A DNA stretch of 64,000 nt from Leucoraja ocellata (taxonomy: Eukaryota). A program made the translations under genes and the position numbers. Numbering within the stretch: position 1 is the stretch's first letter; every line of letters starts with the position of its first letter. The stretch lies in contig JAWMAR010000036.1 in assembly GCA_036785375.1 (NCBI GenBank), forward strand, positions 4,278,001 through 4,342,000, given 5' to 3'. This document shows, one piece after another, positions 1 to 64,000 of this stretch. Under the pieces are notes generated by a model. It was not told the origin of the DNA. It made no database searches and saw only the letters and a list, made by a program, of their open reading frames with translations.

Positions 1-275
1 CAAGAGAAAATTGAGGAAGGAATATTTGAAAGCAGTTCAAAATACAAATTATAGTGAACTAGATATTCTGATATCAAAGGTTAAATATTCAGGTGCAGTC
101 ATTATTTTTTTTAAATCGCTCCACATGACTGGTATTTCATGTTACATGTGAAATAATTGTTACTTAGAAGTGATTTGAAGGATATGATCTTATTGAAGGT
201 TCGTTGATAACAGAAAGTTTAAGACTGAAGCTCAAGCAAGTCATAAACATCAACTGAATCCCTGAAAGTAGATTA

Positions 276-450
276 CAATAGACAATAGACAATAGGTGCA
301 GGAGTAGGCCATTCGGCCTTTCGAGCCAGCACCGCCATTCAATGTGATCATGACTGATCATCCACAATCAGTATCCCGTTCCTGCCTTCTCCCCATATCC
401 CCTGACTCCGCTATGTTTAAGAGCCCTATTTAGCTCTCTCTTTGAAAGCA
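276..450 (-). mobile_element. CR1/HER1-type LINE 3' end fragment
   Basis: (CAATAGA)n tail followed by ggtgcaggagtaggccattcggcc...ccattcaatgtgatcatg, the reverse complement of the CR1-type 3' UTR seen at 4503-4737. Confidence 0.8.
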
Positions 451-2309
451 ATCTCTTTAATCTATTTCAATTTATTGTATGTACAATTTGAATTGTGGTA
501 GTTATTATTTTCATGAACCTTTAACTCAAATGATGGCTGTCAGTGCCAAGGAAATTATTGATAGGGCATCATTATTTTGGTTTTGAAAACTAATCTGCAG
601 ACTAACATCAGAAAACTATGTCCATAAGAAACCACATTCATGGGAAGGACATCTGCTAAATACATAATAAATCCAAGAAGCCAACACACTTAAAGGTATC
701 ATACATGTAAAGACTATGTTGCATCTATGTTTGATGAACAAAACTATCATCCAAAGCAATACATTGATGACATTTGTTATCTGTATTAACCTCATGATGT
801 GGCTGTCTGCAAAAATACGATTTTGTGTATTTTAAAGGATGGACCTATTTGAATATAGCTCTCTATTAATAGAATACCACTTTTTTCCCCTCAAAGCAGA
901 TCATATCATTATTGTAGAATAGGTCCATTGAGGCATAATGCTTTGTTGTAATTAAAAATGGGGTTTAACTTGCATGACAAAATGCATAGTTAAGTGGTGA
1001 AATTGAAATATATTTGCATCCAATATGTGCCATACAACGTGGGCCTTCAGAACATGGTCTCACTGACTGACACATCAAATGCATTGAACGGCATGAATCC
1101 ATCTCCTTTTGATGTGAGCTAAAGCTGATTCAGAACAGTATGGTTTTTTCCAATTTAACATCCCTTTTACAATATAATTAATGTTTTTGCTGAAAAACAA
1201 CAATTTCCGAAATGAAAATTAGCTATTGCAACTGAAAATTCTCTTTCCTTCAGGTTTTAGTTAGAGATTTCAAAATAATGCTTATTTAATTTTTTGTTTG
1301 GATATCTTAATCCAATCTTTCTTTCCCTTTATTTCTACTTCTGTATGTGATTTACACCCACATTTATCCATTGCAGGTAATATTTCATTCTTTGTCTGTG
1401 TGCTGTAATTTCTCCATCCGTTCAGGAGATACTGAGTCCTGAACATTATAACCCAGTGTTTCACCAATTTACCAGTCAAAAAGTATAAATGTCTATTTAT
1501 GTGTAAAGGGGTTTGCATTGGAAACAGACCAAACTTTAGATGCATAGCAAATTAGAAATATTTAGTCAAAAGTATGTACAGGTGTTGGATTCAAATACGA
1601 ATGATATATTTTCAAATGCATTGATAACTATAAAACTATTAATTTCCAGAAAGCTGTTAGATATCTATTTTGAGCATTTAAGACTCCTTCCAATTAAACC
1701 CCGTTTTACCTGCAAATTACATCATATATTTGGAAACAGACAAAATATATATAATAAACAATGAGGTTGAATTAACTTTAAAGCAAAACAGAATGTTAAT
1801 TTAACCTTCTTTTCAAAGGGTAGTATTAGTGAAATAATGGTAAACAGTCTCCAAACAAATAAGAAGATCTTTTTTTAATCAGAATATATTACATCATTGT
1901 ACTGAAATTATTTGTACAATTTCAAAATATATGAAAAAAATTATAATTATGAATAATGACACTATTTACATTTGAAAACATGGATATTCCCCAATCTTCT
2001 TTGATGTTGGTAGATTATAAATACAAGTTAAATTGCTATCACCTGATTTTTTGTAATGATTATTGACATTTCCCTACATTGAAAATTATGTACAGAAGGA
2101 AATATATTTAATTAATGGAACCCATGTTTATGGCATTTGGTTTTCCAAATGTTTTTATATCCCAAAAATAAATAATGCAATATCATAAAAAGGTATTGTG
2201 GGCCATTTATATTCATTTTAATGGAATTGTTCTTTGACACATTGCTTCTGTGAATCAGTCTACACAGTTGCTGTATTGAATAATTGCTTGAAACAATCTT
2301 TAAAAATAA

Positions 2310-3103
2310 TGGGCCTGTCCCACTTAGGTGACTTTTTAGGCGACTGCAGGAGACTATGCAGTCGCCACATGGTCACCACATGTCCGCGGCTGGTTGCCGG
2401 GGAGTCGCCTTCATGGTCGTGAGGAGTTCCCGCATCCTGGGAACTAGTCATGGCCTCATTATGGTCGCCGCAAATTTTTCAACATGGTGAAAAATTAGCG
2501 GCGACCAGAATGAAGCAGCCATGGAGAGTAGCGAGAATTCTCGTGCCGTAGGTGGGTCACCAGGAGGTCCTAGTGGGTTGCAAGGAGGTCGAAAGTTCTC
2601 AAAGGTTCTCGTAGGTTGTATTTCATTGGCTCATTGGGAAAAAAAGGTAAGCAGTAGTTTTTGGAACCAAGGATAACCGACCGGTAATGTTAAATGTCCA
2701 CCGAGCTTCACAGTCATGTATCTCTGGCTCCACACTTTCTCCGGCCTTCTCTCCCCTCTCTCCCCTCTCTCCCCTCTCTCCACTCTCTCCACTCTCTCCA
2801 CTCTCTCCACTCTCCCCCCTCTCTCCCCTCTTCCCCCACCCCCTGCTTTTAAAGGACAGCGCCAACCTTCCTGTTCATCGCGGTGTGTGCCTGTATCACC
2901 TTGTCATTGCACCCGTCTGAATTTCACTCAGACAGCGGTCCCCCCACTTGCCCTGTCCCCCGCCTGCATAATGAAGGTGAAGGAAGCGATGTGTGTGTGT
3001 GTGTGTGATCCACTCTGACAGTCGCCGTTCCAGTTGCCAGTTTTTCAGGCGACTGCCGGCAACTTGACAGTCGACGGCAAAAATCGCCTGTGGGACAGGT
3101 CCA
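2310..3103. mobile_element. Non-autonomous PIF/Harbinger-like MITE
   Basis: TIRs tgggcctgtcccac (2310) and gtgggacaggtcca (3090-3103), flanked by TAA/TCA. CpG-rich interior with imperfect palindrome tttttcaacatggtgaaaaa. Same TIR as the elements at 28958 and 52342. Confidence 0.75.
2747..2833. repeat. 9-bp pyrimidine tandem repeat (ctctcccct/ctctccact)n inside the MITE
   Basis: Directly visible; it produces the SPL/GES repeat ORFs in the track. Confidence 0.9.
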
Positions 3104-4502
3104 TCAGGCTTCCATATAGTACCAAAAATTAATAATTTTGTCTTTTGCTTCTCAACACATACAACTCACAAGTGTAAATTTTCAAGCAGAAGAATTTTAA
3201 CAAAATTAGGCATATTTATTCTTTCTCGAAGCACTGATCAGGCAGCAGCAGTCACAATAAAAATGGATCTACAGACAAAGTATGAAATTGGCAGTATTTG
3301 TTTCAGTGTTAGTAAGATGTTGAATGGCATTTTGCTCAGGTATTATTTATTTCATTAGGACAGGTACTGCCTGGCATTGCTAAGTGGTCATACTTATGCA
3401 TTTGCGTATAATCAATATGCAATGTTTGATAAATTGCCTATACATAATTTATAAAAAGATTCTTAGTGCTTGACCAGTTACCTATAACAGCATCCTATTA
3501 TATTGCCAGCACTATAGTTTCACATGACTGCATTTGAGCCATTTGACTTTCTTTTTACTCTATTTAGGATGATTGATTTTGACTAATGGCTTGATTGCAA
3601 ATTCTCATGAATCACTTGGCCCTTAGCATTCTTTACACTGGTTTCCAGTTTCTGTCTTACGAGTATATGTAAATAACTAGATTGGTTGTACTCTCGTACC
3701 ATCTGCAGTATTTGACAGGTAAACTTGAAGTAAACTGACAAGAAGCCTATCACTGTCCTGAAAGAACTTAGAATGCAATATAACCTTCTTGTAGAAAACA
3801 AAATATAATGTTGAGGGGTCTGAAATGAAACTTTGGCCACAAACCATTACACGGTTGTTTGTACCTGTACTTTACAGTCTGGGGTGTACTTGTATTTATT
3901 TTGGCTGAAACAAAAGCTCTATGCAAAAAAAAGTAGATTTTACAGGGTTAATTCATCTGTGCTATTCTGTTTTAAAGTTCATAATGAAATGGCACAGCAA
4001 TACCACGAGAATTATAAATGCAGCTTAGTAACTAGTTCAAAACTTTCAAATGAATTTAGCCACAAATCACAGATCTCTGATTCTGTTTCTACAAACACTG
4101 AGATATAACCAGGTATTTTGTGACCATAATGATTTGTTTGCCGCCCTGTTATGTTCCACAGAACGGAATACAATCTGGAGAAGTGCACTTTACTGCATTT
4201 GGAGAGATGCTGCAAGGCAAGGGAACACACAATTAATGGGGGATGATAAGTATTTTGGAAGGACAAAGTGATATGGAGGGTATGTCCATAAATCCTTACA
4301 GGTAGAAAGATAAGTTGATAAAAGTAATCAAAAATGTAGACAGGAACCTTTCCTTTATAAACTGGGAATAAATTAGTTGAGAGGACACACAGCTACACGT
4401 CTTATTGGTTAAACTGAGAACTGTTTACACCTCTACTCACTACATCACAGGAAGTATGTGATTGCATTGCATTCTATCAATAAGTGGAAAATTTAATCCT
4501 TG

Positions 4503-4737
4503 AGGAGTGGTGAATCTCTGGAACTCTCTGCCACAGAGGGTAGTTGAGGCCAGTTCATTGGCTATATTTAAGAGGGAGTTAGATGTGGCCCTTGTGGCTA
4601 AGGGGATCAGGGGGTATGGAGAGAAGGCAGGTACGGGATACTGAGTTGGATGATCAGCCATGATCATATTGAATGGCAGTGCAGGCTCGAAGGGCCGAAT
4701 GGCCTACTCCTGCACCTAATTTCTATGTTTCTATGTT
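4503..4737 (+). mobile_element. CR1/HER1-type LINE 3' end, little diverged
   Basis: gtggtgaatctctggaactctctgccacagagg (CR1 ORF2 C-terminal VVNLWNSLP) ... ggctcgaagggccgaatggcctactcctgcacc, then a (tttctatg)n tail. Confidence 0.85.
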
Positions 4738-4744
4738 GGATAGG

Positions 4745-4902
4745 GTAGAACAGTATAGCACGGAACAGGTCATTTGATTCACAATGTCCGTGTTGAACAT
4801 GATGCAGGTTAAACTAATCTCCCCTGCTTGCGCATGATCCATATCCCTCCATTACCTGAGTACGTATATCTAAAAGCCTGTTAAATGCTCCCATCGGATC
4901 TG
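4745..4902 (-). mobile_element. CR1-type LINE 3' end fragment (second subfamily)
   Basis: tagaacagtatagcac...atgatccatatccctcc; closely similar to 61995-62297. Confidence 0.65.
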
Positions 4903-4904
4903 GG

Positions 4905-5210
4905 ATAGTTCCTTTGGAGAAGAGGTAGCTGAGGAGAAACTTAATTGAAGTGTTTAAAATGATGAGGGGGGCTAGGTTGGTTGAATAAGAAGTATTCTAA
5001 GTAATTTTTGAGAATTTGAGGAATAGTGAGGAAATATGGTTTCATCCAGACTGGATGGGGTCTGGAACTCATCTGAAAAGAGGCTTTCATCACATTTAAA
5101 ATGCACTTGATGCACTTGAAGTGCAATGACTGGCAGAATTCTGAGCAAAGTGTTTGAAGAAAGGATTAGGCTTGGTAGTTATTTTTAACAGAATGGACAT
5201 AATGGCCTAA
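4905..5210 (+). mobile_element. Old CR1 3' fragment
   Basis: ttggagaagaggtagctgaggagaaacttaattgaagtgtttaaaatgatgagggg resembles the CR1 motif LEKRRLRGDLIEVFKMMRG. Confidence 0.6.
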
Positions 5211-5211
5211 A

Positions 5212-6090
5212 CAAGGAAAGCAACTGGAGGATCTCAATGGGTCAGGTAGCATCTGTGGAGAATTGTGGACAGTCAATGTTTTGGGTCAAGGCCCTTCATT
5301 GAGACTGGAAGAGCAGAAGGAAACTAGCCAGTAATAAATAACTGGGGGGAGAGGTGGGACAAGAGCTGGCAATGATAGGCGATACAGGTGAGGAGGGGGT
5401 GATTGGCTGAAAACAGTCAGGTGGGAAGGAAAGGATGGAGATAACAAGAGAGACTGGGAGGTTTTGTGGAAAACAAAAGGCAGCAGATTTTGGAAGCTAA
5501 TAGGTAAAAAAGGTGAAGAATGGAACTGATGAAGGATGATGGCAGTTGGGAACAACAGAAGTTGGAGAGGGGTGAGCAGTGGTGAAGAAGAGAGGGCAGG
5601 AAGAAGAGAAACTGAATGAAAGAGGGCTGGGAGGTGAGGTGGGAAGCAGGGTGTGTGCAAAAAGAGTATACAGGTGGAGAAGGAAAGGGTCAGAGAGGGT
5701 ATGAGTTCCCTGAAATTTGAGATTTCATTGTTTATGCTATTGGGTTGTTGACTACCCAGAAAGAATATGAGGTCCTGTTCCTTTACTTTGCATTTGGTCT
5801 CACCCTGGAGAAGGCTGAGGTCAAACAGGTCAGTGTGGGAATGGGTAAGGGAGTTAAATGATTGGCAACCGGGGGATTCGGATGACTGTGTTTAATCTCT
5901 CCGTGTTGAGGAAGTCACATGGAGAGGACTGAATGCAATAGACACGGTTGGAGAAGATGCAGGTGAATCTCTGCCTCACTTGGAGGGGCTGTTTAGATCC
6001 CTGGATGGTGGTAAAGGGGGGAGAAGTGTTATATCTCCTACGATTGCTGGGAAAAGTGCCAGGGAAGGGGGAGGGATGGGTGTGGATGGA
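5212..6090 (-). mobile_element. Penelope-like element 3' part (GIY-YIG remnant plus hammerhead-like tail)
   Basis: ORF 5854-6144 reads PGTFPSNRRR...FTTIQGSKQPLQVRQRFTCIFSNRVYCIQ, the Penelope linker and GIY-YIG start. The tail at 5270-5307 reads CAGTC-TCAATGA-AGGGCCTTGACCC-AAAACATT-GACTG on the minus strand. Confidence 0.8.
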
Positions 6091-6267
6091 AGAGCAAATC
6101 AGGATACCTATAGTTCCAAATGATATTATAGTTGGAAATAACATAATTACTCAGTTCAGTTAAAACTAAATTGTCAAAATAAATGTTTATATTAATTAAA
6201 TGCTAATTAAGAGAGCAATGGATCTTTAACATTCAGTTTTGAGAAGCCAAATGCTGCAATGGGGATG

Positions 6268-6395
6268 TTTAAGAAGGAACTGCAGATGCTGGAAAATTGA
6301 AGGTCTGAAGAAGGGTTTCAGCCCGAAACGTTGCCTATTTCCTTCGTTCCATAGATGCTGCTGCACCCGCTGAGTTTCTCCAGCATTTTTGTGTA
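6268..6395. mobile_element. Short Penelope-tail-derived element with internal inversion and 15-bp TSD
   Basis: Exact direct repeat gctgcaatggggatg at 6253-6267 and 6396-6410; contains CTGAAGA-A-GGGTTTCAGCCC-GAAACGTT at 6305-6332. Confidence 0.85.
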
Positions 6396-8377
6396 GCTGC
6401 AATGGGGATGACTGGTTAAAGCCAAGTGATTGTTCTGCTCATCCACCAATCTAACATAATGGCTATCATGCCATGTTTAGGACTGGAGTTCTGTGGGTCA
6501 ACAAAGCATGTGACTAATCTGCAACTCATCTGTGGCTTAGGAAAGGAGGAGAGACCAAGCCCAGCGGGGAGAAGAAGAAATGGATAGAAACAGAAAATAA
6601 AACAAATTGTGGTGATTTTGTCCAATATGGACCTTCTTTAAACGAACAATTGTTGATTCTTATTACTTATGTTCAATTACTTTCAACCACACCAGATCTT
6701 AATTTAAAAATAATTCCCTTCTAATAGTGATTTGTGGTTAATAAAGGAAGAAAATGTTTGACTGACTTTGGCGTAAACTCATCACAATTAACAAGATGGA
6801 AATTCTGAGTCATTGTGGCCTGTATATGAAAATATTCATTAACCTGGGATTGAATACTGTAATGCTCTTGTCAAGGGCCATTAGGAAAGTATCAAACTAA
6901 GTGAGCTTGCAACAAATATAGCTGGACAAATGCAAATCTTCATAGTCATACAGTGTTAAACACAGTGCAGTAAGGAAGGAACACTCCTCAATGATGAGGA
7001 AATTGCAGTGCTGACTATTCATTTGCTATAATTACGCCTTGAAATGTTCTATTTCAGGTTTACATAACGGTAGTGAGCACACTTGTACAACATAATTTTC
7101 AACTAGGAAACAGGTGTGTGTGTATGGTGATATGAAGGAGTGTGGGGGGGGTGAGAAGGGAGAAAGCACTTTACAGCATAAAAAAACAGGCATTTTGGTT
7201 TCATGCATTAGTACTCAGCTAATTGTAATAATTCTTTTTATAATCTTTATCACAAGTTTGGCAGTCAGTTTAAATGTTTCTACAGGCTAGTTACTCTGCT
7301 GATCAGAGCATAAAGGAAATCATGTGAAAGAAATTATATAGCAATTTAGTAATGACTTGGTCAGCTGTTCTTCATTTTGCTTCACTTTATTGCATTGGTT
7401 TATGAGGCTCAGACTCGGGTCAATTTTGCAAATAGTATCACTGCAGCCATGGTTATACTAAACTATGCAGAACTGTGTATGGAATCAGTGTAATTAACTA
7501 GGAAACAATAATATATTTAAAACAATTAATATGTGTTGTGATTTTCTATTGAATGCCTTAAACCACTTTTGAGGCTGGCTATTAAACATCATGTGCCAAC
7601 TGTAAGTCAATGTGATGGTTTGTTAAAGTGCCAACAATGCTGTCATCACCTCAAGTGCATAAACCACAGATCTGAAATCTTTGATAAAGTCTCAAACATA
7701 ATAAACAACTTTTTCCCCCCCTTAATGTTTATCAGATGGGCAGTTGAAGTTTTGTAAGATTTGATTAACTGATTATCCCTCCACTGAAAATAGAGACCTT
7801 GAGACAGAATTAACAATCTGTGGTTTGTGATTCAGTTTCTTGAAAGCCAACAATGCTGGAGGTACTGAATATTTTAAGGTTATTTCATCTGTCATACTCC
7901 ACATCTGAGCACGTCCTTCCTAATGTCCCCAGGGGCAGAGGAACTATGTGTATTCATCCAAAGTTGGATAAGGTCAAAAACTAAACATATTGAGTGGAAT
8001 AATTAGATTATTCCTTCATCCTTTAAGAGCAGAGTGTTAAATATAAGAAAATGTTGAGCTTGAAGTACCCAGTGGATATACACAGGTTTGGGCAAATAGC
8101 TTTGCTAATGGGCATTGTGTTCATTTTTCACACTCTATATCCAGAGAATGGGCAGGCTGGCTTTTTTAGAAACCCACAGATAATTCTGCCAGCCATAATG
8201 AGGCAGTATATCTTTTATATTTATGGCAATATATTCATCACTGGCATGGCATATCTTGATATGCTGTGTCCAGCTATAAGACATGACAAATATTTGTAAT
8301 GATGGAAAAAATTTAAAAATTGTCACCGTCAATCATAGTTGTCACTGAATTGCAGACTTAATATAGAATATATGGAT

Positions 8378-8656
8378 TTCAAGATGGCGGCAGATGAAGG
8401 AGAGGATCGGTGCTACCAGGGCAACGGGCCTTTAAGGCCAAGATAAGATTGTTTTCTTAAAAACTTTGGCACCAAAAACGTGGTGACTCTTTGTGTACTA
8501 CCTCGGTGAAGTCTACTATTACACTACAATTATTGTACTTTTGTACTTATCTATGATTCTGCTTATCTATTATATGATTTTACTAGATTGTATGCGAAAC
8601 AAAAAATGTCACCGTACATGGGTACATGTGACAATAAAGTATCATCATCATCATCA
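8378..8656 (+). mobile_element. Short non-autonomous retroelement with Rex1/L2-like tail
   Basis: Starts caagatggcggc and ends catgtgacaataaagta(tca)n; the tail resembles that of the Rex1/Babar element at 25355. Confidence 0.5.
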
Positions 8657-11600
8657 AAAGTCATACTACTTTTTGTGCGTTGGGCTCTTTCTCAGCATCA
8701 GCCCAATATTGCCCAATGAATACCATTGTGTGAGAACATTTAGACTGTGTAGCTGGCAATGCTTGAACGGATGGAATACTTCCAGTAAATCACTGGGGAA
8801 AAAACAGCATAATATGATCTGCAAAATTCATGTTTTGGCACATATTCTCAAGAATAGCTCTGTCAGATTAAAGCCATGCTACCAATGCCACTGATTTACA
8901 GGTTAAGAAATTCAGTAATCTCCTTCTCATTGTTAGTTCTCAGGATTTAAGAAATGATGTTGTGACGTTTGAAGCCATTTTGGTTGTCTCCCATTATTAT
9001 TAAACCAAACAGCGCATATATCGAGAACACTTATTTGTGGATTTCCTGTTTTTATTTTCAGCATTTTGTAGGGTGCTTGTCACAGATATGTTGAAAGCAC
9101 CATTGGAAAAAGCCACAGTGCACTGTTGCTTTTTGTTAAATGATTAAGATCTTATAATCATGTTTTTGAAGATGCATTACATGCAATGCTGTTAAAAGCA
9201 ATATAATGGACTAGACAGATGGTCACTGTACTGACTAACACCTGTGTGTATAAACTGCTAAGAGTCAAAAAATCATTGTGATTTCAAGAAAGCTAGAATG
9301 TAAACAAAGCTGGTTAAAGTAAATCAACCAGGACCCTCATATTCATAGGTGATGACAAACAGCAGCTGCCGAAAATTTGTAGGCAGTCGCATCCAACACA
9401 TTTTACTATAAAAGTGTAACGTTAAAACAGATCAGTTTTTGCTCTTCCCAGCTGCCCATGTTCCAATATTATTCTGTGCCATTATGGAATAAAATGCTTT
9501 TGTTTCTATTTATTCAGTTAACTTTGTCAGTGTACCTAAAGGTTCTTTATGTTTTGCTAAAAGATTAATGATATGTATTTTGGGGAGTAATTAAAATGTT
9601 ATGTACCTTTTTAGTTCTCCTATTCCTCGAGTCAATATCTGTCCTTCATCTCAATAGAAAGATTGTATGGTTAACATGAAGGATTCTTCTCCAGATGCCT
9701 CTGTGAATTCTTGGCTCACCGACAAGAAACTGTGTTTGAAGACTTGTTAGGCAGTTTTCCTGTTCAAAAAAGTTTGTACATGTTGGTAAAATGCATCCTC
9801 TAGTGGAAAATAAAATAATCGTGTCAGCAGAAAGCTAATTCAAGCCAAGTCTTTCCAGATATACTTGACTGGCGTTACCAGGCAATCTATATTTCTGACT
9901 TGCATTTTGGCAAACTTGACTGGACTAAAACAATTTATGGGACACAGATTTCTTTTTCAGTGAAACACAAGCAAAATTGAATTTAGCTTTAGATAGGTAA
10001 TTAAAATAACAAACTGAAAATGTTGAACTCGTAACGCAGATTTATAGGCCAAACAGTGCAAAGAGAGCTATTTTTATTCGTTCGTAAAATTGAAAATAAA
10101 GTTTGAATAGGTTTTTACGAGGCTAGTCAATAACTGATGGCCTTGCCAGCAATGGACACATCTCGAAAATGACTTAACAAAATTGCCCAAAATTTTTTGA
10201 GATTTACATTTAAGTTGCCAGAGTTATAATTTATTTATCCAGCTAATTTATTACTACTATTATATGAGGCCTGTAGTGTTTAGTTTAATTAAAATAAAGA
10301 CAAGTTCTGTACTAGTAGGATCTGGATTGTACTACTTTAATGTCATGTCAGATCTGCATGAATCGTGCACCACTATCAAGGCCTTCTCCTGACCTGAATT
10401 GGGCAATAAATGGAGAGGTCTGAGCTTGTCTCGTCGTGTTTATTCATTCAGTAGTCATTCAAATGGACTGCTTTAACCAGCAGTTTTGTATCCCTTATTG
10501 GTGTTACACTAACAGTTGGGAGTTCGCTTCTACCCAGTAGCCCCCGGCTCATTGGTTGTATGTGCATCTAATGCTTCAGTAGGAAAACCAACAACTGTAG
10601 GCATTCGGCAAAGATAAAGATTTATTGGTTAAGATGCATGGCAGGTCGAGCAACTGATGCTGAATCCCGCTAAATTAAAAGTAAACATTTCTCTATGAAG
10701 GATTGAATGTCCAAACAAACACTCTTTTACTTCTGTCCTTTATTCCCATTTTTAATGGGATGAGAACAGATAGACGGGACTTGAAAACAGGAAGAGATTC
10801 CAAGATGAGCTGTCGTGGGGCAATTATTCAATTCATGTTTCTTTTATTATATTCATATTGTTTGTTACATTTCAGTTTTAAGCAATTGAGCTGTGAGAGC
10901 AGGAATGCAAATAACCTGACAGCCAATATTATGTTTCACTTATTTCACTTACATTTTAAATTTGGAAATCAATGTCCCTGAAAAGAAGTTAATTCCTAAA
11001 CAAATGCTTGACCCATAAACACTGACTGTCCGCGGTTGGCCCTGGCCCACTGAGTTCCTCCAGCTGTTTTTTTTTGCTCTAGATTCCACCATCTGCAGAT
11101 GTTTGAGGCTCCAAAAGTCAAATGCTAACATCTACCACATTTGCCAATTGTTCAGACAACTGCCTGCTGCTAATGTACGCTGAGGTTTACGGTTAATGAG
11201 CTAAACGTCGCCAGCAGGTTCAAGGCATTATTTTGATCAATTGCCTATTAGCTACAAGTTATATCTTTTTTCCCGGGGGCAGGGTGAGTGGGGGGTGGTG
11301 ATTTCAAAATCTGTAAGAACTTTCAACAAACTTTATATGCCTTGGCACTTTAAAAAATATTCTCTCGTCTGTTTCCTATCCTTTTATCCCCTGTGGTTTT
11401 GTAGCTTAAAAGCTTGCAGGTAAGGTGCTACATTGCAAGTTATTACTGAGCTTTAATGATGTGATTGGCCCACACACAGGGCAATTATGTAATCAGCCTT
11501 AATTTTGGAGCCTAGTTTGAGCTTGTATAACGAATGGGAGGAAGGATTACTGTACAAATCAAGCCTACATTTTGCTGCTAATAAATTAGCAATGCCAAGA

Positions 11601-11968
11601 ATGTTTTCATTAAAGCAGCAGGAGAGAACAAAGTTTGAACTAAGCCTTTCGAACAGGAGCACAGAATTATGGGGACTTGCAGCCGTTTCAGTTGACTTTA
11701 TACATCTTAAAGGATCACCCATCCTTCCTTCGACAATACTTCCACGCACTATATATACGGAAAGCATTCAATATTTAAGTTACCAAGAGAATATCAAAGG
11801 TGAATAAAGCATAGCTCCAGTCTGTTCCTTTGCTTAGATCGACCCTGCCCTCTGCCTACCAATCTCCAGCACCTCCCTCGCCACCCTGCTGTCTGATTTC
11901 CATAATGCTAGTCTCCTCTCTTCTCCAGAGCTAGGGTGGTGAATCCACTGGACCCTATGTTAGTTCTT

Positions 11969-12802
11969 ACAAGATACAAGATACATTTAATTGTCATTTG
12001 GACCCCTTGAGGTCCAAACGAAATGCCGTTTCTGCAGCCATACATTACAAACACATAGACCCAAGACACAACATAATTCACATAAACATCCATCACATCG
12101 CTGTGATGGAAGGCCTAATAAACTTATCTCTCCACTGCACTCTCCCCCCCCCCCCCCTGATGTCAGAGTCAAAGTCAAAGCCCCCGGCTGGCGATGGCGA
12201 TTGTCCCGCGGCCATTAAAGCCACGCCGGGTGGTGCAAGGTCGCACACCGGGTCTTGGTGTTAGAGCCCCGGTGTGCGCTAGCAGAGTCCCGCGGCCATT
12301 CCAAGCCGCGCGGGGCAGTGATGTTAGGCCCCACTCCAGGAGCTCTTCAACCCCGCAACTCGGGCGGGGGAAGTCGCCGTTGCGAGAGCCCTGAAAAGCG
12401 GTCTCCCTCCAGGGAGCCGCAGGCTCCCGGTGCCACCGTCCACAGACCTGCCGTTGGAGCCTCCGACTCTCCGGTAGCAGCAGCAGCAGCAGCAGCAACA
12501 GCGCTCCTCCACCGCTCCACCCGCTCCGGACTCGGCCAGCCCCGCGACGGCGACGGTGAGTCGTAGCACCAGAGTCCCCGGCTTCTTCCTGTTGGAGGCC
12601 GCTCCTCGTTGCGGCCCCAACGACAACGGAAACCCGACGAGAAAGGTCGGGTCTCCAGTGCAGGGAGAGATTTAAAAAGTTCCCCCCACACACACACCCC
12701 AACAAAAAATAACAAAAACTACATTAAAACACAGACAAAAAATAATAAAACGCCGACAGACTGCAGAGGCCGCTGCTGACCAGAGTCGCGCCGCCCACCG
12801 GA
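11969..12802 (-). mobile_element. GC/CpG-rich non-autonomous retroelement with Rex1/L2-like tail
   Basis: On the minus strand it starts tccggtgggcggcgcgactc and ends aatgacaattaaatgtatcttgtatcttgta. Sharp GC contrast with the flanks, internal (CAG)n at about 12475-12501, no recognisable protein. Confidence 0.6.
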
Positions 12803-13505
12803 TTCTTCCCTTATTATACTCTACTCCTTGGTCCTAGTTTCTGAACCCATGAGATTATATGGGGATTTGTAATATTTAACCTCACCTTCCAATATCTTCA
12901 GGGCTGTTCCTCCCCTTTCCTGCTTCTAAACTGGGATTTGGTATGTCTGTTTGTATGAAAGATTAAACCATTACACACTCCAGTTGATTCAAATTGCTTA
13001 CTTCTGTTTTATTGCTATGGGAAAACTCCTGCCTGGTATCGAGGAAAAATCATGTCATGCTCTGTATCTTCCACAAATGATGGGCATTGACCCCATCATT
13101 GTCTACACTTCCAACTCCATCTAAGTCTTAGTGTGAAGTTGTGTCAAATTGTTCACTGAAGTCAGTTTCTCTCCACCTTAAATTCATCACCATGACCATT
13201 TCTTTCACCTCCAAAGAATGTTTCTATTTACTATTCCACGAGTTCCGTCAAAACTTAAATCTATATTATTTTTATTTTGGGTACCTCAGTTCTGACTGTC
13301 TCTATTTTGGATGACATGTCTAATTTCTTGCCAGCATGACAGTCTGCAACCTGCTCCTTTGGTCTTCAGTATTCTTCTCCCTTTATAATTTCTTCCCAAC
13401 TATGCAATATCCTATATTCATGTCCCATCATACATCCTTTCTTTCTTTTACTTATTTCTTTTGCTCCCACGTTAGAGGTGGTTGCAAACATTCTTTGCCT
13501 ATCTT

Positions 13506-13590
13506 TCTCTCGACCCGAAAGTCACCCATTCCTTCTCTCCAGAGATACTGCCCGTGCCGCTGAGTTACTTCAGCTTTTTGTGTATATCTT
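13506..13590 (+). mobile_element. Penelope-tail-derived short element, truncated
   Basis: tctcgacccgaaagtcacccattccttctctccagagatactgcc...gctgagttacttcagc matches the other copies. Confidence 0.75.
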
Positions 13591-14288
13591 CCAAAATTAT
13601 TTCCCTGATATCAAAGCCTCCTAAGTGCAGTAATTTTGATTTTAAGTTTTTCACCTTTCTGTTCCTTTCTCCCCTCTGTTCAGTGAAATAGTGTTAATTA
13701 CTCCCTAGATCAGGAGTGTTTTGGAAAAAAACAGATGTGCTCTCTTAAAAATGATTTTTACACAATAAGGTTCCTTGCTGTAAGACTGAGAATCTGCAAG
13801 CAGAACGGATGCTCCATTTCTTGCACAGCACAGATGAGATGCCATTTTTAGGATAAGGTAGTAAGCCAAACTGTGTGTCGGTTTGCTTGGGTGAATGTAA
13901 AATATCTGGGACATCAATTTTCTGACTCGCTCAAGTGTTTGTTTATGTGTCATTACCAAGATTGTGTTACTTGTTTGTCACAAACAGGATTCCAATACTG
14001 GCATTGTCATGCATGCAAACTATCTGAAACTATTTTTGTTCTATGTACAACAAATAACATAGTTATGGCTGTTTGTTGGATATCTAACAATGTGAAGATA
14101 AATAGTAATGAAAGATGGTCTCTACAGAAATCTGCGCTCATTTTGTATGCTGATAGTAGAATTTCATTGTCATATTGACACTTTTAAATTGCGTGAATTT
14201 ATATGAACTCTCTGGTCAGAGCTATCCAGCTAGGTAAGGACTGAAGAGAATGGCGGGACATCATGAAGCAGATGGCACCACTCAACCC

Positions 14289-14422
14289 NNNNNNNNNNNN
14301 NNNNNNNNNNNNNNNNNNNNNNNNNNNNNNNNNNNNNNNNNNNNNNNNNNNNNNNNNNNNNNNNNNNNNNNNNNNNNNNNNNNNNNNNNNNNNNNNNNNN
14401 NNNNNNNNNNNNNNNNNNNNNN
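14289..14422. other. Assembly gap
   Basis: Run of N. Confidence 1.
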
Positions 14423-14919
14423 CTAGCAGAGACATTTTGTGCATGATGTAATTGAATTTTACTATAGATTGGTCAAAAAATGTATTGGGGACCTTATAGT
14501 GCGAATTATGAACATTTAAAGTCCAAGTGAAGTGGAATTAGTTTCTATACATGCAATAAACAGTCACAAGGTGGGCTGCACTTGAAAATAAATCTGAACT
14601 TCAGAGACGGTGGGAGTTGAATGCCTGATTACTTGCACCATTTCCTCCAAGTGACTGACCATGACTTGGTTGTAGATTGTCAATTCCCTTCCAGTTATTT
14701 GCCACCTTCTTTTGTTTAGGTGCTAGATGAGTCTCATAGACTGTGTGTACGTGATCTCTTATTGTAGTTTAATAGTTCTGTGTGTATGTATTGGTTTGCA
14801 ATGTCTCTATGTAGTGATGCATATGTTGGCTTGTGAGATTTATTCCAGAAATGCTGACCATGCTGCAAAGTCATTAAACTTTTTGTGGCTTTAGGACCAA
14901 GATATTGGGTCTTTGCTGC

Positions 14920-15138
14920 AGGCATTGATCTTTCTGGTTATTTCACTAAACAAGCTCCGAATTGCATAGACTTGGCGGCATTATTTTTTTGTCTTGGCAC
15001 TATTATTGGTTTTTTAAATATATCTACTGAACTATTTTGTTTTTTGTGTTTTACAGAGTACTATGCTTACATATCTGTGGAGCTGTTGTAAGTAAGAATT
15101 TCATTATTTACGTTTTTTGGATATATGACAATAAATAT
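14920..15138 (+). mobile_element. Decayed Rex1/L2-like 3' tail
   Basis: Ends gtaagaatttcatt...atatgacaataaa, like the other tgacaataaa tails in the window. Confidence 0.45.
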
Positions 15139-15414
15139 CATATATATTTATTGTCTCTCACTCTTGGCTGTTTCCTCCCCCCTTCTCCCCCCCTCCCGCA
15201 GCATATAGAAACCCTTGGATGCCATCTCAGAGGATATCAGGATTAGTGAGAGTGGATGCAATGTCTGCTCCCTATTGTTAATTCGTGATCTCTAAATAGA
15301 GTGGTTGGAATCTCTGAGGACGTCCTTTTCTCAGAGGTGCAGGCATGACCTCGGTTACCTGCTGATTGGTTTCAGCTGTCTTGAAGGACTTCTGAAATAT
15401 TCATAGTTAATATG

Positions 15415-15735
15415 TTTCAGTGGGGAGAACGTCCGTGCAGACGGCTGTGGATGCCAAGTCATTGGATATTTTTTAATGCGGAGGTTGACAAATACCTGAT
15501 TGGTAAGAGTCTCAAGAGTTATGGGGAGAAGGCAGGATAATGGAGTTGAAGGGGAAACTTAGATCAGCCATAAATGAATGGTGGAGCAGACTGAAGAAGG
15601 GTCTCGACCCGAAACATCACCAATTCCTTCCCTCCATAGATGCTGCCTCACCCGCTGAGTTTCTCTAGCATTTTTTGTCCACCGATGGAGTAGACTCGAT
15701 GGGCCAAATGGCCTAACACTGCTCCTATCTTATGA
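15415..15735 (+). mobile_element. CR1 3' end interrupted by a Penelope-tail element (15591-15685)
   Basis: CR1 tail gatcagccat...gaatggtggagcagact / tggagtagactcgatgggccaaatggccta. The insert ctgaagaagggtctcgacccgaaac... is flanked by tggag(c/t)agact repeats at 15582-15592 and 15686-15696. Confidence 0.8.
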
Positions 15736-17139
15736 ACATGAATATTGCACACTATTGGCAGAGAGACAAAGCAGCACAGATTCCCTGCTGAGCATCTTCA
15801 TGGAAGTTTCTGCATGTGAATGAATTTCTAGGCCCAATATTATCTCAGGCACAGCAATGTCTGTACAGACTGAAGGCCAGGACCGAGGCTGAGACCAACA
15901 TTGTTCTGCAACCTGATGACAACCCCTCCTCCCACACGCACACCTCGGCTTGGTCATTTTGCTTCCTTCTCACTCAATCGTAACAGACTGTTGTCATTCA
16001 GGAAGTCAACTACCTTCACATTCATTGAAGTCCGCAATCATTCTTAATAACAACAGAGTGACAATTGGTAGGTGACTTCCACACCTGCATCAAGTGATGG
16101 AGGTGCTACTCACTTCATAAGGGATTAAATTATTTAAAAAGCACTTAATCCTGTGGATGCAGATGGATTGTGTCAGAATCCAGGAACTATTACAATAATT
16201 ATCGCAAACTCATAACCCATGTCTCTATGGCAATGATTTAAAGTAGATCTTCTAGTGAAAACAATGAAGCAAAATAATCAGCTGCAAAAAAAAATCTAAC
16301 TTGTTCACAAATGCTCAGAGGCAAAATATTTGATACATCTATTTGGGACAGATTTGAAGTTGGTAAGATTTCAATCAAAAATTAAACAAACATATGAATG
16401 CCTGTTAATACACCAACCACATCCTTTCACTAATATGTAAATATATATTTTTTTATTTTTGGCCAAGATGAATGAGAAATAGATTTTTTTTCCTCACAAA
16501 TAATTGCTTTTATAGATTTAATGATAGCAATTTATTAATAACATCAAAACTTACTATCACGTGAGCTTTATCATCAATGCATATAATCATCTTTAATCGA
16601 AAATAATCTGCAGGATTAATATTAATACATGAAAGAAATCAACTAGACAACTGTGGGATTCTCAAATTAAATAACATATACGGGAAATTCTTCATGATGG
16701 AAGTTCATTGACCTGAAATGTTAACTGCTTTTCTTTCTGTTCTCTGAACTACTATTTCCAGCATTTTTTTGTTTATATTTTAAGCATTCCAAAGCATGTT
16801 TCTTTCACATTTAACAAGACTTCTCTGACCGACTCCAGACTGGAAGCATTGAAACTTGGAAATAATTAAAGGAACAGACTACTCGTGCAGCGAGTTGTGT
16901 ATTGCATACTCCTACCCATCAAGAGCCTGATAATCTGGAAAGGCATAAAGCCAGATTTTATCAGCAAAGAATATTAGGCAGATTGGAGGGGAAAAAATGT
17001 TTTATCTGACTACTTTTGGTGACTAAAGCAAGTCAGTGATTCCTGCTTTGTTATTGAGTCAATGGACCATTGTGGGTTCCACATTTACTTGATTATTGTT
17101 GCATTCTGCATATCTTCCATCCATTGTCCTAAGCACTGT

Positions 17140-17274
17140 ATATATCTCTTGTTCCCCTTTCTCCTGACCCTCCGTCTGAAGAAGGGTCTCAATCTGAAAC
17201 GTCACCTCTTCCTTTTTTCCCCCAGAGCTGCTGCCTGACTCACTGAGTTACTCCAGTATTTTGTGTCTGTCTTC
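17140..17274 (+). mobile_element. Penelope-tail-derived short element
   Basis: gtctgaagaagggtctcaatctgaaacgtcacc...ctgagttactccagtattttgtgtct. Confidence 0.75.
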
Positions 17275-17763
17275 ATGCATGAAATTGTTGTGTTTATGAC
17301 AAGAAACGGGTTATTCGGAAGTAGTTTTACATTTCAATCATTTACTTTACAATAATTGAATACAAATTTTATTGAGGATGGTCAACATAAAATTGTGATT
17401 GCACATGATGTTACAATTTGCTGCTGAAGATATTCTCTCAGCAAATATTATGAAATATCTTCTGTTTTTAAACTCTAAGGTACCTCCAGCTGATTTTTTT
17501 GCTCTCTGTATTCACAAATAACAGTTGATAATTCAGTTAAAAAAAAATGTTTTTGGATTATTCTTACAATTCTGAAAAATTAGATTTATGAGAAAATGGC
17601 TTTGTACAGTGCAATAGAAACTTAAAAAGGGACCCTGAAATATATTTATTGTGACATGAACAGACTGAAACTTAGTCCATGCAATGGTAATGGCCAAATT
17701 ATTGAATTAATTGATTGGTTTATAATGTCACAGGCTCATTTTAGACATTTGAATTTGGATTGT

Positions 17764-17895
17764 GTAGGAAAGAACTGCAGATGCTGGTTTAAATTGAAGG
17801 TAGACAAAAAATGCTGGAGTAACTCAGCAGGACAGGCAGCATCTCCGGAGAGAAGGAATGGGTGACATTTCGGGTCGAGACCCTTCTTCAGACTG
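17764..17895 (-). mobile_element. Penelope-tail-derived short element with 11-bp TSD
   Basis: atttggattgt at 17753-17763 and 17896-17906; body gaactgcagatgctgg...tttcgggtcgagacccttcttcagactg. Confidence 0.85.
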
Positions 17896-19059
17896 ATTTG
17901 GATTGTTTGAATCAATTGCATTTGATTTAGTGGGATTTATTTTTCTTCCTCAGTCGGGCACATATAGGCAGAAAAGTTAAAGATCAAATATACTCTACTG
18001 TTTATGTGTGTCCATTGGGATATTTGAAATGGGAATATATGGAGTGGTCTGTGGTGCCTTAAATGTTACCCACCAATGTGGCTGTAGTTGTTTCAATAGT
18101 TTCCCTTGATTACATGTGGGAATATTGTTTTGAAAAAAAATGTTTCAGAGGATTGAATTTCTGAATGGTTTTCTATATAGGATATTTGAATGAAGTATTT
18201 GCTGATTGATTAACATTTCTATGTGGTTTTTCTAGTTTGTTATGTATAAATCTGACTCAATCGAGTAAGTAATAGATTAAACATTCATTAGCATTTTGTT
18301 TTTAAAATGCTGTTAATTTGAAGCAGCTCATGCATGTAAAATGTTTAGTGTTATTATATGTGGCAAGAATTGTCGTCCTCTTAATTAGTATCACATTTCA
18401 ATCCCGTGTTTTATTTGAGAACAATTTAATACAATTATTTTTTTTAAGAATCTGTCATTTACAACATATGATTATGAATATCCTATCATTGAGTAAAGCC
18501 TGCAACTGTAGGTAGAGTAAATGCTCATACCTTGGAATCCCCAGCTAAATATAAAACCAAAATTCCAATTCAATTGTAAGCCAAGCAAAGGTTTCCAAGT
18601 AATTTGTCATCATTACTTAAACAGCTCATTATTTATTGCATTCTCTTGGCCCAAAAGAGTTTTAATGGTAAATAATCTCTGAAAGTTTGGTAATGAATTT
18701 AGGATTCTTTCTCAGTGAGTTTTTGGACAAAGGAAGCCCTTGCATACATGAGTTATGGAAGACCTGATTTATTGAAATTCAACTTCAGGAATTTCTCCCA
18801 TAAATCTTTGAAAACATTTTCAAGGTGGGAAAGTTATGGAATAGGGTCGGCAGCTACTTGCTTCAAAAACAATTGTTCTTCAAAAATAACTGTTTGCAGG
18901 GGGAAATCATTAAAAGATTTACTTTAGAAACTGACATGGCAACCCCTTCTATTGACAATTGTAAAATACTTTATCAAACAATGTAACATCCATTAATACT
19001 TTAAGGTTATTGAAACTGGCCATTGGATGTGGGACATTCTAATTCAGAAATGGAACTCC

Positions 19060-20660
19060 CAATCAGTTTCCCTCTACTAACACTCTCCCTCTGCCTGACG
19101 GAACTTGTCCTCACCCTCAACAACTTCTCTTTTGACTCCGCTCACTTACTTCAAGTTAAATGTTTCGTCACGGTCATACTCGAGCTCGTATCATATGCCT
19201 GCCTTTTTGTTAGTTACGTTGAACAGTCTTTGTTCCAAATGTACATTGGTACCATCCCCCAACTCTTTCTCCACTACATTGATGACTGCATTGGGGCTGC
19301 CGCCTGCACCCGTGCTGAACTTGTTGATTTCATTAACTTTACCACTAATTTCCACTCTGCCCACAAATTCACGGACCAACTCTGGCATCTCTCTCCTCTT
19401 TCTTGATTTCTCTGTCTCCATCACAACTGTCATTGACTACAAATCCACCTACTCCCACAGTTATTGGACACACGTCCTCCCACCCTGCCTCTTGCATAGA
19501 TACCATCCCCTATTCTCAATCTCTCTGTCCCCAACTACATCTGCTTCCAAGATGAGCCTTTTCTTTCTCGGACATCTGAGATGTCTTCTTTCTATAGTAA
19601 ACGCGGTTTCCCTCCTGCTGTCGTAGTTGGATCACCTTAGCCGCATGTTATCTATATCCCTCCTCCGCCACCCAGACTGAACAAGGATAGAGTTTCCCTG
19701 GACCTGATCTTTTACCCCATCATTCTCAGCCATTTCCGGCACCTTCAACCTGATCCCCCCACCAGTCACGCCTTGCCATCCCCATCCCTTTCCACCTTCT
19801 GCATAGTATACTCCCTCCTCAACTCCTTGGTCCACTCATCCATTCCCTCCCAAGCCATCCCCTCTCCAGGTACTTTCCCCAGCAACCGGAGGAGATGGAA
19901 TGCCTATACCCTCTACCCCCTCCCATGTATCCATCCAGTGACATCGGCCGTCCTTCCAGGTGAGACAGAGGTAAATGTGCACATCCTTAGACCTCATCTA
20001 CTGCATTCAGTGTTCCCAATGTGGCCTCCTTTACATCAGCGAGACCCAGCGTAGACTATGTGACCCTTTTGCCGAACATTTGGGTCTGCAGAATTTCCCG
20101 GTTGCAAGCCATTTTCACTCCCCTTTCCATTCTCATAATGCCCTTGCTGTCCTCGGCCTCTTCTGTTGACAGAGTAAGGCCACATACAAACTAGAGAATA
20201 GCACCTCATATTCCGCTTTGATAGCTTACAACCTAATGGCATGGACATTGAAGTCTCCAATTTTTACAACCACCTCCCCCCCCCCCCCCCCCCCACTTTT
20301 GCCTCTTTTTCCTGTGCCCCCACCTGAATCCCTTCCCCCGCCCCCGACACCTCCCCCAGTCCAGTTCCATCTATGTTCCTTTCTCTGCCTTCACAATTCG
20401 TGTCTCTTCTATCTTTATCTCACACCTTTTGTCTTTTAATATCTGGCCTTTGTCCAATCCTCTACCAATCAAAAAAAACCCCATCACCTATTACTTGTTT
20501 GACTTTATCTCTCCCCAAACGTTTCCAGCTTTCCCCCCCCCCCCCCCCCCCCCCCCACCACCACCACAATTTGCATGAAGAATGGTCCCAACCTGAAATG
20601 TCGCCTTTCAATGGTCTCCATGGATACTGCCTGGCCCGCTGAGTTACTCCAGCACTTTTT
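19060..20660 (+). mobile_element. Penelope-like retroelement remnant (RT, GIY-YIG, hammerhead-like tail), frameshifted
   Basis: RT motifs LVLTLNNFSFD, SYACLFV and FLHYIDDCIG (ORF 19023-19406). GIY-YIG motif CTSLDLIYCIQCSQCGLLYISETQRRLCDPFAEHL (ORF 19975-20169). Tail atgaagaatggtcccaacctgaaatgtc...gctgagttactccagcac. Confidence 0.9.
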
Positions 20661-20739
20661 TAAAATCAGAAATCTTACATATCTGGGGACTGTTGATACC
20701 TTCTGTTACTCATAGTCTATTGAACAAAGTATATTGAGA

Positions 20740-20963
20740 GTTTAAGAGGGAACTGCAGATGCTGGAGAATCGAAGGTTACACAGAAAAGCTGGAGAAACT
20801 CAGCGGGTGCAGCAGCATCTATGGAGCGAAGGAAATAGGCAACGTTTCAGGCCGAAACCCTTCTTCAGACTGAAGAAGGGTTTCGGCCTGAAACGTTGCC
20901 TATTTCCTTCGCTCCATAGATGCTGCTGCACCCGCTGAGTTTCTCCAGCTTTTCTGTGTAACC
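20740..20963. mobile_element. Palindromic Penelope-tail element with 94-bp perfect arms and 15-bp TSD
   Basis: 20775-20868 is the exact reverse complement of 20870-20963; caaagtatattgaga at 20725-20739 and 20963-20977. Confidence 0.92.
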
Positions 20964-23900
20964 AAAGTATATTGAGATATTTCCTCTAATAAAACTAATC
21001 TCTGCTCATGTTTTATGGAATAATGTAACTTAAAGTGTCCACCTTGTTGACATCTCTAATCCAGGAGTACAATTTGTTTGAAAAGTGTTGCTCTGCTGGT
21101 GGCAAGTAGCAAGGTGTTAAGAATACAGAAGGTGGTGTTAATGTGAAACGTACTTAAGTATTGCATCTGTGAAATAGTGGGTGATGTATTTTTGTTCTCG
21201 TATCACATTTGTAGCCTGCTGTTTACAAAATAAAATTAAAATGTGACTCCCATTTGCAAGCTAGTTTAATAGCAAGCAATACTGGAGTTTGATTTTGAAT
21301 ACTAGTTTCCAAAGCTTAAATTGTGCAGGCAGTTTTGGTGAAAATAACAAAGCAAAAGTCTGGCCTTTGTTAAAATTAAGCTGAGCATCACCATAGGTTC
21401 ACACTTGACTAATACAATGTATGTAAAGGTGGCTAACTATATGTGCACACCTTTTAAAAGCTTTGCAAAACTATTTGGCTACGCCTGCAATCAAACGTTG
21501 TCAGTATATCCTTTCTGGCTTGACACCTACATACCTGTGTTTTTATGTAAAGCAAAAAGAGAGGACGTGTAGAAGAGATGTTGCCTTGTACAACACAGCC
21601 TATGATTGTGCATGATTTGCATTAGAAACCACCATTTTTGCAGCAATATTAGAGGTTTCACAGAATTCATCCTAGAGTACAAGATGGAGACTATATTTTC
21701 AATTAAATTTGACATATAAATCAGAGAAAATTGCAAAACTGAAAGCTTAATGGGGATGGTTATTAATCGTAGTCCTTGTTGTTAAACGTAGTCATCACTG
21801 ATAAGTCCCTTTCTGACTTAAGCCCTATCAATATAATGCAGAACCAGGCAGGGGTGGCTAGCGGGGTAACCAAAATCTGGGTCAAATAAGTGGGTTTGGA
21901 GAAAATTTTTAAAGGGATCATGTTTGTGCATTTAACAGTAAGTGAGCCTTCATTGAATACTATATCTTACTTAACCATTTGTACTCACCTCAAGTTGTAT
22001 TGCAATTAATTCCATCATTTTTGCAGAATGTCACGTTACTTGTCATTACATATGTGAGATAATTTTTATGCTCCGTGGGGGGATTTGTCAGTGACACAGT
22101 TGAAGGCAACTGGCTGACACCAAACAAAACTAAAATTAAACTTCATATATCTGTTTTTTTGCTTGTTGTATAAGTTTTACGGCTTCATGATTTTTTTCTA
22201 AGCTCCATTAAAGATTCTGTCACTCTGTTCCATATAACATTCTCATTCTGCAATCTGTCATATCGAGGTGTATAAATTTCATACTGTTGGAGCATGTAGC
22301 ATGTGTTATGACAGCAATTCCATTCTGTCAAGCTTTAAAACAATAATAAATTCATATTGTTGTGTGAATATGGGTACAAAGAAGAAAATGCTATTTTTTC
22401 CCCAAAGCTAACGTATATGTTTTATTATAGAATTGTGATGGCACAACATGATTAATAACTCCTGTATTTAGTATTCCATAAAACTTCCCTTTGTTTGGAT
22501 TCTATAGTCACCATCTAAAATTAACCTAATAAATACAACACCAAAGGTATAAAGAATGAACATTGAATCTCCTCTGCTGCTGATATCACATTTTCTACCT
22601 TGGGTGCAGCATGTAGACGGCATCATTCCTATTTACTGTGGTTTACCTTGTTTTAGATTGCATAATTTTCATATGTCAGATATTTAGCACCAAACTAATT
22701 CAAATGAAAATGACTCAAAATGCACAGGGAAATATTTTCTAAAGTAGTGTTAATTCTCCACTGACTCCTAGTTCAACCAACTAGGTCAGGGTGGAGGTGA
22801 GTTATATTACCTCGTCGGCCTGACCCTCTCATTCCTCCCACTTACACACAGACTAATATAACTACACGTCATGCCTTTGGGAGGCAAAACATTGATTCTG
22901 ATACAAAAAATACCAAATGGTATTGCTTCTATTTGCCTCTTGATACTCTGTACACAATTTTAAAAGCATTTGGTGCAGTAGAAAGTTATTTTGCACATAA
23001 AAATAAATTTATCTCTGTAAGTTAGCGACAAGTCCCTTGAAGTTGATCCGTGGAGAATCATTACTTCCTGCTGCGGCTCGCCTTCAGCACCAAGACTGCT
23101 TCACGTCCTAGTAGATTCCCATACTTCTTTTCTCGTTGCGCTCACATCTCAGACGGACCTGCCATCCAGTTGTGTCCCAATCAAAATGAATTCCATTACA
23201 AAGGGAACTATTCAAAGAGCCTCACCTGCCAATCATAAACCTCCCAGATTGTACTGAAGTTCTGTTGGGATAAAAAGCTAACCATGTAATTCAGATAATG
23301 AGCGAGCTGCCATTTCCCAGAGGCCATAACTTGTTTATTGCATCTGGCAGCAAATTAAGTATAGTAAAAGAAATTAAACCCCAGGCAGCACACAACATTG
23401 TGCTTCTGCTTGACTAGGCTCTGGATATGTGAGCTGTATCTTAGATTTTAACTGATGCTTATCAGAGATGGGGACCATAAGAAAAACTATGGCCCAATTA
23501 AAACATCCACCTTCTAAAAGCCCCTTGGGTCATGCAAGTTACTGTACTCTTCGTTGGTTTGTTCCTCATTGATGTGATTATATTTGATTATATTTGTACA
23601 TTAATCCAACAATATGATTTAAATTGAATGACAGTATTTTCATTTTTAAATAATTTGCAAGTTCTAGTTCGGTAGGTACTTACTATTTTATTACAGGTGA
23701 GGCTCTTTGATTTTTATTACTGTGAATGGAAGTTATAGTATGATTGGTTTTGTTAAATGAAAATCTAATACATTAAAGACCATCTTGGAAATAGATTAGA
23801 TGGAAAAATCAACATTGTTCTTTTCATGTACTTGTTGACCATTTCCATTTACTTTCATAATTAGTAAACTAAGAAAGCAACTTAATGTTGCATAAATAAT

Positions 23901-25137
23901 CTTGGTTTATCATCCTATTACCACTTGATTAAATCAAGGGGGTAATCACCAAATTTTGTTCTAATTGTTCATGTAAAAACTATATACCCTTTTTAAAACT
24001 AACTTTTTTAATCAAAAATAATTCAAAAATCTTGTGATCAATTCATCATGATTGTAATTAGTAAAAGCAGTCCATCATGTAGGGTTTCTGCATTTTCTTC
24101 AAAGCCAAATAGTTCCACAATATTGATGTATTGAATAATATTTCCTATAACCAATTAAAAGTGGTGTTTCCGTTTTTGTGATCAACCTTGCGTGCTTGCA
24201 CGGTTTATGTTTACTTTAAAAAAAAAGTTTCAACATGAACAACATGTGCTAATTTAGCTCAAATGGGAATTTTCCACAATTGTGTTAATGGTTGCTCTAA
24301 AATTAGCCCTGCATGCATTTAAACCCCGTTGAACATGAAGAAAGGAAGTCCATTAAATATCTACTCCTGATGTATTTCCTTTTTTTGATTTTTTTTTTTT
24401 TTTTTTTAATATTTACTTGTAATTTAATCATTACAGCTTTACTGCTATTTCGCGGGTAATTTTATCTGAAAATGTCAGTGCTTTTTTTGCTTTCCTTTCT
24501 CATTTGAGTTGACCTACCGTGCTTACTGGAGTGTAATAGTGACGCACTGTGTTGTGTGCTGCGTGAAACATAGACTGTAGCTTTTCTGTGAAGCTTGTGA
24601 AGGAATGCTGTAACATAAACAAAGAATGACACTGAATTGTATTTCTTCAATTGTTGCACCACGTTTTCAAGATCGCCGAGCAGTGAGATATCCTAATATG
24701 GAAGCATCGTGCAGTTCTTGGCGAGAAGCTTCACAGTTGTCCTAATTTGTCCTTGCAGAACTGCTGCTTGGGGAAACACAATGCCAATAGGAGCATCTGA
24801 GAGCAGTGAGAAGTAAATTGTGATCACCGTCTTGGGATTAATAGAGAAACCGGTGTAAGATTGAGGAAGTTTTAAATTATTTATTTCACTGTTATATTGC
24901 TGGCTACAGTCTCATTTGCAAATTTAAAGTGATGTCAGGATTCTGGGAATGGAGTCCTCTTCCCGGATATAGAAAACTGTATCAATGACTTAGTGAATGC
25001 GAGGTTGAAGGTCAATGCCAATAACACGTGAAGTAATAAAGTTTGCACAAGACTGGAGAAAACACAGGGTAAGTGAGGAAAGGCCCCAGTTTCATAAAAA
25101 TAAGCGGAACAGATCAGTAAATAATAACGTAATAACA

Positions 25138-25227
25138 ATGAGCTGCAGATGCTGGTTTACCAAAGAAAGACACAAAATGCTGGAATAACTCAGCGGGTTA
25201 GGCAGCATCTCTGGAAAACATGGATGT
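25138..25227 (-). mobile_element. Penelope-tail-derived short element (partial)
   Basis: gagctgcagatgctggttta...gacacaaaatgctggaataactcagcgggttaggcagcatctctgg. Confidence 0.7.
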
Positions 25228-25354
25228 TGTAAGATTTTAAACCATAAGTAGATGGATGGGGAGTCAATTTCAACCCCACTTTCCAGTGGGCAGCTGAAAT
25301 GACCTGTATGAATATCTACTGATTTCCTGCTTGCTTTTCTCCAATCAGGAATCG

Positions 25355-26045
25355 GTCAAGTCAAGTCAAGTCAAGTTTATTTGTCACATACACATACGAG
25401 ATGTGCAGTGAAATGAAAGTGGCAATGCTCGCGGAACAACAAAACAACCAAACAAATTATAAACACAATCATAACACACATATTATTTTACATAATAAAT
25501 GATAGAAGGAAAAACGTTCTGTACAGTTAGTCCCTGGTGAGAAAGGCGTTTACAGTCCGAATTGCCTCTGGGAAGAAACTCCTTCTCAACCTCTCCGTTC
25601 TCACTGCATGGCAACGGAGCCGTTTGCCTGACCGTAGTGGCTGGAACAGTCCGTTGCAGGGGTGGAAGAGGTCTCTCATGATTTTGTTTGCTCTGGAGTT
25701 GCACCTCCTGTTGTATAGCTCCTGCAGGGGGGTGAGTGAAGTTCCCATAGTGCGTTCGGCCGAACGCACTACTCTCTGCAGAGCCTTCTTGTCCTTGGCA
25801 GAGCAATTCCCGAACCAGATGGTAATGTTCCCGGACAAGATGCTTTCCACCGCCGCTGCGTAGAAGCACTGGAGGATCCTCGGAGACACTCTGAATTTCC
25901 TCAATTGCCTGAGGTGGTAAAGGCGCTGCCTTGCCTTACTAACCAGTGCTGAGGCGTGTGATGACCATGTCATATCCTCAGAGATGTGGACTCCCAGATA
26001 TTTAAAACAGTTCACCCTATCCACAGGATCCCCATTTATACTCAA
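25355..26045 (-). mobile_element. Rex1/Babar-like LINE, 5'-truncated; open ORF2 C-terminus (DUF1891-like)
   Basis: ORF 25527-26045 reads FKYLGVHISEDMTWSSH...KARQRLYHLRQLRKF...FYAAAVESILS...RTERLRRSFFPEAIR. The 3' UTR ends gtgacaaataaa(cttga)n. Confidence 0.88.
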
Positions 26046-26483
26046 TTGAGGACAACTGTGCTTTTAGCTCAGGTGTGAGTGGCTTTTGTGGCAACCTGAA
26101 ACAAGTCAGAGGATGAAGAATCTCTGAAGGATGCATTGTTCTCTTATAAGGCAAGGAGGAGCAGCATGCTTTTCTGGGCTGCGCACGTAAACTTTAAGCC
26201 CCTTCTATCATTTGCTCATTTTACTCCCTGCTGGCTGGGGAAGGATCCAATGATGGTCAATTTCACCAGCAACAGTTTCCTGGCTGTCGCAGCGACATGG
26301 CAATGCCTTACAGTTAAGGTTACCGGGGGCTCATACTACTGACACATGGCCAAACAATTAATTCCCCAGCCTGGCTTTCCATAGGAAATGTGCTAAGGTA
26401 TAGAAATTATTCCAATGTATGAAATAGAATGAAGAGTCTGGATCATACGATGCTGATAAAATATATTTTATATTGAGACAAAA

Positions 26484-26752
26484 ATCCCTCATCCCTATTC
26501 TCGCCATAACCTGTGATGCCCTTAAAAATGCCCTTACAAGAACCTATCTATCTCTGATTTAAAAATACCCAAAGACTTGGCCACCACATCTGCCTCTGAC
26601 AATGAATTCTCCACATTCACCACACTGGCTAAATAAATTCCGCCTCATCTCCATTGTAGAGGTATATCCATTTATTCAGAGGCTGTGCCCTCTGGTCCCG
26701 GACTCTACCACTTCTAGTAACATCCTCTCCACATCCGCTCTATCTAGGCCTT
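26484..26752 (-). mobile_element. CR1 3' fragment
   Basis: aatgaattctccacattcaccac and aggctgtgccctctggtc, the reverse complement of the CR1 motifs VVNxWNS and TRGHSL. Confidence 0.7.
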
Positions 26753-27379
26753 AAATCTTTTCCAGTTTCTCTCATTCATCTTCTACTGTCGCATTGAGCA
26801 TCTCGCAGCTGCCTTCCATGCTATACTGTCTCACTTGTTCATCCTCCTTTCTGATCCCACGATTCCCCTCGGTAACTGTCTCCCAGAACTACGCCTCAGC
26901 GCCTCTCTGCTTTCTTCCTTCCACAATCTTCTCCCCATCCTCCTTGCCCCCTTAATTCTTTCTAGCCTCCAATGACTTTTTCTTCAGGTCCCCCCTCCCT
27001 GTCCTTTTCTTGGCCCACCCCGAACTTGCCTCCAACCTTTCCCAACCCTCCCCCCCCCCCCCCCCAGGTGTTGGCCAGTCGGGAGGGAGATGAAAAGTTT
27101 CTTCTATGTTGGCGTATGTTGGTGAATTTTTCAACCAAGAGGACGATGCCATCTCAGTCACTGGGTCTATTCAATAAAGACAATTCATCAAAGGGTGTGG
27201 GATTAGTGCAGGTCAGTGGTGCTGAAACAATGAATAATGGAATAGTAATGAGGAACTGAATGGCCCATTTCTGCCTTTTGAGCTTTTGATTTAATGTTGA
27301 TAAAATTGATACTCCTGAAATTTAACTGTTGGTCCCTCGCATATGAAAATAACATAATATTTAGCCAAACTTTTGGTTT

Positions 27380-27600
27380 TCATTTGTCTAGTTTGCCATT
27401 CAATTACCTATGCTACAGTCCCATTAAGCTGTTTTATCAAATGCCTTTTCAAAGCCTAAATCTATAATATTCACTAGATTACCTTCACCCAATAATTACT
27501 TCCTATAACAGCCTTGGGAAAAAATGTAGAATGCTTGTATGATTTGATCCAACATGTCTGAAACGGCAGAGACCTTCCATTAATCATATTATGCTCAACA
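27380..27600 (-). mobile_element. Ancient CR1 RT fragment
   Basis: Minus strand reads EGNLVNIIDLGFEKAFDK, a degenerate form of VDVIYLDFQKAFDK. Confidence 0.5.
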
Positions 27601-28957
27601 GAAGATCCTGATTGCATTCATCATAATTGCCCGGACGACTTTTTAAAATAATTTTAGGGAAAAATCTACCACTTTGTTATGTAATGTATCTTTTTACTGA
27701 CATTGTAAGCAATATATCTTTCTTTATTTGAGAATAGCATGATGACATATTCCTTAAAACAAATTGGTTTCCCGGGTCTACTCCCTGATCACAGATTTGA
27801 TTGTATTGTAAACCCAATAAATTGAATATAGTTGGTTTGTGGGTCAGGAATTGGAGGAAGGTGGAGAGATATGTTATTAGGGGGAAGTTATAAGTGTCAA
27901 ATATTTTCATATTCTTTGTACTTATCAAATTAGCCCTCACCTTAGATTCCTTTCTAATTGTCATTGACTACTCCAACATATACTCAGGGTGAAAACATTA
28001 GTTTTTTTTAACCAAAGACAAGTCAATTTTTGCAACATATAGAGTACTTTCATTCGCTAACAATGTTTGAAGTACACATCTGTGCTAAAAGCAAAGTAGC
28101 ATAAAACATCATCTTATTCTAACGTGTTCTCTGAGATGTTTGCTATGGACTGTTGGTCATTAATGGGTGATTAACTATATAGACTGCAGGACAAAAAGGG
28201 TGCAAGGTGACCTTAGATCACTGAAATGCTTACACAGCAGTGAAAAAAATGTCTTGTTTATAAGTGAAACCAGCTTTCTGGAAAGGAATGCAGTTCAAAG
28301 AATTAAAGGGCAAATCCTACATTTAATCAAATGGGATTTGAATTTACTAAATATATTAAAAGTATGTCAATTCAGGTACATCGCCCTCTTGAATTTAAAA
28401 AAGATTCTTTGTGTATTTCTGAAAATCACCAAAAATGTTGGCATTATCCTTATATCTAGTGTTCAATTCTCCCCCGAGCAGAAAGGAAAAAAATGACCGG
28501 CATTGATGTAACGCCATTTGCAACATCGATCACTAAACATTTACACCAGTGAAGGAACTTGAGATGTAGTCATTTTGTAATGAAAGCATGATACCACGTC
28601 GGCCACACTAAGCTTTCACAAGTGTGATCTGAGCTGCAAAAGTATGTTCCTCAAACCTGGAAATGCAAAATGTTCTGGCTTCTCTCTCAGTATTCCCCCA
28701 ATGCACTCCATTGGCTGAGTTTGAACGTGGAGAAATTCCATAACACTCACACCTGTCTATCACAATATAGGCACAGTGTTGAGTAATTTAGCCCTTTAAA
28801 ATTTTTGAATTAACAGTTCTCAACTGCTTTAATTATTTACTGAATGTTGTTTGTAGATCTTAAATAGTTTATCAGCTGGAAGAGTGGCTGTTAGATTTGT
28901 CAGCCATTTTGTGGTCAGGGTTGATTCGGCACTGAAGGACACAAAGTGTTAGAGTAA

Positions 28958-29587
28958 AGGGCCTGTCCCATTTGTCTGTAATTTGCGAGTCACTTAAGCG
29001 ACAGTCCGGTAGTGACTGTCACGTGAAAATCGTCTAGCAGTACGACAGTCGCGTGCTTTTTTTCTTGAGGACCCTGCTACTTTTGGGACCCATTGCGATG
29101 TCGTTCGTACTGTACTGTTATTTTAGTCCTATCTCTGTGGCAAGGATTTTCCCAGTGAAAAAATGTCAGAACTCGGCGCGCTTTATACACGGGTGAGCAT
29201 GTGGTGCGGCGCTCAAATGACGCGGAAATGGTGCGCCAACGGCGTACGCGGCGACGCATTGTTACGGACGTTGACGCACGTGACGCATAATAAATTAGCA
29301 TAGGCAATGTTTGTGCATCACCATGCGTAACCATGTGTCTCCCTGCACTACACGCACGCCATCAGTACGTCAGCGTATGCCATCAGTACGTCAGCAAGGA
29401 ATACGTCACGCAGGTGCTGCACGAGGATTTTGAACATTCCAAAAACCTGGGGCGATAGGGAAGTATCGCGCATTACCACGGGTCACAGCATGCGCCACCA
29501 CGCCTCACCGCGCACCATGATGCGCCAACCAATTTTTAGGATGTCGCGTAAATGACGCGCAAATGACGCCCAAGTGGGACAGGCCCT
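28958..29587. mobile_element. PIF/Harbinger-like MITE with TAA TSD, inserted in a Penelope-tail element
   Basis: TAA(28955-57) agggcctgtcccatttg ... caagtgggacaggccct TAA(29588-90). The flanks rejoin as gacacaaagtgttagagTAActcagcgggtcaggcagc. Confidence 0.9.
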
Positions 29588-29799
29588 TAACTCAGCGGGT
29601 CAGGCAGCAACTCTGGAGAACAGGGATAGGTTTCAGGTTGAGACCATTCTTCAGGCTGCACACTCATGCCCCAGTGCCCACCCTCATTAACATGACTGCA
29701 ATATATCACTCAAATATATTACCCGGGTGCTGCCACCACCTTTGAAATGTGTCGTTGTATTCTTAAATTAGGCAAGGGCCCTGGTTTATGTAACACTTA

Positions 29800-29905
29800 T
29801 GGCACTGCAGTATTCCCTCAACTCCGCAAGGGATTCAACCTCGATTTTTATGTTCAACTTATGAAGAGGGATTTGATTCTAGAGACACAAATGCTGAATC
29901 TCATT
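29800..29905 (-). mobile_element. Ancient Deu-domain SINE (SacSINE1/AmnSINE1-like) 5' fragment
   Basis: cactgcagtattccctcaactccgcaagggattcaacctcgatttttatgttcaac...gggatttga resembles the reverse-complemented DeuSINE head as I recall it; heavily diverged. Confidence 0.45.
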
Positions 29906-32900
29906 TAAATGCAACACATGTAAATATTGATGCTGGAGTTGATAATGGTGATATCTGAAAGTGGCAGTGTATCTAGAGCCAATTTACTTTTCATTATTAT
30001 CTTGAAACGTAAGAAAAATTATATAATGAACTGAAAGTAGGATGCCATTGAAAGCCCTCACACCAACAGCTTCAAAGTAAATGTAGCTTCGAAAAGTGAT
30101 AATTAATGGTTTGAAATCTTGGTTATTCAAGAAGAAAGTTGATTGATTTCTGTTAACTCAGAAAAAAAGGTTGATTATGATATTAGAAGTTTAATAGGAA
30201 TTGAGATTGGAGAAATAGGATAAGTATTATTTTGCTGAGATTTAAAATGTACAGTAGTTACAATTCAAAAGGGTGTGTCGAGTACAGTTCCATTATGATC
30301 AACAGATGTTTGATGTTCATTGTTTATTTGTGAGGTTCCACTCCAAATATTGAAGGGTTCCAGGCCTTCTCGAGCAAAAATCTACACAATGACAGCAGTA
30401 ACTGAGTATTTCCTATTTTGCCAGTATATGATAAGTCTATTGAAGTTCTATTTTGCATCTCCAGCTTTCAGTTGAAATTAAAAGAAAATAAATATTTGAG
30501 TCAAAAGAAATCAATGCCACAGTAGCAATATTAACTTGGGCCATATAATGGTTTGCAAACATTCAACTCTCCTGCGATTTCTTTTGAGAAAATTTCTTTT
30601 TTTTCCCTGGAATTCCAGCAATGAGTCTGATGAAGTGCTTCCACAGTTAAATTTTACATTACTAAGAAAACTATATTCAATGAAAATTTACTTGGCATTT
30701 GCCATGTGAGACGTATTTATAACAGGGTCAAAGAAAGGTGAGAACAAACATTAAAATATATTTAAACTAATACCAGAATGTCAGAAAAAGCTCCAGAAGT
30801 TCAATCTGAGATAATCGCAAGATCTGGAATTTACAATAACAAACTCTTAATAAATCTACCTGTCACCAGTCTTCCTCTGAGGGAGGAACAAAAGGTCACA
30901 TAAATGGCTACATTCCATCATAAAAAAAACTCAAAGTTAAAATGAGGTGCCTGGAGACTAAAATGAGAGCTTTAAGCAGCTGTAGTCCTTAAATTAGGTA
31001 AAAGTAATTTTAAAACTATTTGCTTTACCTTGCTAAATGAGTAGAGATAATGATCTCGGCTTCACAGAGGAAAAGTGATAAATTAAATGAATCAAGTTTT
31101 GTGAGTGGTTGAAATAAAATCCTCAACGTTTGCCCGTGTTTCCAAATGTATAGAGCAATGCAGGTAATGTATTCTTGATAGAAAAATAAGTTTACTCAGG
31201 TAATCATTTCTGTCCCCAATGCCCCATGGAGATACTACCATGGTGTATAACAATCCAAAAGGACAATGTGTTGTTGAAAATGGTTTCCTGTTTAGGTACC
31301 GAAAAATGATGGATGGATGCACCCATACCCAATGCATTTGTGATGGTTTAATAGGTGACAAAATGCCACCACAATGTGTGTGTGTATGTGGAAAATTAAA
31401 ATGCATGTGGTTTAATTATATATTTTAAGAAGGAGTAAGGGGAAAATGAATATCATTATCAGTGATAATATTGCTGCAGTTTGAACTGTTACTGAGACTG
31501 ATGACACATCAAGTTGTTTATGTTACTACAGGTTGTCACTTAATAATAATAATTGATTTTCATAAAGGAAAGCCAAATTTATTTAGTTGTTTTTAAAGTT
31601 TATTTTTGGTAAGCTAGCTGTTTACGTTAATACAATTTGAATTTATAAATGGCTTTTAATATAGGAAAACATGCCAACGATCATAAATCCACAATAGTGG
31701 ACAATCAACAAGGGAATGAGAGGTTAGGATGAGTAACTTGCCTTTGTTTTGTTTAAATTGTTAATAGTGTTAGTTGCAAGTTTCCTTTAAAGCTTTGTGG
31801 AAGTGATCAAATTGCAGTGCGCTGTTGTGCTTTAGATATTCAGGTCACTTAACTTCTACATTTTACTTCTTATTTAGTGCATCTTTAGTTTTTCTGAAGT
31901 TGGAAAGAGGAATCTCTTCTTTTGGGTAGGGATGAGTGTTTTTTTTACAAGATCTTGTTGATTATCTTTTTGGGGTTTAAGAAAGCTACTCTAAAAGCAT
32001 GGATATTTTAGTCCCAGATTACACTTAGCTACATTACGAACCCTAAAGGCAACCCTTCACTGTCACTTGGTCCTGGATGCTTTGCTCAGCAAACAGTAAT
32101 TAACTTTGACAGATAATTATTGTGGTTTTGATGACAAAAATCCTTTTCTTTAAAGCCTCTTACTTTTATGAGATATATTCCACAAAGCTTGGATGGACAT
32201 GAATTGAAGTTTTTATTCGGCTCCAAGTTTGATCCTTAGAGATGGGGGTTTGCGGGAGGGGAGGGGGAAAGAAAGTTAAATATCACAGCAATGATCTCAG
32301 GCAAACAGGAAAAGAAAGCCTTTGACTGTAGAGTGCATACAAAACTGAGAGCTGCCATTTGCTCCAAATGTGCCAGATCTTTGATAGGAAAGGTGCAATT
32401 GTTAATGTTCATAACGAACAGAGATTGTGCAAATTTGCAATAACTGCGTGAATAAGCTCTAATTCCACCTAATGGTCATAACTTGGAAAAGGCAGGGAAC
32501 CCTGTGTCAATTCAGGCAGCAGGCTTGGATGAACAGCTTTGCACAACCCTTAACTATTCACCCTCTCCCCCCCCCCCCCCCCCCCCCCTATTTCCCTCCC
32601 CACCATACAGCTCCCCTCCTCTCCCTGACTGATGAAAATCAGGAATATCATATTTCTGGAGCCTGAGGTTATTATGTTATTTGGGCAGGCTGAGGAACTG
32701 GCACAGTTCCAACTTACCTGCAGCTGTGTGCTGAGTCGCCTCAGTTAAGTTGCAACACTTTTTTATACCATAAAATAAGAACATCTGTTTTTTGGGGGGG
32801 AAAAAAAAGCTGAAAACAGAGCGACCTTTTAATAATGGGAACACTTGGCTCATTTTAACATTTGCTACTTTTTTTATTGTTTGAAAACAGAGTTCTGACT

Positions 32901-33829
32901 CTTGTATGTTGGGAAAGCATTGGGCTAAATGTGGGCATGGAGGAAGCGTTGTGATTGTTACCCACGGGACTGTTTCTTTTGGAAAAACAAATCCCATAGG
33001 CATTAAAACAATGACTATTTGAGAGAACAGAGCTATTTTTAGTCCCGTTTATTCTTGGAGTTGTGTGGTGTGTGCTAAATTAGGGGACGATAATCCATTT
33101 ATAGATTGGCGTTCTATGGGGAGATAAGGACGCTGGTATCGACTGTTTGCTATTCTCAAAACTTCTGTTTCCTCTTCACTCCAAAATTATCTGTTGAGGC
33201 TCAGTTGACTCATTAGTCTTGCAGTGTTTGTTCTTGCTGCTCGAATGACTACAGCGATCTATACTCCACAGGCATGCAGAGTGAAGCAAAATTTGTCCAG
33301 TCTGTCAGAGCAACTTTTGCCTTTTGCCTTGGGCGAAATAGTGGGTGAAGTTTGTCTTGAAAATCTGTTAAATGGGATGTAGCCAACCGCTGCCACTCAA
33401 TTCCTTTTTATTATATGCTGCAAAATGATTTGACTTAAATGTTTCCAACTGTGCTCCTGCACTTTTCCTTGTGACTTGGTCCCGCACAAAAGCAGCAATC
33501 AATATATGTTTGATTTGCTTGCATTCAATCTCAGTTTGAAAGATTGAATATGATTGTGAGTTATATGTAATGTCGGAGAATGAGGAACATCTGATATCAA
33601 GACCACCAACTCTTATGCCATATCCTACAAGACTTTGTGCATGAATTGAGGGGCATTAAAGCTGACCATTAATTCTGACATTGCTTTAATAAAAACAATA
33701 TTATTGGATTACATTATTTCAAGATTATTTCATCATCTGGTTTACTCATTCCTATCAGGATAGGAAATCTCCTGTCTTAACTCAATCTACCCTCCATCGA
33801 ACTCTGAATCGATCACAACATCAGAATCA

Positions 33830-34104
33830 GGGACGGCACAGTGGCGCAGCGGTAAAGTTGGTGCCTCACAGTTCGATCCTGTCCTTAGCTGCTGCCTGCG
33901 CAGAGTTTGCATGTTCTTTCTGTGACTGCATGGGTTTCCTCCGGTTTCCCCCCACATCCCAAAGACGTGCATGCTTGTAGGTTAATTGGCTTCTGTAAAT
34001 TGTCCCCAGTGTGAAGGATAGAACTAGTGCAAATAGATGATCTCGGGTCGGTGCGGACTTGGTGGGCCAAAGGGCCTGTTTTCACGCTGTATGTCTAAAC
34101 TAAA
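33830..34104 (+). mobile_element. HE1-type tRNA-derived V-SINE
   Basis: A-box-like ggcacagtggcgcagcggta, B-box-like gttcgatcc, V-domain-like gagtttgcatgttct...tgggtttcctccgg...ccacatcccaaagacgtg, CR1-like tail gggccaaagggcctgttt...(ctaaa)n. Confidence 0.85.
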
Positions 34105-34449
34105 TGGTTAATTCTCATCTGGCCTCACTAATAATCCAACAAACTATTTAGTTGGGGGCGGGGGGGTGGAGGTAATCAAGAAAATGGACAATAAATGCTT
34201 CAATTTCATATCCACTGGCTGAATAAATAAGAAAACAAAATCACCAACTTAATTTCAAATGTTCAAGCTTTTTGAAGCTTAAAACACTGCAAGGATTGCA
34301 CATGCCATTGGATTTTATTTTGCTGCTTGCAGCAGGAATTACATTCTTGTGTAAAATAAATAAATAAAACATACACTCGGATATAACAGCAGTTACAGGG
34401 CTAGCTTTTATTCATTATCATTGCACCATTATGTCTTTAGTACATTATG

Positions 34450-34583
34450 AGTCTGAGGAAGGGTCTCGACCTGAAACGTCACCCATCCCATCTCTCCAGA
34501 GATGCTGCCTGTCCCGCTGAGTTACTCCAGATTTTTGTGCATATCTTCGGTTTAAACCAGCATCTGCAGTTACTTCTTACACA
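34450..34583 (+). mobile_element. Penelope-tail-derived short element
   Basis: agtctgaggaagggtctcgacctgaaacgtcaccc...ccagcatctgcagttacttcttacac. Confidence 0.8.
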
Positions 34584-34599
34584 TATGTCCACCAGTGTT

Positions 34600-35520
34600 C
34601 TTTATCAAGTATTTTTCATGATTTGGCATGGAACATCTAACAGTTTCCGAGAATTTTTTAATCTCAATACCACAATGAATCATGAATTATAGCCCCTGAG
34701 CTGAGTCTCGAAGTACGGTCCTTTCCTTTCAGTGTCATCTTGATAATTGACCACAAATTCTCAATCGGGTTCAGGCCAGGTGAGTTACCAGGACAGGTCA
34801 TTACCTTTGATATGTGGCATGGTGCAAGGTCTTTGCTAGAATATCCAAGATCCATCTGGAAAAATCTTCACCATCTCTTCTCTGCAATACGTTGATATAT
34901 TGCAGAGATCCCATCATACCATTAACTGGGTGAAGTGAACCAATGCTGTAATAGCTGCAACAACCCCACAACATCACCTTTTCAGGATGTTTTACAAACT
35001 AGTCAATGTGGCATTTACTCAACGGTTCTCTGTCTTATCTCAAATCATGTTGGCTACATTGGCCCTGAACCAGGAAAAGGCTTTTGTCACTAAATAACAC
35101 CTTTCTCCAGTCATCGTGTGTCAAATCTTTACATTTTAATGCCCACTTCGCAGTTGCTTCTTCACAGGTCTTCTGGCTATAGGACCGACTTCAATGAGGT
35201 GTCAGCACATGATACTTGAGCTTATTGGACTCCTGCTGCCTTCAAATCTTTTCTCATTGTATCACTTGTCTTTCTCAGAACCTCCTTACTTTCCCGAATC
35301 AGTAACTTTCATCCCTCTGAGTCGTCTTGCTTTTGCGGCCGCACCTGCTCGTCCTCTTGGTCGACAATGAACCGGCTTCGGACCCTTACTTAACAACCCT
35401 GGACACACAAGCTTGGCTCATCCTTGCAAACTTTGCCATCTCTCGCTGTGACCGAGCAATGTTGATACAAGGTTATAATCTTTGCTTCCTTGGAGTGATA
35501 TCTATTTTATGAATTTCTCC
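34600..35520 (-). mobile_element. Tc1-family transposase remnant
   Basis: Minus strand gives KWALKCKDLTHDDWRKVLFSDKS (about 35080-35150), DLAPCH and CPGNSPGLNPIENLWSIIK (ORF 34664-34855). These match the Tc1 motifs FSDES, QDNAPxH and WPxxSPDLNPIENLW. Frameshifted; no TIRs found. Confidence 0.85.
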
Positions 35521-35599
35521 CGGGTTCTTCTCAAATTATGGTAAAACAGTGGGCGGATGATGGCAATACTGACACAATGTTGGTGTAATGTTGGTAGTT

Positions 35600-37600
35600 T
35601 TGGTAATTTTTGTCTGAAATTTGAGTAAAGAAAATTACAAAGAAATGGAGAAAGGGTTTGCCCAAGTGGAATGGGCAAATTGATTAGCAGGATAATAGAT
35701 AAGCAGTGATAGATATTTTAAGAACATTTGAGAATCATTAAAAAAAATCATAATGATGAAGAAAAGGTAGGCGGGGAGTGGATCAACCAATGTTAAGGAG
35801 GGTACGAAGCGGAGATCAAAATTAGTGGTAAGTCTGAATATTATGATAAATTCCAGGTGAACTAAAACAAATCAAGGGGAAAATAAACAGACAAACTAGC
35901 TGAGATTTTTTTTAATGACAATAAGAACCTGTTTAAGTGCAAGAAAAAGCAAGATGTCAGTAAACTTGGGTCACAGAGACTAAGGCTGGGGCAATAGTTC
36001 TGAACACAAGGAAATGGCAGAGAATTTATACAGATATTTTGCACCAGTCTTTAAGGTAGAAAACATTATGGACATGCCATTTATGCAAAGATTTATAGGG
36101 GGTAATTAAATATAACCGTTATTGATAGAGAATTAGTATGAGGGAAATTTAAAGGTTGGGGCTAAAGGTTGAAATGTTCTCTGGATCTGATGGTTTGTAT
36201 TGTAGGATTCTAAAAGAACTGGCCTTGGAGATGGTAGAGGTAATCGCTGTGATTTTCCAAAACTCATTACAATCTGGAGAGGAACCAAAGGATTGAAATG
36301 CCTCCAGTTAAATACCCTTACATCAAAAGTGTCTGCAAGCAACTTGGGCTTGTTGGCCGAATGCCTGATATTGCTAATAATTGATTAATAATTAATAAGA
36401 AAACCAGCTGAGCATTTAACAGTTGTAACCAGATCATGAGGAGACAGCGTTGATTCATGAAGGGAAAATCAGGTCTGACAAATTTGAGTGCCATGAGGGG
36501 ATATTGGCCGGACTTGAAAGATGCATCAGTAGTAAATGTAACATGTTTGGATTTTCAAAAGGAATTTGGCTAGGTTCCCAATCAAAAGGTTACATTGCTA
36601 CAGATGAACTCATGGTGTTTGGGGATAATGTATCAGCAGAAACAGAGGATTAGCTGAAGAGTAGAAAACGTGGATATAGGGGCCATTATCAGGATGAACA
36701 GCCTACTGCCCTTGTGCTGCTTCGGGTTCAGTACTGGGATCACACCACATATCTTGTAATGATTTAAAGGAAGCAAATGTATTATAGCCAAGCATGTGGC
36801 CAATCAATACCAAAATGAAGAGCTTGCAAACAGTGGACAAAGAGATTTGGCTAGATTACGTGAATGGGAAAATTAGAAGTTGTTCACTTTGGAATGAAGA
36901 ATAATAAAATAGATTATAATTTAAATGGAGAAGACTGCAGAAACCACCAGGATCTAAGGATTTGGGTATCCTTGAATGTGAAACAAAATGCTAGCAGGTA
37001 ATTGGGAATGCTTTTATTTCAAAGAGATTGGAGTACAAAAGTAGGACAGACTGACTACAACTACATGAGAGCACAGCTTGAGTGCAATGCAGAGTTTTTG
37101 GTCATCTTATTCATGTAAAGGTATCACTGTAGACATCTCAGAATGATCCACTCAGATTATCTTGGATATGGAAGGTTTATGTTTGGAGGGAAAGGTGAAC
37201 AAGTCGCATCTATAATTATTGAAGTTCAGAAGAATGAGGGGTCAACTTACTATATTAGATTTCTGGGATTAATTTAATAGGATAAACGGTGGGATGACAT
37301 TTCTTTCATGGAATTAGGGAGTGCCCATTGCAAACTGAGATGAGGAAGCATTTCTCCTCACACAATGTTGCATGGAACTTGCTTTAGCGGGGTTGTGTCT
37401 TTGAATAAATTCAAAGCTGTGATGAATCGATTCTTAATTGATAAGAGCATCCAGGGCTCTGAGGAAGTGGATGAGAGGGTGGATTTGAAAAAAGTTGAAT
37501 AGCTATGAAAAGTTGAGCAGCTATGAACTTATTGAATGGTGGAAGGAGCTAGAGGGGCCAAAAATGGCTTTCCTTTGTTCCTCTGTTTATGTTCTTATGG
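35600..37600 (+). mobile_element. Highly decayed CR1 LINE (ORF2 to 3' end)
   Basis: tctggatctgatggtttgtattgtaggattctaaaagaa (SPGPDG..RVLKE-like), ttggattttcaaaaggaattt (LDFQKAF-like), agaagaatgaggggtcaactta, tail attgaatggtggaagg...aggggccaaa. Confidence 0.7.
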
Positions 37601-38195
37601 AGGGGTTTCAAAATGTGACTTCTCAGCAACTTCATTGCTATAAAATGAATGGCCATTTCAATAATAATCACTGATTTTAACTGGCCTCTCCAGCATGGTT
37701 TGGAGCTTTGGCCTTCATTATGAATCTTTGACTGTGGACTGAGTCTCTACCAGTACCTTGCGATGGATGAAAATCTCCAGCTTTCTCCAATGGGTTTTCC
37801 ACCAACACAGAAACGTGGCATTTCAAGTCCAAATGTCAGTTTTTATGTTCTCAAAATTTAACAACTCTTTCAACATACAAACTCATTGGATAAGGTGCAA
37901 TCCAAAAAAGAATCAAAGTTGCAAAGCAAGTTTAAAGTCTTTAATGAAATAATGTGCGCATATATTGTCTTTACTACTTGTATCTCCGTTCCCCAATCTC
38001 AAACCTTTCAGCTGTTTTTTATGGCTTCAGATTAAAGAGAGTTACCAGTTTTTTCACAGCTTTTAGGCAAGGTCTTTTTTGCTTTATGTGGCACGAGATT
38101 TCGTCAGCACGCCATTCGCTTCCAACAAGCTCAGGAATTTCTTATTTTACACTCCTGTATCATGTTATTTTGGACACTCGGAAGATTGCCTTCTC

Positions 38196-38531
38196 TTTAG
38201 ACTTGAGATACAGTGTTGAAACAGGCCCTTCAGTGCATCAAGTCCACACCAACTAGCGATCACCCCGTAAGATAACACTAATGTGGATACTGCCTGAACT
38301 GCTGAGTTACTCCAGCAGTTTGTGTCTATCGTTTAGGATATTGTTTGTTTTAAAGAACAGAACCATTCATTTGATATGTGAGCAGAATGGTTTACAAGCT
38401 CACTCCACATGCTAACTCACGTGAAATAGTTAGTCAGGGTAACCAAACTCACTGCAGACCGTGATCGGGATCAAAGCCGGGACACTGGCATTGTGAGGCA
38501 GCAACTCTACCACTGCACCACTGTGTCGTCC
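38196..38531 (-). mobile_element. HE1-type SINE with internal Penelope-tail fragment (about 38281-38331)
   Basis: gagatacagtgttgaaacaggcccttc ... ctctaccactgcaccactgtgtcgtcc; insert ggatactgcctgaactgctgagttactccagcag. Confidence 0.7.
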
Positions 38532-39032
38532 TAGTTTAGAAGACTTAAGAAAGAATGAGGGATTAATTGAGCAGGGGAATATAGTTAACTTCATCAGGAA
38601 CATAAAACTTGACTATAAAAGCCTCAATAGATATGAGAAGACAAAATCATTGCCGAAGATGAATGTAGTCAGAAAAGAAAATTTATAATGGAGATCAAAG
38701 ACATGGGACCAATTACCCAAATTCTTTGGGTCAGTCTTCACAAAAAAGATCACAAATTATGTCCGAGAAATGTTAAATCAACCGAGGGTACAGTGAAAGG
38801 GAGGAACTGAGGAAAATGTGTATTAACGGGTGTGGTGCTTGAGAAATTGATGAGATTGAAGACAGATTGATGTACAGGGCCTGATAGTTGGCATCGCAGA
38901 GTATCTGAACAAGTGAGCTTGGAGAAAGCGGATTTTCCAACATTCTTTAGACTGTATTAGTTCTTATGCGTTGGAAGGGAGCAGGCGCATACCCAGTGCA
39001 GGATTATAGACTGATTGGTCTAATTTTGGGAG

Positions 39033-39167
39033 ATCATAAGGTCAAAAGGAATAGGAGTAGAATTAGGCTATTCGGCCCATCAAGTATACTCCACCATTCA
39101 ATCATGGCTGGTCTATCTCTCCCCATTCTCCTGCTTTCTCCCCATAACCTCTAACACCTGTACTAAT
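39033..39167 (-). mobile_element. CR1 3' end inserted in the older CR1
   Basis: ataggagtagaattaggctattcggcccatcaag...ccattcaatcatggctg...ctccccataacc. Confidence 0.75.
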
Positions 39168-40203
39168 AGCAGGTGGCAGATGCCAAATTAAAAGATGTGA
39201 TAACAGAGCACTTGGAAGTCAATGACAGAATCAGTCACAATTACTATTAGTCACAAATTGGAATATTTTGTGGATGTAGTGGAAAATGGATGGGGGAGAG
39301 CCAGTAGATTAAATATATTTGAACATCAACAAGGTATGATTTAAGAGATTTGTGATGTACAAAATTAAGGTTCATAGGATTAGGTTTAATGAGATTGTGA
39401 TATGTGCTGAGAGCAGGTGATAAAAACTTAAAAATAAGGGATTATTTTCCAGTTGGCTAGTGAGGTCCTGCCGGGATCAGTGCCTGGGCTCGCAATTTAT
39501 TAATAATATAACTGTGAGAATTAAATTAATATCTCCCAGTCTGTGGACAACATATAACTTAAGGGTGAGTAATTTGAGTAGTGAGGTAGATGCTGTGAGG
39601 CACCAGAGTGATTTTGGTAGATTGCTTTGATGGCCAAATGCATGGCAGATACCATGTAATGTGGGAAAATGTGGGATTATCCACTAAAGTGGCTAAAAAC
39701 AGGACAGTAGATTATTGCCTAAAGGTTGATGGATTGGCAAAGCAGGTCGCACGCAGTGAGCCCTTAGTTTGTTGTGCACAAGCTGATGAAAACAAGCATG
39801 CAGGTGGAATTGACAATCAAGAAAGCAAGTGGTATGTTGGCCTTACGAGCATAAAGAATTGAGTACAGGAGCAAGGTTGCTTTACTGGAAATGTACAGGA
39901 CCTTGGTAGAGCTACACCCTGAGTATTGAGCAAAGTTTTAGTCTCCTTATCTGAGGATAATTGTTGTTGTTATGGAGGGAGTGTGATAAAAGTTCACCCA
40001 GACCGATTCGAGAACTGGCAACACTGACTATTCTCTGACTAAAATAAATGAACAGGCTTGGGTAAATTATCTACAGTTTAGAAGAATGAGAGAGGTCCTC
40101 ATTGAAACCTATAAATTCCTAATGGAACTAGGCAGGCTAGATGCAGGAAAGATATTTCCACTGATTTTCAAAATGATGAACTTCATCCTCAGGATACAAG
40201 CTA

Positions 40204-40326
40204 CCATCAAGAGGTCCATCCTGTTTCAACTAATGTAATCAACCCGACGTGCACAAAGAAGATCAAATAGAACAAGTTGACCTACAACTTTAGGCTGTCC
40301 GTGCCATACGCAAGAAGAAGAAGGAA
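40204..40326 (+). mobile_element. Short retroposon with ccatacg-(AAG)n tail (possibly Vingi/Ingi-type) and TSD
   Basis: Flanked by gatacaagcta (40193-40203) and gatacaagata (40327-40337); ends gtgccatacgcaagaagaagaagg. Family assignment is tentative. Confidence 0.55.
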
Positions 40327-40949
40327 GATACAAGATAGTCTATTTAAATTGGGATGGGTAATAATTTCTTCACTCTACGAACTTGGTGAACTTGTGAAGT
40401 TCTCCACCACAGACGGCAGCAAAGGCCAAATCATTGTTTCTTCGTAAAGGAGATGGATATCTTACCAAAGGCTAATGAAATCAAGGAATAAGAGGATAAA
40501 GCAGGAAGATAATTATGAGTCAGTGCCATTGTGTGTTATTTCAAAGTTGGTCAACTAAATTTCATGATTCAGACATGGCGTCTTGTTAGAGTGCCATCTG
40601 GCATGCACACAGCAGCATCCTGTGTCAGATGAACATCTGTTCCTGAATCCGGTCAGTGTAATTACTGCAGAAAAGAAAATATTTCCACATACTACATTGA
40701 AAGTTAGGCAGCTATAGTTTGTGAGATTGCTGTCTTTCAACCCCATAGTCTAACATGAGGATGGAAACAAAAATAAAAAAAAGGTCAATGATGTTAACTC
40801 AAGTTAATGACATACTGTTGAAAATTCTGAATGGACATAATGCTAATTCTGATTTTGCCCTAAATCATATTTCACTTTCATAATTTCTCCACAAATTATT
40901 TAATCTTCGTCTCAAGCTTCCAGGTAGATCAATTTATAGGTTGATATAA

Positions 40950-41045
40950 TGTAGTGTGATTTATAGTATAGGACTAGTGTATATGGGGCATGTTGGTCTG
41001 CGTGGGCAAGTTGGGCTGAAAGGCCTGTTTCCATGCTGTAGGATA
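40950..41045 (+). mobile_element. HE1-type SINE 3' fragment
   Basis: ataggactagtgtat...ttgggctgaaaggcctgtttccatgctgta. Confidence 0.6.
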
Positions 41046-41139
41046 CTATTACTTATTTTTCCACCCGATTCTTCACTTTCTTTCTCTTCCACTATCACAG
41101 TCTTGCGAATTACCGACCGGCACCAGCCCATGTCAACAG

Positions 41140-41358
41140 ATGGTGGTGAATCTTTAGAACTCTACCATGGAGGGATGTGGCGGCTGGATCTTTGGGGATG
41201 CTTAAAGAGGAAATAGAATCATTTTTGAGTAACCAGGGAATTGAGAGCTCTGGGGGACTGGCATGGAAGAAGAGACAAGGCCTGGGGGAAATAAGCATGT
41301 TGATGAATAGAGTGCAGGCTTGAGGGGCTGAGTAGCCTACTCCTACTATCATTTCCTT
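41140..41358 (+). mobile_element. CR1 3' end
   Basis: gtggtgaatctttagaactctacc ... gcaggcttgaggggctgagtagcctactcct. Confidence 0.7.
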
Positions 41359-41423
41359 CACTTGGGCTGGATTGTGCTGTGTTTACTTTTCTTCAACCCT
41401 TTCAGTTAGAATCGCCGGTGTTA

Positions 41424-41714
41424 TTTTAGTTTAGTTTGGAAACAGGCCCTTTGGCCCACCGAGTCTGCACTGACCAGTGATCTCTGTACACTAGCACTAT
41501 CCTACACACCAGGGACAATTTACTATATTTACTGAAGCCAATTAACCTACAAACCCGTAGGTCTTTGGAGTGTGGGGGAAAACCAGAGCACCCAGGGAAA
41601 ATCCATTCGGTCACGGGAAGAACATACAAACTCTTTGCAGACAGCATCCGCGGTAAGGATCGATCTCTGGTGCTGTAAGGCAGCAATTCTACCGCTGCGC
41701 CACTGTGCCACCCC
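41424..41714 (-). mobile_element. HE1-type SINE, full length
   Basis: (tttag)n tail, aaacaggcccttggcccaccgagtc, and head ctaccgctgcgccactgtgccaccc. Confidence 0.85.
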
Positions 41715-42539
41715 TTATTGTTAGAGATTGTTGGCCTATGGATAAGTAGGCAATGGGGATGTGTTACCCTTCTAACAGTCTTGTTTTAGTTTAATAGTTT
41801 TAATTTTTATAGCAGCTTTTATGTGATTCTAATTAAAAAATATTTCAAACCATATCAATCAGTTTTAATTAGGTAATTCATTTTAATAGTGTTTAAATGT
41901 CTCCAAATGTCTATGCCTTTCGCAAATTAATAAAATCAAACACAGCTGTCCTAAGTTGACCTTCCATAAGCATTTGTAGGTAAGGCCTCTTCGATTCGCT
42001 TTGTGGAGGCCAGTCACTGGTATTTCTTTCCTCCTTGACCCCACAGGTTTTATCCAAACATTCTTAATGTTTTTTGTTTATGATGAAAATCATCAGCATG
42101 CAATGCTGCTTTGATCTCCTCGGAAGCTGCTCAATGTTCTAAATAGGTGCATCATTTTCTATTTTTGTTTCAGTTTTTTATGTTTTATTCCAGCAGTATT
42201 GTTCTTTGACAAATTACAAGACCACCCCACCCTCTGTTTCTCCAGGAATCTTCTCTTTGGCAGCCATTTAGAAAGCATACGTCACATGAATTAAGACACA
42301 AAAGGATGATGTGCCCAGGACAAAATAGAAACATATTGAATCAGCAACATGGATGGCTGGGATAAGATTTTGTCTTTATCATTCAATTGGCAACCAAACA
42401 AAAAGAATAATTTTAAATAAATCAGTTTGGACTTGGTCTAGAATAGCATTGAGGTTGTTTCAATTGCTTATGACAACCAAATTGATTTTGAACTGTTTTG
42501 TCTTTCTGTCTTTAGCATAATTCTCCTTGCGGACATTAT

Positions 42540-43222
42540 AAACAAATTAATAATTTAACATGACATGCATAAATGCCGTAAATGTAGACGGGTTGGTTGG
42601 TAAGTTTGTAGATGACACCAAGATTGCTGGGGTCGTGTACTGTGAGGAAGGCTGTCAAAGTGTACAGCAGGACATAGATCAGCAACAGAAATGGGTGGAC
42701 AAATGGCAGATGGTCTAATCTGAGCAAGTGTGAGGTGTGGCACTTTGGGAGGTCAAATGTAAGGGGAAAATATACAATTAATGGCATGACCCTTCACAGC
42801 ATTGATACACAGAGGGATTTTGGGGTCCAAGCCCATGACACCCTGAAAGTGGTAACCCAAGTAGATATGCTGGTTTTACAGGGCTTTGGTTGGGCAGCAT
42901 CTAGAGTATTGTGGTTGCCCCATTACAGGAAGGATGTGGAGGCTTTGGAAAGAGTGCTGAGGTGGTTTACCAGAATGATGCCTGGATTAGGGGTGGTAGC
43001 GACAGGGAGAGGTTGGAACAGATTTGGATTGTTTTCTCTGGAGGTTTTTTACATAGAGGGTGATGAGCGCCTGCAACACACTGTTGGGGATTGTGGTTGA
43101 GGCGGATACGATAGTGGCATTTAAATGATTTTCAGGTAGGCAAATGGAGATGCAAGGAATAAAGGGACATGGATTATGTACAGGGAGATAAGAGTTGGGT
43201 TTGACATCATGTTCGGGCCAGA
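42540..43222 (+). mobile_element. CR1 LINE 3' part with deletions
   Basis: aagtttgtagatgacaccaagatt (KFADDTKI-like); ORF 42735-43100 reads WLPHYRKDVEALERVLRWFTRMMPGL. Confidence 0.85.
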
Positions 43223-43461
43223 CATTGAGAAAGATATTTCTATTCATTCATTGCTAGATGTAGGGAAAGTATTATTCTTATACAGAGATAGTGAAGGGGA
43301 TGAGGGAGATAGTGGGCAATTAGATCTGGGCATCAATCTCATACATGTGGACCCCAGGTCAGTGAATCTCAGGAATTCTCTGTGGCTCTTTGTGTTCCCC
43401 ATAAAATTGAATGCAGTCAGTCCAGCAGAATCTTTCAATACTACAACATCATACCATATGT

Positions 43462-43785
43462 CAGCACAGTGGCACAGTTGGTAGAGCTGCTGCCTCATAG
43501 TGCCAGAGATCTGGGTTTAATACTAACCTCAGTTGCTGTCTGTGTGGAGTTTGCACATTCTAGCTGTGACCATGTGGGTTTCCTACAGGTGCTCTTGTTT
43601 CCCCACACATCCCATAGATGTGCAGGTTTGAAGGTTAATTGGCCACTTTAAATTGCCCAGAGTGGGTAGAGAGTGGATGCAAAGGTGGGATAACATAGAA
43701 CTAGTGTTAATGGGTGATCGATTGTCAACATGCACTTGGTGGGCTGAAGGGTCTGTTCCCATGCAATATCTTTTAATCAATTAAT
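43462..43785 (+). mobile_element. HE1-type SINE
   Basis: gcacagtggcacagttggtagagctgctgcctc...gtggagtttgcacattc...gggctgaagggtctgtt. Confidence 0.8.
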
Positions 43786-43842
43786 ACATCAATTGTAAAC
43801 AACGGAAGAAAGAATGACATGCTGACCCCCAATTATTTATTG

Positions 43843-44088
43843 TGCGGCACAGTGGTACAGCGTCAGAGACCCAGGTTCGATCCTGACTACTTGTGTGTTC
43901 TCCCTGTGGGTTTTCTCTGGGTGTGTTGGTTTTCTCCCACGCTCCAAGGATTTACAGGTTTCTTGGTTAATTGTCTTTGGTAGGTTGTAAACTTGTCCCT
44001 AGTGCTAGTGTATTGTCGCTGGTCAGTACAGACTCGGTGGGCCGAAGGGCCTGTTTCTGCACTGTATGTCTAAAGTCTAAAAGTTTAA
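43843..44088 (+). mobile_element. HE1-type SINE
   Basis: gcggcacagtggtacagc...ggttcgatcctgactac...gggccgaagggcctgtttc, tail (tctaaag)n. Confidence 0.8.
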
Positions 44089-44179
44089 AGAAGGCTGGTT
44101 CTTAGATAGTCGGAACATTATTTTTTTTTCTCATTCAATTTCTGTACGTAGATTTGAAGGCAGTTTATTGCATTGTGAA

Positions 44180-44402
44180 AATAGACACAAAAAGCTGGAG
44201 TAACTCAGTGGGCCAAGCAGCATCTCTGGAGAGGAATGAGGGAGGTTTCGGTTGGAGACTCTTCTTCAGACTGGTCTCCACCAGTTCAGACTCCCACCTG
44301 TCTGAAGAAGGGCCTCGACCCAAAACATCACCCAGACTAGTCTGAAAAAGGGTCTCGACCCGAAACGTCACCAATTCCTTCTCTGCAGAATGCTGCCTGT
44401 CC
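44180..44402. mobile_element. Rearranged Penelope-tail element with three hammerhead-like cores
   Basis: Minus-strand copy ending cttcttcagactg (about 44273), then two plus-strand cores 40 bp apart (44302 and 44342). Confidence 0.8.
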
Positions 44403-44650
44403 TGGACCCATATGCTAATCCAGTAGCTTCTCAGCCAGTCTGGTGGGAACTATCGTGTTGAAGGCTGAACTGAAGTCTATGAACAGCATCCTCACATAGC
44501 CCCCCCTTCTGGCTGTCAAGATGAGAGAGAGAGCAGGGGGGCAGAACCTGGGAGACCGCATCATCCATGGATCTGTTCGGACGGTATGCGAATTGTAACG
44601 GGTCCATGTTGCGAGGGAGGATGGCGCAGATGTGTTTCTTCACCAGCCTC
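44403..44650 (-). mobile_element. Rex1/Babar-like RT fragment
   Basis: [18 protein letters not shown] (ORF 44431-44643); a shifted frame reads [18 protein letters not shown]. Confidence 0.85.
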
Positions 44651-45049
44651 TTAGTTCCTTCTTACATATTGCATTGTGAAGGTGGATTTCTCATTGTTTT
44701 GCTGCCAATAGATTCAATACAACTACGTTGCTTCTCCATCACTGCAGGGGGCAGTTTAGAGTCCAACATTTTGGTCAGGAGCTCACCCAGACCAGGTGGA
44801 TACAAAATATCCTTCTCTAAAGTACATAACTGGATCAGCTGATTTTTATAATGAACTGGCAACTTATTTTTGCTGAAGCCAACTTTCTATTTTTATGAGT
44901 TTATTTTTAGACGTACTGATGCAGATGCCACCCTTGACTTCACAAAATTGAGGCAGAGGCTACAGAAATAAAGTGTATGCTTTGAACCAGTAAAAGGAAC
45001 ACTGATTCAATTCTTCCAGCAACTGCAGTTCTTTCTTAAACAACTGATT

Positions 45050-45670
45050 CAATTCTGGTCACCACACTTTAGGAAGGATGTAAGAGCCCAAGAGAGAGTA
45101 CAGGGAAGATCTGCTAAAGATCTCGTTCCAGGGATGTGGGAGCTTCAACTCTGATGTTAACCTGGTAAAACTAGGCTTGTTCTCCATTGAAGAAGAGGGT
45201 ACAAGGAGATTTGATAGAGAATAAGAATATTACTGGGATAGAGATGGTAAAAAGAGTGAAATGCATTCCCTGCAGTGAATGCTGCAAGAACCAGAGATAC
45301 AAAACTAAAGTGTAGAGCAAAAAAAAAACCCAACATGGAGGTGAAGAGCAAGCTTCTAATTCTGAGTATTTAAGAAGGAACTGCAGATGCTGGAAAATCG
45401 AAGGTACACAAAAAAGCTGGAGAACCTCAGCGGGTGCAGCGGCATCTATGGAGCGAAGGAAATAGGCAACTTTTAGGGCTGAAACCCTTCTTCAGACTAA
45501 TTCTGAATAGTTCTGATATAGAACTTATTGCCTGGAATCTTGCTTCTCCAACGGGAATGAGTAAGCACTAGGAAGAAAATTAGTTCCAGGGCCACGGGGA
45601 ATGAGATGGGGATTGGATTCCTTTACAAAGAGCCACCATGAGCCAGATGGGCCAAATGTCCTTAACTATT
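45050..45670 (+). mobile_element. Old CR1 3' part (host of the 45369 insertion)
   Basis: caattctggtcaccacactttaggaaggatgt (QFWSPHFRKDV); ttgttctccattgaagaagagggtacaaggagatttgatagag. Confidence 0.7.
45369..45496 (-). mobile_element. Penelope-tail short element, single arm, 13-bp TSD
   Basis: ctaattctgagta (45356-45368) and ctaattctgaata (45497-45509); same subfamily as 6268 and 20740. Confidence 0.85.
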
Positions 45671-47019
45671 GCAATGTGTTGACAATTTAATTCCTAGTTC
45701 ACAATTGTCTAAAAGATGAATAGAATACTGCAGCCCTTCAATAAGCTGGCAATATTCTTTTTATATTTATTCATGAATGCTTTTCTGATTCTAATTAAGA
45801 TTTTAAAGCCAGCTGGAGAATAGATGAAGGATTTATAAAGACAATTAAGTATCATTTTGATTCAAGATTAATGTAATAGCTACAATGTAAACAGTCAATA
45901 AAAAAAAACAAGGTACTAAATGAAACAATTTAACTACAATTAACTCATTCTTCCCTTCCAAACGCAATATATCAGGCAGTTTCTGAGGAATAGTTCCTGA
46001 ACGGCTGGTTTATTTTGTGTTCCACTCTGCACAACTTAACTTTTAAGCAACGTGGAATTATGAATTAAAACATTTAATGGAACTGAAATTTAGTAGAGTG
46101 GAAATGTAACTGAAATTACCCACATTTATTCAAGATACCCAAGGGAATTTTTAAAATTTTCCACTCGGTCAGATATTTACTGATCTCTCCACAGATGATA
46201 GAGATTCTTGGCTGAGTTTTAGATATGCATTAAGGTTTCGTAATCCTGCTTCAGGCAGTAGCAGTAAAGTTAAACAATCACTGATTGACTTTTATTACCT
46301 CTGATTTTTCAGCCTGATAATATCAGGCACGCAGCTTGATGGACAGGTTTTTGTCGCATGTCCAAGTTATAGCCTTTGTAGATGGCAAACATGGCAAGCA
46401 ACTGAAGTGATTCTGTTGGGCGTTTGCTTGTGTGTTTTCATAATATTTGTTGTCTTTGTAATGGTAACCAGCTAACTTTAAAGATCCTGACTGGAAAAAA
46501 GATGTCTGTTTGCATGACTGTTTAAATTTATTTCGGACATCTTTTTGAGCAGCTGACGTAATTATTTTAAAGTGCAAAATTACAAATAAAACATTCAACA
46601 CAATGCCAATCATCCAGTGTCATTCACAGGATTTATTTAAGTGTGTCCTTTGTAACTTTTCTATAGTTTTGCTGTTGTTACTGTTAATGCAGCCTGCTGG
46701 GTGAAGACAGAAATGATTATAGATGGGCTGATTTAAGCAGATTGTAATTCTGTATTGCATGTTAGATTGTCATCAAGATTTAAAGATAACTGGTGCCACA
46801 TAAATGTATCTAGAAATTGAAGTCAGCATAAATTACTTCTCGCTGTAATTGTTACTGGATACCAATACCATTGCCCAGAGACCAGGTCACCTAGTTCTTG
46901 TGTTTTAACCTCTAAGCAATTAAACTCCAATGGTTTTGTGACTTATAAGATGTGACTGCACCTGGCAATGAGCGGTGTGATACACGCATTTAAACAGCAA
47001 CGCATTTGTGTTGCTGAGA

Positions 47020-48120
47020 GGTGCTGAGGTAGTGAGGAGCCTAAGAGGTTAGAGGTCTTCCAAACATCTTTTCGATTCGGGGGAGGTCCCTGAGGTTTGA
47101 AAGATTGCAAATCCCACATCTTGCTGAAAAAGAGAGCAGCTATAAATCAAATTACTATAAACCAATCAGTTTAAACTTAATGATGGAGCAAGTTCAAGAA
47201 ACCATGATCTTGGACAAAATTAGCAGTGACATTCAAGTACAGATTAATTTAAGAAAACCAGCATGGATTTGTGGAAATAATGTGGAGGGTTGATGAGGGA
47301 GATGCAGTTAATATATAGACTTTCAAAGGGCGGTTGATTAGGTATGGTGTGTTAGATTGTCATCAAGATTTAACTTCTTGGAGTAAAAGGGATTTAGCAG
47401 CATGGACACATATTTGGTGAAGTAACAGAAAACAGAGTAGAAGTGAAACATTTTTTTCAGTTTGAAGTGAATTCCGGTGTCTGATCAGTTGGTACTTGAG
47501 CCATTTATTTTATTAATGCATAGAAATAATTTGGATAAGTGTATAGATGGACAGACTGGTGGTTTTGACAGATAGATGGCAGGTGAAATTTTACACTGAG
47601 AATTGCAAGGCGTTATATTTTGGCAGAGACAATGAAAAGAGGTAATTTATACTGGAAGGCACCATTCTAAATGAATTACAGGAGCAGAGAGATCATAAAA
47701 TGTGCAACTATGGTTCACTGAAAGTAGTGGAGTCAGTGGAGAAAATCGTATAAAAAGCTATGGAAACTGGGGCAATGAGTACGTGAGCAAGGAAGTCATG
47801 ACAAACTTCTGTAAGACTTTGGTTTGGTTTGGCCAGAATTGAAGTAATGTATCTAGTTCTGGGAATTATACTTTTGGAAAGATGTAAATATTCTCGGAGA
47901 GGGTGCTAAAGACTTTTATGAAAATTATTCTGGGGATAAGGGATATTTGTTAAGTGAATAGACCAGGAGAGGCTGTTGTTATTCTCCAGGGAACAGAGGA
48001 GATTGTGAGGGAAGTTGACTGGAATCTTTCAAATTAGAAAGGTTAGAGAGAAAGTTAATAAAAATATAGTTTCCATTGGGGGAGGTCTCAAGAACCAAGT
48101 TACATAAAATGAAGGTGCAT
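47020..48120 (+). mobile_element. Decayed CR1 RT region
   Basis: aattactataaaccaatcagttta (NYRPISL-like), cagcatggattt (QHGF), gactttcaaagggcggttgat (DFQKAFD-like). Confidence 0.7.
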
Positions 48121-49069
48121 GGTTGGTGTAACTTGTGTGGCCTTCTGGATTACGCCTTTTCAGGAGGGGATGTGCTTTGTATCAAGCAAAATTTGAATGT
48201 TTGCAAGAACATAATGTTTTTGCCAGTGAATTGTTTTCCATGCAGGATCTAAGTGCATATCAGCTGCTTGGTGTTGACAGGTTTGTGTTTCAGTTAGAGA
48301 CAGGAAAATGATTCAAAAATGGATGAAAATTATACCAGAAACAAAGAACAAAGCAGGAAATGAACATCACTTAGGCTGAGTCTTAAAAAAATGTTACGGG
48401 TCGTTTCAAATGAAAAATAATACACTAAGTGCGCCTTAGTGTAGGCAGGACAGAGATTCTCATAGAATTGCTTCCAGGCATCATAATTGGCAGTACATGG
48501 TGGAAGATGTCAATCTGGCCTGAGTGTCCAGGTGTCTCATTCATCCTGTCCTATGTTTGTGTGTTCTCGGAGAGACCTAGTTGCATTCATAGGTCCAGGT
48601 GCCAGATGGGCTGGAGTCGACCTTTCATACCCCAAAACCTTAGTTTTAGGTTGAGAAATGTAATATTTTTCTCATAATTTATATTTTATTATCTGCATCC
48701 CTTTTATAAACGATGCACCTTTGTTAAAAACTTTACACCAATATGAGATAAGCAAGTTCTGGAAAGGCAAGTACTTTTGCTGGCCATTCCCAATGTGAAG
48801 CAGCAACAGATTCTTACGGTGTAGAGATAACAGGCAGGTAAACCATTGAAATGAAATCAGCAGCTATCCCTTGGGGAATTAAATAACAATTCCTGCAGGT
48901 AGAGTGAAAGTGAACACTATAACCCCAGATTAAAATATTGAACCACATTTAAAACATTGAAAAGCGTACATATAAAATTAACTTTTTGTTGTGAAATGGT
49001 TTGCAAGGCAATGATCAAACATCTGATGCTATTGCAAACTCTTTTGTTTTAAATATATTTCAGGATCTG

Positions 49070-49660
49070 AACATTGACAGCAAGGCTAGAGCTTATTGCG
49101 TATCTCTATTTGCTTCGTGAAGGTGGTGGTGAGCCACAGACTTAAATTAGAGCAGTAATTCTGGAGAATGTACTCCTGGAGAGCTGTTGTGTTCCAGGTG
49201 TTAGATCCAGTGAATAAGCAGGAATGAGGATTTATTTCCAAATCACAATGGGGTGATCTGTAGGTAGTTTTCTCATGCACCTGCTGTTTTTGTCAGAGAT
49301 CATGAGTTTGGGATATGCTGTTGGACGAGTCTGGGTGAATTACTTATATGCATTTTGTTAACTATACCCAATGCAGCCACCTGTACGGTGCAGCCAAACA
49401 TGCATTGATAGTCCAAGGAATGAATTTAGGCTGGTAGATGTGTGCCAATGAAGTAGGCTAGTTTGCCCTGGATGGCATCACGTTTGTTGATAGTTGCTGG
49501 AGCAGGACTCATACAGCTGATTAGAGAATTACCATTGCATTCTTGACCTGTGCCTTGTAGATGGTGGAGAGGTCTTAAAATGTCAATAGTCAATTGTTGC
49601 AAATTACCCTCTTCTAACCTGCTCCCACAGCTGTGGTATTAATGTGGCTAATCCGTGTGA
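49070..49660 (-). mobile_element. Ancient LINE 3' part (CR1/L2 group)
   Basis: gaaggtggtggtgagcc ... ttgacctgtgccttgtagatggtggagagg (minus strand TIYKAQV). Similar tail fragments lie at about 10120-10180 and 53230-53285. Confidence 0.5.
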
Positions 49661-49679
49661 GTTTCTTATATGGGCAGAC

Positions 49680-51300
49680 ATATACTTCAAACAGAAACTA
49701 CAAGGCTGTGGCTGAACATTTATAAGTTTTTGTGAGAGTTTAAGACCTTAATTTTCAGAGGGCCAGAGGCTCTGCTGGTGCACTGGAGGCAACGGCGAAT
49801 TTCATCACTGATTTCTGCTTCAGTACGAGGTGGATCCTGAGAATGGGAAGCATCCGTACTTCCAGGGTCTCATCATAAACCTTTATGGTTGGATGGATGC
49901 TGTTACAGAGTGGGGGCAAGTTGGCATGGAAAGTTAATTCTATGGAAGTGCACGGTCATTCTCTTATCTGCTAAGTAGATGATAACTTTAAACTTGGCTC
50001 CAAATATATGCATGCACAAGTGTCACCCACATATTACAGCTCAACGACTGAAGCTGTGATGACCTTGGTTCTGGATTGGAGACAGCATGGATAGAACAGT
50101 CTCCCATTTGTTCTATACATTAGCTTTACTCCAAAGCAGACTTGTTAGAGGTGAGGAACAGCATTTCAGCAAAGATTGTGAAAAGTGTTGGAGCATTGAT
50201 GTAGCCTTTCTTGACACCAGTCTGTCCTGAGATTGAACCGGTTGTGGACATGTTGCTTACGATCACTGCATCACTGCGTACAGGCCATCGGGTGGCGTCA
50301 TGTGGGCGCCATCATGTGGGCGGCACAGTGGTGCAGAGGTAGTGTTGCAGCAACAGAGACCCTGGTTCGATTCTGACTATGGGTGCTGTCTGAACGGAGA
50401 TTTTGTGTTCTCCCTGTGACCATGTGGGTTTTCAACGGGTGCTCCCGTATTCCTCCCACACCTCAAAGATGCAGAGATTTGTAGGTTAATTGACATTGGT
50501 AAAATTGTCTAGTGTGTAGGATAGTGTTAGTGTACGTGATCATTGGTCGGCAAGGAATGGTGGGTTGAAGGGCTTGTTTCGGTGCTGTATCTCTAAAAAA
50601 AAAAGTAACCTATAAAATGAAATAGAATTTATTCTAATTTGAGTCTCTCTCAATAGATGGTGCCAAAAGCTCTTTTGAGGTTAAAAATGGCCAAGCATAG
50701 TGGCTGGTGATGTTCCTTCCATTGCTCCTGGAGTTAGCGTATGGTGAAGGCCATGTCTACTCTGGCTCGAGACGGACAAATCCACACGGTGGTGTGGGAA
50801 GGAATTTTGGCCACGGTTAGGAGATTATTGAAGATGATGGCACTGACCATCAATGTCTTATGTTTGAAAATCATCATTATACCATGTCTCTGAGGTTCTC
50901 TAGTGCATTGTCCATGGCTCTGATATGCAAGATGTGGTCGTGATGTTGCCACAAATTTCTCCGCACCAAGTTTAGAAACCATCTATTCCCAGGGCCACCA
51001 TCTGTTCCCAGACTTTGCTGATTTTCAATTGGCCTTTTCAACTTTGTGCTGTCAGAGGAGCTGGTGAGGCTGCATTTTGCTGTGTGCTGTATTATGGAGA
51101 AGGACAGGCATGTCCAGAATATGGCACAGAAAAAGGCAGCCACTCAGCGGATCAGAAATCTTTTGGCAGATTCAAAGGAGTTTAGAGGCAATGACAAGAA
51201 ATAATGGAATAATGCAGTGATTCTGTGCAAATGCCAAACCTGAGGGGAAAGGGAAAGCGTGTCAGCAGTGAATGGTGGCCATGCTTATGCCAAGAGATTA
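49680..51300 (-). mobile_element. RTE-clade LINE RT remnant, split by a SINE
   Basis: Minus strand reads DMAFTIR*LQEQWKEHHQPLCLAIFNLKRAFGTI (about 50650-50760), TGVKKGYINAPTLFTIF (about 50170-50220) and EL*YVGD (about 50020-50042). These match RTE motifs RQLQEK, DLxKAFD, GVKQGCxxAPTLF and YADD. Confidence 0.75.
50318..50604 (+). mobile_element. HE1-type SINE
   Basis: gggcggcacagtggtgcagaggtag...ggttcgattctgactatggg...gctgtatctctaaaa. Confidence 0.85.
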
Positions 51301-51522
51301 GGTTTATACGAGAAATGACCCAGACTTTCACAACCAGGGATCAGGAACACAATAATCTCAAAGAATAAAAATCACAATTGAATTCGTACAAAGTGAGTGA
51401 AATATTATGGATTATTGAGTGTATTCCTCTGAGACTGATACTGTCTTGCCTGAAGCTTGCAAGTTCTCCTGTTTATCTGAATACCCCAAGCTTTTATCAG
51501 GGTACTAATGTCAAATCCATAC

Positions 51523-51772
51523 TTCAAACCTGACTACCGGTGCGGTCTGTACAAAGTTTGTATGTTCTGTCTGGGACCGCGTGAGATTTCTACGGGAGCT
51601 CCGTTTCCTCCCACACTTCAAAGATGTACATGTTTGTAAATTAATTGCCTTCAGTAAAAATTGTAAATTGCACATAGTGTGTAGAATAGTGCTCGTGTAC
51701 GAGGTGATTGCTGGTCAGTGCATACCTGTTGGGCTGAATGGCCTGTTTCTGCGCTGTATCTCTAAAGTCTAA
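51523..51772 (+). mobile_element. HE1-type SINE, 5'-truncated
   Basis: ttcaaacctgactaccggtgcggtctgtac...ggcctgtttctgcgctgtatctctaaagtctaa. Confidence 0.8.
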
Positions 51773-51881
51773 TGAAGAGTATCTGTGCTTAAAATGTCAT
51801 ATTCATCACATTATTTGGAAGTGCTAATAAGTGGAAAGTGTGCGGTCAGCTCATATTTCTATGTTGCCTTTAACAGTTTAA

Positions 51882-52342
51882 AGGGCACGTTCCACTTTTA
51901 ATTTTTTTAAAGGGCACGTTCCACAGGTTATTTTTAGGCGACTGTCATAGTCATAGTAAGTCGCCGAAAAGCCGGCGACTGGATCCCCTTTTGACATAAA
52001 ATTTGAAATTGAATCATTACTTTAACAACACCAAAAAAAACGAAGTCAGCACCGGCGACAACCTACGTTACCCGGCAACAACCTACGTTAACCTGGCGAC
52101 AACTACGACAGCACCTACATCAGGAGAAGTCAAGCTATGCTCATTGGCGTCAAACCCACTGTCACCGACTGTTTCAAAAAAAATTTCAACATGTTGAAAA
52201 TCCAGCATGACCAGAAAGACGCTACGACTCTTTGGGCGACTGAGGAGACTATTTACCACCATACAGGCGACACCCCGGCGACCATGTGGTGACAGCCTAG
52301 TTGCCTGTAGTCAACTAAAAAATAGCTTGTGGGACAGGCCCT
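51882..52342. mobile_element. PIF/Harbinger-like MITE with duplicated left terminus
   Basis: TAA-agggcacgttccac at 51879 and again at 51908; right end gtgggacaggccct-TAA (52329-52345); internal palindrome tttcaacatgttgaaa. Confidence 0.8.
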
Positions 52343-52653
52343 TAAATGATCCATTTTTAAGTATCAAAGAAAATTTCACGATGGTGACGACAGAGTAAGT
52401 CTGATAATGCAGATACATGTTGCTGTATAATGTTACATCAGACAAAGGGTTTAAATCAATTCTTAAAAGCACGAGGAATGGGTCTTACAAATAAATCAGT
52501 GCATGTTTCACTCAATGTCGCAGTTGGTGTAGATTCTTTGCTTTTGTATAACTAAAGTGATCATAACGAGGGATATATTTGATTGTATTATTGTTCTAAA
52601 TACCATGCTGCATTCCTAACTGTCATAACTGGTCAAACTTAAAAGCTGGATAC

Positions 52654-52776
52654 AAGGAACTGCAGATGCTAGTTTATTTTAAAAATGACACAAAGTGTTG
52701 GATTAACTCAGCAGGTCAGGCAGTATCTCTGGTGAACTTGGATAGGTGATGTTTCGGGTCGGGTTCTTTCTTCAGA
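52654..52776 (-). mobile_element. Penelope-tail-derived short element
   Basis: aaggaactgcagatgctag...gtgatgtttcgggtcgggttctttcttcaga. Confidence 0.8.
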
Positions 52777-55361
52777 AGCTATTTTAAAGCTATTTACTCA
52801 TTAGCAAATGTACCTTCATTATGAAGTATATAATATTTGACCTTTATTATGTTTATCTACTGATATAGTTTAATTAATTATTAAAATATATTCTACAGTT
52901 TCATGAATTCTTCAGTTTTGTGTAAAACTTAAGTGCATGGTAAGTCTTTTCTATGATATGCAACTGAAAATAATTGTGCAATAGTTTTCAGGCCATTGGT
53001 GATTTTGTTAATCTCATGTAAGGAAGATGTGGGCCAGAGGTGGTCAGCTATTATGCAGCTGGGTAAGGGGTCTAAACTCAACCATGGTATGTACTGCTTA
53101 ATGCTATCTGGAAATCTCTCATGAATTCACATGTGAGAACATCCAGTGAGGATAGGATTACATTTTGAGCTGTGAAGCCCTGCAGAGACCATTATGCCAC
53201 ATGCATTCACTTATAAAGCATTTATTTATACACATGACGTGGATGCATTGGCAAAACCAGCATTTGTTGCCCATCTCATTGACTTCAATGGCACCGAATG
53301 TGAAGAGGTGAGTATGACTAAGCTGGGAATCTTACATGCAATTAGCACCAAGGAACAAAGAAGAACTTCTCTTTTGTGGGGAATAAGTTGGATTTCTCAT
53401 CATTCACACAAGGCATCTACTTCCAAAATCTATCAGGATTCATCCTTTGATTCATTTCACCTAGGTTCCCCTGCACCAGTTCCTCTTGGATAGCTATCTC
53501 CACATTGCACTCAGTAGTATTTATTTGTCCTGTTCCAGCTAGGTAACCTGGCCTTTTCAAGGCCGGGACCACAACACAGTTGACAGCAGGGTTCTATTAG
53601 TCCGCACTTGCTCTATTTTATTAATGATGGGTCCCGCTATTCAATGCTGAAGGACTTTCCCATGTACTTAGAATCAAAACTGTCAATTGCCTTTAATATT
53701 TTATCTTCTTCCATTCCAGCTACATGGTATGCCCATTTGATGTGTCTACTACACACTGTAGTTTAAAATGGGATTCTTTTGTCCCACTCGTGCACCATCT
53801 CGTTAGTGATGCAGCCCTGCTATTTGCCACTCAAGATCCTTCTCAAGTCCTTAGTATCAAAGCTGTCAATCTATAATATTCAGTTAGAGTCCAATTCCCT
53901 GTTCCACATTTCCCCACCAACAGTAGCACAGTCGTGGAAAAATCACAATGTGTTTCCGTCTGTAATACAAAATAAACAACCATTTGAAGACTACAATTTA
54001 AGGATATAGTGATAACACCTCCCATCGTCGCAAATGGACAAATAAAAAATCTAATTATAAAAAGCTAACTTTTCTCTTTAAGAATAGATTTTATTTCCTC
54101 GGTGCAATCTTGTTTCTAATTGTTACAGTGCAGCTTTTTTAAATTCACGTATTTTATTTGTGTTTTGCTCAATTTCTTTCAGTTTCATGTATAACATACA
54201 ATTTCACACGCCAACAAATTTAGAGCTTGCCAAACCTAAAGGGTTCAGAATGCTAGTGCACACTTTCAATAATTTTTCTTTTACTTGCCAACTCAATGCA
54301 AAAGGTCAGGGAAATCTACACTAAGCATTAAACCCCAAACCACATACCGAGAGCTTTCCTCCCAGGTAAACATTACTAGTTTTTGCTGACTCTATTGGTG
54401 AATGCAGGGACTTTACATTTACTCTGTGCGTTACAAGTTATTTTTCCATGTTGAATATCTAATTTTCTCAGAAACCTATGACTGAATTTGCCATTTATAG
54501 TGATTAAAATGAGTTGTTCAGTCAGAGAAATAGATATTGTTTATTAAAATTGCTTAGTTCTTGTGAGAAATACAATTTCAGTTATATTCGTAGAATTTTA
54601 CCAGGAGCCACTTATGAAGACATCAACAACTGCTTTTGTCAAGAAGAAAGAATAATTACTAGTATTCAAATGTGCTATGAGATTAAGTTTATTGGAGATT
54701 TTAAATTGAGGTTTTGGCAATTTGAATTATATTCCGATCGCTATGATTTCGGGCACACTTTTCGGATAAAACCCTCTATCCCAATATATTGAGCTACGAA
54801 TGAGCACATTTTGCAGAATCTCATTATTAGTTATAATAGATTAGAATAATTACAGTTAGAATAATTTATTAGTTATAATCTATTAGTTATAATAGATTAA
54901 AGGTCAAAACGTTTCTTGTTGGGCTGCAGATCTTTCATCAAAAAATGATCAAGTTTTGAGTTGTATTTCTGCTCATTTTGTTTTCATATGAAGGAATTTG
55001 ATGCCATTTTTATACAGTGTTCTCCAGCCAAGAGGCATTGCACCTGGACTAATGCTTATAGTGTATGTATCATTACCTAATGTGTTCACATTTGTCCAAA
55101 GTCATGTGTCTTATGACCTTTCCTCTGTGTGGCAAAATCTTGACCTTCCAAAGAGGAACCCAAGAACAAGAACTTGCCGATCTTGCATCTTCAGTATGCT
55201 GACAAAACAGCTACATAGAAAGGGAAAAAGGGAAAAAGAAAACTCTAGCTGTTAGCTAGAGTTCAAAGGTAGAATAGTGACAGATTATAAAGCACAAATA
55301 AGGATGGTAGATGGACAAATGAAATGCTAAGATATCTCAAGACTCTCTGGATGTTAACCCT

Positions 55362-55462
55362 TTCAGTCTGAAGAAGGGTCTCGACCTGAAACATCTGCCA
55401 TTCCTCCTCTACTGAGATGCTACCTGTCTCCCAGAGTTACTCCAGCATTTTGTGTCTATCTC
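55362..55462 (+). mobile_element. Penelope-tail-derived short element
   Basis: cagtctgaagaagggtctcgacctgaaacatc...gagttactccagcattttgtgtctatc. Confidence 0.8.
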
Positions 55463-55549
55463 TGTGAGTTAAACCCGAATACTGACAGATGTGAGAAACT
55501 TTCAATATGCAATTTTACCACATGCAATCTTACTATATGCAATTTCTGT

Positions 55550-55850
55550 ACCAACCACAGAAAACGTCACTTGCAGCGTGAGGAAGAGGGCAAGCAGATG
55601 CATTGTGACGTCATCAGCGAAAGACAGTTGTTTTTAAATTCAAAATTTTGTCAGATTATTGAACATTTACATTAATAACTCGAGAAATAAAGCATGACAT
55701 TTTCAGATAAGGTGATTTCGGACTCCAGGGGAAAAATGTCTACTGGAATATGTCAAAGTTTTACCGTTACCGCGTCATTTTTTCGTGAAGATGTGATTAC
55801 ACACAGACACACAAAAATAAATACACATCCAAGATCAGTGTTTTGTAGTC
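55550..55850 (-). mobile_element. Probable Helitron 5' fragment (third unit of the array)
   Basis: Ends caagatcagtgttttgtagt, matching the 5'-terminal motif of the next two units (caagatcagacttctagt, caagatgagacttttaat). No 3' hairpin found. Confidence 0.45.
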
Positions 55851-56059
55851 CCACTAGACTAAGTGGGACCCGTTGAGTCCCATGTTCACACGGGAGGGCT
55901 GGTCCCCCAACGCAATATTCCACCTCTACCAATTCCTATATATTTGTGGCCAGTAGGAGGGGGGGGGGTGGCTTTCTGGAGTGCTAGTATGGGTGTTGTC
56001 AGCCGAACGGGCTGGTTTCCAGAGGGCTAGTATGGACATTGTAGGCCGAATGGATTCTT

Positions 56060-56168
56060 GGGCTGGCAGCTCAGTCACTCAGGCCTGGTGGGCTAGCAGC
56101 TCAGTCACTCTGACCTGGTGGGCTGGCAGCTCAGTCATTCAGGGCTGGTGGGCTGGCAGTTCACTCAC
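56060..56168. repeat. 30-bp minisatellite, about 4 copies, inside Helitron A
   Basis: Unit gggctggcagctcagtcactcaggcctggt. Confidence 0.9.
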
Positions 56169-56185
56169 AACTATTCCTTGAGATT

Positions 56186-56508
56186 CCATTTCAAGCAGAG
56201 TACAGGCCACCAATTCCAAATGCAATTTCATACCATTTCAAGCAGAGTGCAGGCTATCAAATCCAAATGCAATTTCAAGCAGAGTGCAGGCCACCAAATC
56301 CAAATGCAATTTCATACCATTTTAAGCCGAGTGCAGGCCACCAAATCCAAATGCATTTTCATACCATTTCAAGCAGAGTGCAGGCCACCAAACCAAAATC
56401 AATTTCATACCATTTCAAGCAGAGTGGAGGTCACCAAATCCAAATGCAATTTAATACCATTTCAAGCAGGGTGCAGGCCACCAAATTCAAATGCAATTTC
56501 ATACCATC
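56186..56508. repeat. About 47-bp minisatellite, about 7 copies, inside Helitron A
   Basis: Unit ccatttcaagcagagtgcaggccaccaaatccaaatgcaatttcata. Confidence 0.9.
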
Positions 56509-57112
56509 TGGGCTTCATACTCCTGGCCCTCCCAGAAGGGGTGTTATCTTTATTATGGCAATTGACAGGCGAGAGGACCAATCAGCTGATCTCAAGATTT
56601 TTTAAACATTCATAACTTTTTAAATTTTCATCGATCAATAAAATCCTCGGGTCTGCTGCAGCGGAGGAGAACTGCGAGTAAGATGACCAAAATTCATAGT
56701 GATATATATGGTAGCATATTTTCTTTAGTGATATATAGCATTTAGCAGTTTAGCATTTCCAAACCAAAGGCAACACAGCTTTAACATTTCCAAACTATGT
56801 TTCAATCCACATTAAGGGCACTGACAGGTCAGTAAAACCACTCACAGTTTAGTAGACATGTGTTCAGTGTTATTCACAGCTCAGACTGAGAGACGTAACC
56901 CTCTCGATCCCCCATTTTGCAGAGGCTGACTGAGGCATAACACTTCCAGGTTTTATAGTCCCTCCGGAAAGGGCGTGGCTTTCAGGAGAGAGAATCTCAA
57001 CATTTTTTAAACACTAATAACTTTTATTTTCTGAGTAAGATGGCCAAATCAATATACATAACAACAGGAAGTGGCCAAGATCAGACTTCTAGTTATATAT
57101 ATATAACACACA

Positions 57113-57191
57113 CTAGACTAAGTGGGACCCGCTGTGTCCCAGCTTCACATGGGAGGGCTGGTCCGCCAATTCCACCTCTCCACCAATTCCA

Positions 57192-57231
<40 letters not shown>

Positions 57232-58465
57232 ACACACGCACACACACACACACTGCATTTTGTTGTCTCTGTACTGTACACTGACAANNNNNNNNNNNNN
57301 NNNNNNNNNNNNNNNNNNNNNNNNNNNNNNNNNNNNNNNNNNNNNNNNNNNNNNNNNNNNNNNNNNNNNNNNNNNNNNNNNNNNNNNNNNNNNNNNNNNN
57401 NNNNNNNNNNNNNNNNNNNNNNNNNNNNNNNNACACACCCTCCACCTCACACACACACNNNNNNNNNNNNNNNNNNNNNNNNNNNNNNNNNNNNNNNNNN
57501 NNNNNNNNNNNNNNNNNNNNNNNNNNNNNNNNNNNNNNNNNNNNNNNNNNNNNNNNNNNNNNNNNNNNNNNNNNNNNNNNNNNNNNNNNNNNNNNNNNNN
57601 NNNNNNNNNNNNNNNNNNNNNNNNNNNNNNNNNNNNNNNNNNNNNNNNNNNNNNACTTCCGCAATCAACGTGACCTCTGCACTTACTGGAAATTACGCAA
57701 TCAGCATGACATCTGCACTCTTTGGAAATGACGCAATCAGCGCAACCTGTCCACTAAGCGGAAGTCACGAAATGGGCGGGACTTTTGGACTAAACGCAGT
57801 CGGACCTAATAAAGCATTTATTCCTTCCAACACAGTTGGACCTAATAAAGCATTTATTCCTTCCAAGCCCAGACAGACCTAATAAATCATTTATTCCTTC
57901 CGAACACAGTCGGACCTAATAAATTGCAGTTTCAAGCACAGGAGGGGCAGCAGGCCAAACAACTCATGGCATTGTCATTTCATTTCATTTCATTTCCAAT
58001 TAAGCATTGCACTTTCAAGCACAGGCAGGGCAGCAGGCCAAACAACTCATGGCATTCTCATTAAGGGCTAACAAAACATTTATTGCAAGTGCATTACAGA
58101 CTCACAGTTCTGTTGATTCACAGCTTAAAATAGCAGTCGTGGCCTCTCCCTCGCGATCTTGCAGAGTGACTGACTCACGTCCAGACATCCGGGGTTTTAT
58201 AGTCCTGCCCCCCTCTCGGGAAGGGGCGTTACCTTCATCGCGGTGATTGACAGGTGAGAGGACCAATCAGCTCATCTCAAGGTTTTTTAAACACTCATAA
58301 CTTTTTAATTTTTCATCGATGGGAAAAATCCTCAGGGCTGGCTCAGCGAAAGAGGACTGTGAGTAAGATGGCCACAAATCACAGTGATAAAGGGTAGCGT
58401 TTTTTCTAAAATCAATATACAGCGCACACAGTAAGTGGTCAAGATGAGACTTTTAATTATATAGA
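57113..58465 (-). mobile_element. Non-autonomous Helitron B (spans two gaps)
   Basis: Minus strand starts A|TCTATATAATTAAAAG (58465) and ends with the hairpin GGGACAC-agc-GGGTCCC, then acttagt-CTAG|T (57113). These are canonical TC...CTAG ends in an AT target. Contains (CA)n and roughly 35-bp internal repeats (57655-57760, 57795-57922). Confidence 0.8.
57288..57654. other. Two assembly gaps (57288-57432, 57459-57654)
   Basis: Runs of N beside (CA)n. Confidence 1.
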
Positions 58466-61082
58466 TATATGCATGTATGTATATATGTATGTATATGTGT
58501 GTGTGTACTTCCAAGTAATGCCACTGTAAGGGTTCAAGGTTTTCAAAAATTATCCTTGAATAACACACAGACAAATCTTCACAAAGCAACAAGTAATCAT
58601 TTTGTGGCTCCAGTCCTTCCTCATTTTAAAATGCAGAATGTTAAACTTTTTTTCTCTGCAGCATTTATTTCTAGCTAACAATATTTTCTCTTTGGGTAAT
58701 TTGTGAGCACCGGCTACTTCAGGAGTGGCAATTTGATAGCTGCAGAGCAGGATAATGTATGCTGTGGCCACTGAAAGCAGGAAATGCTTGTCCTCGTTAA
58801 TATGAGGTTTTGCATCTCACTAACTATTATTTCAAAATGACTATGTATGGTAATAATAAATCAACCACATGGCTGTAATTTGCTGGAAAAACAGAAAAAG
58901 GGGATTTAAAGATTCTTGTCCCTTTCAAGGTAATAGCATGAAACTGGCTCAAATAAGATAGAATGCATGAAATAAGGATACCCCTCAACATCGGTCTGGC
59001 CCCTGCAGTAATTTCTCGCTTCAGTGTGCCATCTATTTGTTCAGCTCAGTACAACAGAATTTGTTCAAAACTTCTGGATGGGAAAGTATGAAAATCACAC
59101 TTGGATGAAGGACAAGCTTAAATAAACCCGACTCAGTGTCCATTTGAACACCCGTTATTACCAAGGTAAAATGAGGATGCTATTTTAAAATTATGTGCTT
59201 CATGTAACCCATTTGTAAGTTTAATTTAGGTTACAAATTCATCATGCACATGAAGGGTGAGTTTAAATACAGTATACTCGGTGCCAACTCAAATGGGTTT
59301 TTTTTAACCAATGAAAAGTAGGGATATTATTTTAAAAGGACAGTCATTGAATACAACACATTTGTATGGTCAGAATATATGTTGTAGCTTTTCACAAATT
59401 TGACAACATATAAATGATCTTGTATCATTACATCAAAATGCCATGATTTAGTAAAAGCTAGATCGGACAGAACATGAAAACTTTGACTTGTCCACTGATA
59501 TTTGACCGTTTTCTTTGGCCTGAAAGCCTTTATTTCAATAAAGAGTTTCACTGCTTTTAGCTCAAAGGTTTCAAACATTATTTGCCATTCCTCTGGCATT
59601 TGTTGGAAATGGTTAATGTCCCGAGAATTCCGGTGTGTGTATTTTTCTGATGGGTTGACTGGCTGTAGAAAAATCACCATGTGACTCGAACAGCACTGTA
59701 GAATGAAACCCAAATTAACTTCAGCACCTTGGGGAGATATCAGAGGGTCTTCAGCATTACATGCTGTACTGACAAGCACCACTTAAGCCAGCCTAGGATT
59801 CCCAAACAAGTATTTAATCTCCTCATTAAAGATATATGAAGCTGGAAATCGATGTGCACATCAACCATTCTATTGCTGGTTAGAATCTTTTTTTTTCTGG
59901 TCTAACTTATTGCACCTCTCTAACCTTAGAGATTTTGTTTGGGATGGAGGTTTATGGCATTTCTGGAATGTATTTTCAAAGTATAGCAATTGCACTGAAG
60001 ATATTTTCTTCGACATTGAGCCTATGAAAAAGTATCTGATGCATTAGTTCATATGTTTTTTAAAGATACTACTGGAGCTGTCTTTTGAACCATTACTTCC
60101 CTGTAAATACCGACAAATTATTTTCATTTCATAGTAAAATATATCAATATGATTTTAAGATTCATGTCGACTGATCTTTAATACTTTTTGGTGGTTCTTT
60201 GTACAATTTAACATTTTGTCTCCACTTTAAGAAGTAAGTATGAGCTTGCCTGGGCATTATTTTCCCACAAACAGTGTCTGTCTCTATAAGCTATTTTTAA
60301 TATAATCACAATGGAGATGCCTCATTCCTGGGACATACTTTATTTGCCATCTTAAGTCCCTGCACTGTCTTGATGAATTTACACAGTACATCACCCTTGG
60401 TTGTTGCCCCAGGCATGAAACAACTTCTAAATTAGTACAGGGCTATGTTTACCTTATGGACATCTTGTAGAATGCGAAAAAACTGTAAACTGAATGGCCT
60501 TGACGTTAGGACTGAGTCCCACCAGTTGGAGCTTGTTAGGATTTGCAGGAAAGGATAGTTTTCTGAACTGCAATATTATCTTCTCCTCGGAAATGTGATT
60601 GGCATTGGGGGTCGAGGGAAATTGTGAACATTGTAAACGAAGACTGTTTCTGGAACATAATATACAAGTGATCATTAGGAATGGACGTTTGAATTTCCAT
60701 AGGGGAATTGAAAGTTCCAATGAGCAAGAATAACTTTACTTTTGAGATGCCCTTTGCCCTTTCAAAAGCAACAGTGCAGTTTGCTCAGCATGCTTTGTTT
60801 TCAGACATCCAACTTGATGGCAACTTTTAGAATTATATTCCCTCAATAATATTTTTACTTCCTGATGTTTACTCAATACGTGGATGGATTACAGGTTCAT
60901 AAAAGCTCTTGTCCCTGAATATCTTGGGGGTTATTCATGTGAGATTGTTGGCAGATCTTCTAACTGAACAATACCACTGCAAGGTCTGATCTAGTCCTTA
61001 CCCAGCCTCTATACATCTGCATTCTTAAACCTCATGGAGTGACCAGCACCTGAACACATGGACAATCTCCCTTTTCCTTAAA

Positions 61083-61176
61083 TGTGAAGAAGGGAACTGC
61101 AGGTGCTGGTTTATACCAAAGATAGACACAAAGTGCTGGAGTAACTGCTGCGCTCCTCCAGCATCTTGTGTCTATC
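61083..61176. mobile_element. Fold-back Penelope-tail element with 21-bp arms
   Basis: gatagacacaaagtgctggag (61121-41) and ctccagcatcttgtgtctatc (61156-76); imperfect flanking repeats cccttttcctta / ccctttccctta. Confidence 0.7.
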
Positions 61177-61994
61177 CCCTTTCCCTTACCCAAGAGAACT
61201 ATTTTAAATAAAGAAGGCTTCACAAACGCAGTCATTGAAGACAACAAATTTTGAAGAGTTGGGAATTAAACCAAAGCCCTGCATGAATTGAAGTTGCCAT
61301 TTAAAATATCAACAAACTGCATTATTTGCACAAATGAGTTTGAGACATCACTGACTTTTTTTTGAGTGACATATTTGTGACTGGAGAAATTATTTTAATA
61401 TTTGTCAAACATGAATCATTTTTGTACCCTGGACATGAAAAGCTGAAGGTTGTAAAATATATTCAGTAATTGTTTTGAGACTTTTGTAAATTGGAAAAAG
61501 AATATTGCAGAAGGTTGCAATTGTGTTGAATTACTTCAATGTTTGAACTTAGAATAGTTCAGTGTCAACCGTTTCCTTTGACTGGAACATGGTTGGGGTC
61601 TGCCAGGCTTGTAAGTCGGTAGTTAGTAAATACTCATGGTATTATTAGTGCTCTTTTTGACATCCATCGTTGTTACTCTGAAGATGATGTTGCTCCAGCT
61701 CTTTCCCCCTTACCCATGTTTACGCATTGCAAGCTCGACTCACTGCTTTATCCTTCCAATCTAAAGCTGCCATTTTGCTTTTGTCCTAATAGCTGATTGT
61801 TACCTGATGTACATTCATGAGATGGAAACCTTACTGTCAGCATAGCATTGTACCCTGTCCAGCTTTCTAAGCACGTCTGCACAACCAAACGCAAATTTAA
61901 CCTTAGGAGAATGCCCATTGGATGCCGATTCTCACCCAAGAATGAAATTATTTAAAAAAATTGGCAGGTGTTGCAATCAAATATTTTAATTCAA

Positions 61995-62297
61995 GAACAT
62001 AGAACGGTACAGTACAGCAACGGGCTCTTTGGCCTACAATGTTTGTGCTGAATATGATGTTTAGCTGAACTTTCATTTGCCTGCAAATGATCCATATCCC
62101 TCTATTCTCTGCACTTACATGCGCCTATCCAAAAGCTTCTTAAACGCCACTATCGCATCTGCCTCCACCACCCCCCTGGCAGTGATTTCCAAGCCCCCAC
62201 CACCATCTGTGTTTAAAAAAAAACATTCACCCTCTCACTCTATAACCATGCCCTATAGTGTTGGACATTTCCACACTGGGAAAAAGGTTCTGGCTGC
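61995..62297 (-). mobile_element. CR1 3' end
   Basis: gaacatagaacggtacagtacag...atgatccatatccctc...cttaaacgccactatcgcatctgcctccaccacc. Confidence 0.75.
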
Positions 62298-62639
62298 CTT
62301 TTTGTTATTGTCCTGTGGGCCGAGATACAGTGAAAAGCTTTTGATTATATATTATCCAGTCTGATATTATATATGAATACATTCAACTCAAACTCATTCA
62401 TTCATGCATTAATTCATCCATTCATACACGTCAACAGATAGTACACAGAGCAAAATACCAGAGTGCAGTGTTGGAGCATTTCAGTTACAGAGAAAGTGCA
62501 GATTATAAAAGGTGCTAGGCCACAATGAGACAGGTTGGATGATTGGGACTACATCCTAGTGAGGCATCAAGATGTTGGAGTAAATATTGCAGAGGACCTA
62601 GGCATGTTGTTAAGTTGTCTAATGTGTGTGCAGCATACA

Positions 62640-63315
62640 AAGGACTATGGAATAGAGAGACAACCCCCTCCCCCTCCACCCCCCCCTCCCCCCCCCCCCC
62701 CCTCCTCCCAAGGGTACTTCTTTCAGTGTTCACAATGTGATCTCCTAGATGTTGGGGTACTAAACCCAGATGAGGTGACCATTTTATGGAGCGCATGCAG
62801 GAGGAGCCTGAGCTTCCCATTTCCTACAACTTCCATTCCCGCATCCCATTCTCAGTCTGGCCTGCCTCTCTGTGGCCTCCTGATATCTTGGGCCTTGCAA
62901 GCTATTCAAAGAACATTTTATCTTCCATCAGTGCTGATTGGAGCCTCGGAGATTATGGAGTTCGCCAACTTTTACTCATTCGTCCTTTTTTACAGTATCA
63001 CAACTGGCCATTTCTGCCTGTTATCATTTTGGCTTAGATTTTTCTTAGACTAGCCTGCTGGGTACGACCACAGATACATCATGAGCAGCACATTATGCAG
63101 ACCGAGATGATTAATATGATTTTATCTACCACACAGTCTTCTCCCCTCAGAGATGATCACTCTGTTCTATTAATCCCACCCCAACCTTCTCTGCCTCCCA
63201 AAAAATAATTTATTTTCTCTCTTTCCTAGTTATGAAATGTTAAATGTTTCACTTTTCATAGATGCTACCTGAATTGCTGAGTTTATTTCAGATTTCTAGC
63301 ATCTGCAGTTTTTAA
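62640..63315 (+). mobile_element. Decayed Penelope GIY-YIG end plus tail
   Basis: FQCSQCDLLDVG (compare IQCSQCGLLYISET at about 20000); ends catagatgctacctgaattgctgag...ctagcatctgcagtt. Confidence 0.6.
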
Positions 63316-63451
63316 ATATTTTACCCTGCTTATTCACAGTGCTGTATTGGAGAGGTACCTGGCTAGAAGCCATTTATTTCCTCTTGGAGGCAGGGAAACA
63401 TAATGCTACTACCTTCCAGTCAGTAATGAGATGAAGGGGCAGGATTACAAT

Positions 63452-63624
63452 CTTCGAAAAATCATTTTAGACTGGAGTAATTCAGTAGGTTAGGGAGCAT
63501 CTCTGGATAACATGGTTAGGGGAAGTTTCATGTCAGGACCCTTCTACGGACTGATTTAGTTGAGTTATTCCAGCATTTTGTGTCTATCCTTGGTAAACCA
63601 GCATCTACAGTTCCTTGTTCCTAT
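63452..63624. mobile_element. Inverted two-arm Penelope-tail element with 11-bp TSD
   Basis: aggattacaat at 63441-63451 and 63625-63635; a minus arm ending cccttctacggactga is followed by a plus arm ending ccagcatctacagttcctt. Confidence 0.7.
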
Positions 63625-64000
63625 AGGATTACAATTTAGCTTGCTTTGTTCGTTGGGAAATTGGAATCACTGGAAAAGCAAATGAGTCTTAGTTGGTTAT
63701 GAATCATCACAGGAGGACCAAGAAATGGAATAATACATTCAATGTTCCATTGCACTACAGAAGCAAATATCCCTAAGCTGAGGACCTTGATCGAGATGAA
63801 GAGATCCATTTTTTGCTACAAACTCTGATGGTCTGGAATATGAAGCTTGAAAGGGTGATAGAAGCAAAAGGTATCTAAAAGATACTAAGAAGCACCCAGG
63901 TAGAATGGTTAACCCAGACCACCCAGGGTAAATAGTGTCCATTGCATTAATGCAAAATTGTACAATCTAGGCATGGACATTAAATCTATTTAATGTACTG

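Follow-up and report, generated by a model that had tools for sequence, protein, structure and literature searches.

Short hammerhead-bearing repeats in Leucoraja ocellata DNA are most likely truncated copies of Penelope-like elements

Metazoan Penelope-like elements (PLEs) carry minimal type I hammerheads in their terminal repeats (Cervera and de la Pena 2014, PMC4209133). The available passages of that paper describe single minimal hammerheads scattered in their thousands, "probably related to truncated PLEs," and give a helix I of 2 bp for Penelope of D. virilis and a stem I of 6 bp for canonical type I motifs; these searched passages and the supplement table name no sharks or skates. The repeats analyzed here share with the hammerheads described there the CUGANGA strand, the extra nucleotide before stem II, G10.1-C11.1, GAAA, the palindromic 15.2-16.2 segment, the lack of a loop III, the terminal-repeat site, and occurrence as dispersed single copies, whereas their stem II is 4 bp rather than the 7 to 8 bp given for Schistosoma. 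Neptune-clade EN+ PLEs (Craig et al. 2021, PMC8557442) resemble our locus in having a reverse transcriptase (RT), a C-terminal GIY-YIG with CCHH, a linker motif (here seen in the shark relative P0013), 5′ truncation, an inverted copy, and a tail of 30 to 40 bp at one end. Solo pseudo-LTRs (pLTRs) with a palindrome at the 5′ end and at inverted junctions and target duplications (TSDs) of 8 to 10 bp are known from Penelope elements of Adineta vaga (Arkhipova et al. 2013, PMC3846280), although the palindromes there measure 18 to 38 bp, against 9 nt in our window, and copy number is very low rather than very high. In Poseidon of Anolis carolinensis, as far as the available part of its description goes (Frangieh et al. 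2024, PMC11167929), a hammerhead likewise lies in the pLTR, two 3′ ends define a tail, uncleaved RNA is the insertion substrate, and RNA ends are absent from the cut site; Poseidon belongs to a different clade, lacks the linker Zn finger, and is not credited there with a hot spot of 5′ ends where the hammerhead begins. Published traits of PLEs thus already include solo pLTRs, tails, inversions, and minimal hammerheads dispersed across the genome.

The window analyzed here is a 64-kb stretch of L. ocellata DNA. An nhmmer profile built from 11 window copies gave 30 matches at an E value of <1 and 26 at <0.01, the 11 seeds included, compared to a single match (E = 0.54) in the reversed window, and the body motif matched 14 times in the window and 0 times in 100 shuffles. 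We grouped the 26 pieces into approximately 21 insertion loci, one per 3 kb, in agreement with the dense family of about 20 short pieces proposed in an initial annotation. One of its pieces, at 17140, exceeds the length given there, because multi-copy depth reaches the edge of the covered stretch at 17090. A decayed candidate (16690-16795) was kept out of all counts because it was scored solely with a profile containing itself. The family motifs had 0 matches in viral contigs, metagenome contigs, and prokaryote genomes, so these sets supplied no outside copies for covariation analysis, and the titles and abstract openings searched (Dfam and Repbase lay outside the search) held no account of the family in sharks or skates. 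As argued below, the short repeats most probably represent truncated forms of an already known type of jumping gene and not a new self-cleaving parasite.

Two longer insertions connect the repeats to PLE coding sequence. The 5′-truncated remnant at 19053..20665 (+) comprises the C-terminal half of the RT (YIDD), a decayed Zn-finger-like linker, GIY-YIG, and a C-rich 3′ untranslated region (UTR); it ends in a tailless terminal repeat with a decayed hammerhead (20575-20660) and has a weak 8-bp TSD (p = 0.03). The second, at 5212..6093 (−), is also 5′ truncated, retains the linker, GIY-YIG, and 3′ UTR, and ends in an old subfamily C hammerhead. The same repeat sequence terminates both remnants, and nhmmer and tblastn bore out the initial annotation on this point. 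Their best relatives are shark and ray PLE proteins (tblastn E values down to 1e-57 for 19053..20665 and 2.5e-15 for 5212..6093 against P0013), and the alignments cover 19053-20264 and 5676-6093. The relatives P0013 and P0040 score RVT_1 and GIY-YIG; through such tblastn relatives, the remnants display the EN+ PLE layout of an RT followed by a C-terminal GIY-YIG. A Pfam search with nine peptide pieces from the window returned 0 families and a homologue search with the 5857-6138 piece returned none at E ≤ 0.001, so the identity of that piece rests on tblastn. The CX2-5CxxC linker motif, which Nematis also carries, is present in P0013, and the homologous linker occurs in both remnants with mutated cysteines, a difference from Neptune PLEs. 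Judged from sequence, the remnants likely belong to the Neptune clade. The window contains no full-length or intact parent element, and short copies outnumber long ones by about 6 to 1.

The short insertions fall into subfamilies A, B, and C. No long partner in the window matches subfamily A, which comprises 4 arms from 3 insertions (support 100/99). Its members are an inverted tail joined to a forward unit with an intact core and a 15-bp TSD (6268..6395, +), a solo unit with a tail, a mutated G12, and a 10-bp TSD (45366..45498, −), and a head-to-head pair with a 15-bp TSD (20740..20962, no single strand), whose 94-nt arms are 100% complementary, whose center (20869) lies just 5′ of CUGA, and which has a tail on one arm only. 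The tailless solo unit at 15587..15685 (+) is intermediate between A and B and has a weak 11-bp TSD with one mismatch. Subfamily B includes three solo units with tails, at 17764..17895 (−; 11-bp TSD, C3 at 17891), 34450..34582 (+; core intact), and 52648..52778 (−; stem II broken), and a solo unit without a tail at 55364..55465 (+). Further B copies are truncated inside stem II and tailless (13506..13593, +), truncated near the cut site with a tail and no core strand (25135..25236, −), or interrupted by a 630-bp insertion that has terminal inverted repeats (28925..29657, −; insertion at ∼28957-29588), and the copy at 17060..17275 (+; 5′ limit approximate) keeps an intact core and the upstream pyrimidine-rich 3′ UTR. 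Subfamily C has a short copy at 11009..11118 (+), truncated inside stem II, with a tail and a weak 8-bp TSD. In the tree, groups B and C mix long and short copies, with clade B unresolved. The remaining loci are a short 3′ fragment with neither core nor tail (38286..38332, +); a complex insertion (44176..44404, no single strand) made of an inverted unit (44176-44273, −) plus a partial tandem with two damaged hammerhead heads (44299-44334 and 44339-44404, +); a 28-bp tail-only insertion (45015..45042, +; nhmmer E values of 0.21 and 0.063) with a 14-bp TSD read by eye (45001-45014, 45043-45056); a small inverted insertion without a core, with a tail on one arm and a 12-bp TSD containing one mismatch (61081..61176, no single strand); an old piece with a tail and an internal deletion (63234..63312, +); and a head-to-head pair with an 11-bp TSD (63452..63624), the unit lying on the minus strand and a truncated unit with a tail on the plus strand.

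The 5′ ends of these inserts are far from random. In 14/26 arms, the 5′ start falls within a 6-nt zone at a TCAG-T-CTGA palindrome, and the preferred end lies 0 to 5 nt upstream of C3; copies thus begin upstream of CUGA, away from the GUH cut site. The clustering is significant against a uniform span of 100 to 200 nt (binomial p < 1e-10, with ends assigned by eye and two arms sharing one junction), so plain random truncation fails, and a defined RNA end or stop is needed. Two 3′ ends, 40 to 47 nt apart, delimit an optional tail of 35 to 45 nt that is present in 11/26 arms and on one arm only in inverted pairs. Target duplications of 10 to 15 bp flank short and tail-only (28 bp) inserts, and a weak one flanks the 1.6-kb insert. 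That the pieces have TSDs of their own holds for some: among 21 tested boundary pairs, 6 gave p ≤ 0.006 and 3 more gave p = 0.03, and 12 had none, with nothing convincing at the 17176 and 5212 copies. Insert lengths range from 28 bp to 1.6 kb, and the combination of 5′ truncation, head-to-head copies, short TSDs, and an optional tail is that of PLEs. Apart from inversions and overlapping windows, the short copies share no upstream sequence.

Reads and contigs placed on the 17764..17895 copy showed the same boundaries. Both DNA-like and RNA runs have peaks of 3′ loose ends at 17761 and 17801/17808, and the 5′ loose ends peak at −2, −3, and −5, with none at the cut site (17863/4) among the top positions listed. 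Contigs of two related runs have loose ends at 17893/17894 with random flanks (agreement of 0.31 to 0.32; 1145 and 1173 records in run X1). At 17896, the loose ends continue into a common pyrimidine-rich upstream sequence, and the top loose ends include upstream PLE sequence; the shared sequence indicates that longer copies exist in the same subfamily. The table of begin/end pile-ups was empty, and RNA ends showed no pile-up in two fragmented, poly(A)-type libraries, which constitute a weak test; no joint or end at the cut site and no spliced-exon consensus were found among the rows listed from poly(A)-type libraries and the 12 RNA loose-end rows listed, respectively. Summed contig depth was kept out of copy-number estimates.

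The consensus matches the published minimal type I PLE hammerhead (CUGANGA...GAAA...UH, with the extra nucleotide, G10.1-C11.1, and the palindromic 15.2-16.2 segment). All 11 core bases are kept in 9 of the 15 aligned arms spanning the core, ACGT is kept in 5/15, and core, 4-bp stem II, and ACGT occur together in 4/15 (6305, 17176, 20868, and 34453) and also in arm 20870, which lies outside the 15-arm alignment. The statement that most pieces retain the full motif is therefore true of the consensus only, and three pieces cited for it (13506, 25138, and 61083) lack the CUGANGA strand. The 5-bp stem I closed by CAGTC/GACTG was confirmed, in the right register, in the 5302 copy at the end of 5212..6093, which has four core changes; stem I measures 2 bp in subfamilies A and B, 5 bp in C, and 4 bp in 6305, where the junction supplies it, and the minimal PLE type is expected to have 4 to 5 bp. 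Stem II does close with U-A in subfamily B and U-G in A, but this is a one-sided change, and the proposed covariation and Rfam checks lent the hammerhead no support: 136/500 shuffles scored as high for its helices (18 window copies, too few and too closely related for this test), and no Rfam hammerhead was found up to E = 5. RNAalifold returned no consensus pair on the gappy alignment. Rfam mir-722 matches at 20833-20905 (51 bits; cut-off of 81) merely reflect the head-to-head palindrome. The core is somewhat better kept than the body outside CpG sites (142/149 versus 448/507, p = 0.013, with non-independent rows), a difference that agrees with constraint on the source elements and gives no date for it; CpG-type decay affects ACGT in 6/15 arms. 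Overall, the reading of the repeats as PLE ends that bear a minimal type I hammerhead and are flanked by target duplications stands.

We consider it probable that the short repeats are solo pLTR copies of Neptune-type PLEs, with or without the 35- to 45-nt tail, written from hammerhead-uncut RNA by the RT and GIY-YIG of the parent. By analogy with Anolis Poseidon, as described in the available part of PMC11167929, the endonuclease would nick the target, and the RT would start within the RNA at one of two sites, the repeat end or the tail end. After that, the RT may fall off early or continue to a defined end point, at the palindrome immediately 5′ of the hammerhead; there the copy would be joined to the target or would fold back, yielding head-to-head pairs. 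Most likely, this end point would be where a transcript initiated in the pLTR has its 5′ end; the sequence would look the same with a splice-acceptor block or with fold-back at the palindrome. The hammerhead would be inherited from the parent and undergo neutral decay once dispersed. As naked RNA, the hammerheads of subfamilies A and B are predicted to misfold, and to cut they would need a partner RNA and probably the protein of the element; the Anolis hammerhead cuts only with protein, according to the same part of that paper. The predicted stem II probability is ≤0.07 in 5/6 copies, and the active dimer is predicted to lie 16 to 31 kcal/mol above the dimer minimum free energy where stem I is ≤2 bp. 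Points that sit less easily with pLTR copying are the clustered 5′ ends, the lack of a long partner for subfamily A, the ratio of short to long copies, and the unresolved clade B.

It is unlikely, though it is the foremost alternative, that the ∼130-nt unit amplifies separately as a PLE-dependent SINE-like family, its solo copies carrying their own Inr-like start and RT initiation site and being remobilized in trans. The fixed 5′ start in 14/26 arms and in the contigs of two related runs and the young, short-only subfamily A in the window point this way, as do the A. vaga pLTRs, which suffice in cis for trans-mobilization (PMC3846280), and the existence of a non-autonomous PLE, MRC1 (PMC8557442). 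Against it, long and short copies share the same sequence groups, some of the top loose ends carry upstream PLE sequence, and TSDs are not specific to the unit, occurring also on the tail-only and, weakly, the 1.6-kb insert. The SINE-like label of the initial annotation is thus not established; no tRNA head or A- and B-box pair was found either (0 tRNA, no such Rfam match, a B box in 0/19 copies, and a single A-box match, which lies in the flank of its copy, with motifs that we take to be the A and B boxes). TCAGTCT at the 5′ start is Inr-like by the consensus that we assume, and Inr-like motifs are commonplace (∼13 per kb per strand). A DPE-like reading of the GAAACGTC box was rejected by hand, since the box is offset by 3 nt from the register of the RGACGTGY element at the position that we presume. 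In the specific form that we hold to be similarly doubtful, the unit would be a SINE that lacks a Pol III head and propagates itself with the help of Penelope, with its own initiator just 5′ of the hammerhead and its end at the internal start site of the RT. It would have risen to very high copy number in skates and rays, and its hammerhead would stay inactive, paired in a hairpin with the sequence that follows the cut site, until the protein of the element refolds it.

Far less probable is that the motif of subfamilies A and B is no longer a ribozyme but a promoter, splice acceptor, or protein-binding element, the real fold being a hairpin between the core strand and the post-GUH sequence. 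The 2-bp stem I and the lack of an Rfam match agree with this, and minimum-free-energy predictions favor the alternative helix or similar folds. For the alternative helix (columns 19-25 with 42-50), 76.8% of cells can pair, and positions 30 and 42 change together, from A/A to G/G; its covariation is also not significant, however (25/500 shuffles as high). Conservation across A and B moreover extends to all 11 core bases, the additional A that follows A9, G10.1-C11.1, and the ACGU palindrome, all of them published minimal-hammerhead traits, and the short helix I of D. virilis Penelope and the protein-dependent Anolis hammerhead, in the available passages on each, speak for a ribozyme as well.

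Non-LTR retrozymes, which available parts of two sources (PMC7229834; bioRxiv 10.64898/2026.07.22.740005) describe as tandem repeats with an efficiently cleaving type I hammerhead in each unit, derived from PLE pLTRs and, in the latter source, reported in one chondrichthyan, offer the least probable reading, largely refuted for the window copies, in which the hammerhead would cut tandem units into monomers or circles that are then reverse transcribed: whole-unit head-to-tail joints do exist (17893-17897 to 17761; 11 to 28 contigs per joint), but they amount to ∼2% of loose ends at the same places with 0 to 3 RNA reads each, the commonest RNA tandem joint lacks CUGANGA and stem II, the window holds no tandem array of hammerhead-complete units, stem I falls short of the canonical length, and the copies are dispersed monomers or head-to-head pairs, shorter (90 to 130 nt), with 5′ ends upstream of the core that mismatch the cut site, so the earlier term "retrozyme-like" does not apply.

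As a family, the repeats show that the known occurrence of dispersed minimal hammerheads at the ends of PLEs also includes cartilaginous fishes, and at high density. With a sharp 5′ boundary, two 3′ ends, inversion junctions, and very many copies, they provide a natural data set for the open question of PLE insertion and can test what fixes the 5′ end, whether ribozyme, transcription start, or fold-back. Should subfamily A prove to lack a coding partner, it would clearly exemplify, in a vertebrate, a SINE-like element mobilized by PLEs.

A profile built from 11 copies of the ~130-nt hammerhead-bearing unit detected 30 pieces in the window (39% GC) at E<1 and 26 at E<0.01, whereas the reversed window yielded a single match (E=0.54). 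The unit-body motif matched 14 times in the window and 0 times in 100 shuffles. When grouped, the pieces represent about 21 insertions, or one per 3 kb, the density that the initial annotation had proposed. An 871-bp stretch with two copies drew 227,065 and 261,669 contig records in two DNA-like runs, which stem from the same or related species and whose record counts do not equal copy numbers; the unit is therefore highly repeated across the genome. So abundant a repeat may well already be curated in Dfam or Repbase, and a description of the family from cartilaginous fish was not found in the literature, as judged by titles and the beginnings of abstracts. A possible, very old member with GTTAAC after GAAA (16690-16795) was not significant by an independent profile.

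Both long 5′-truncated remnants, at 19053..20665 (+) and 5212..6093 (-), end in the unit, as first claimed for the two RT/GIY-YIG pieces. The peptide from 19041-19403 has 41 relatives, the named ones being from rays, skates, and sharks, which identifies the host as a cartilaginous fish. With these relatives, tblastn covers 5676-6093 (-) and 19053-20264 (+), the latter of which shows YIDD, an RT motif, followed by a linker and a GIY-YIG-type segment. Both RVT_1 and GIY-YIG were scored in each of P0013 and P0040, two of the relatives; the decayed window peptide pieces on their own scored no domain. P0013 has a CX4CxxC linker, a type that marks Neptune and Nematis (PMC8557442). Judged from these sequences, the parent Penelope-like element (PLE) is only likely of the Neptune clade, as mutations have altered the linker cysteines of both remnants.

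A tail follows the unit on its 3′ side in 11/26 strand-oriented pieces (arms) and is confined to one arm in inverted pairs. Reads and contigs compared with the copy at 17764..17895 (-) have two 3′ peaks, at 17761 and 17801/17808, which are the PLE tail; such tails have been linked to two internal RT start sites (PMC11167929). A 28-bp tail-only insert (45015-45042) has a 14-bp duplication by eye. The claim that copies have their own target duplications held for 6 of 21 boundary pairs (significant, 10-15 bp), was weakly borne out for 3, among them the 1.6-kb remnant, and failed for 12, where none was present. Head-to-head pairs occur at 6268, 20740, 61081, and 63452, the 20740 pair having perfect 94-nt arms centered one base before core position C3. 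Truncation, inversion, tails, solo pseudo-LTRs, and 5′ palindromes are all known from PLEs (PMC8557442; PMC3846280; PMC8969392). The short repeats are probably solo pseudo-LTR copies, with or without the tail, of likely Neptune PLEs that carry the known minimal hammerhead.

In the tree of the copies, group A contains short copies only (support 100/99), group C one long and one short copy (90/93), and the unresolved group B both long and short members. Arms begin 0-5 nt upstream of C3 in 14/26 cases (p<1e-10 versus uniform spans, with ends set by eye), 3 reach upstream, and 9 begin further downstream, only one of these near the cut site. Since the start is fixed and subfamily A is short-only, a SINE-like, PLE-dependent derivative lineage is possible, but we consider it the less probable origin; a Pol III head was looked for in the unit copies and none was found.

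The hammerhead traits, taken from an alignment of 18 arms, comprise CUGANGA, one additional A, a stem II of 4 bp that a G-C pair opens, GAAA, an ACGU palindrome, and C or U where the cut falls, the same traits that are given for PLE minimal hammerheads (PMC4209133). Among 15 core-spanning arms, all 11 core bases are kept in 9, ACGT in 5, and core, stem II, and ACGT together in 4; of the 10 ACGT sites that have been altered, 6 show CpG-type changes, the pattern expected under neutral decay. The core is conserved slightly above the non-CpG body (142/149 versus 448/507, p=0.013, the rows being related). The 5-bp stem I described for the 5302 copy, the end of the minus-strand remnant, is in the right register, but the same copy has 4 core changes; stem I is 2 bp in subfamilies A and B. 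Stem II does pair as U-A and U-G across subfamilies, although the change is one-sided. Covariation of the hammerhead helices was not above shuffles (136/500 as high), and a 14-pair structure, in which stem I is extended and a hairpin lies downstream, was matched by 21/500 shuffles, a figure attainable through relatedness alone. Rfam gave no hammerhead match in the window. By descent the motif belongs to the PLE hammerheads, and we regard it as very unlikely to be a non-ribozyme relic.

Stem II probability was ≤0.07 in 5/6 folded copies, and in A and B the ACCC or GCCU after the cut site is predicted to be able to displace the stem II 3′ strand, burying the core strand. The alternative core-strand helix was paired in 76.8% of cells, with 25/500 shuffles as high. 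In dimer energy models, which ignore tertiary contacts, the active dimer lay 16-31 kcal/mol above the dimer MFE in four copies with stem I ≤2 bp, 7-11 kcal/mol above it for the 6305 copy (the forward unit in 6268..6395), and 3.5 for 5302. Cleavage of naked A/B RNA would, on these models, be unlikely; the Anolis PLE hammerhead is reported to cut with protein only (PMC11167929). At 6299-6340, the junction with an inverted tail gives stem I a length of 4 bp, and the 39-mer folded in isolation takes the hammerhead shape as its MFE. By its modeled fold, this is the best single candidate for cleavage among the copies.

Retrozymes are described as tandem arrays with one hammerhead in each unit (PMC7229834; bioRxiv 10.64898/2026.07.22.740005). 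The unit copies differ, as the window has no such array; whole-unit tandem joints occur in 11-28 contigs versus >1000 loose ends at those positions, and each joint has 0-3 RNA reads. The proposed retrozyme-like spread was not borne out, and we give it the least credence of all.

The commonest RNA joint among those listed is a ~66-nt head-to-tail repeat at 17812-17871 (289 reads from 119 starts in run X24; 36 in X22), and 3078 X24 reads have loose ends at 17812. The repeat begins at core position G12, without CUGANGA and stem II, and its joint was found in 0 contigs among the rows listed for the DNA-like runs (counts incomplete). It is probably a transcribed PLE-derived minisatellite; its units keep ACGUC and the downstream strand and therefore could be a putative trans substrate. 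Single-cell reads in X22 lie, by apparent polarity, mostly opposite the element strand at 17120-17209 and 17750-17899 (about 2.5-20 to 1) and at under 2 to 1 at 17240-17299, and may reflect internal oligo-dT priming or antisense transcription.

Other features accompany the repeats. One unit copy is interrupted by a 630-bp insertion (28957-29588) that lies at a T(T)AA site, has 52-nt terminal inverted repeats (83%) and, we presume, resembles a Kolobok-type MITE. A near-perfect 64-bp palindrome at 2453-2516 (32-nt arms, 88%, no spacer) is possibly also a MITE. The 178-aa open frame at 25527-26063 (-) looks, by eye, like the C-terminal region of a LINE reverse transcriptase. Minisatellites with periods of 30, 47, 36, and 37 (56059-56507 and 57660-57923) adjoin assembly gaps at 57288-57654, and a GC-rich segment at 12175-12723, in which several open frames overlap and (AGC)9 occurs, is possibly the first exon of a host gene.

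Among the top contig loose ends, with positions counted from C3, those with random flanks occur at -2 and -3 (1145 and 1173 records in run X1, agreement 0.32), and those at -5 carry a common pyrimidine-rich upstream sequence (1646, agreement 0.38; 5923 reads in RNA run X22, agreement 0.63). At this 5′ boundary lie a TCAG-T-CTGA palindrome, an initiator-like motif (chance frequency, 13 per kb), and a pyrimidine tract that terminates in CAG; judged by sequence, any of the three may be the cause of the boundary. In Drosophila virilis Penelope, an intron has its end at helix I (PMC4209133), and the start site is located upstream of that (PMC2377424). No cut-site loose ends were among the top rows listed (some counts incomplete), and the table of begin/end pile-ups in the runs was empty. 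The lack of RNA ends at the cut site is a weak negative, because the RNA was fragmented and the counts were incomplete and limited to top rows. A ribozyme-processed template would begin after the cut site, GUH; therefore, the template of the short copies was probably RNA uncut by the hammerhead.
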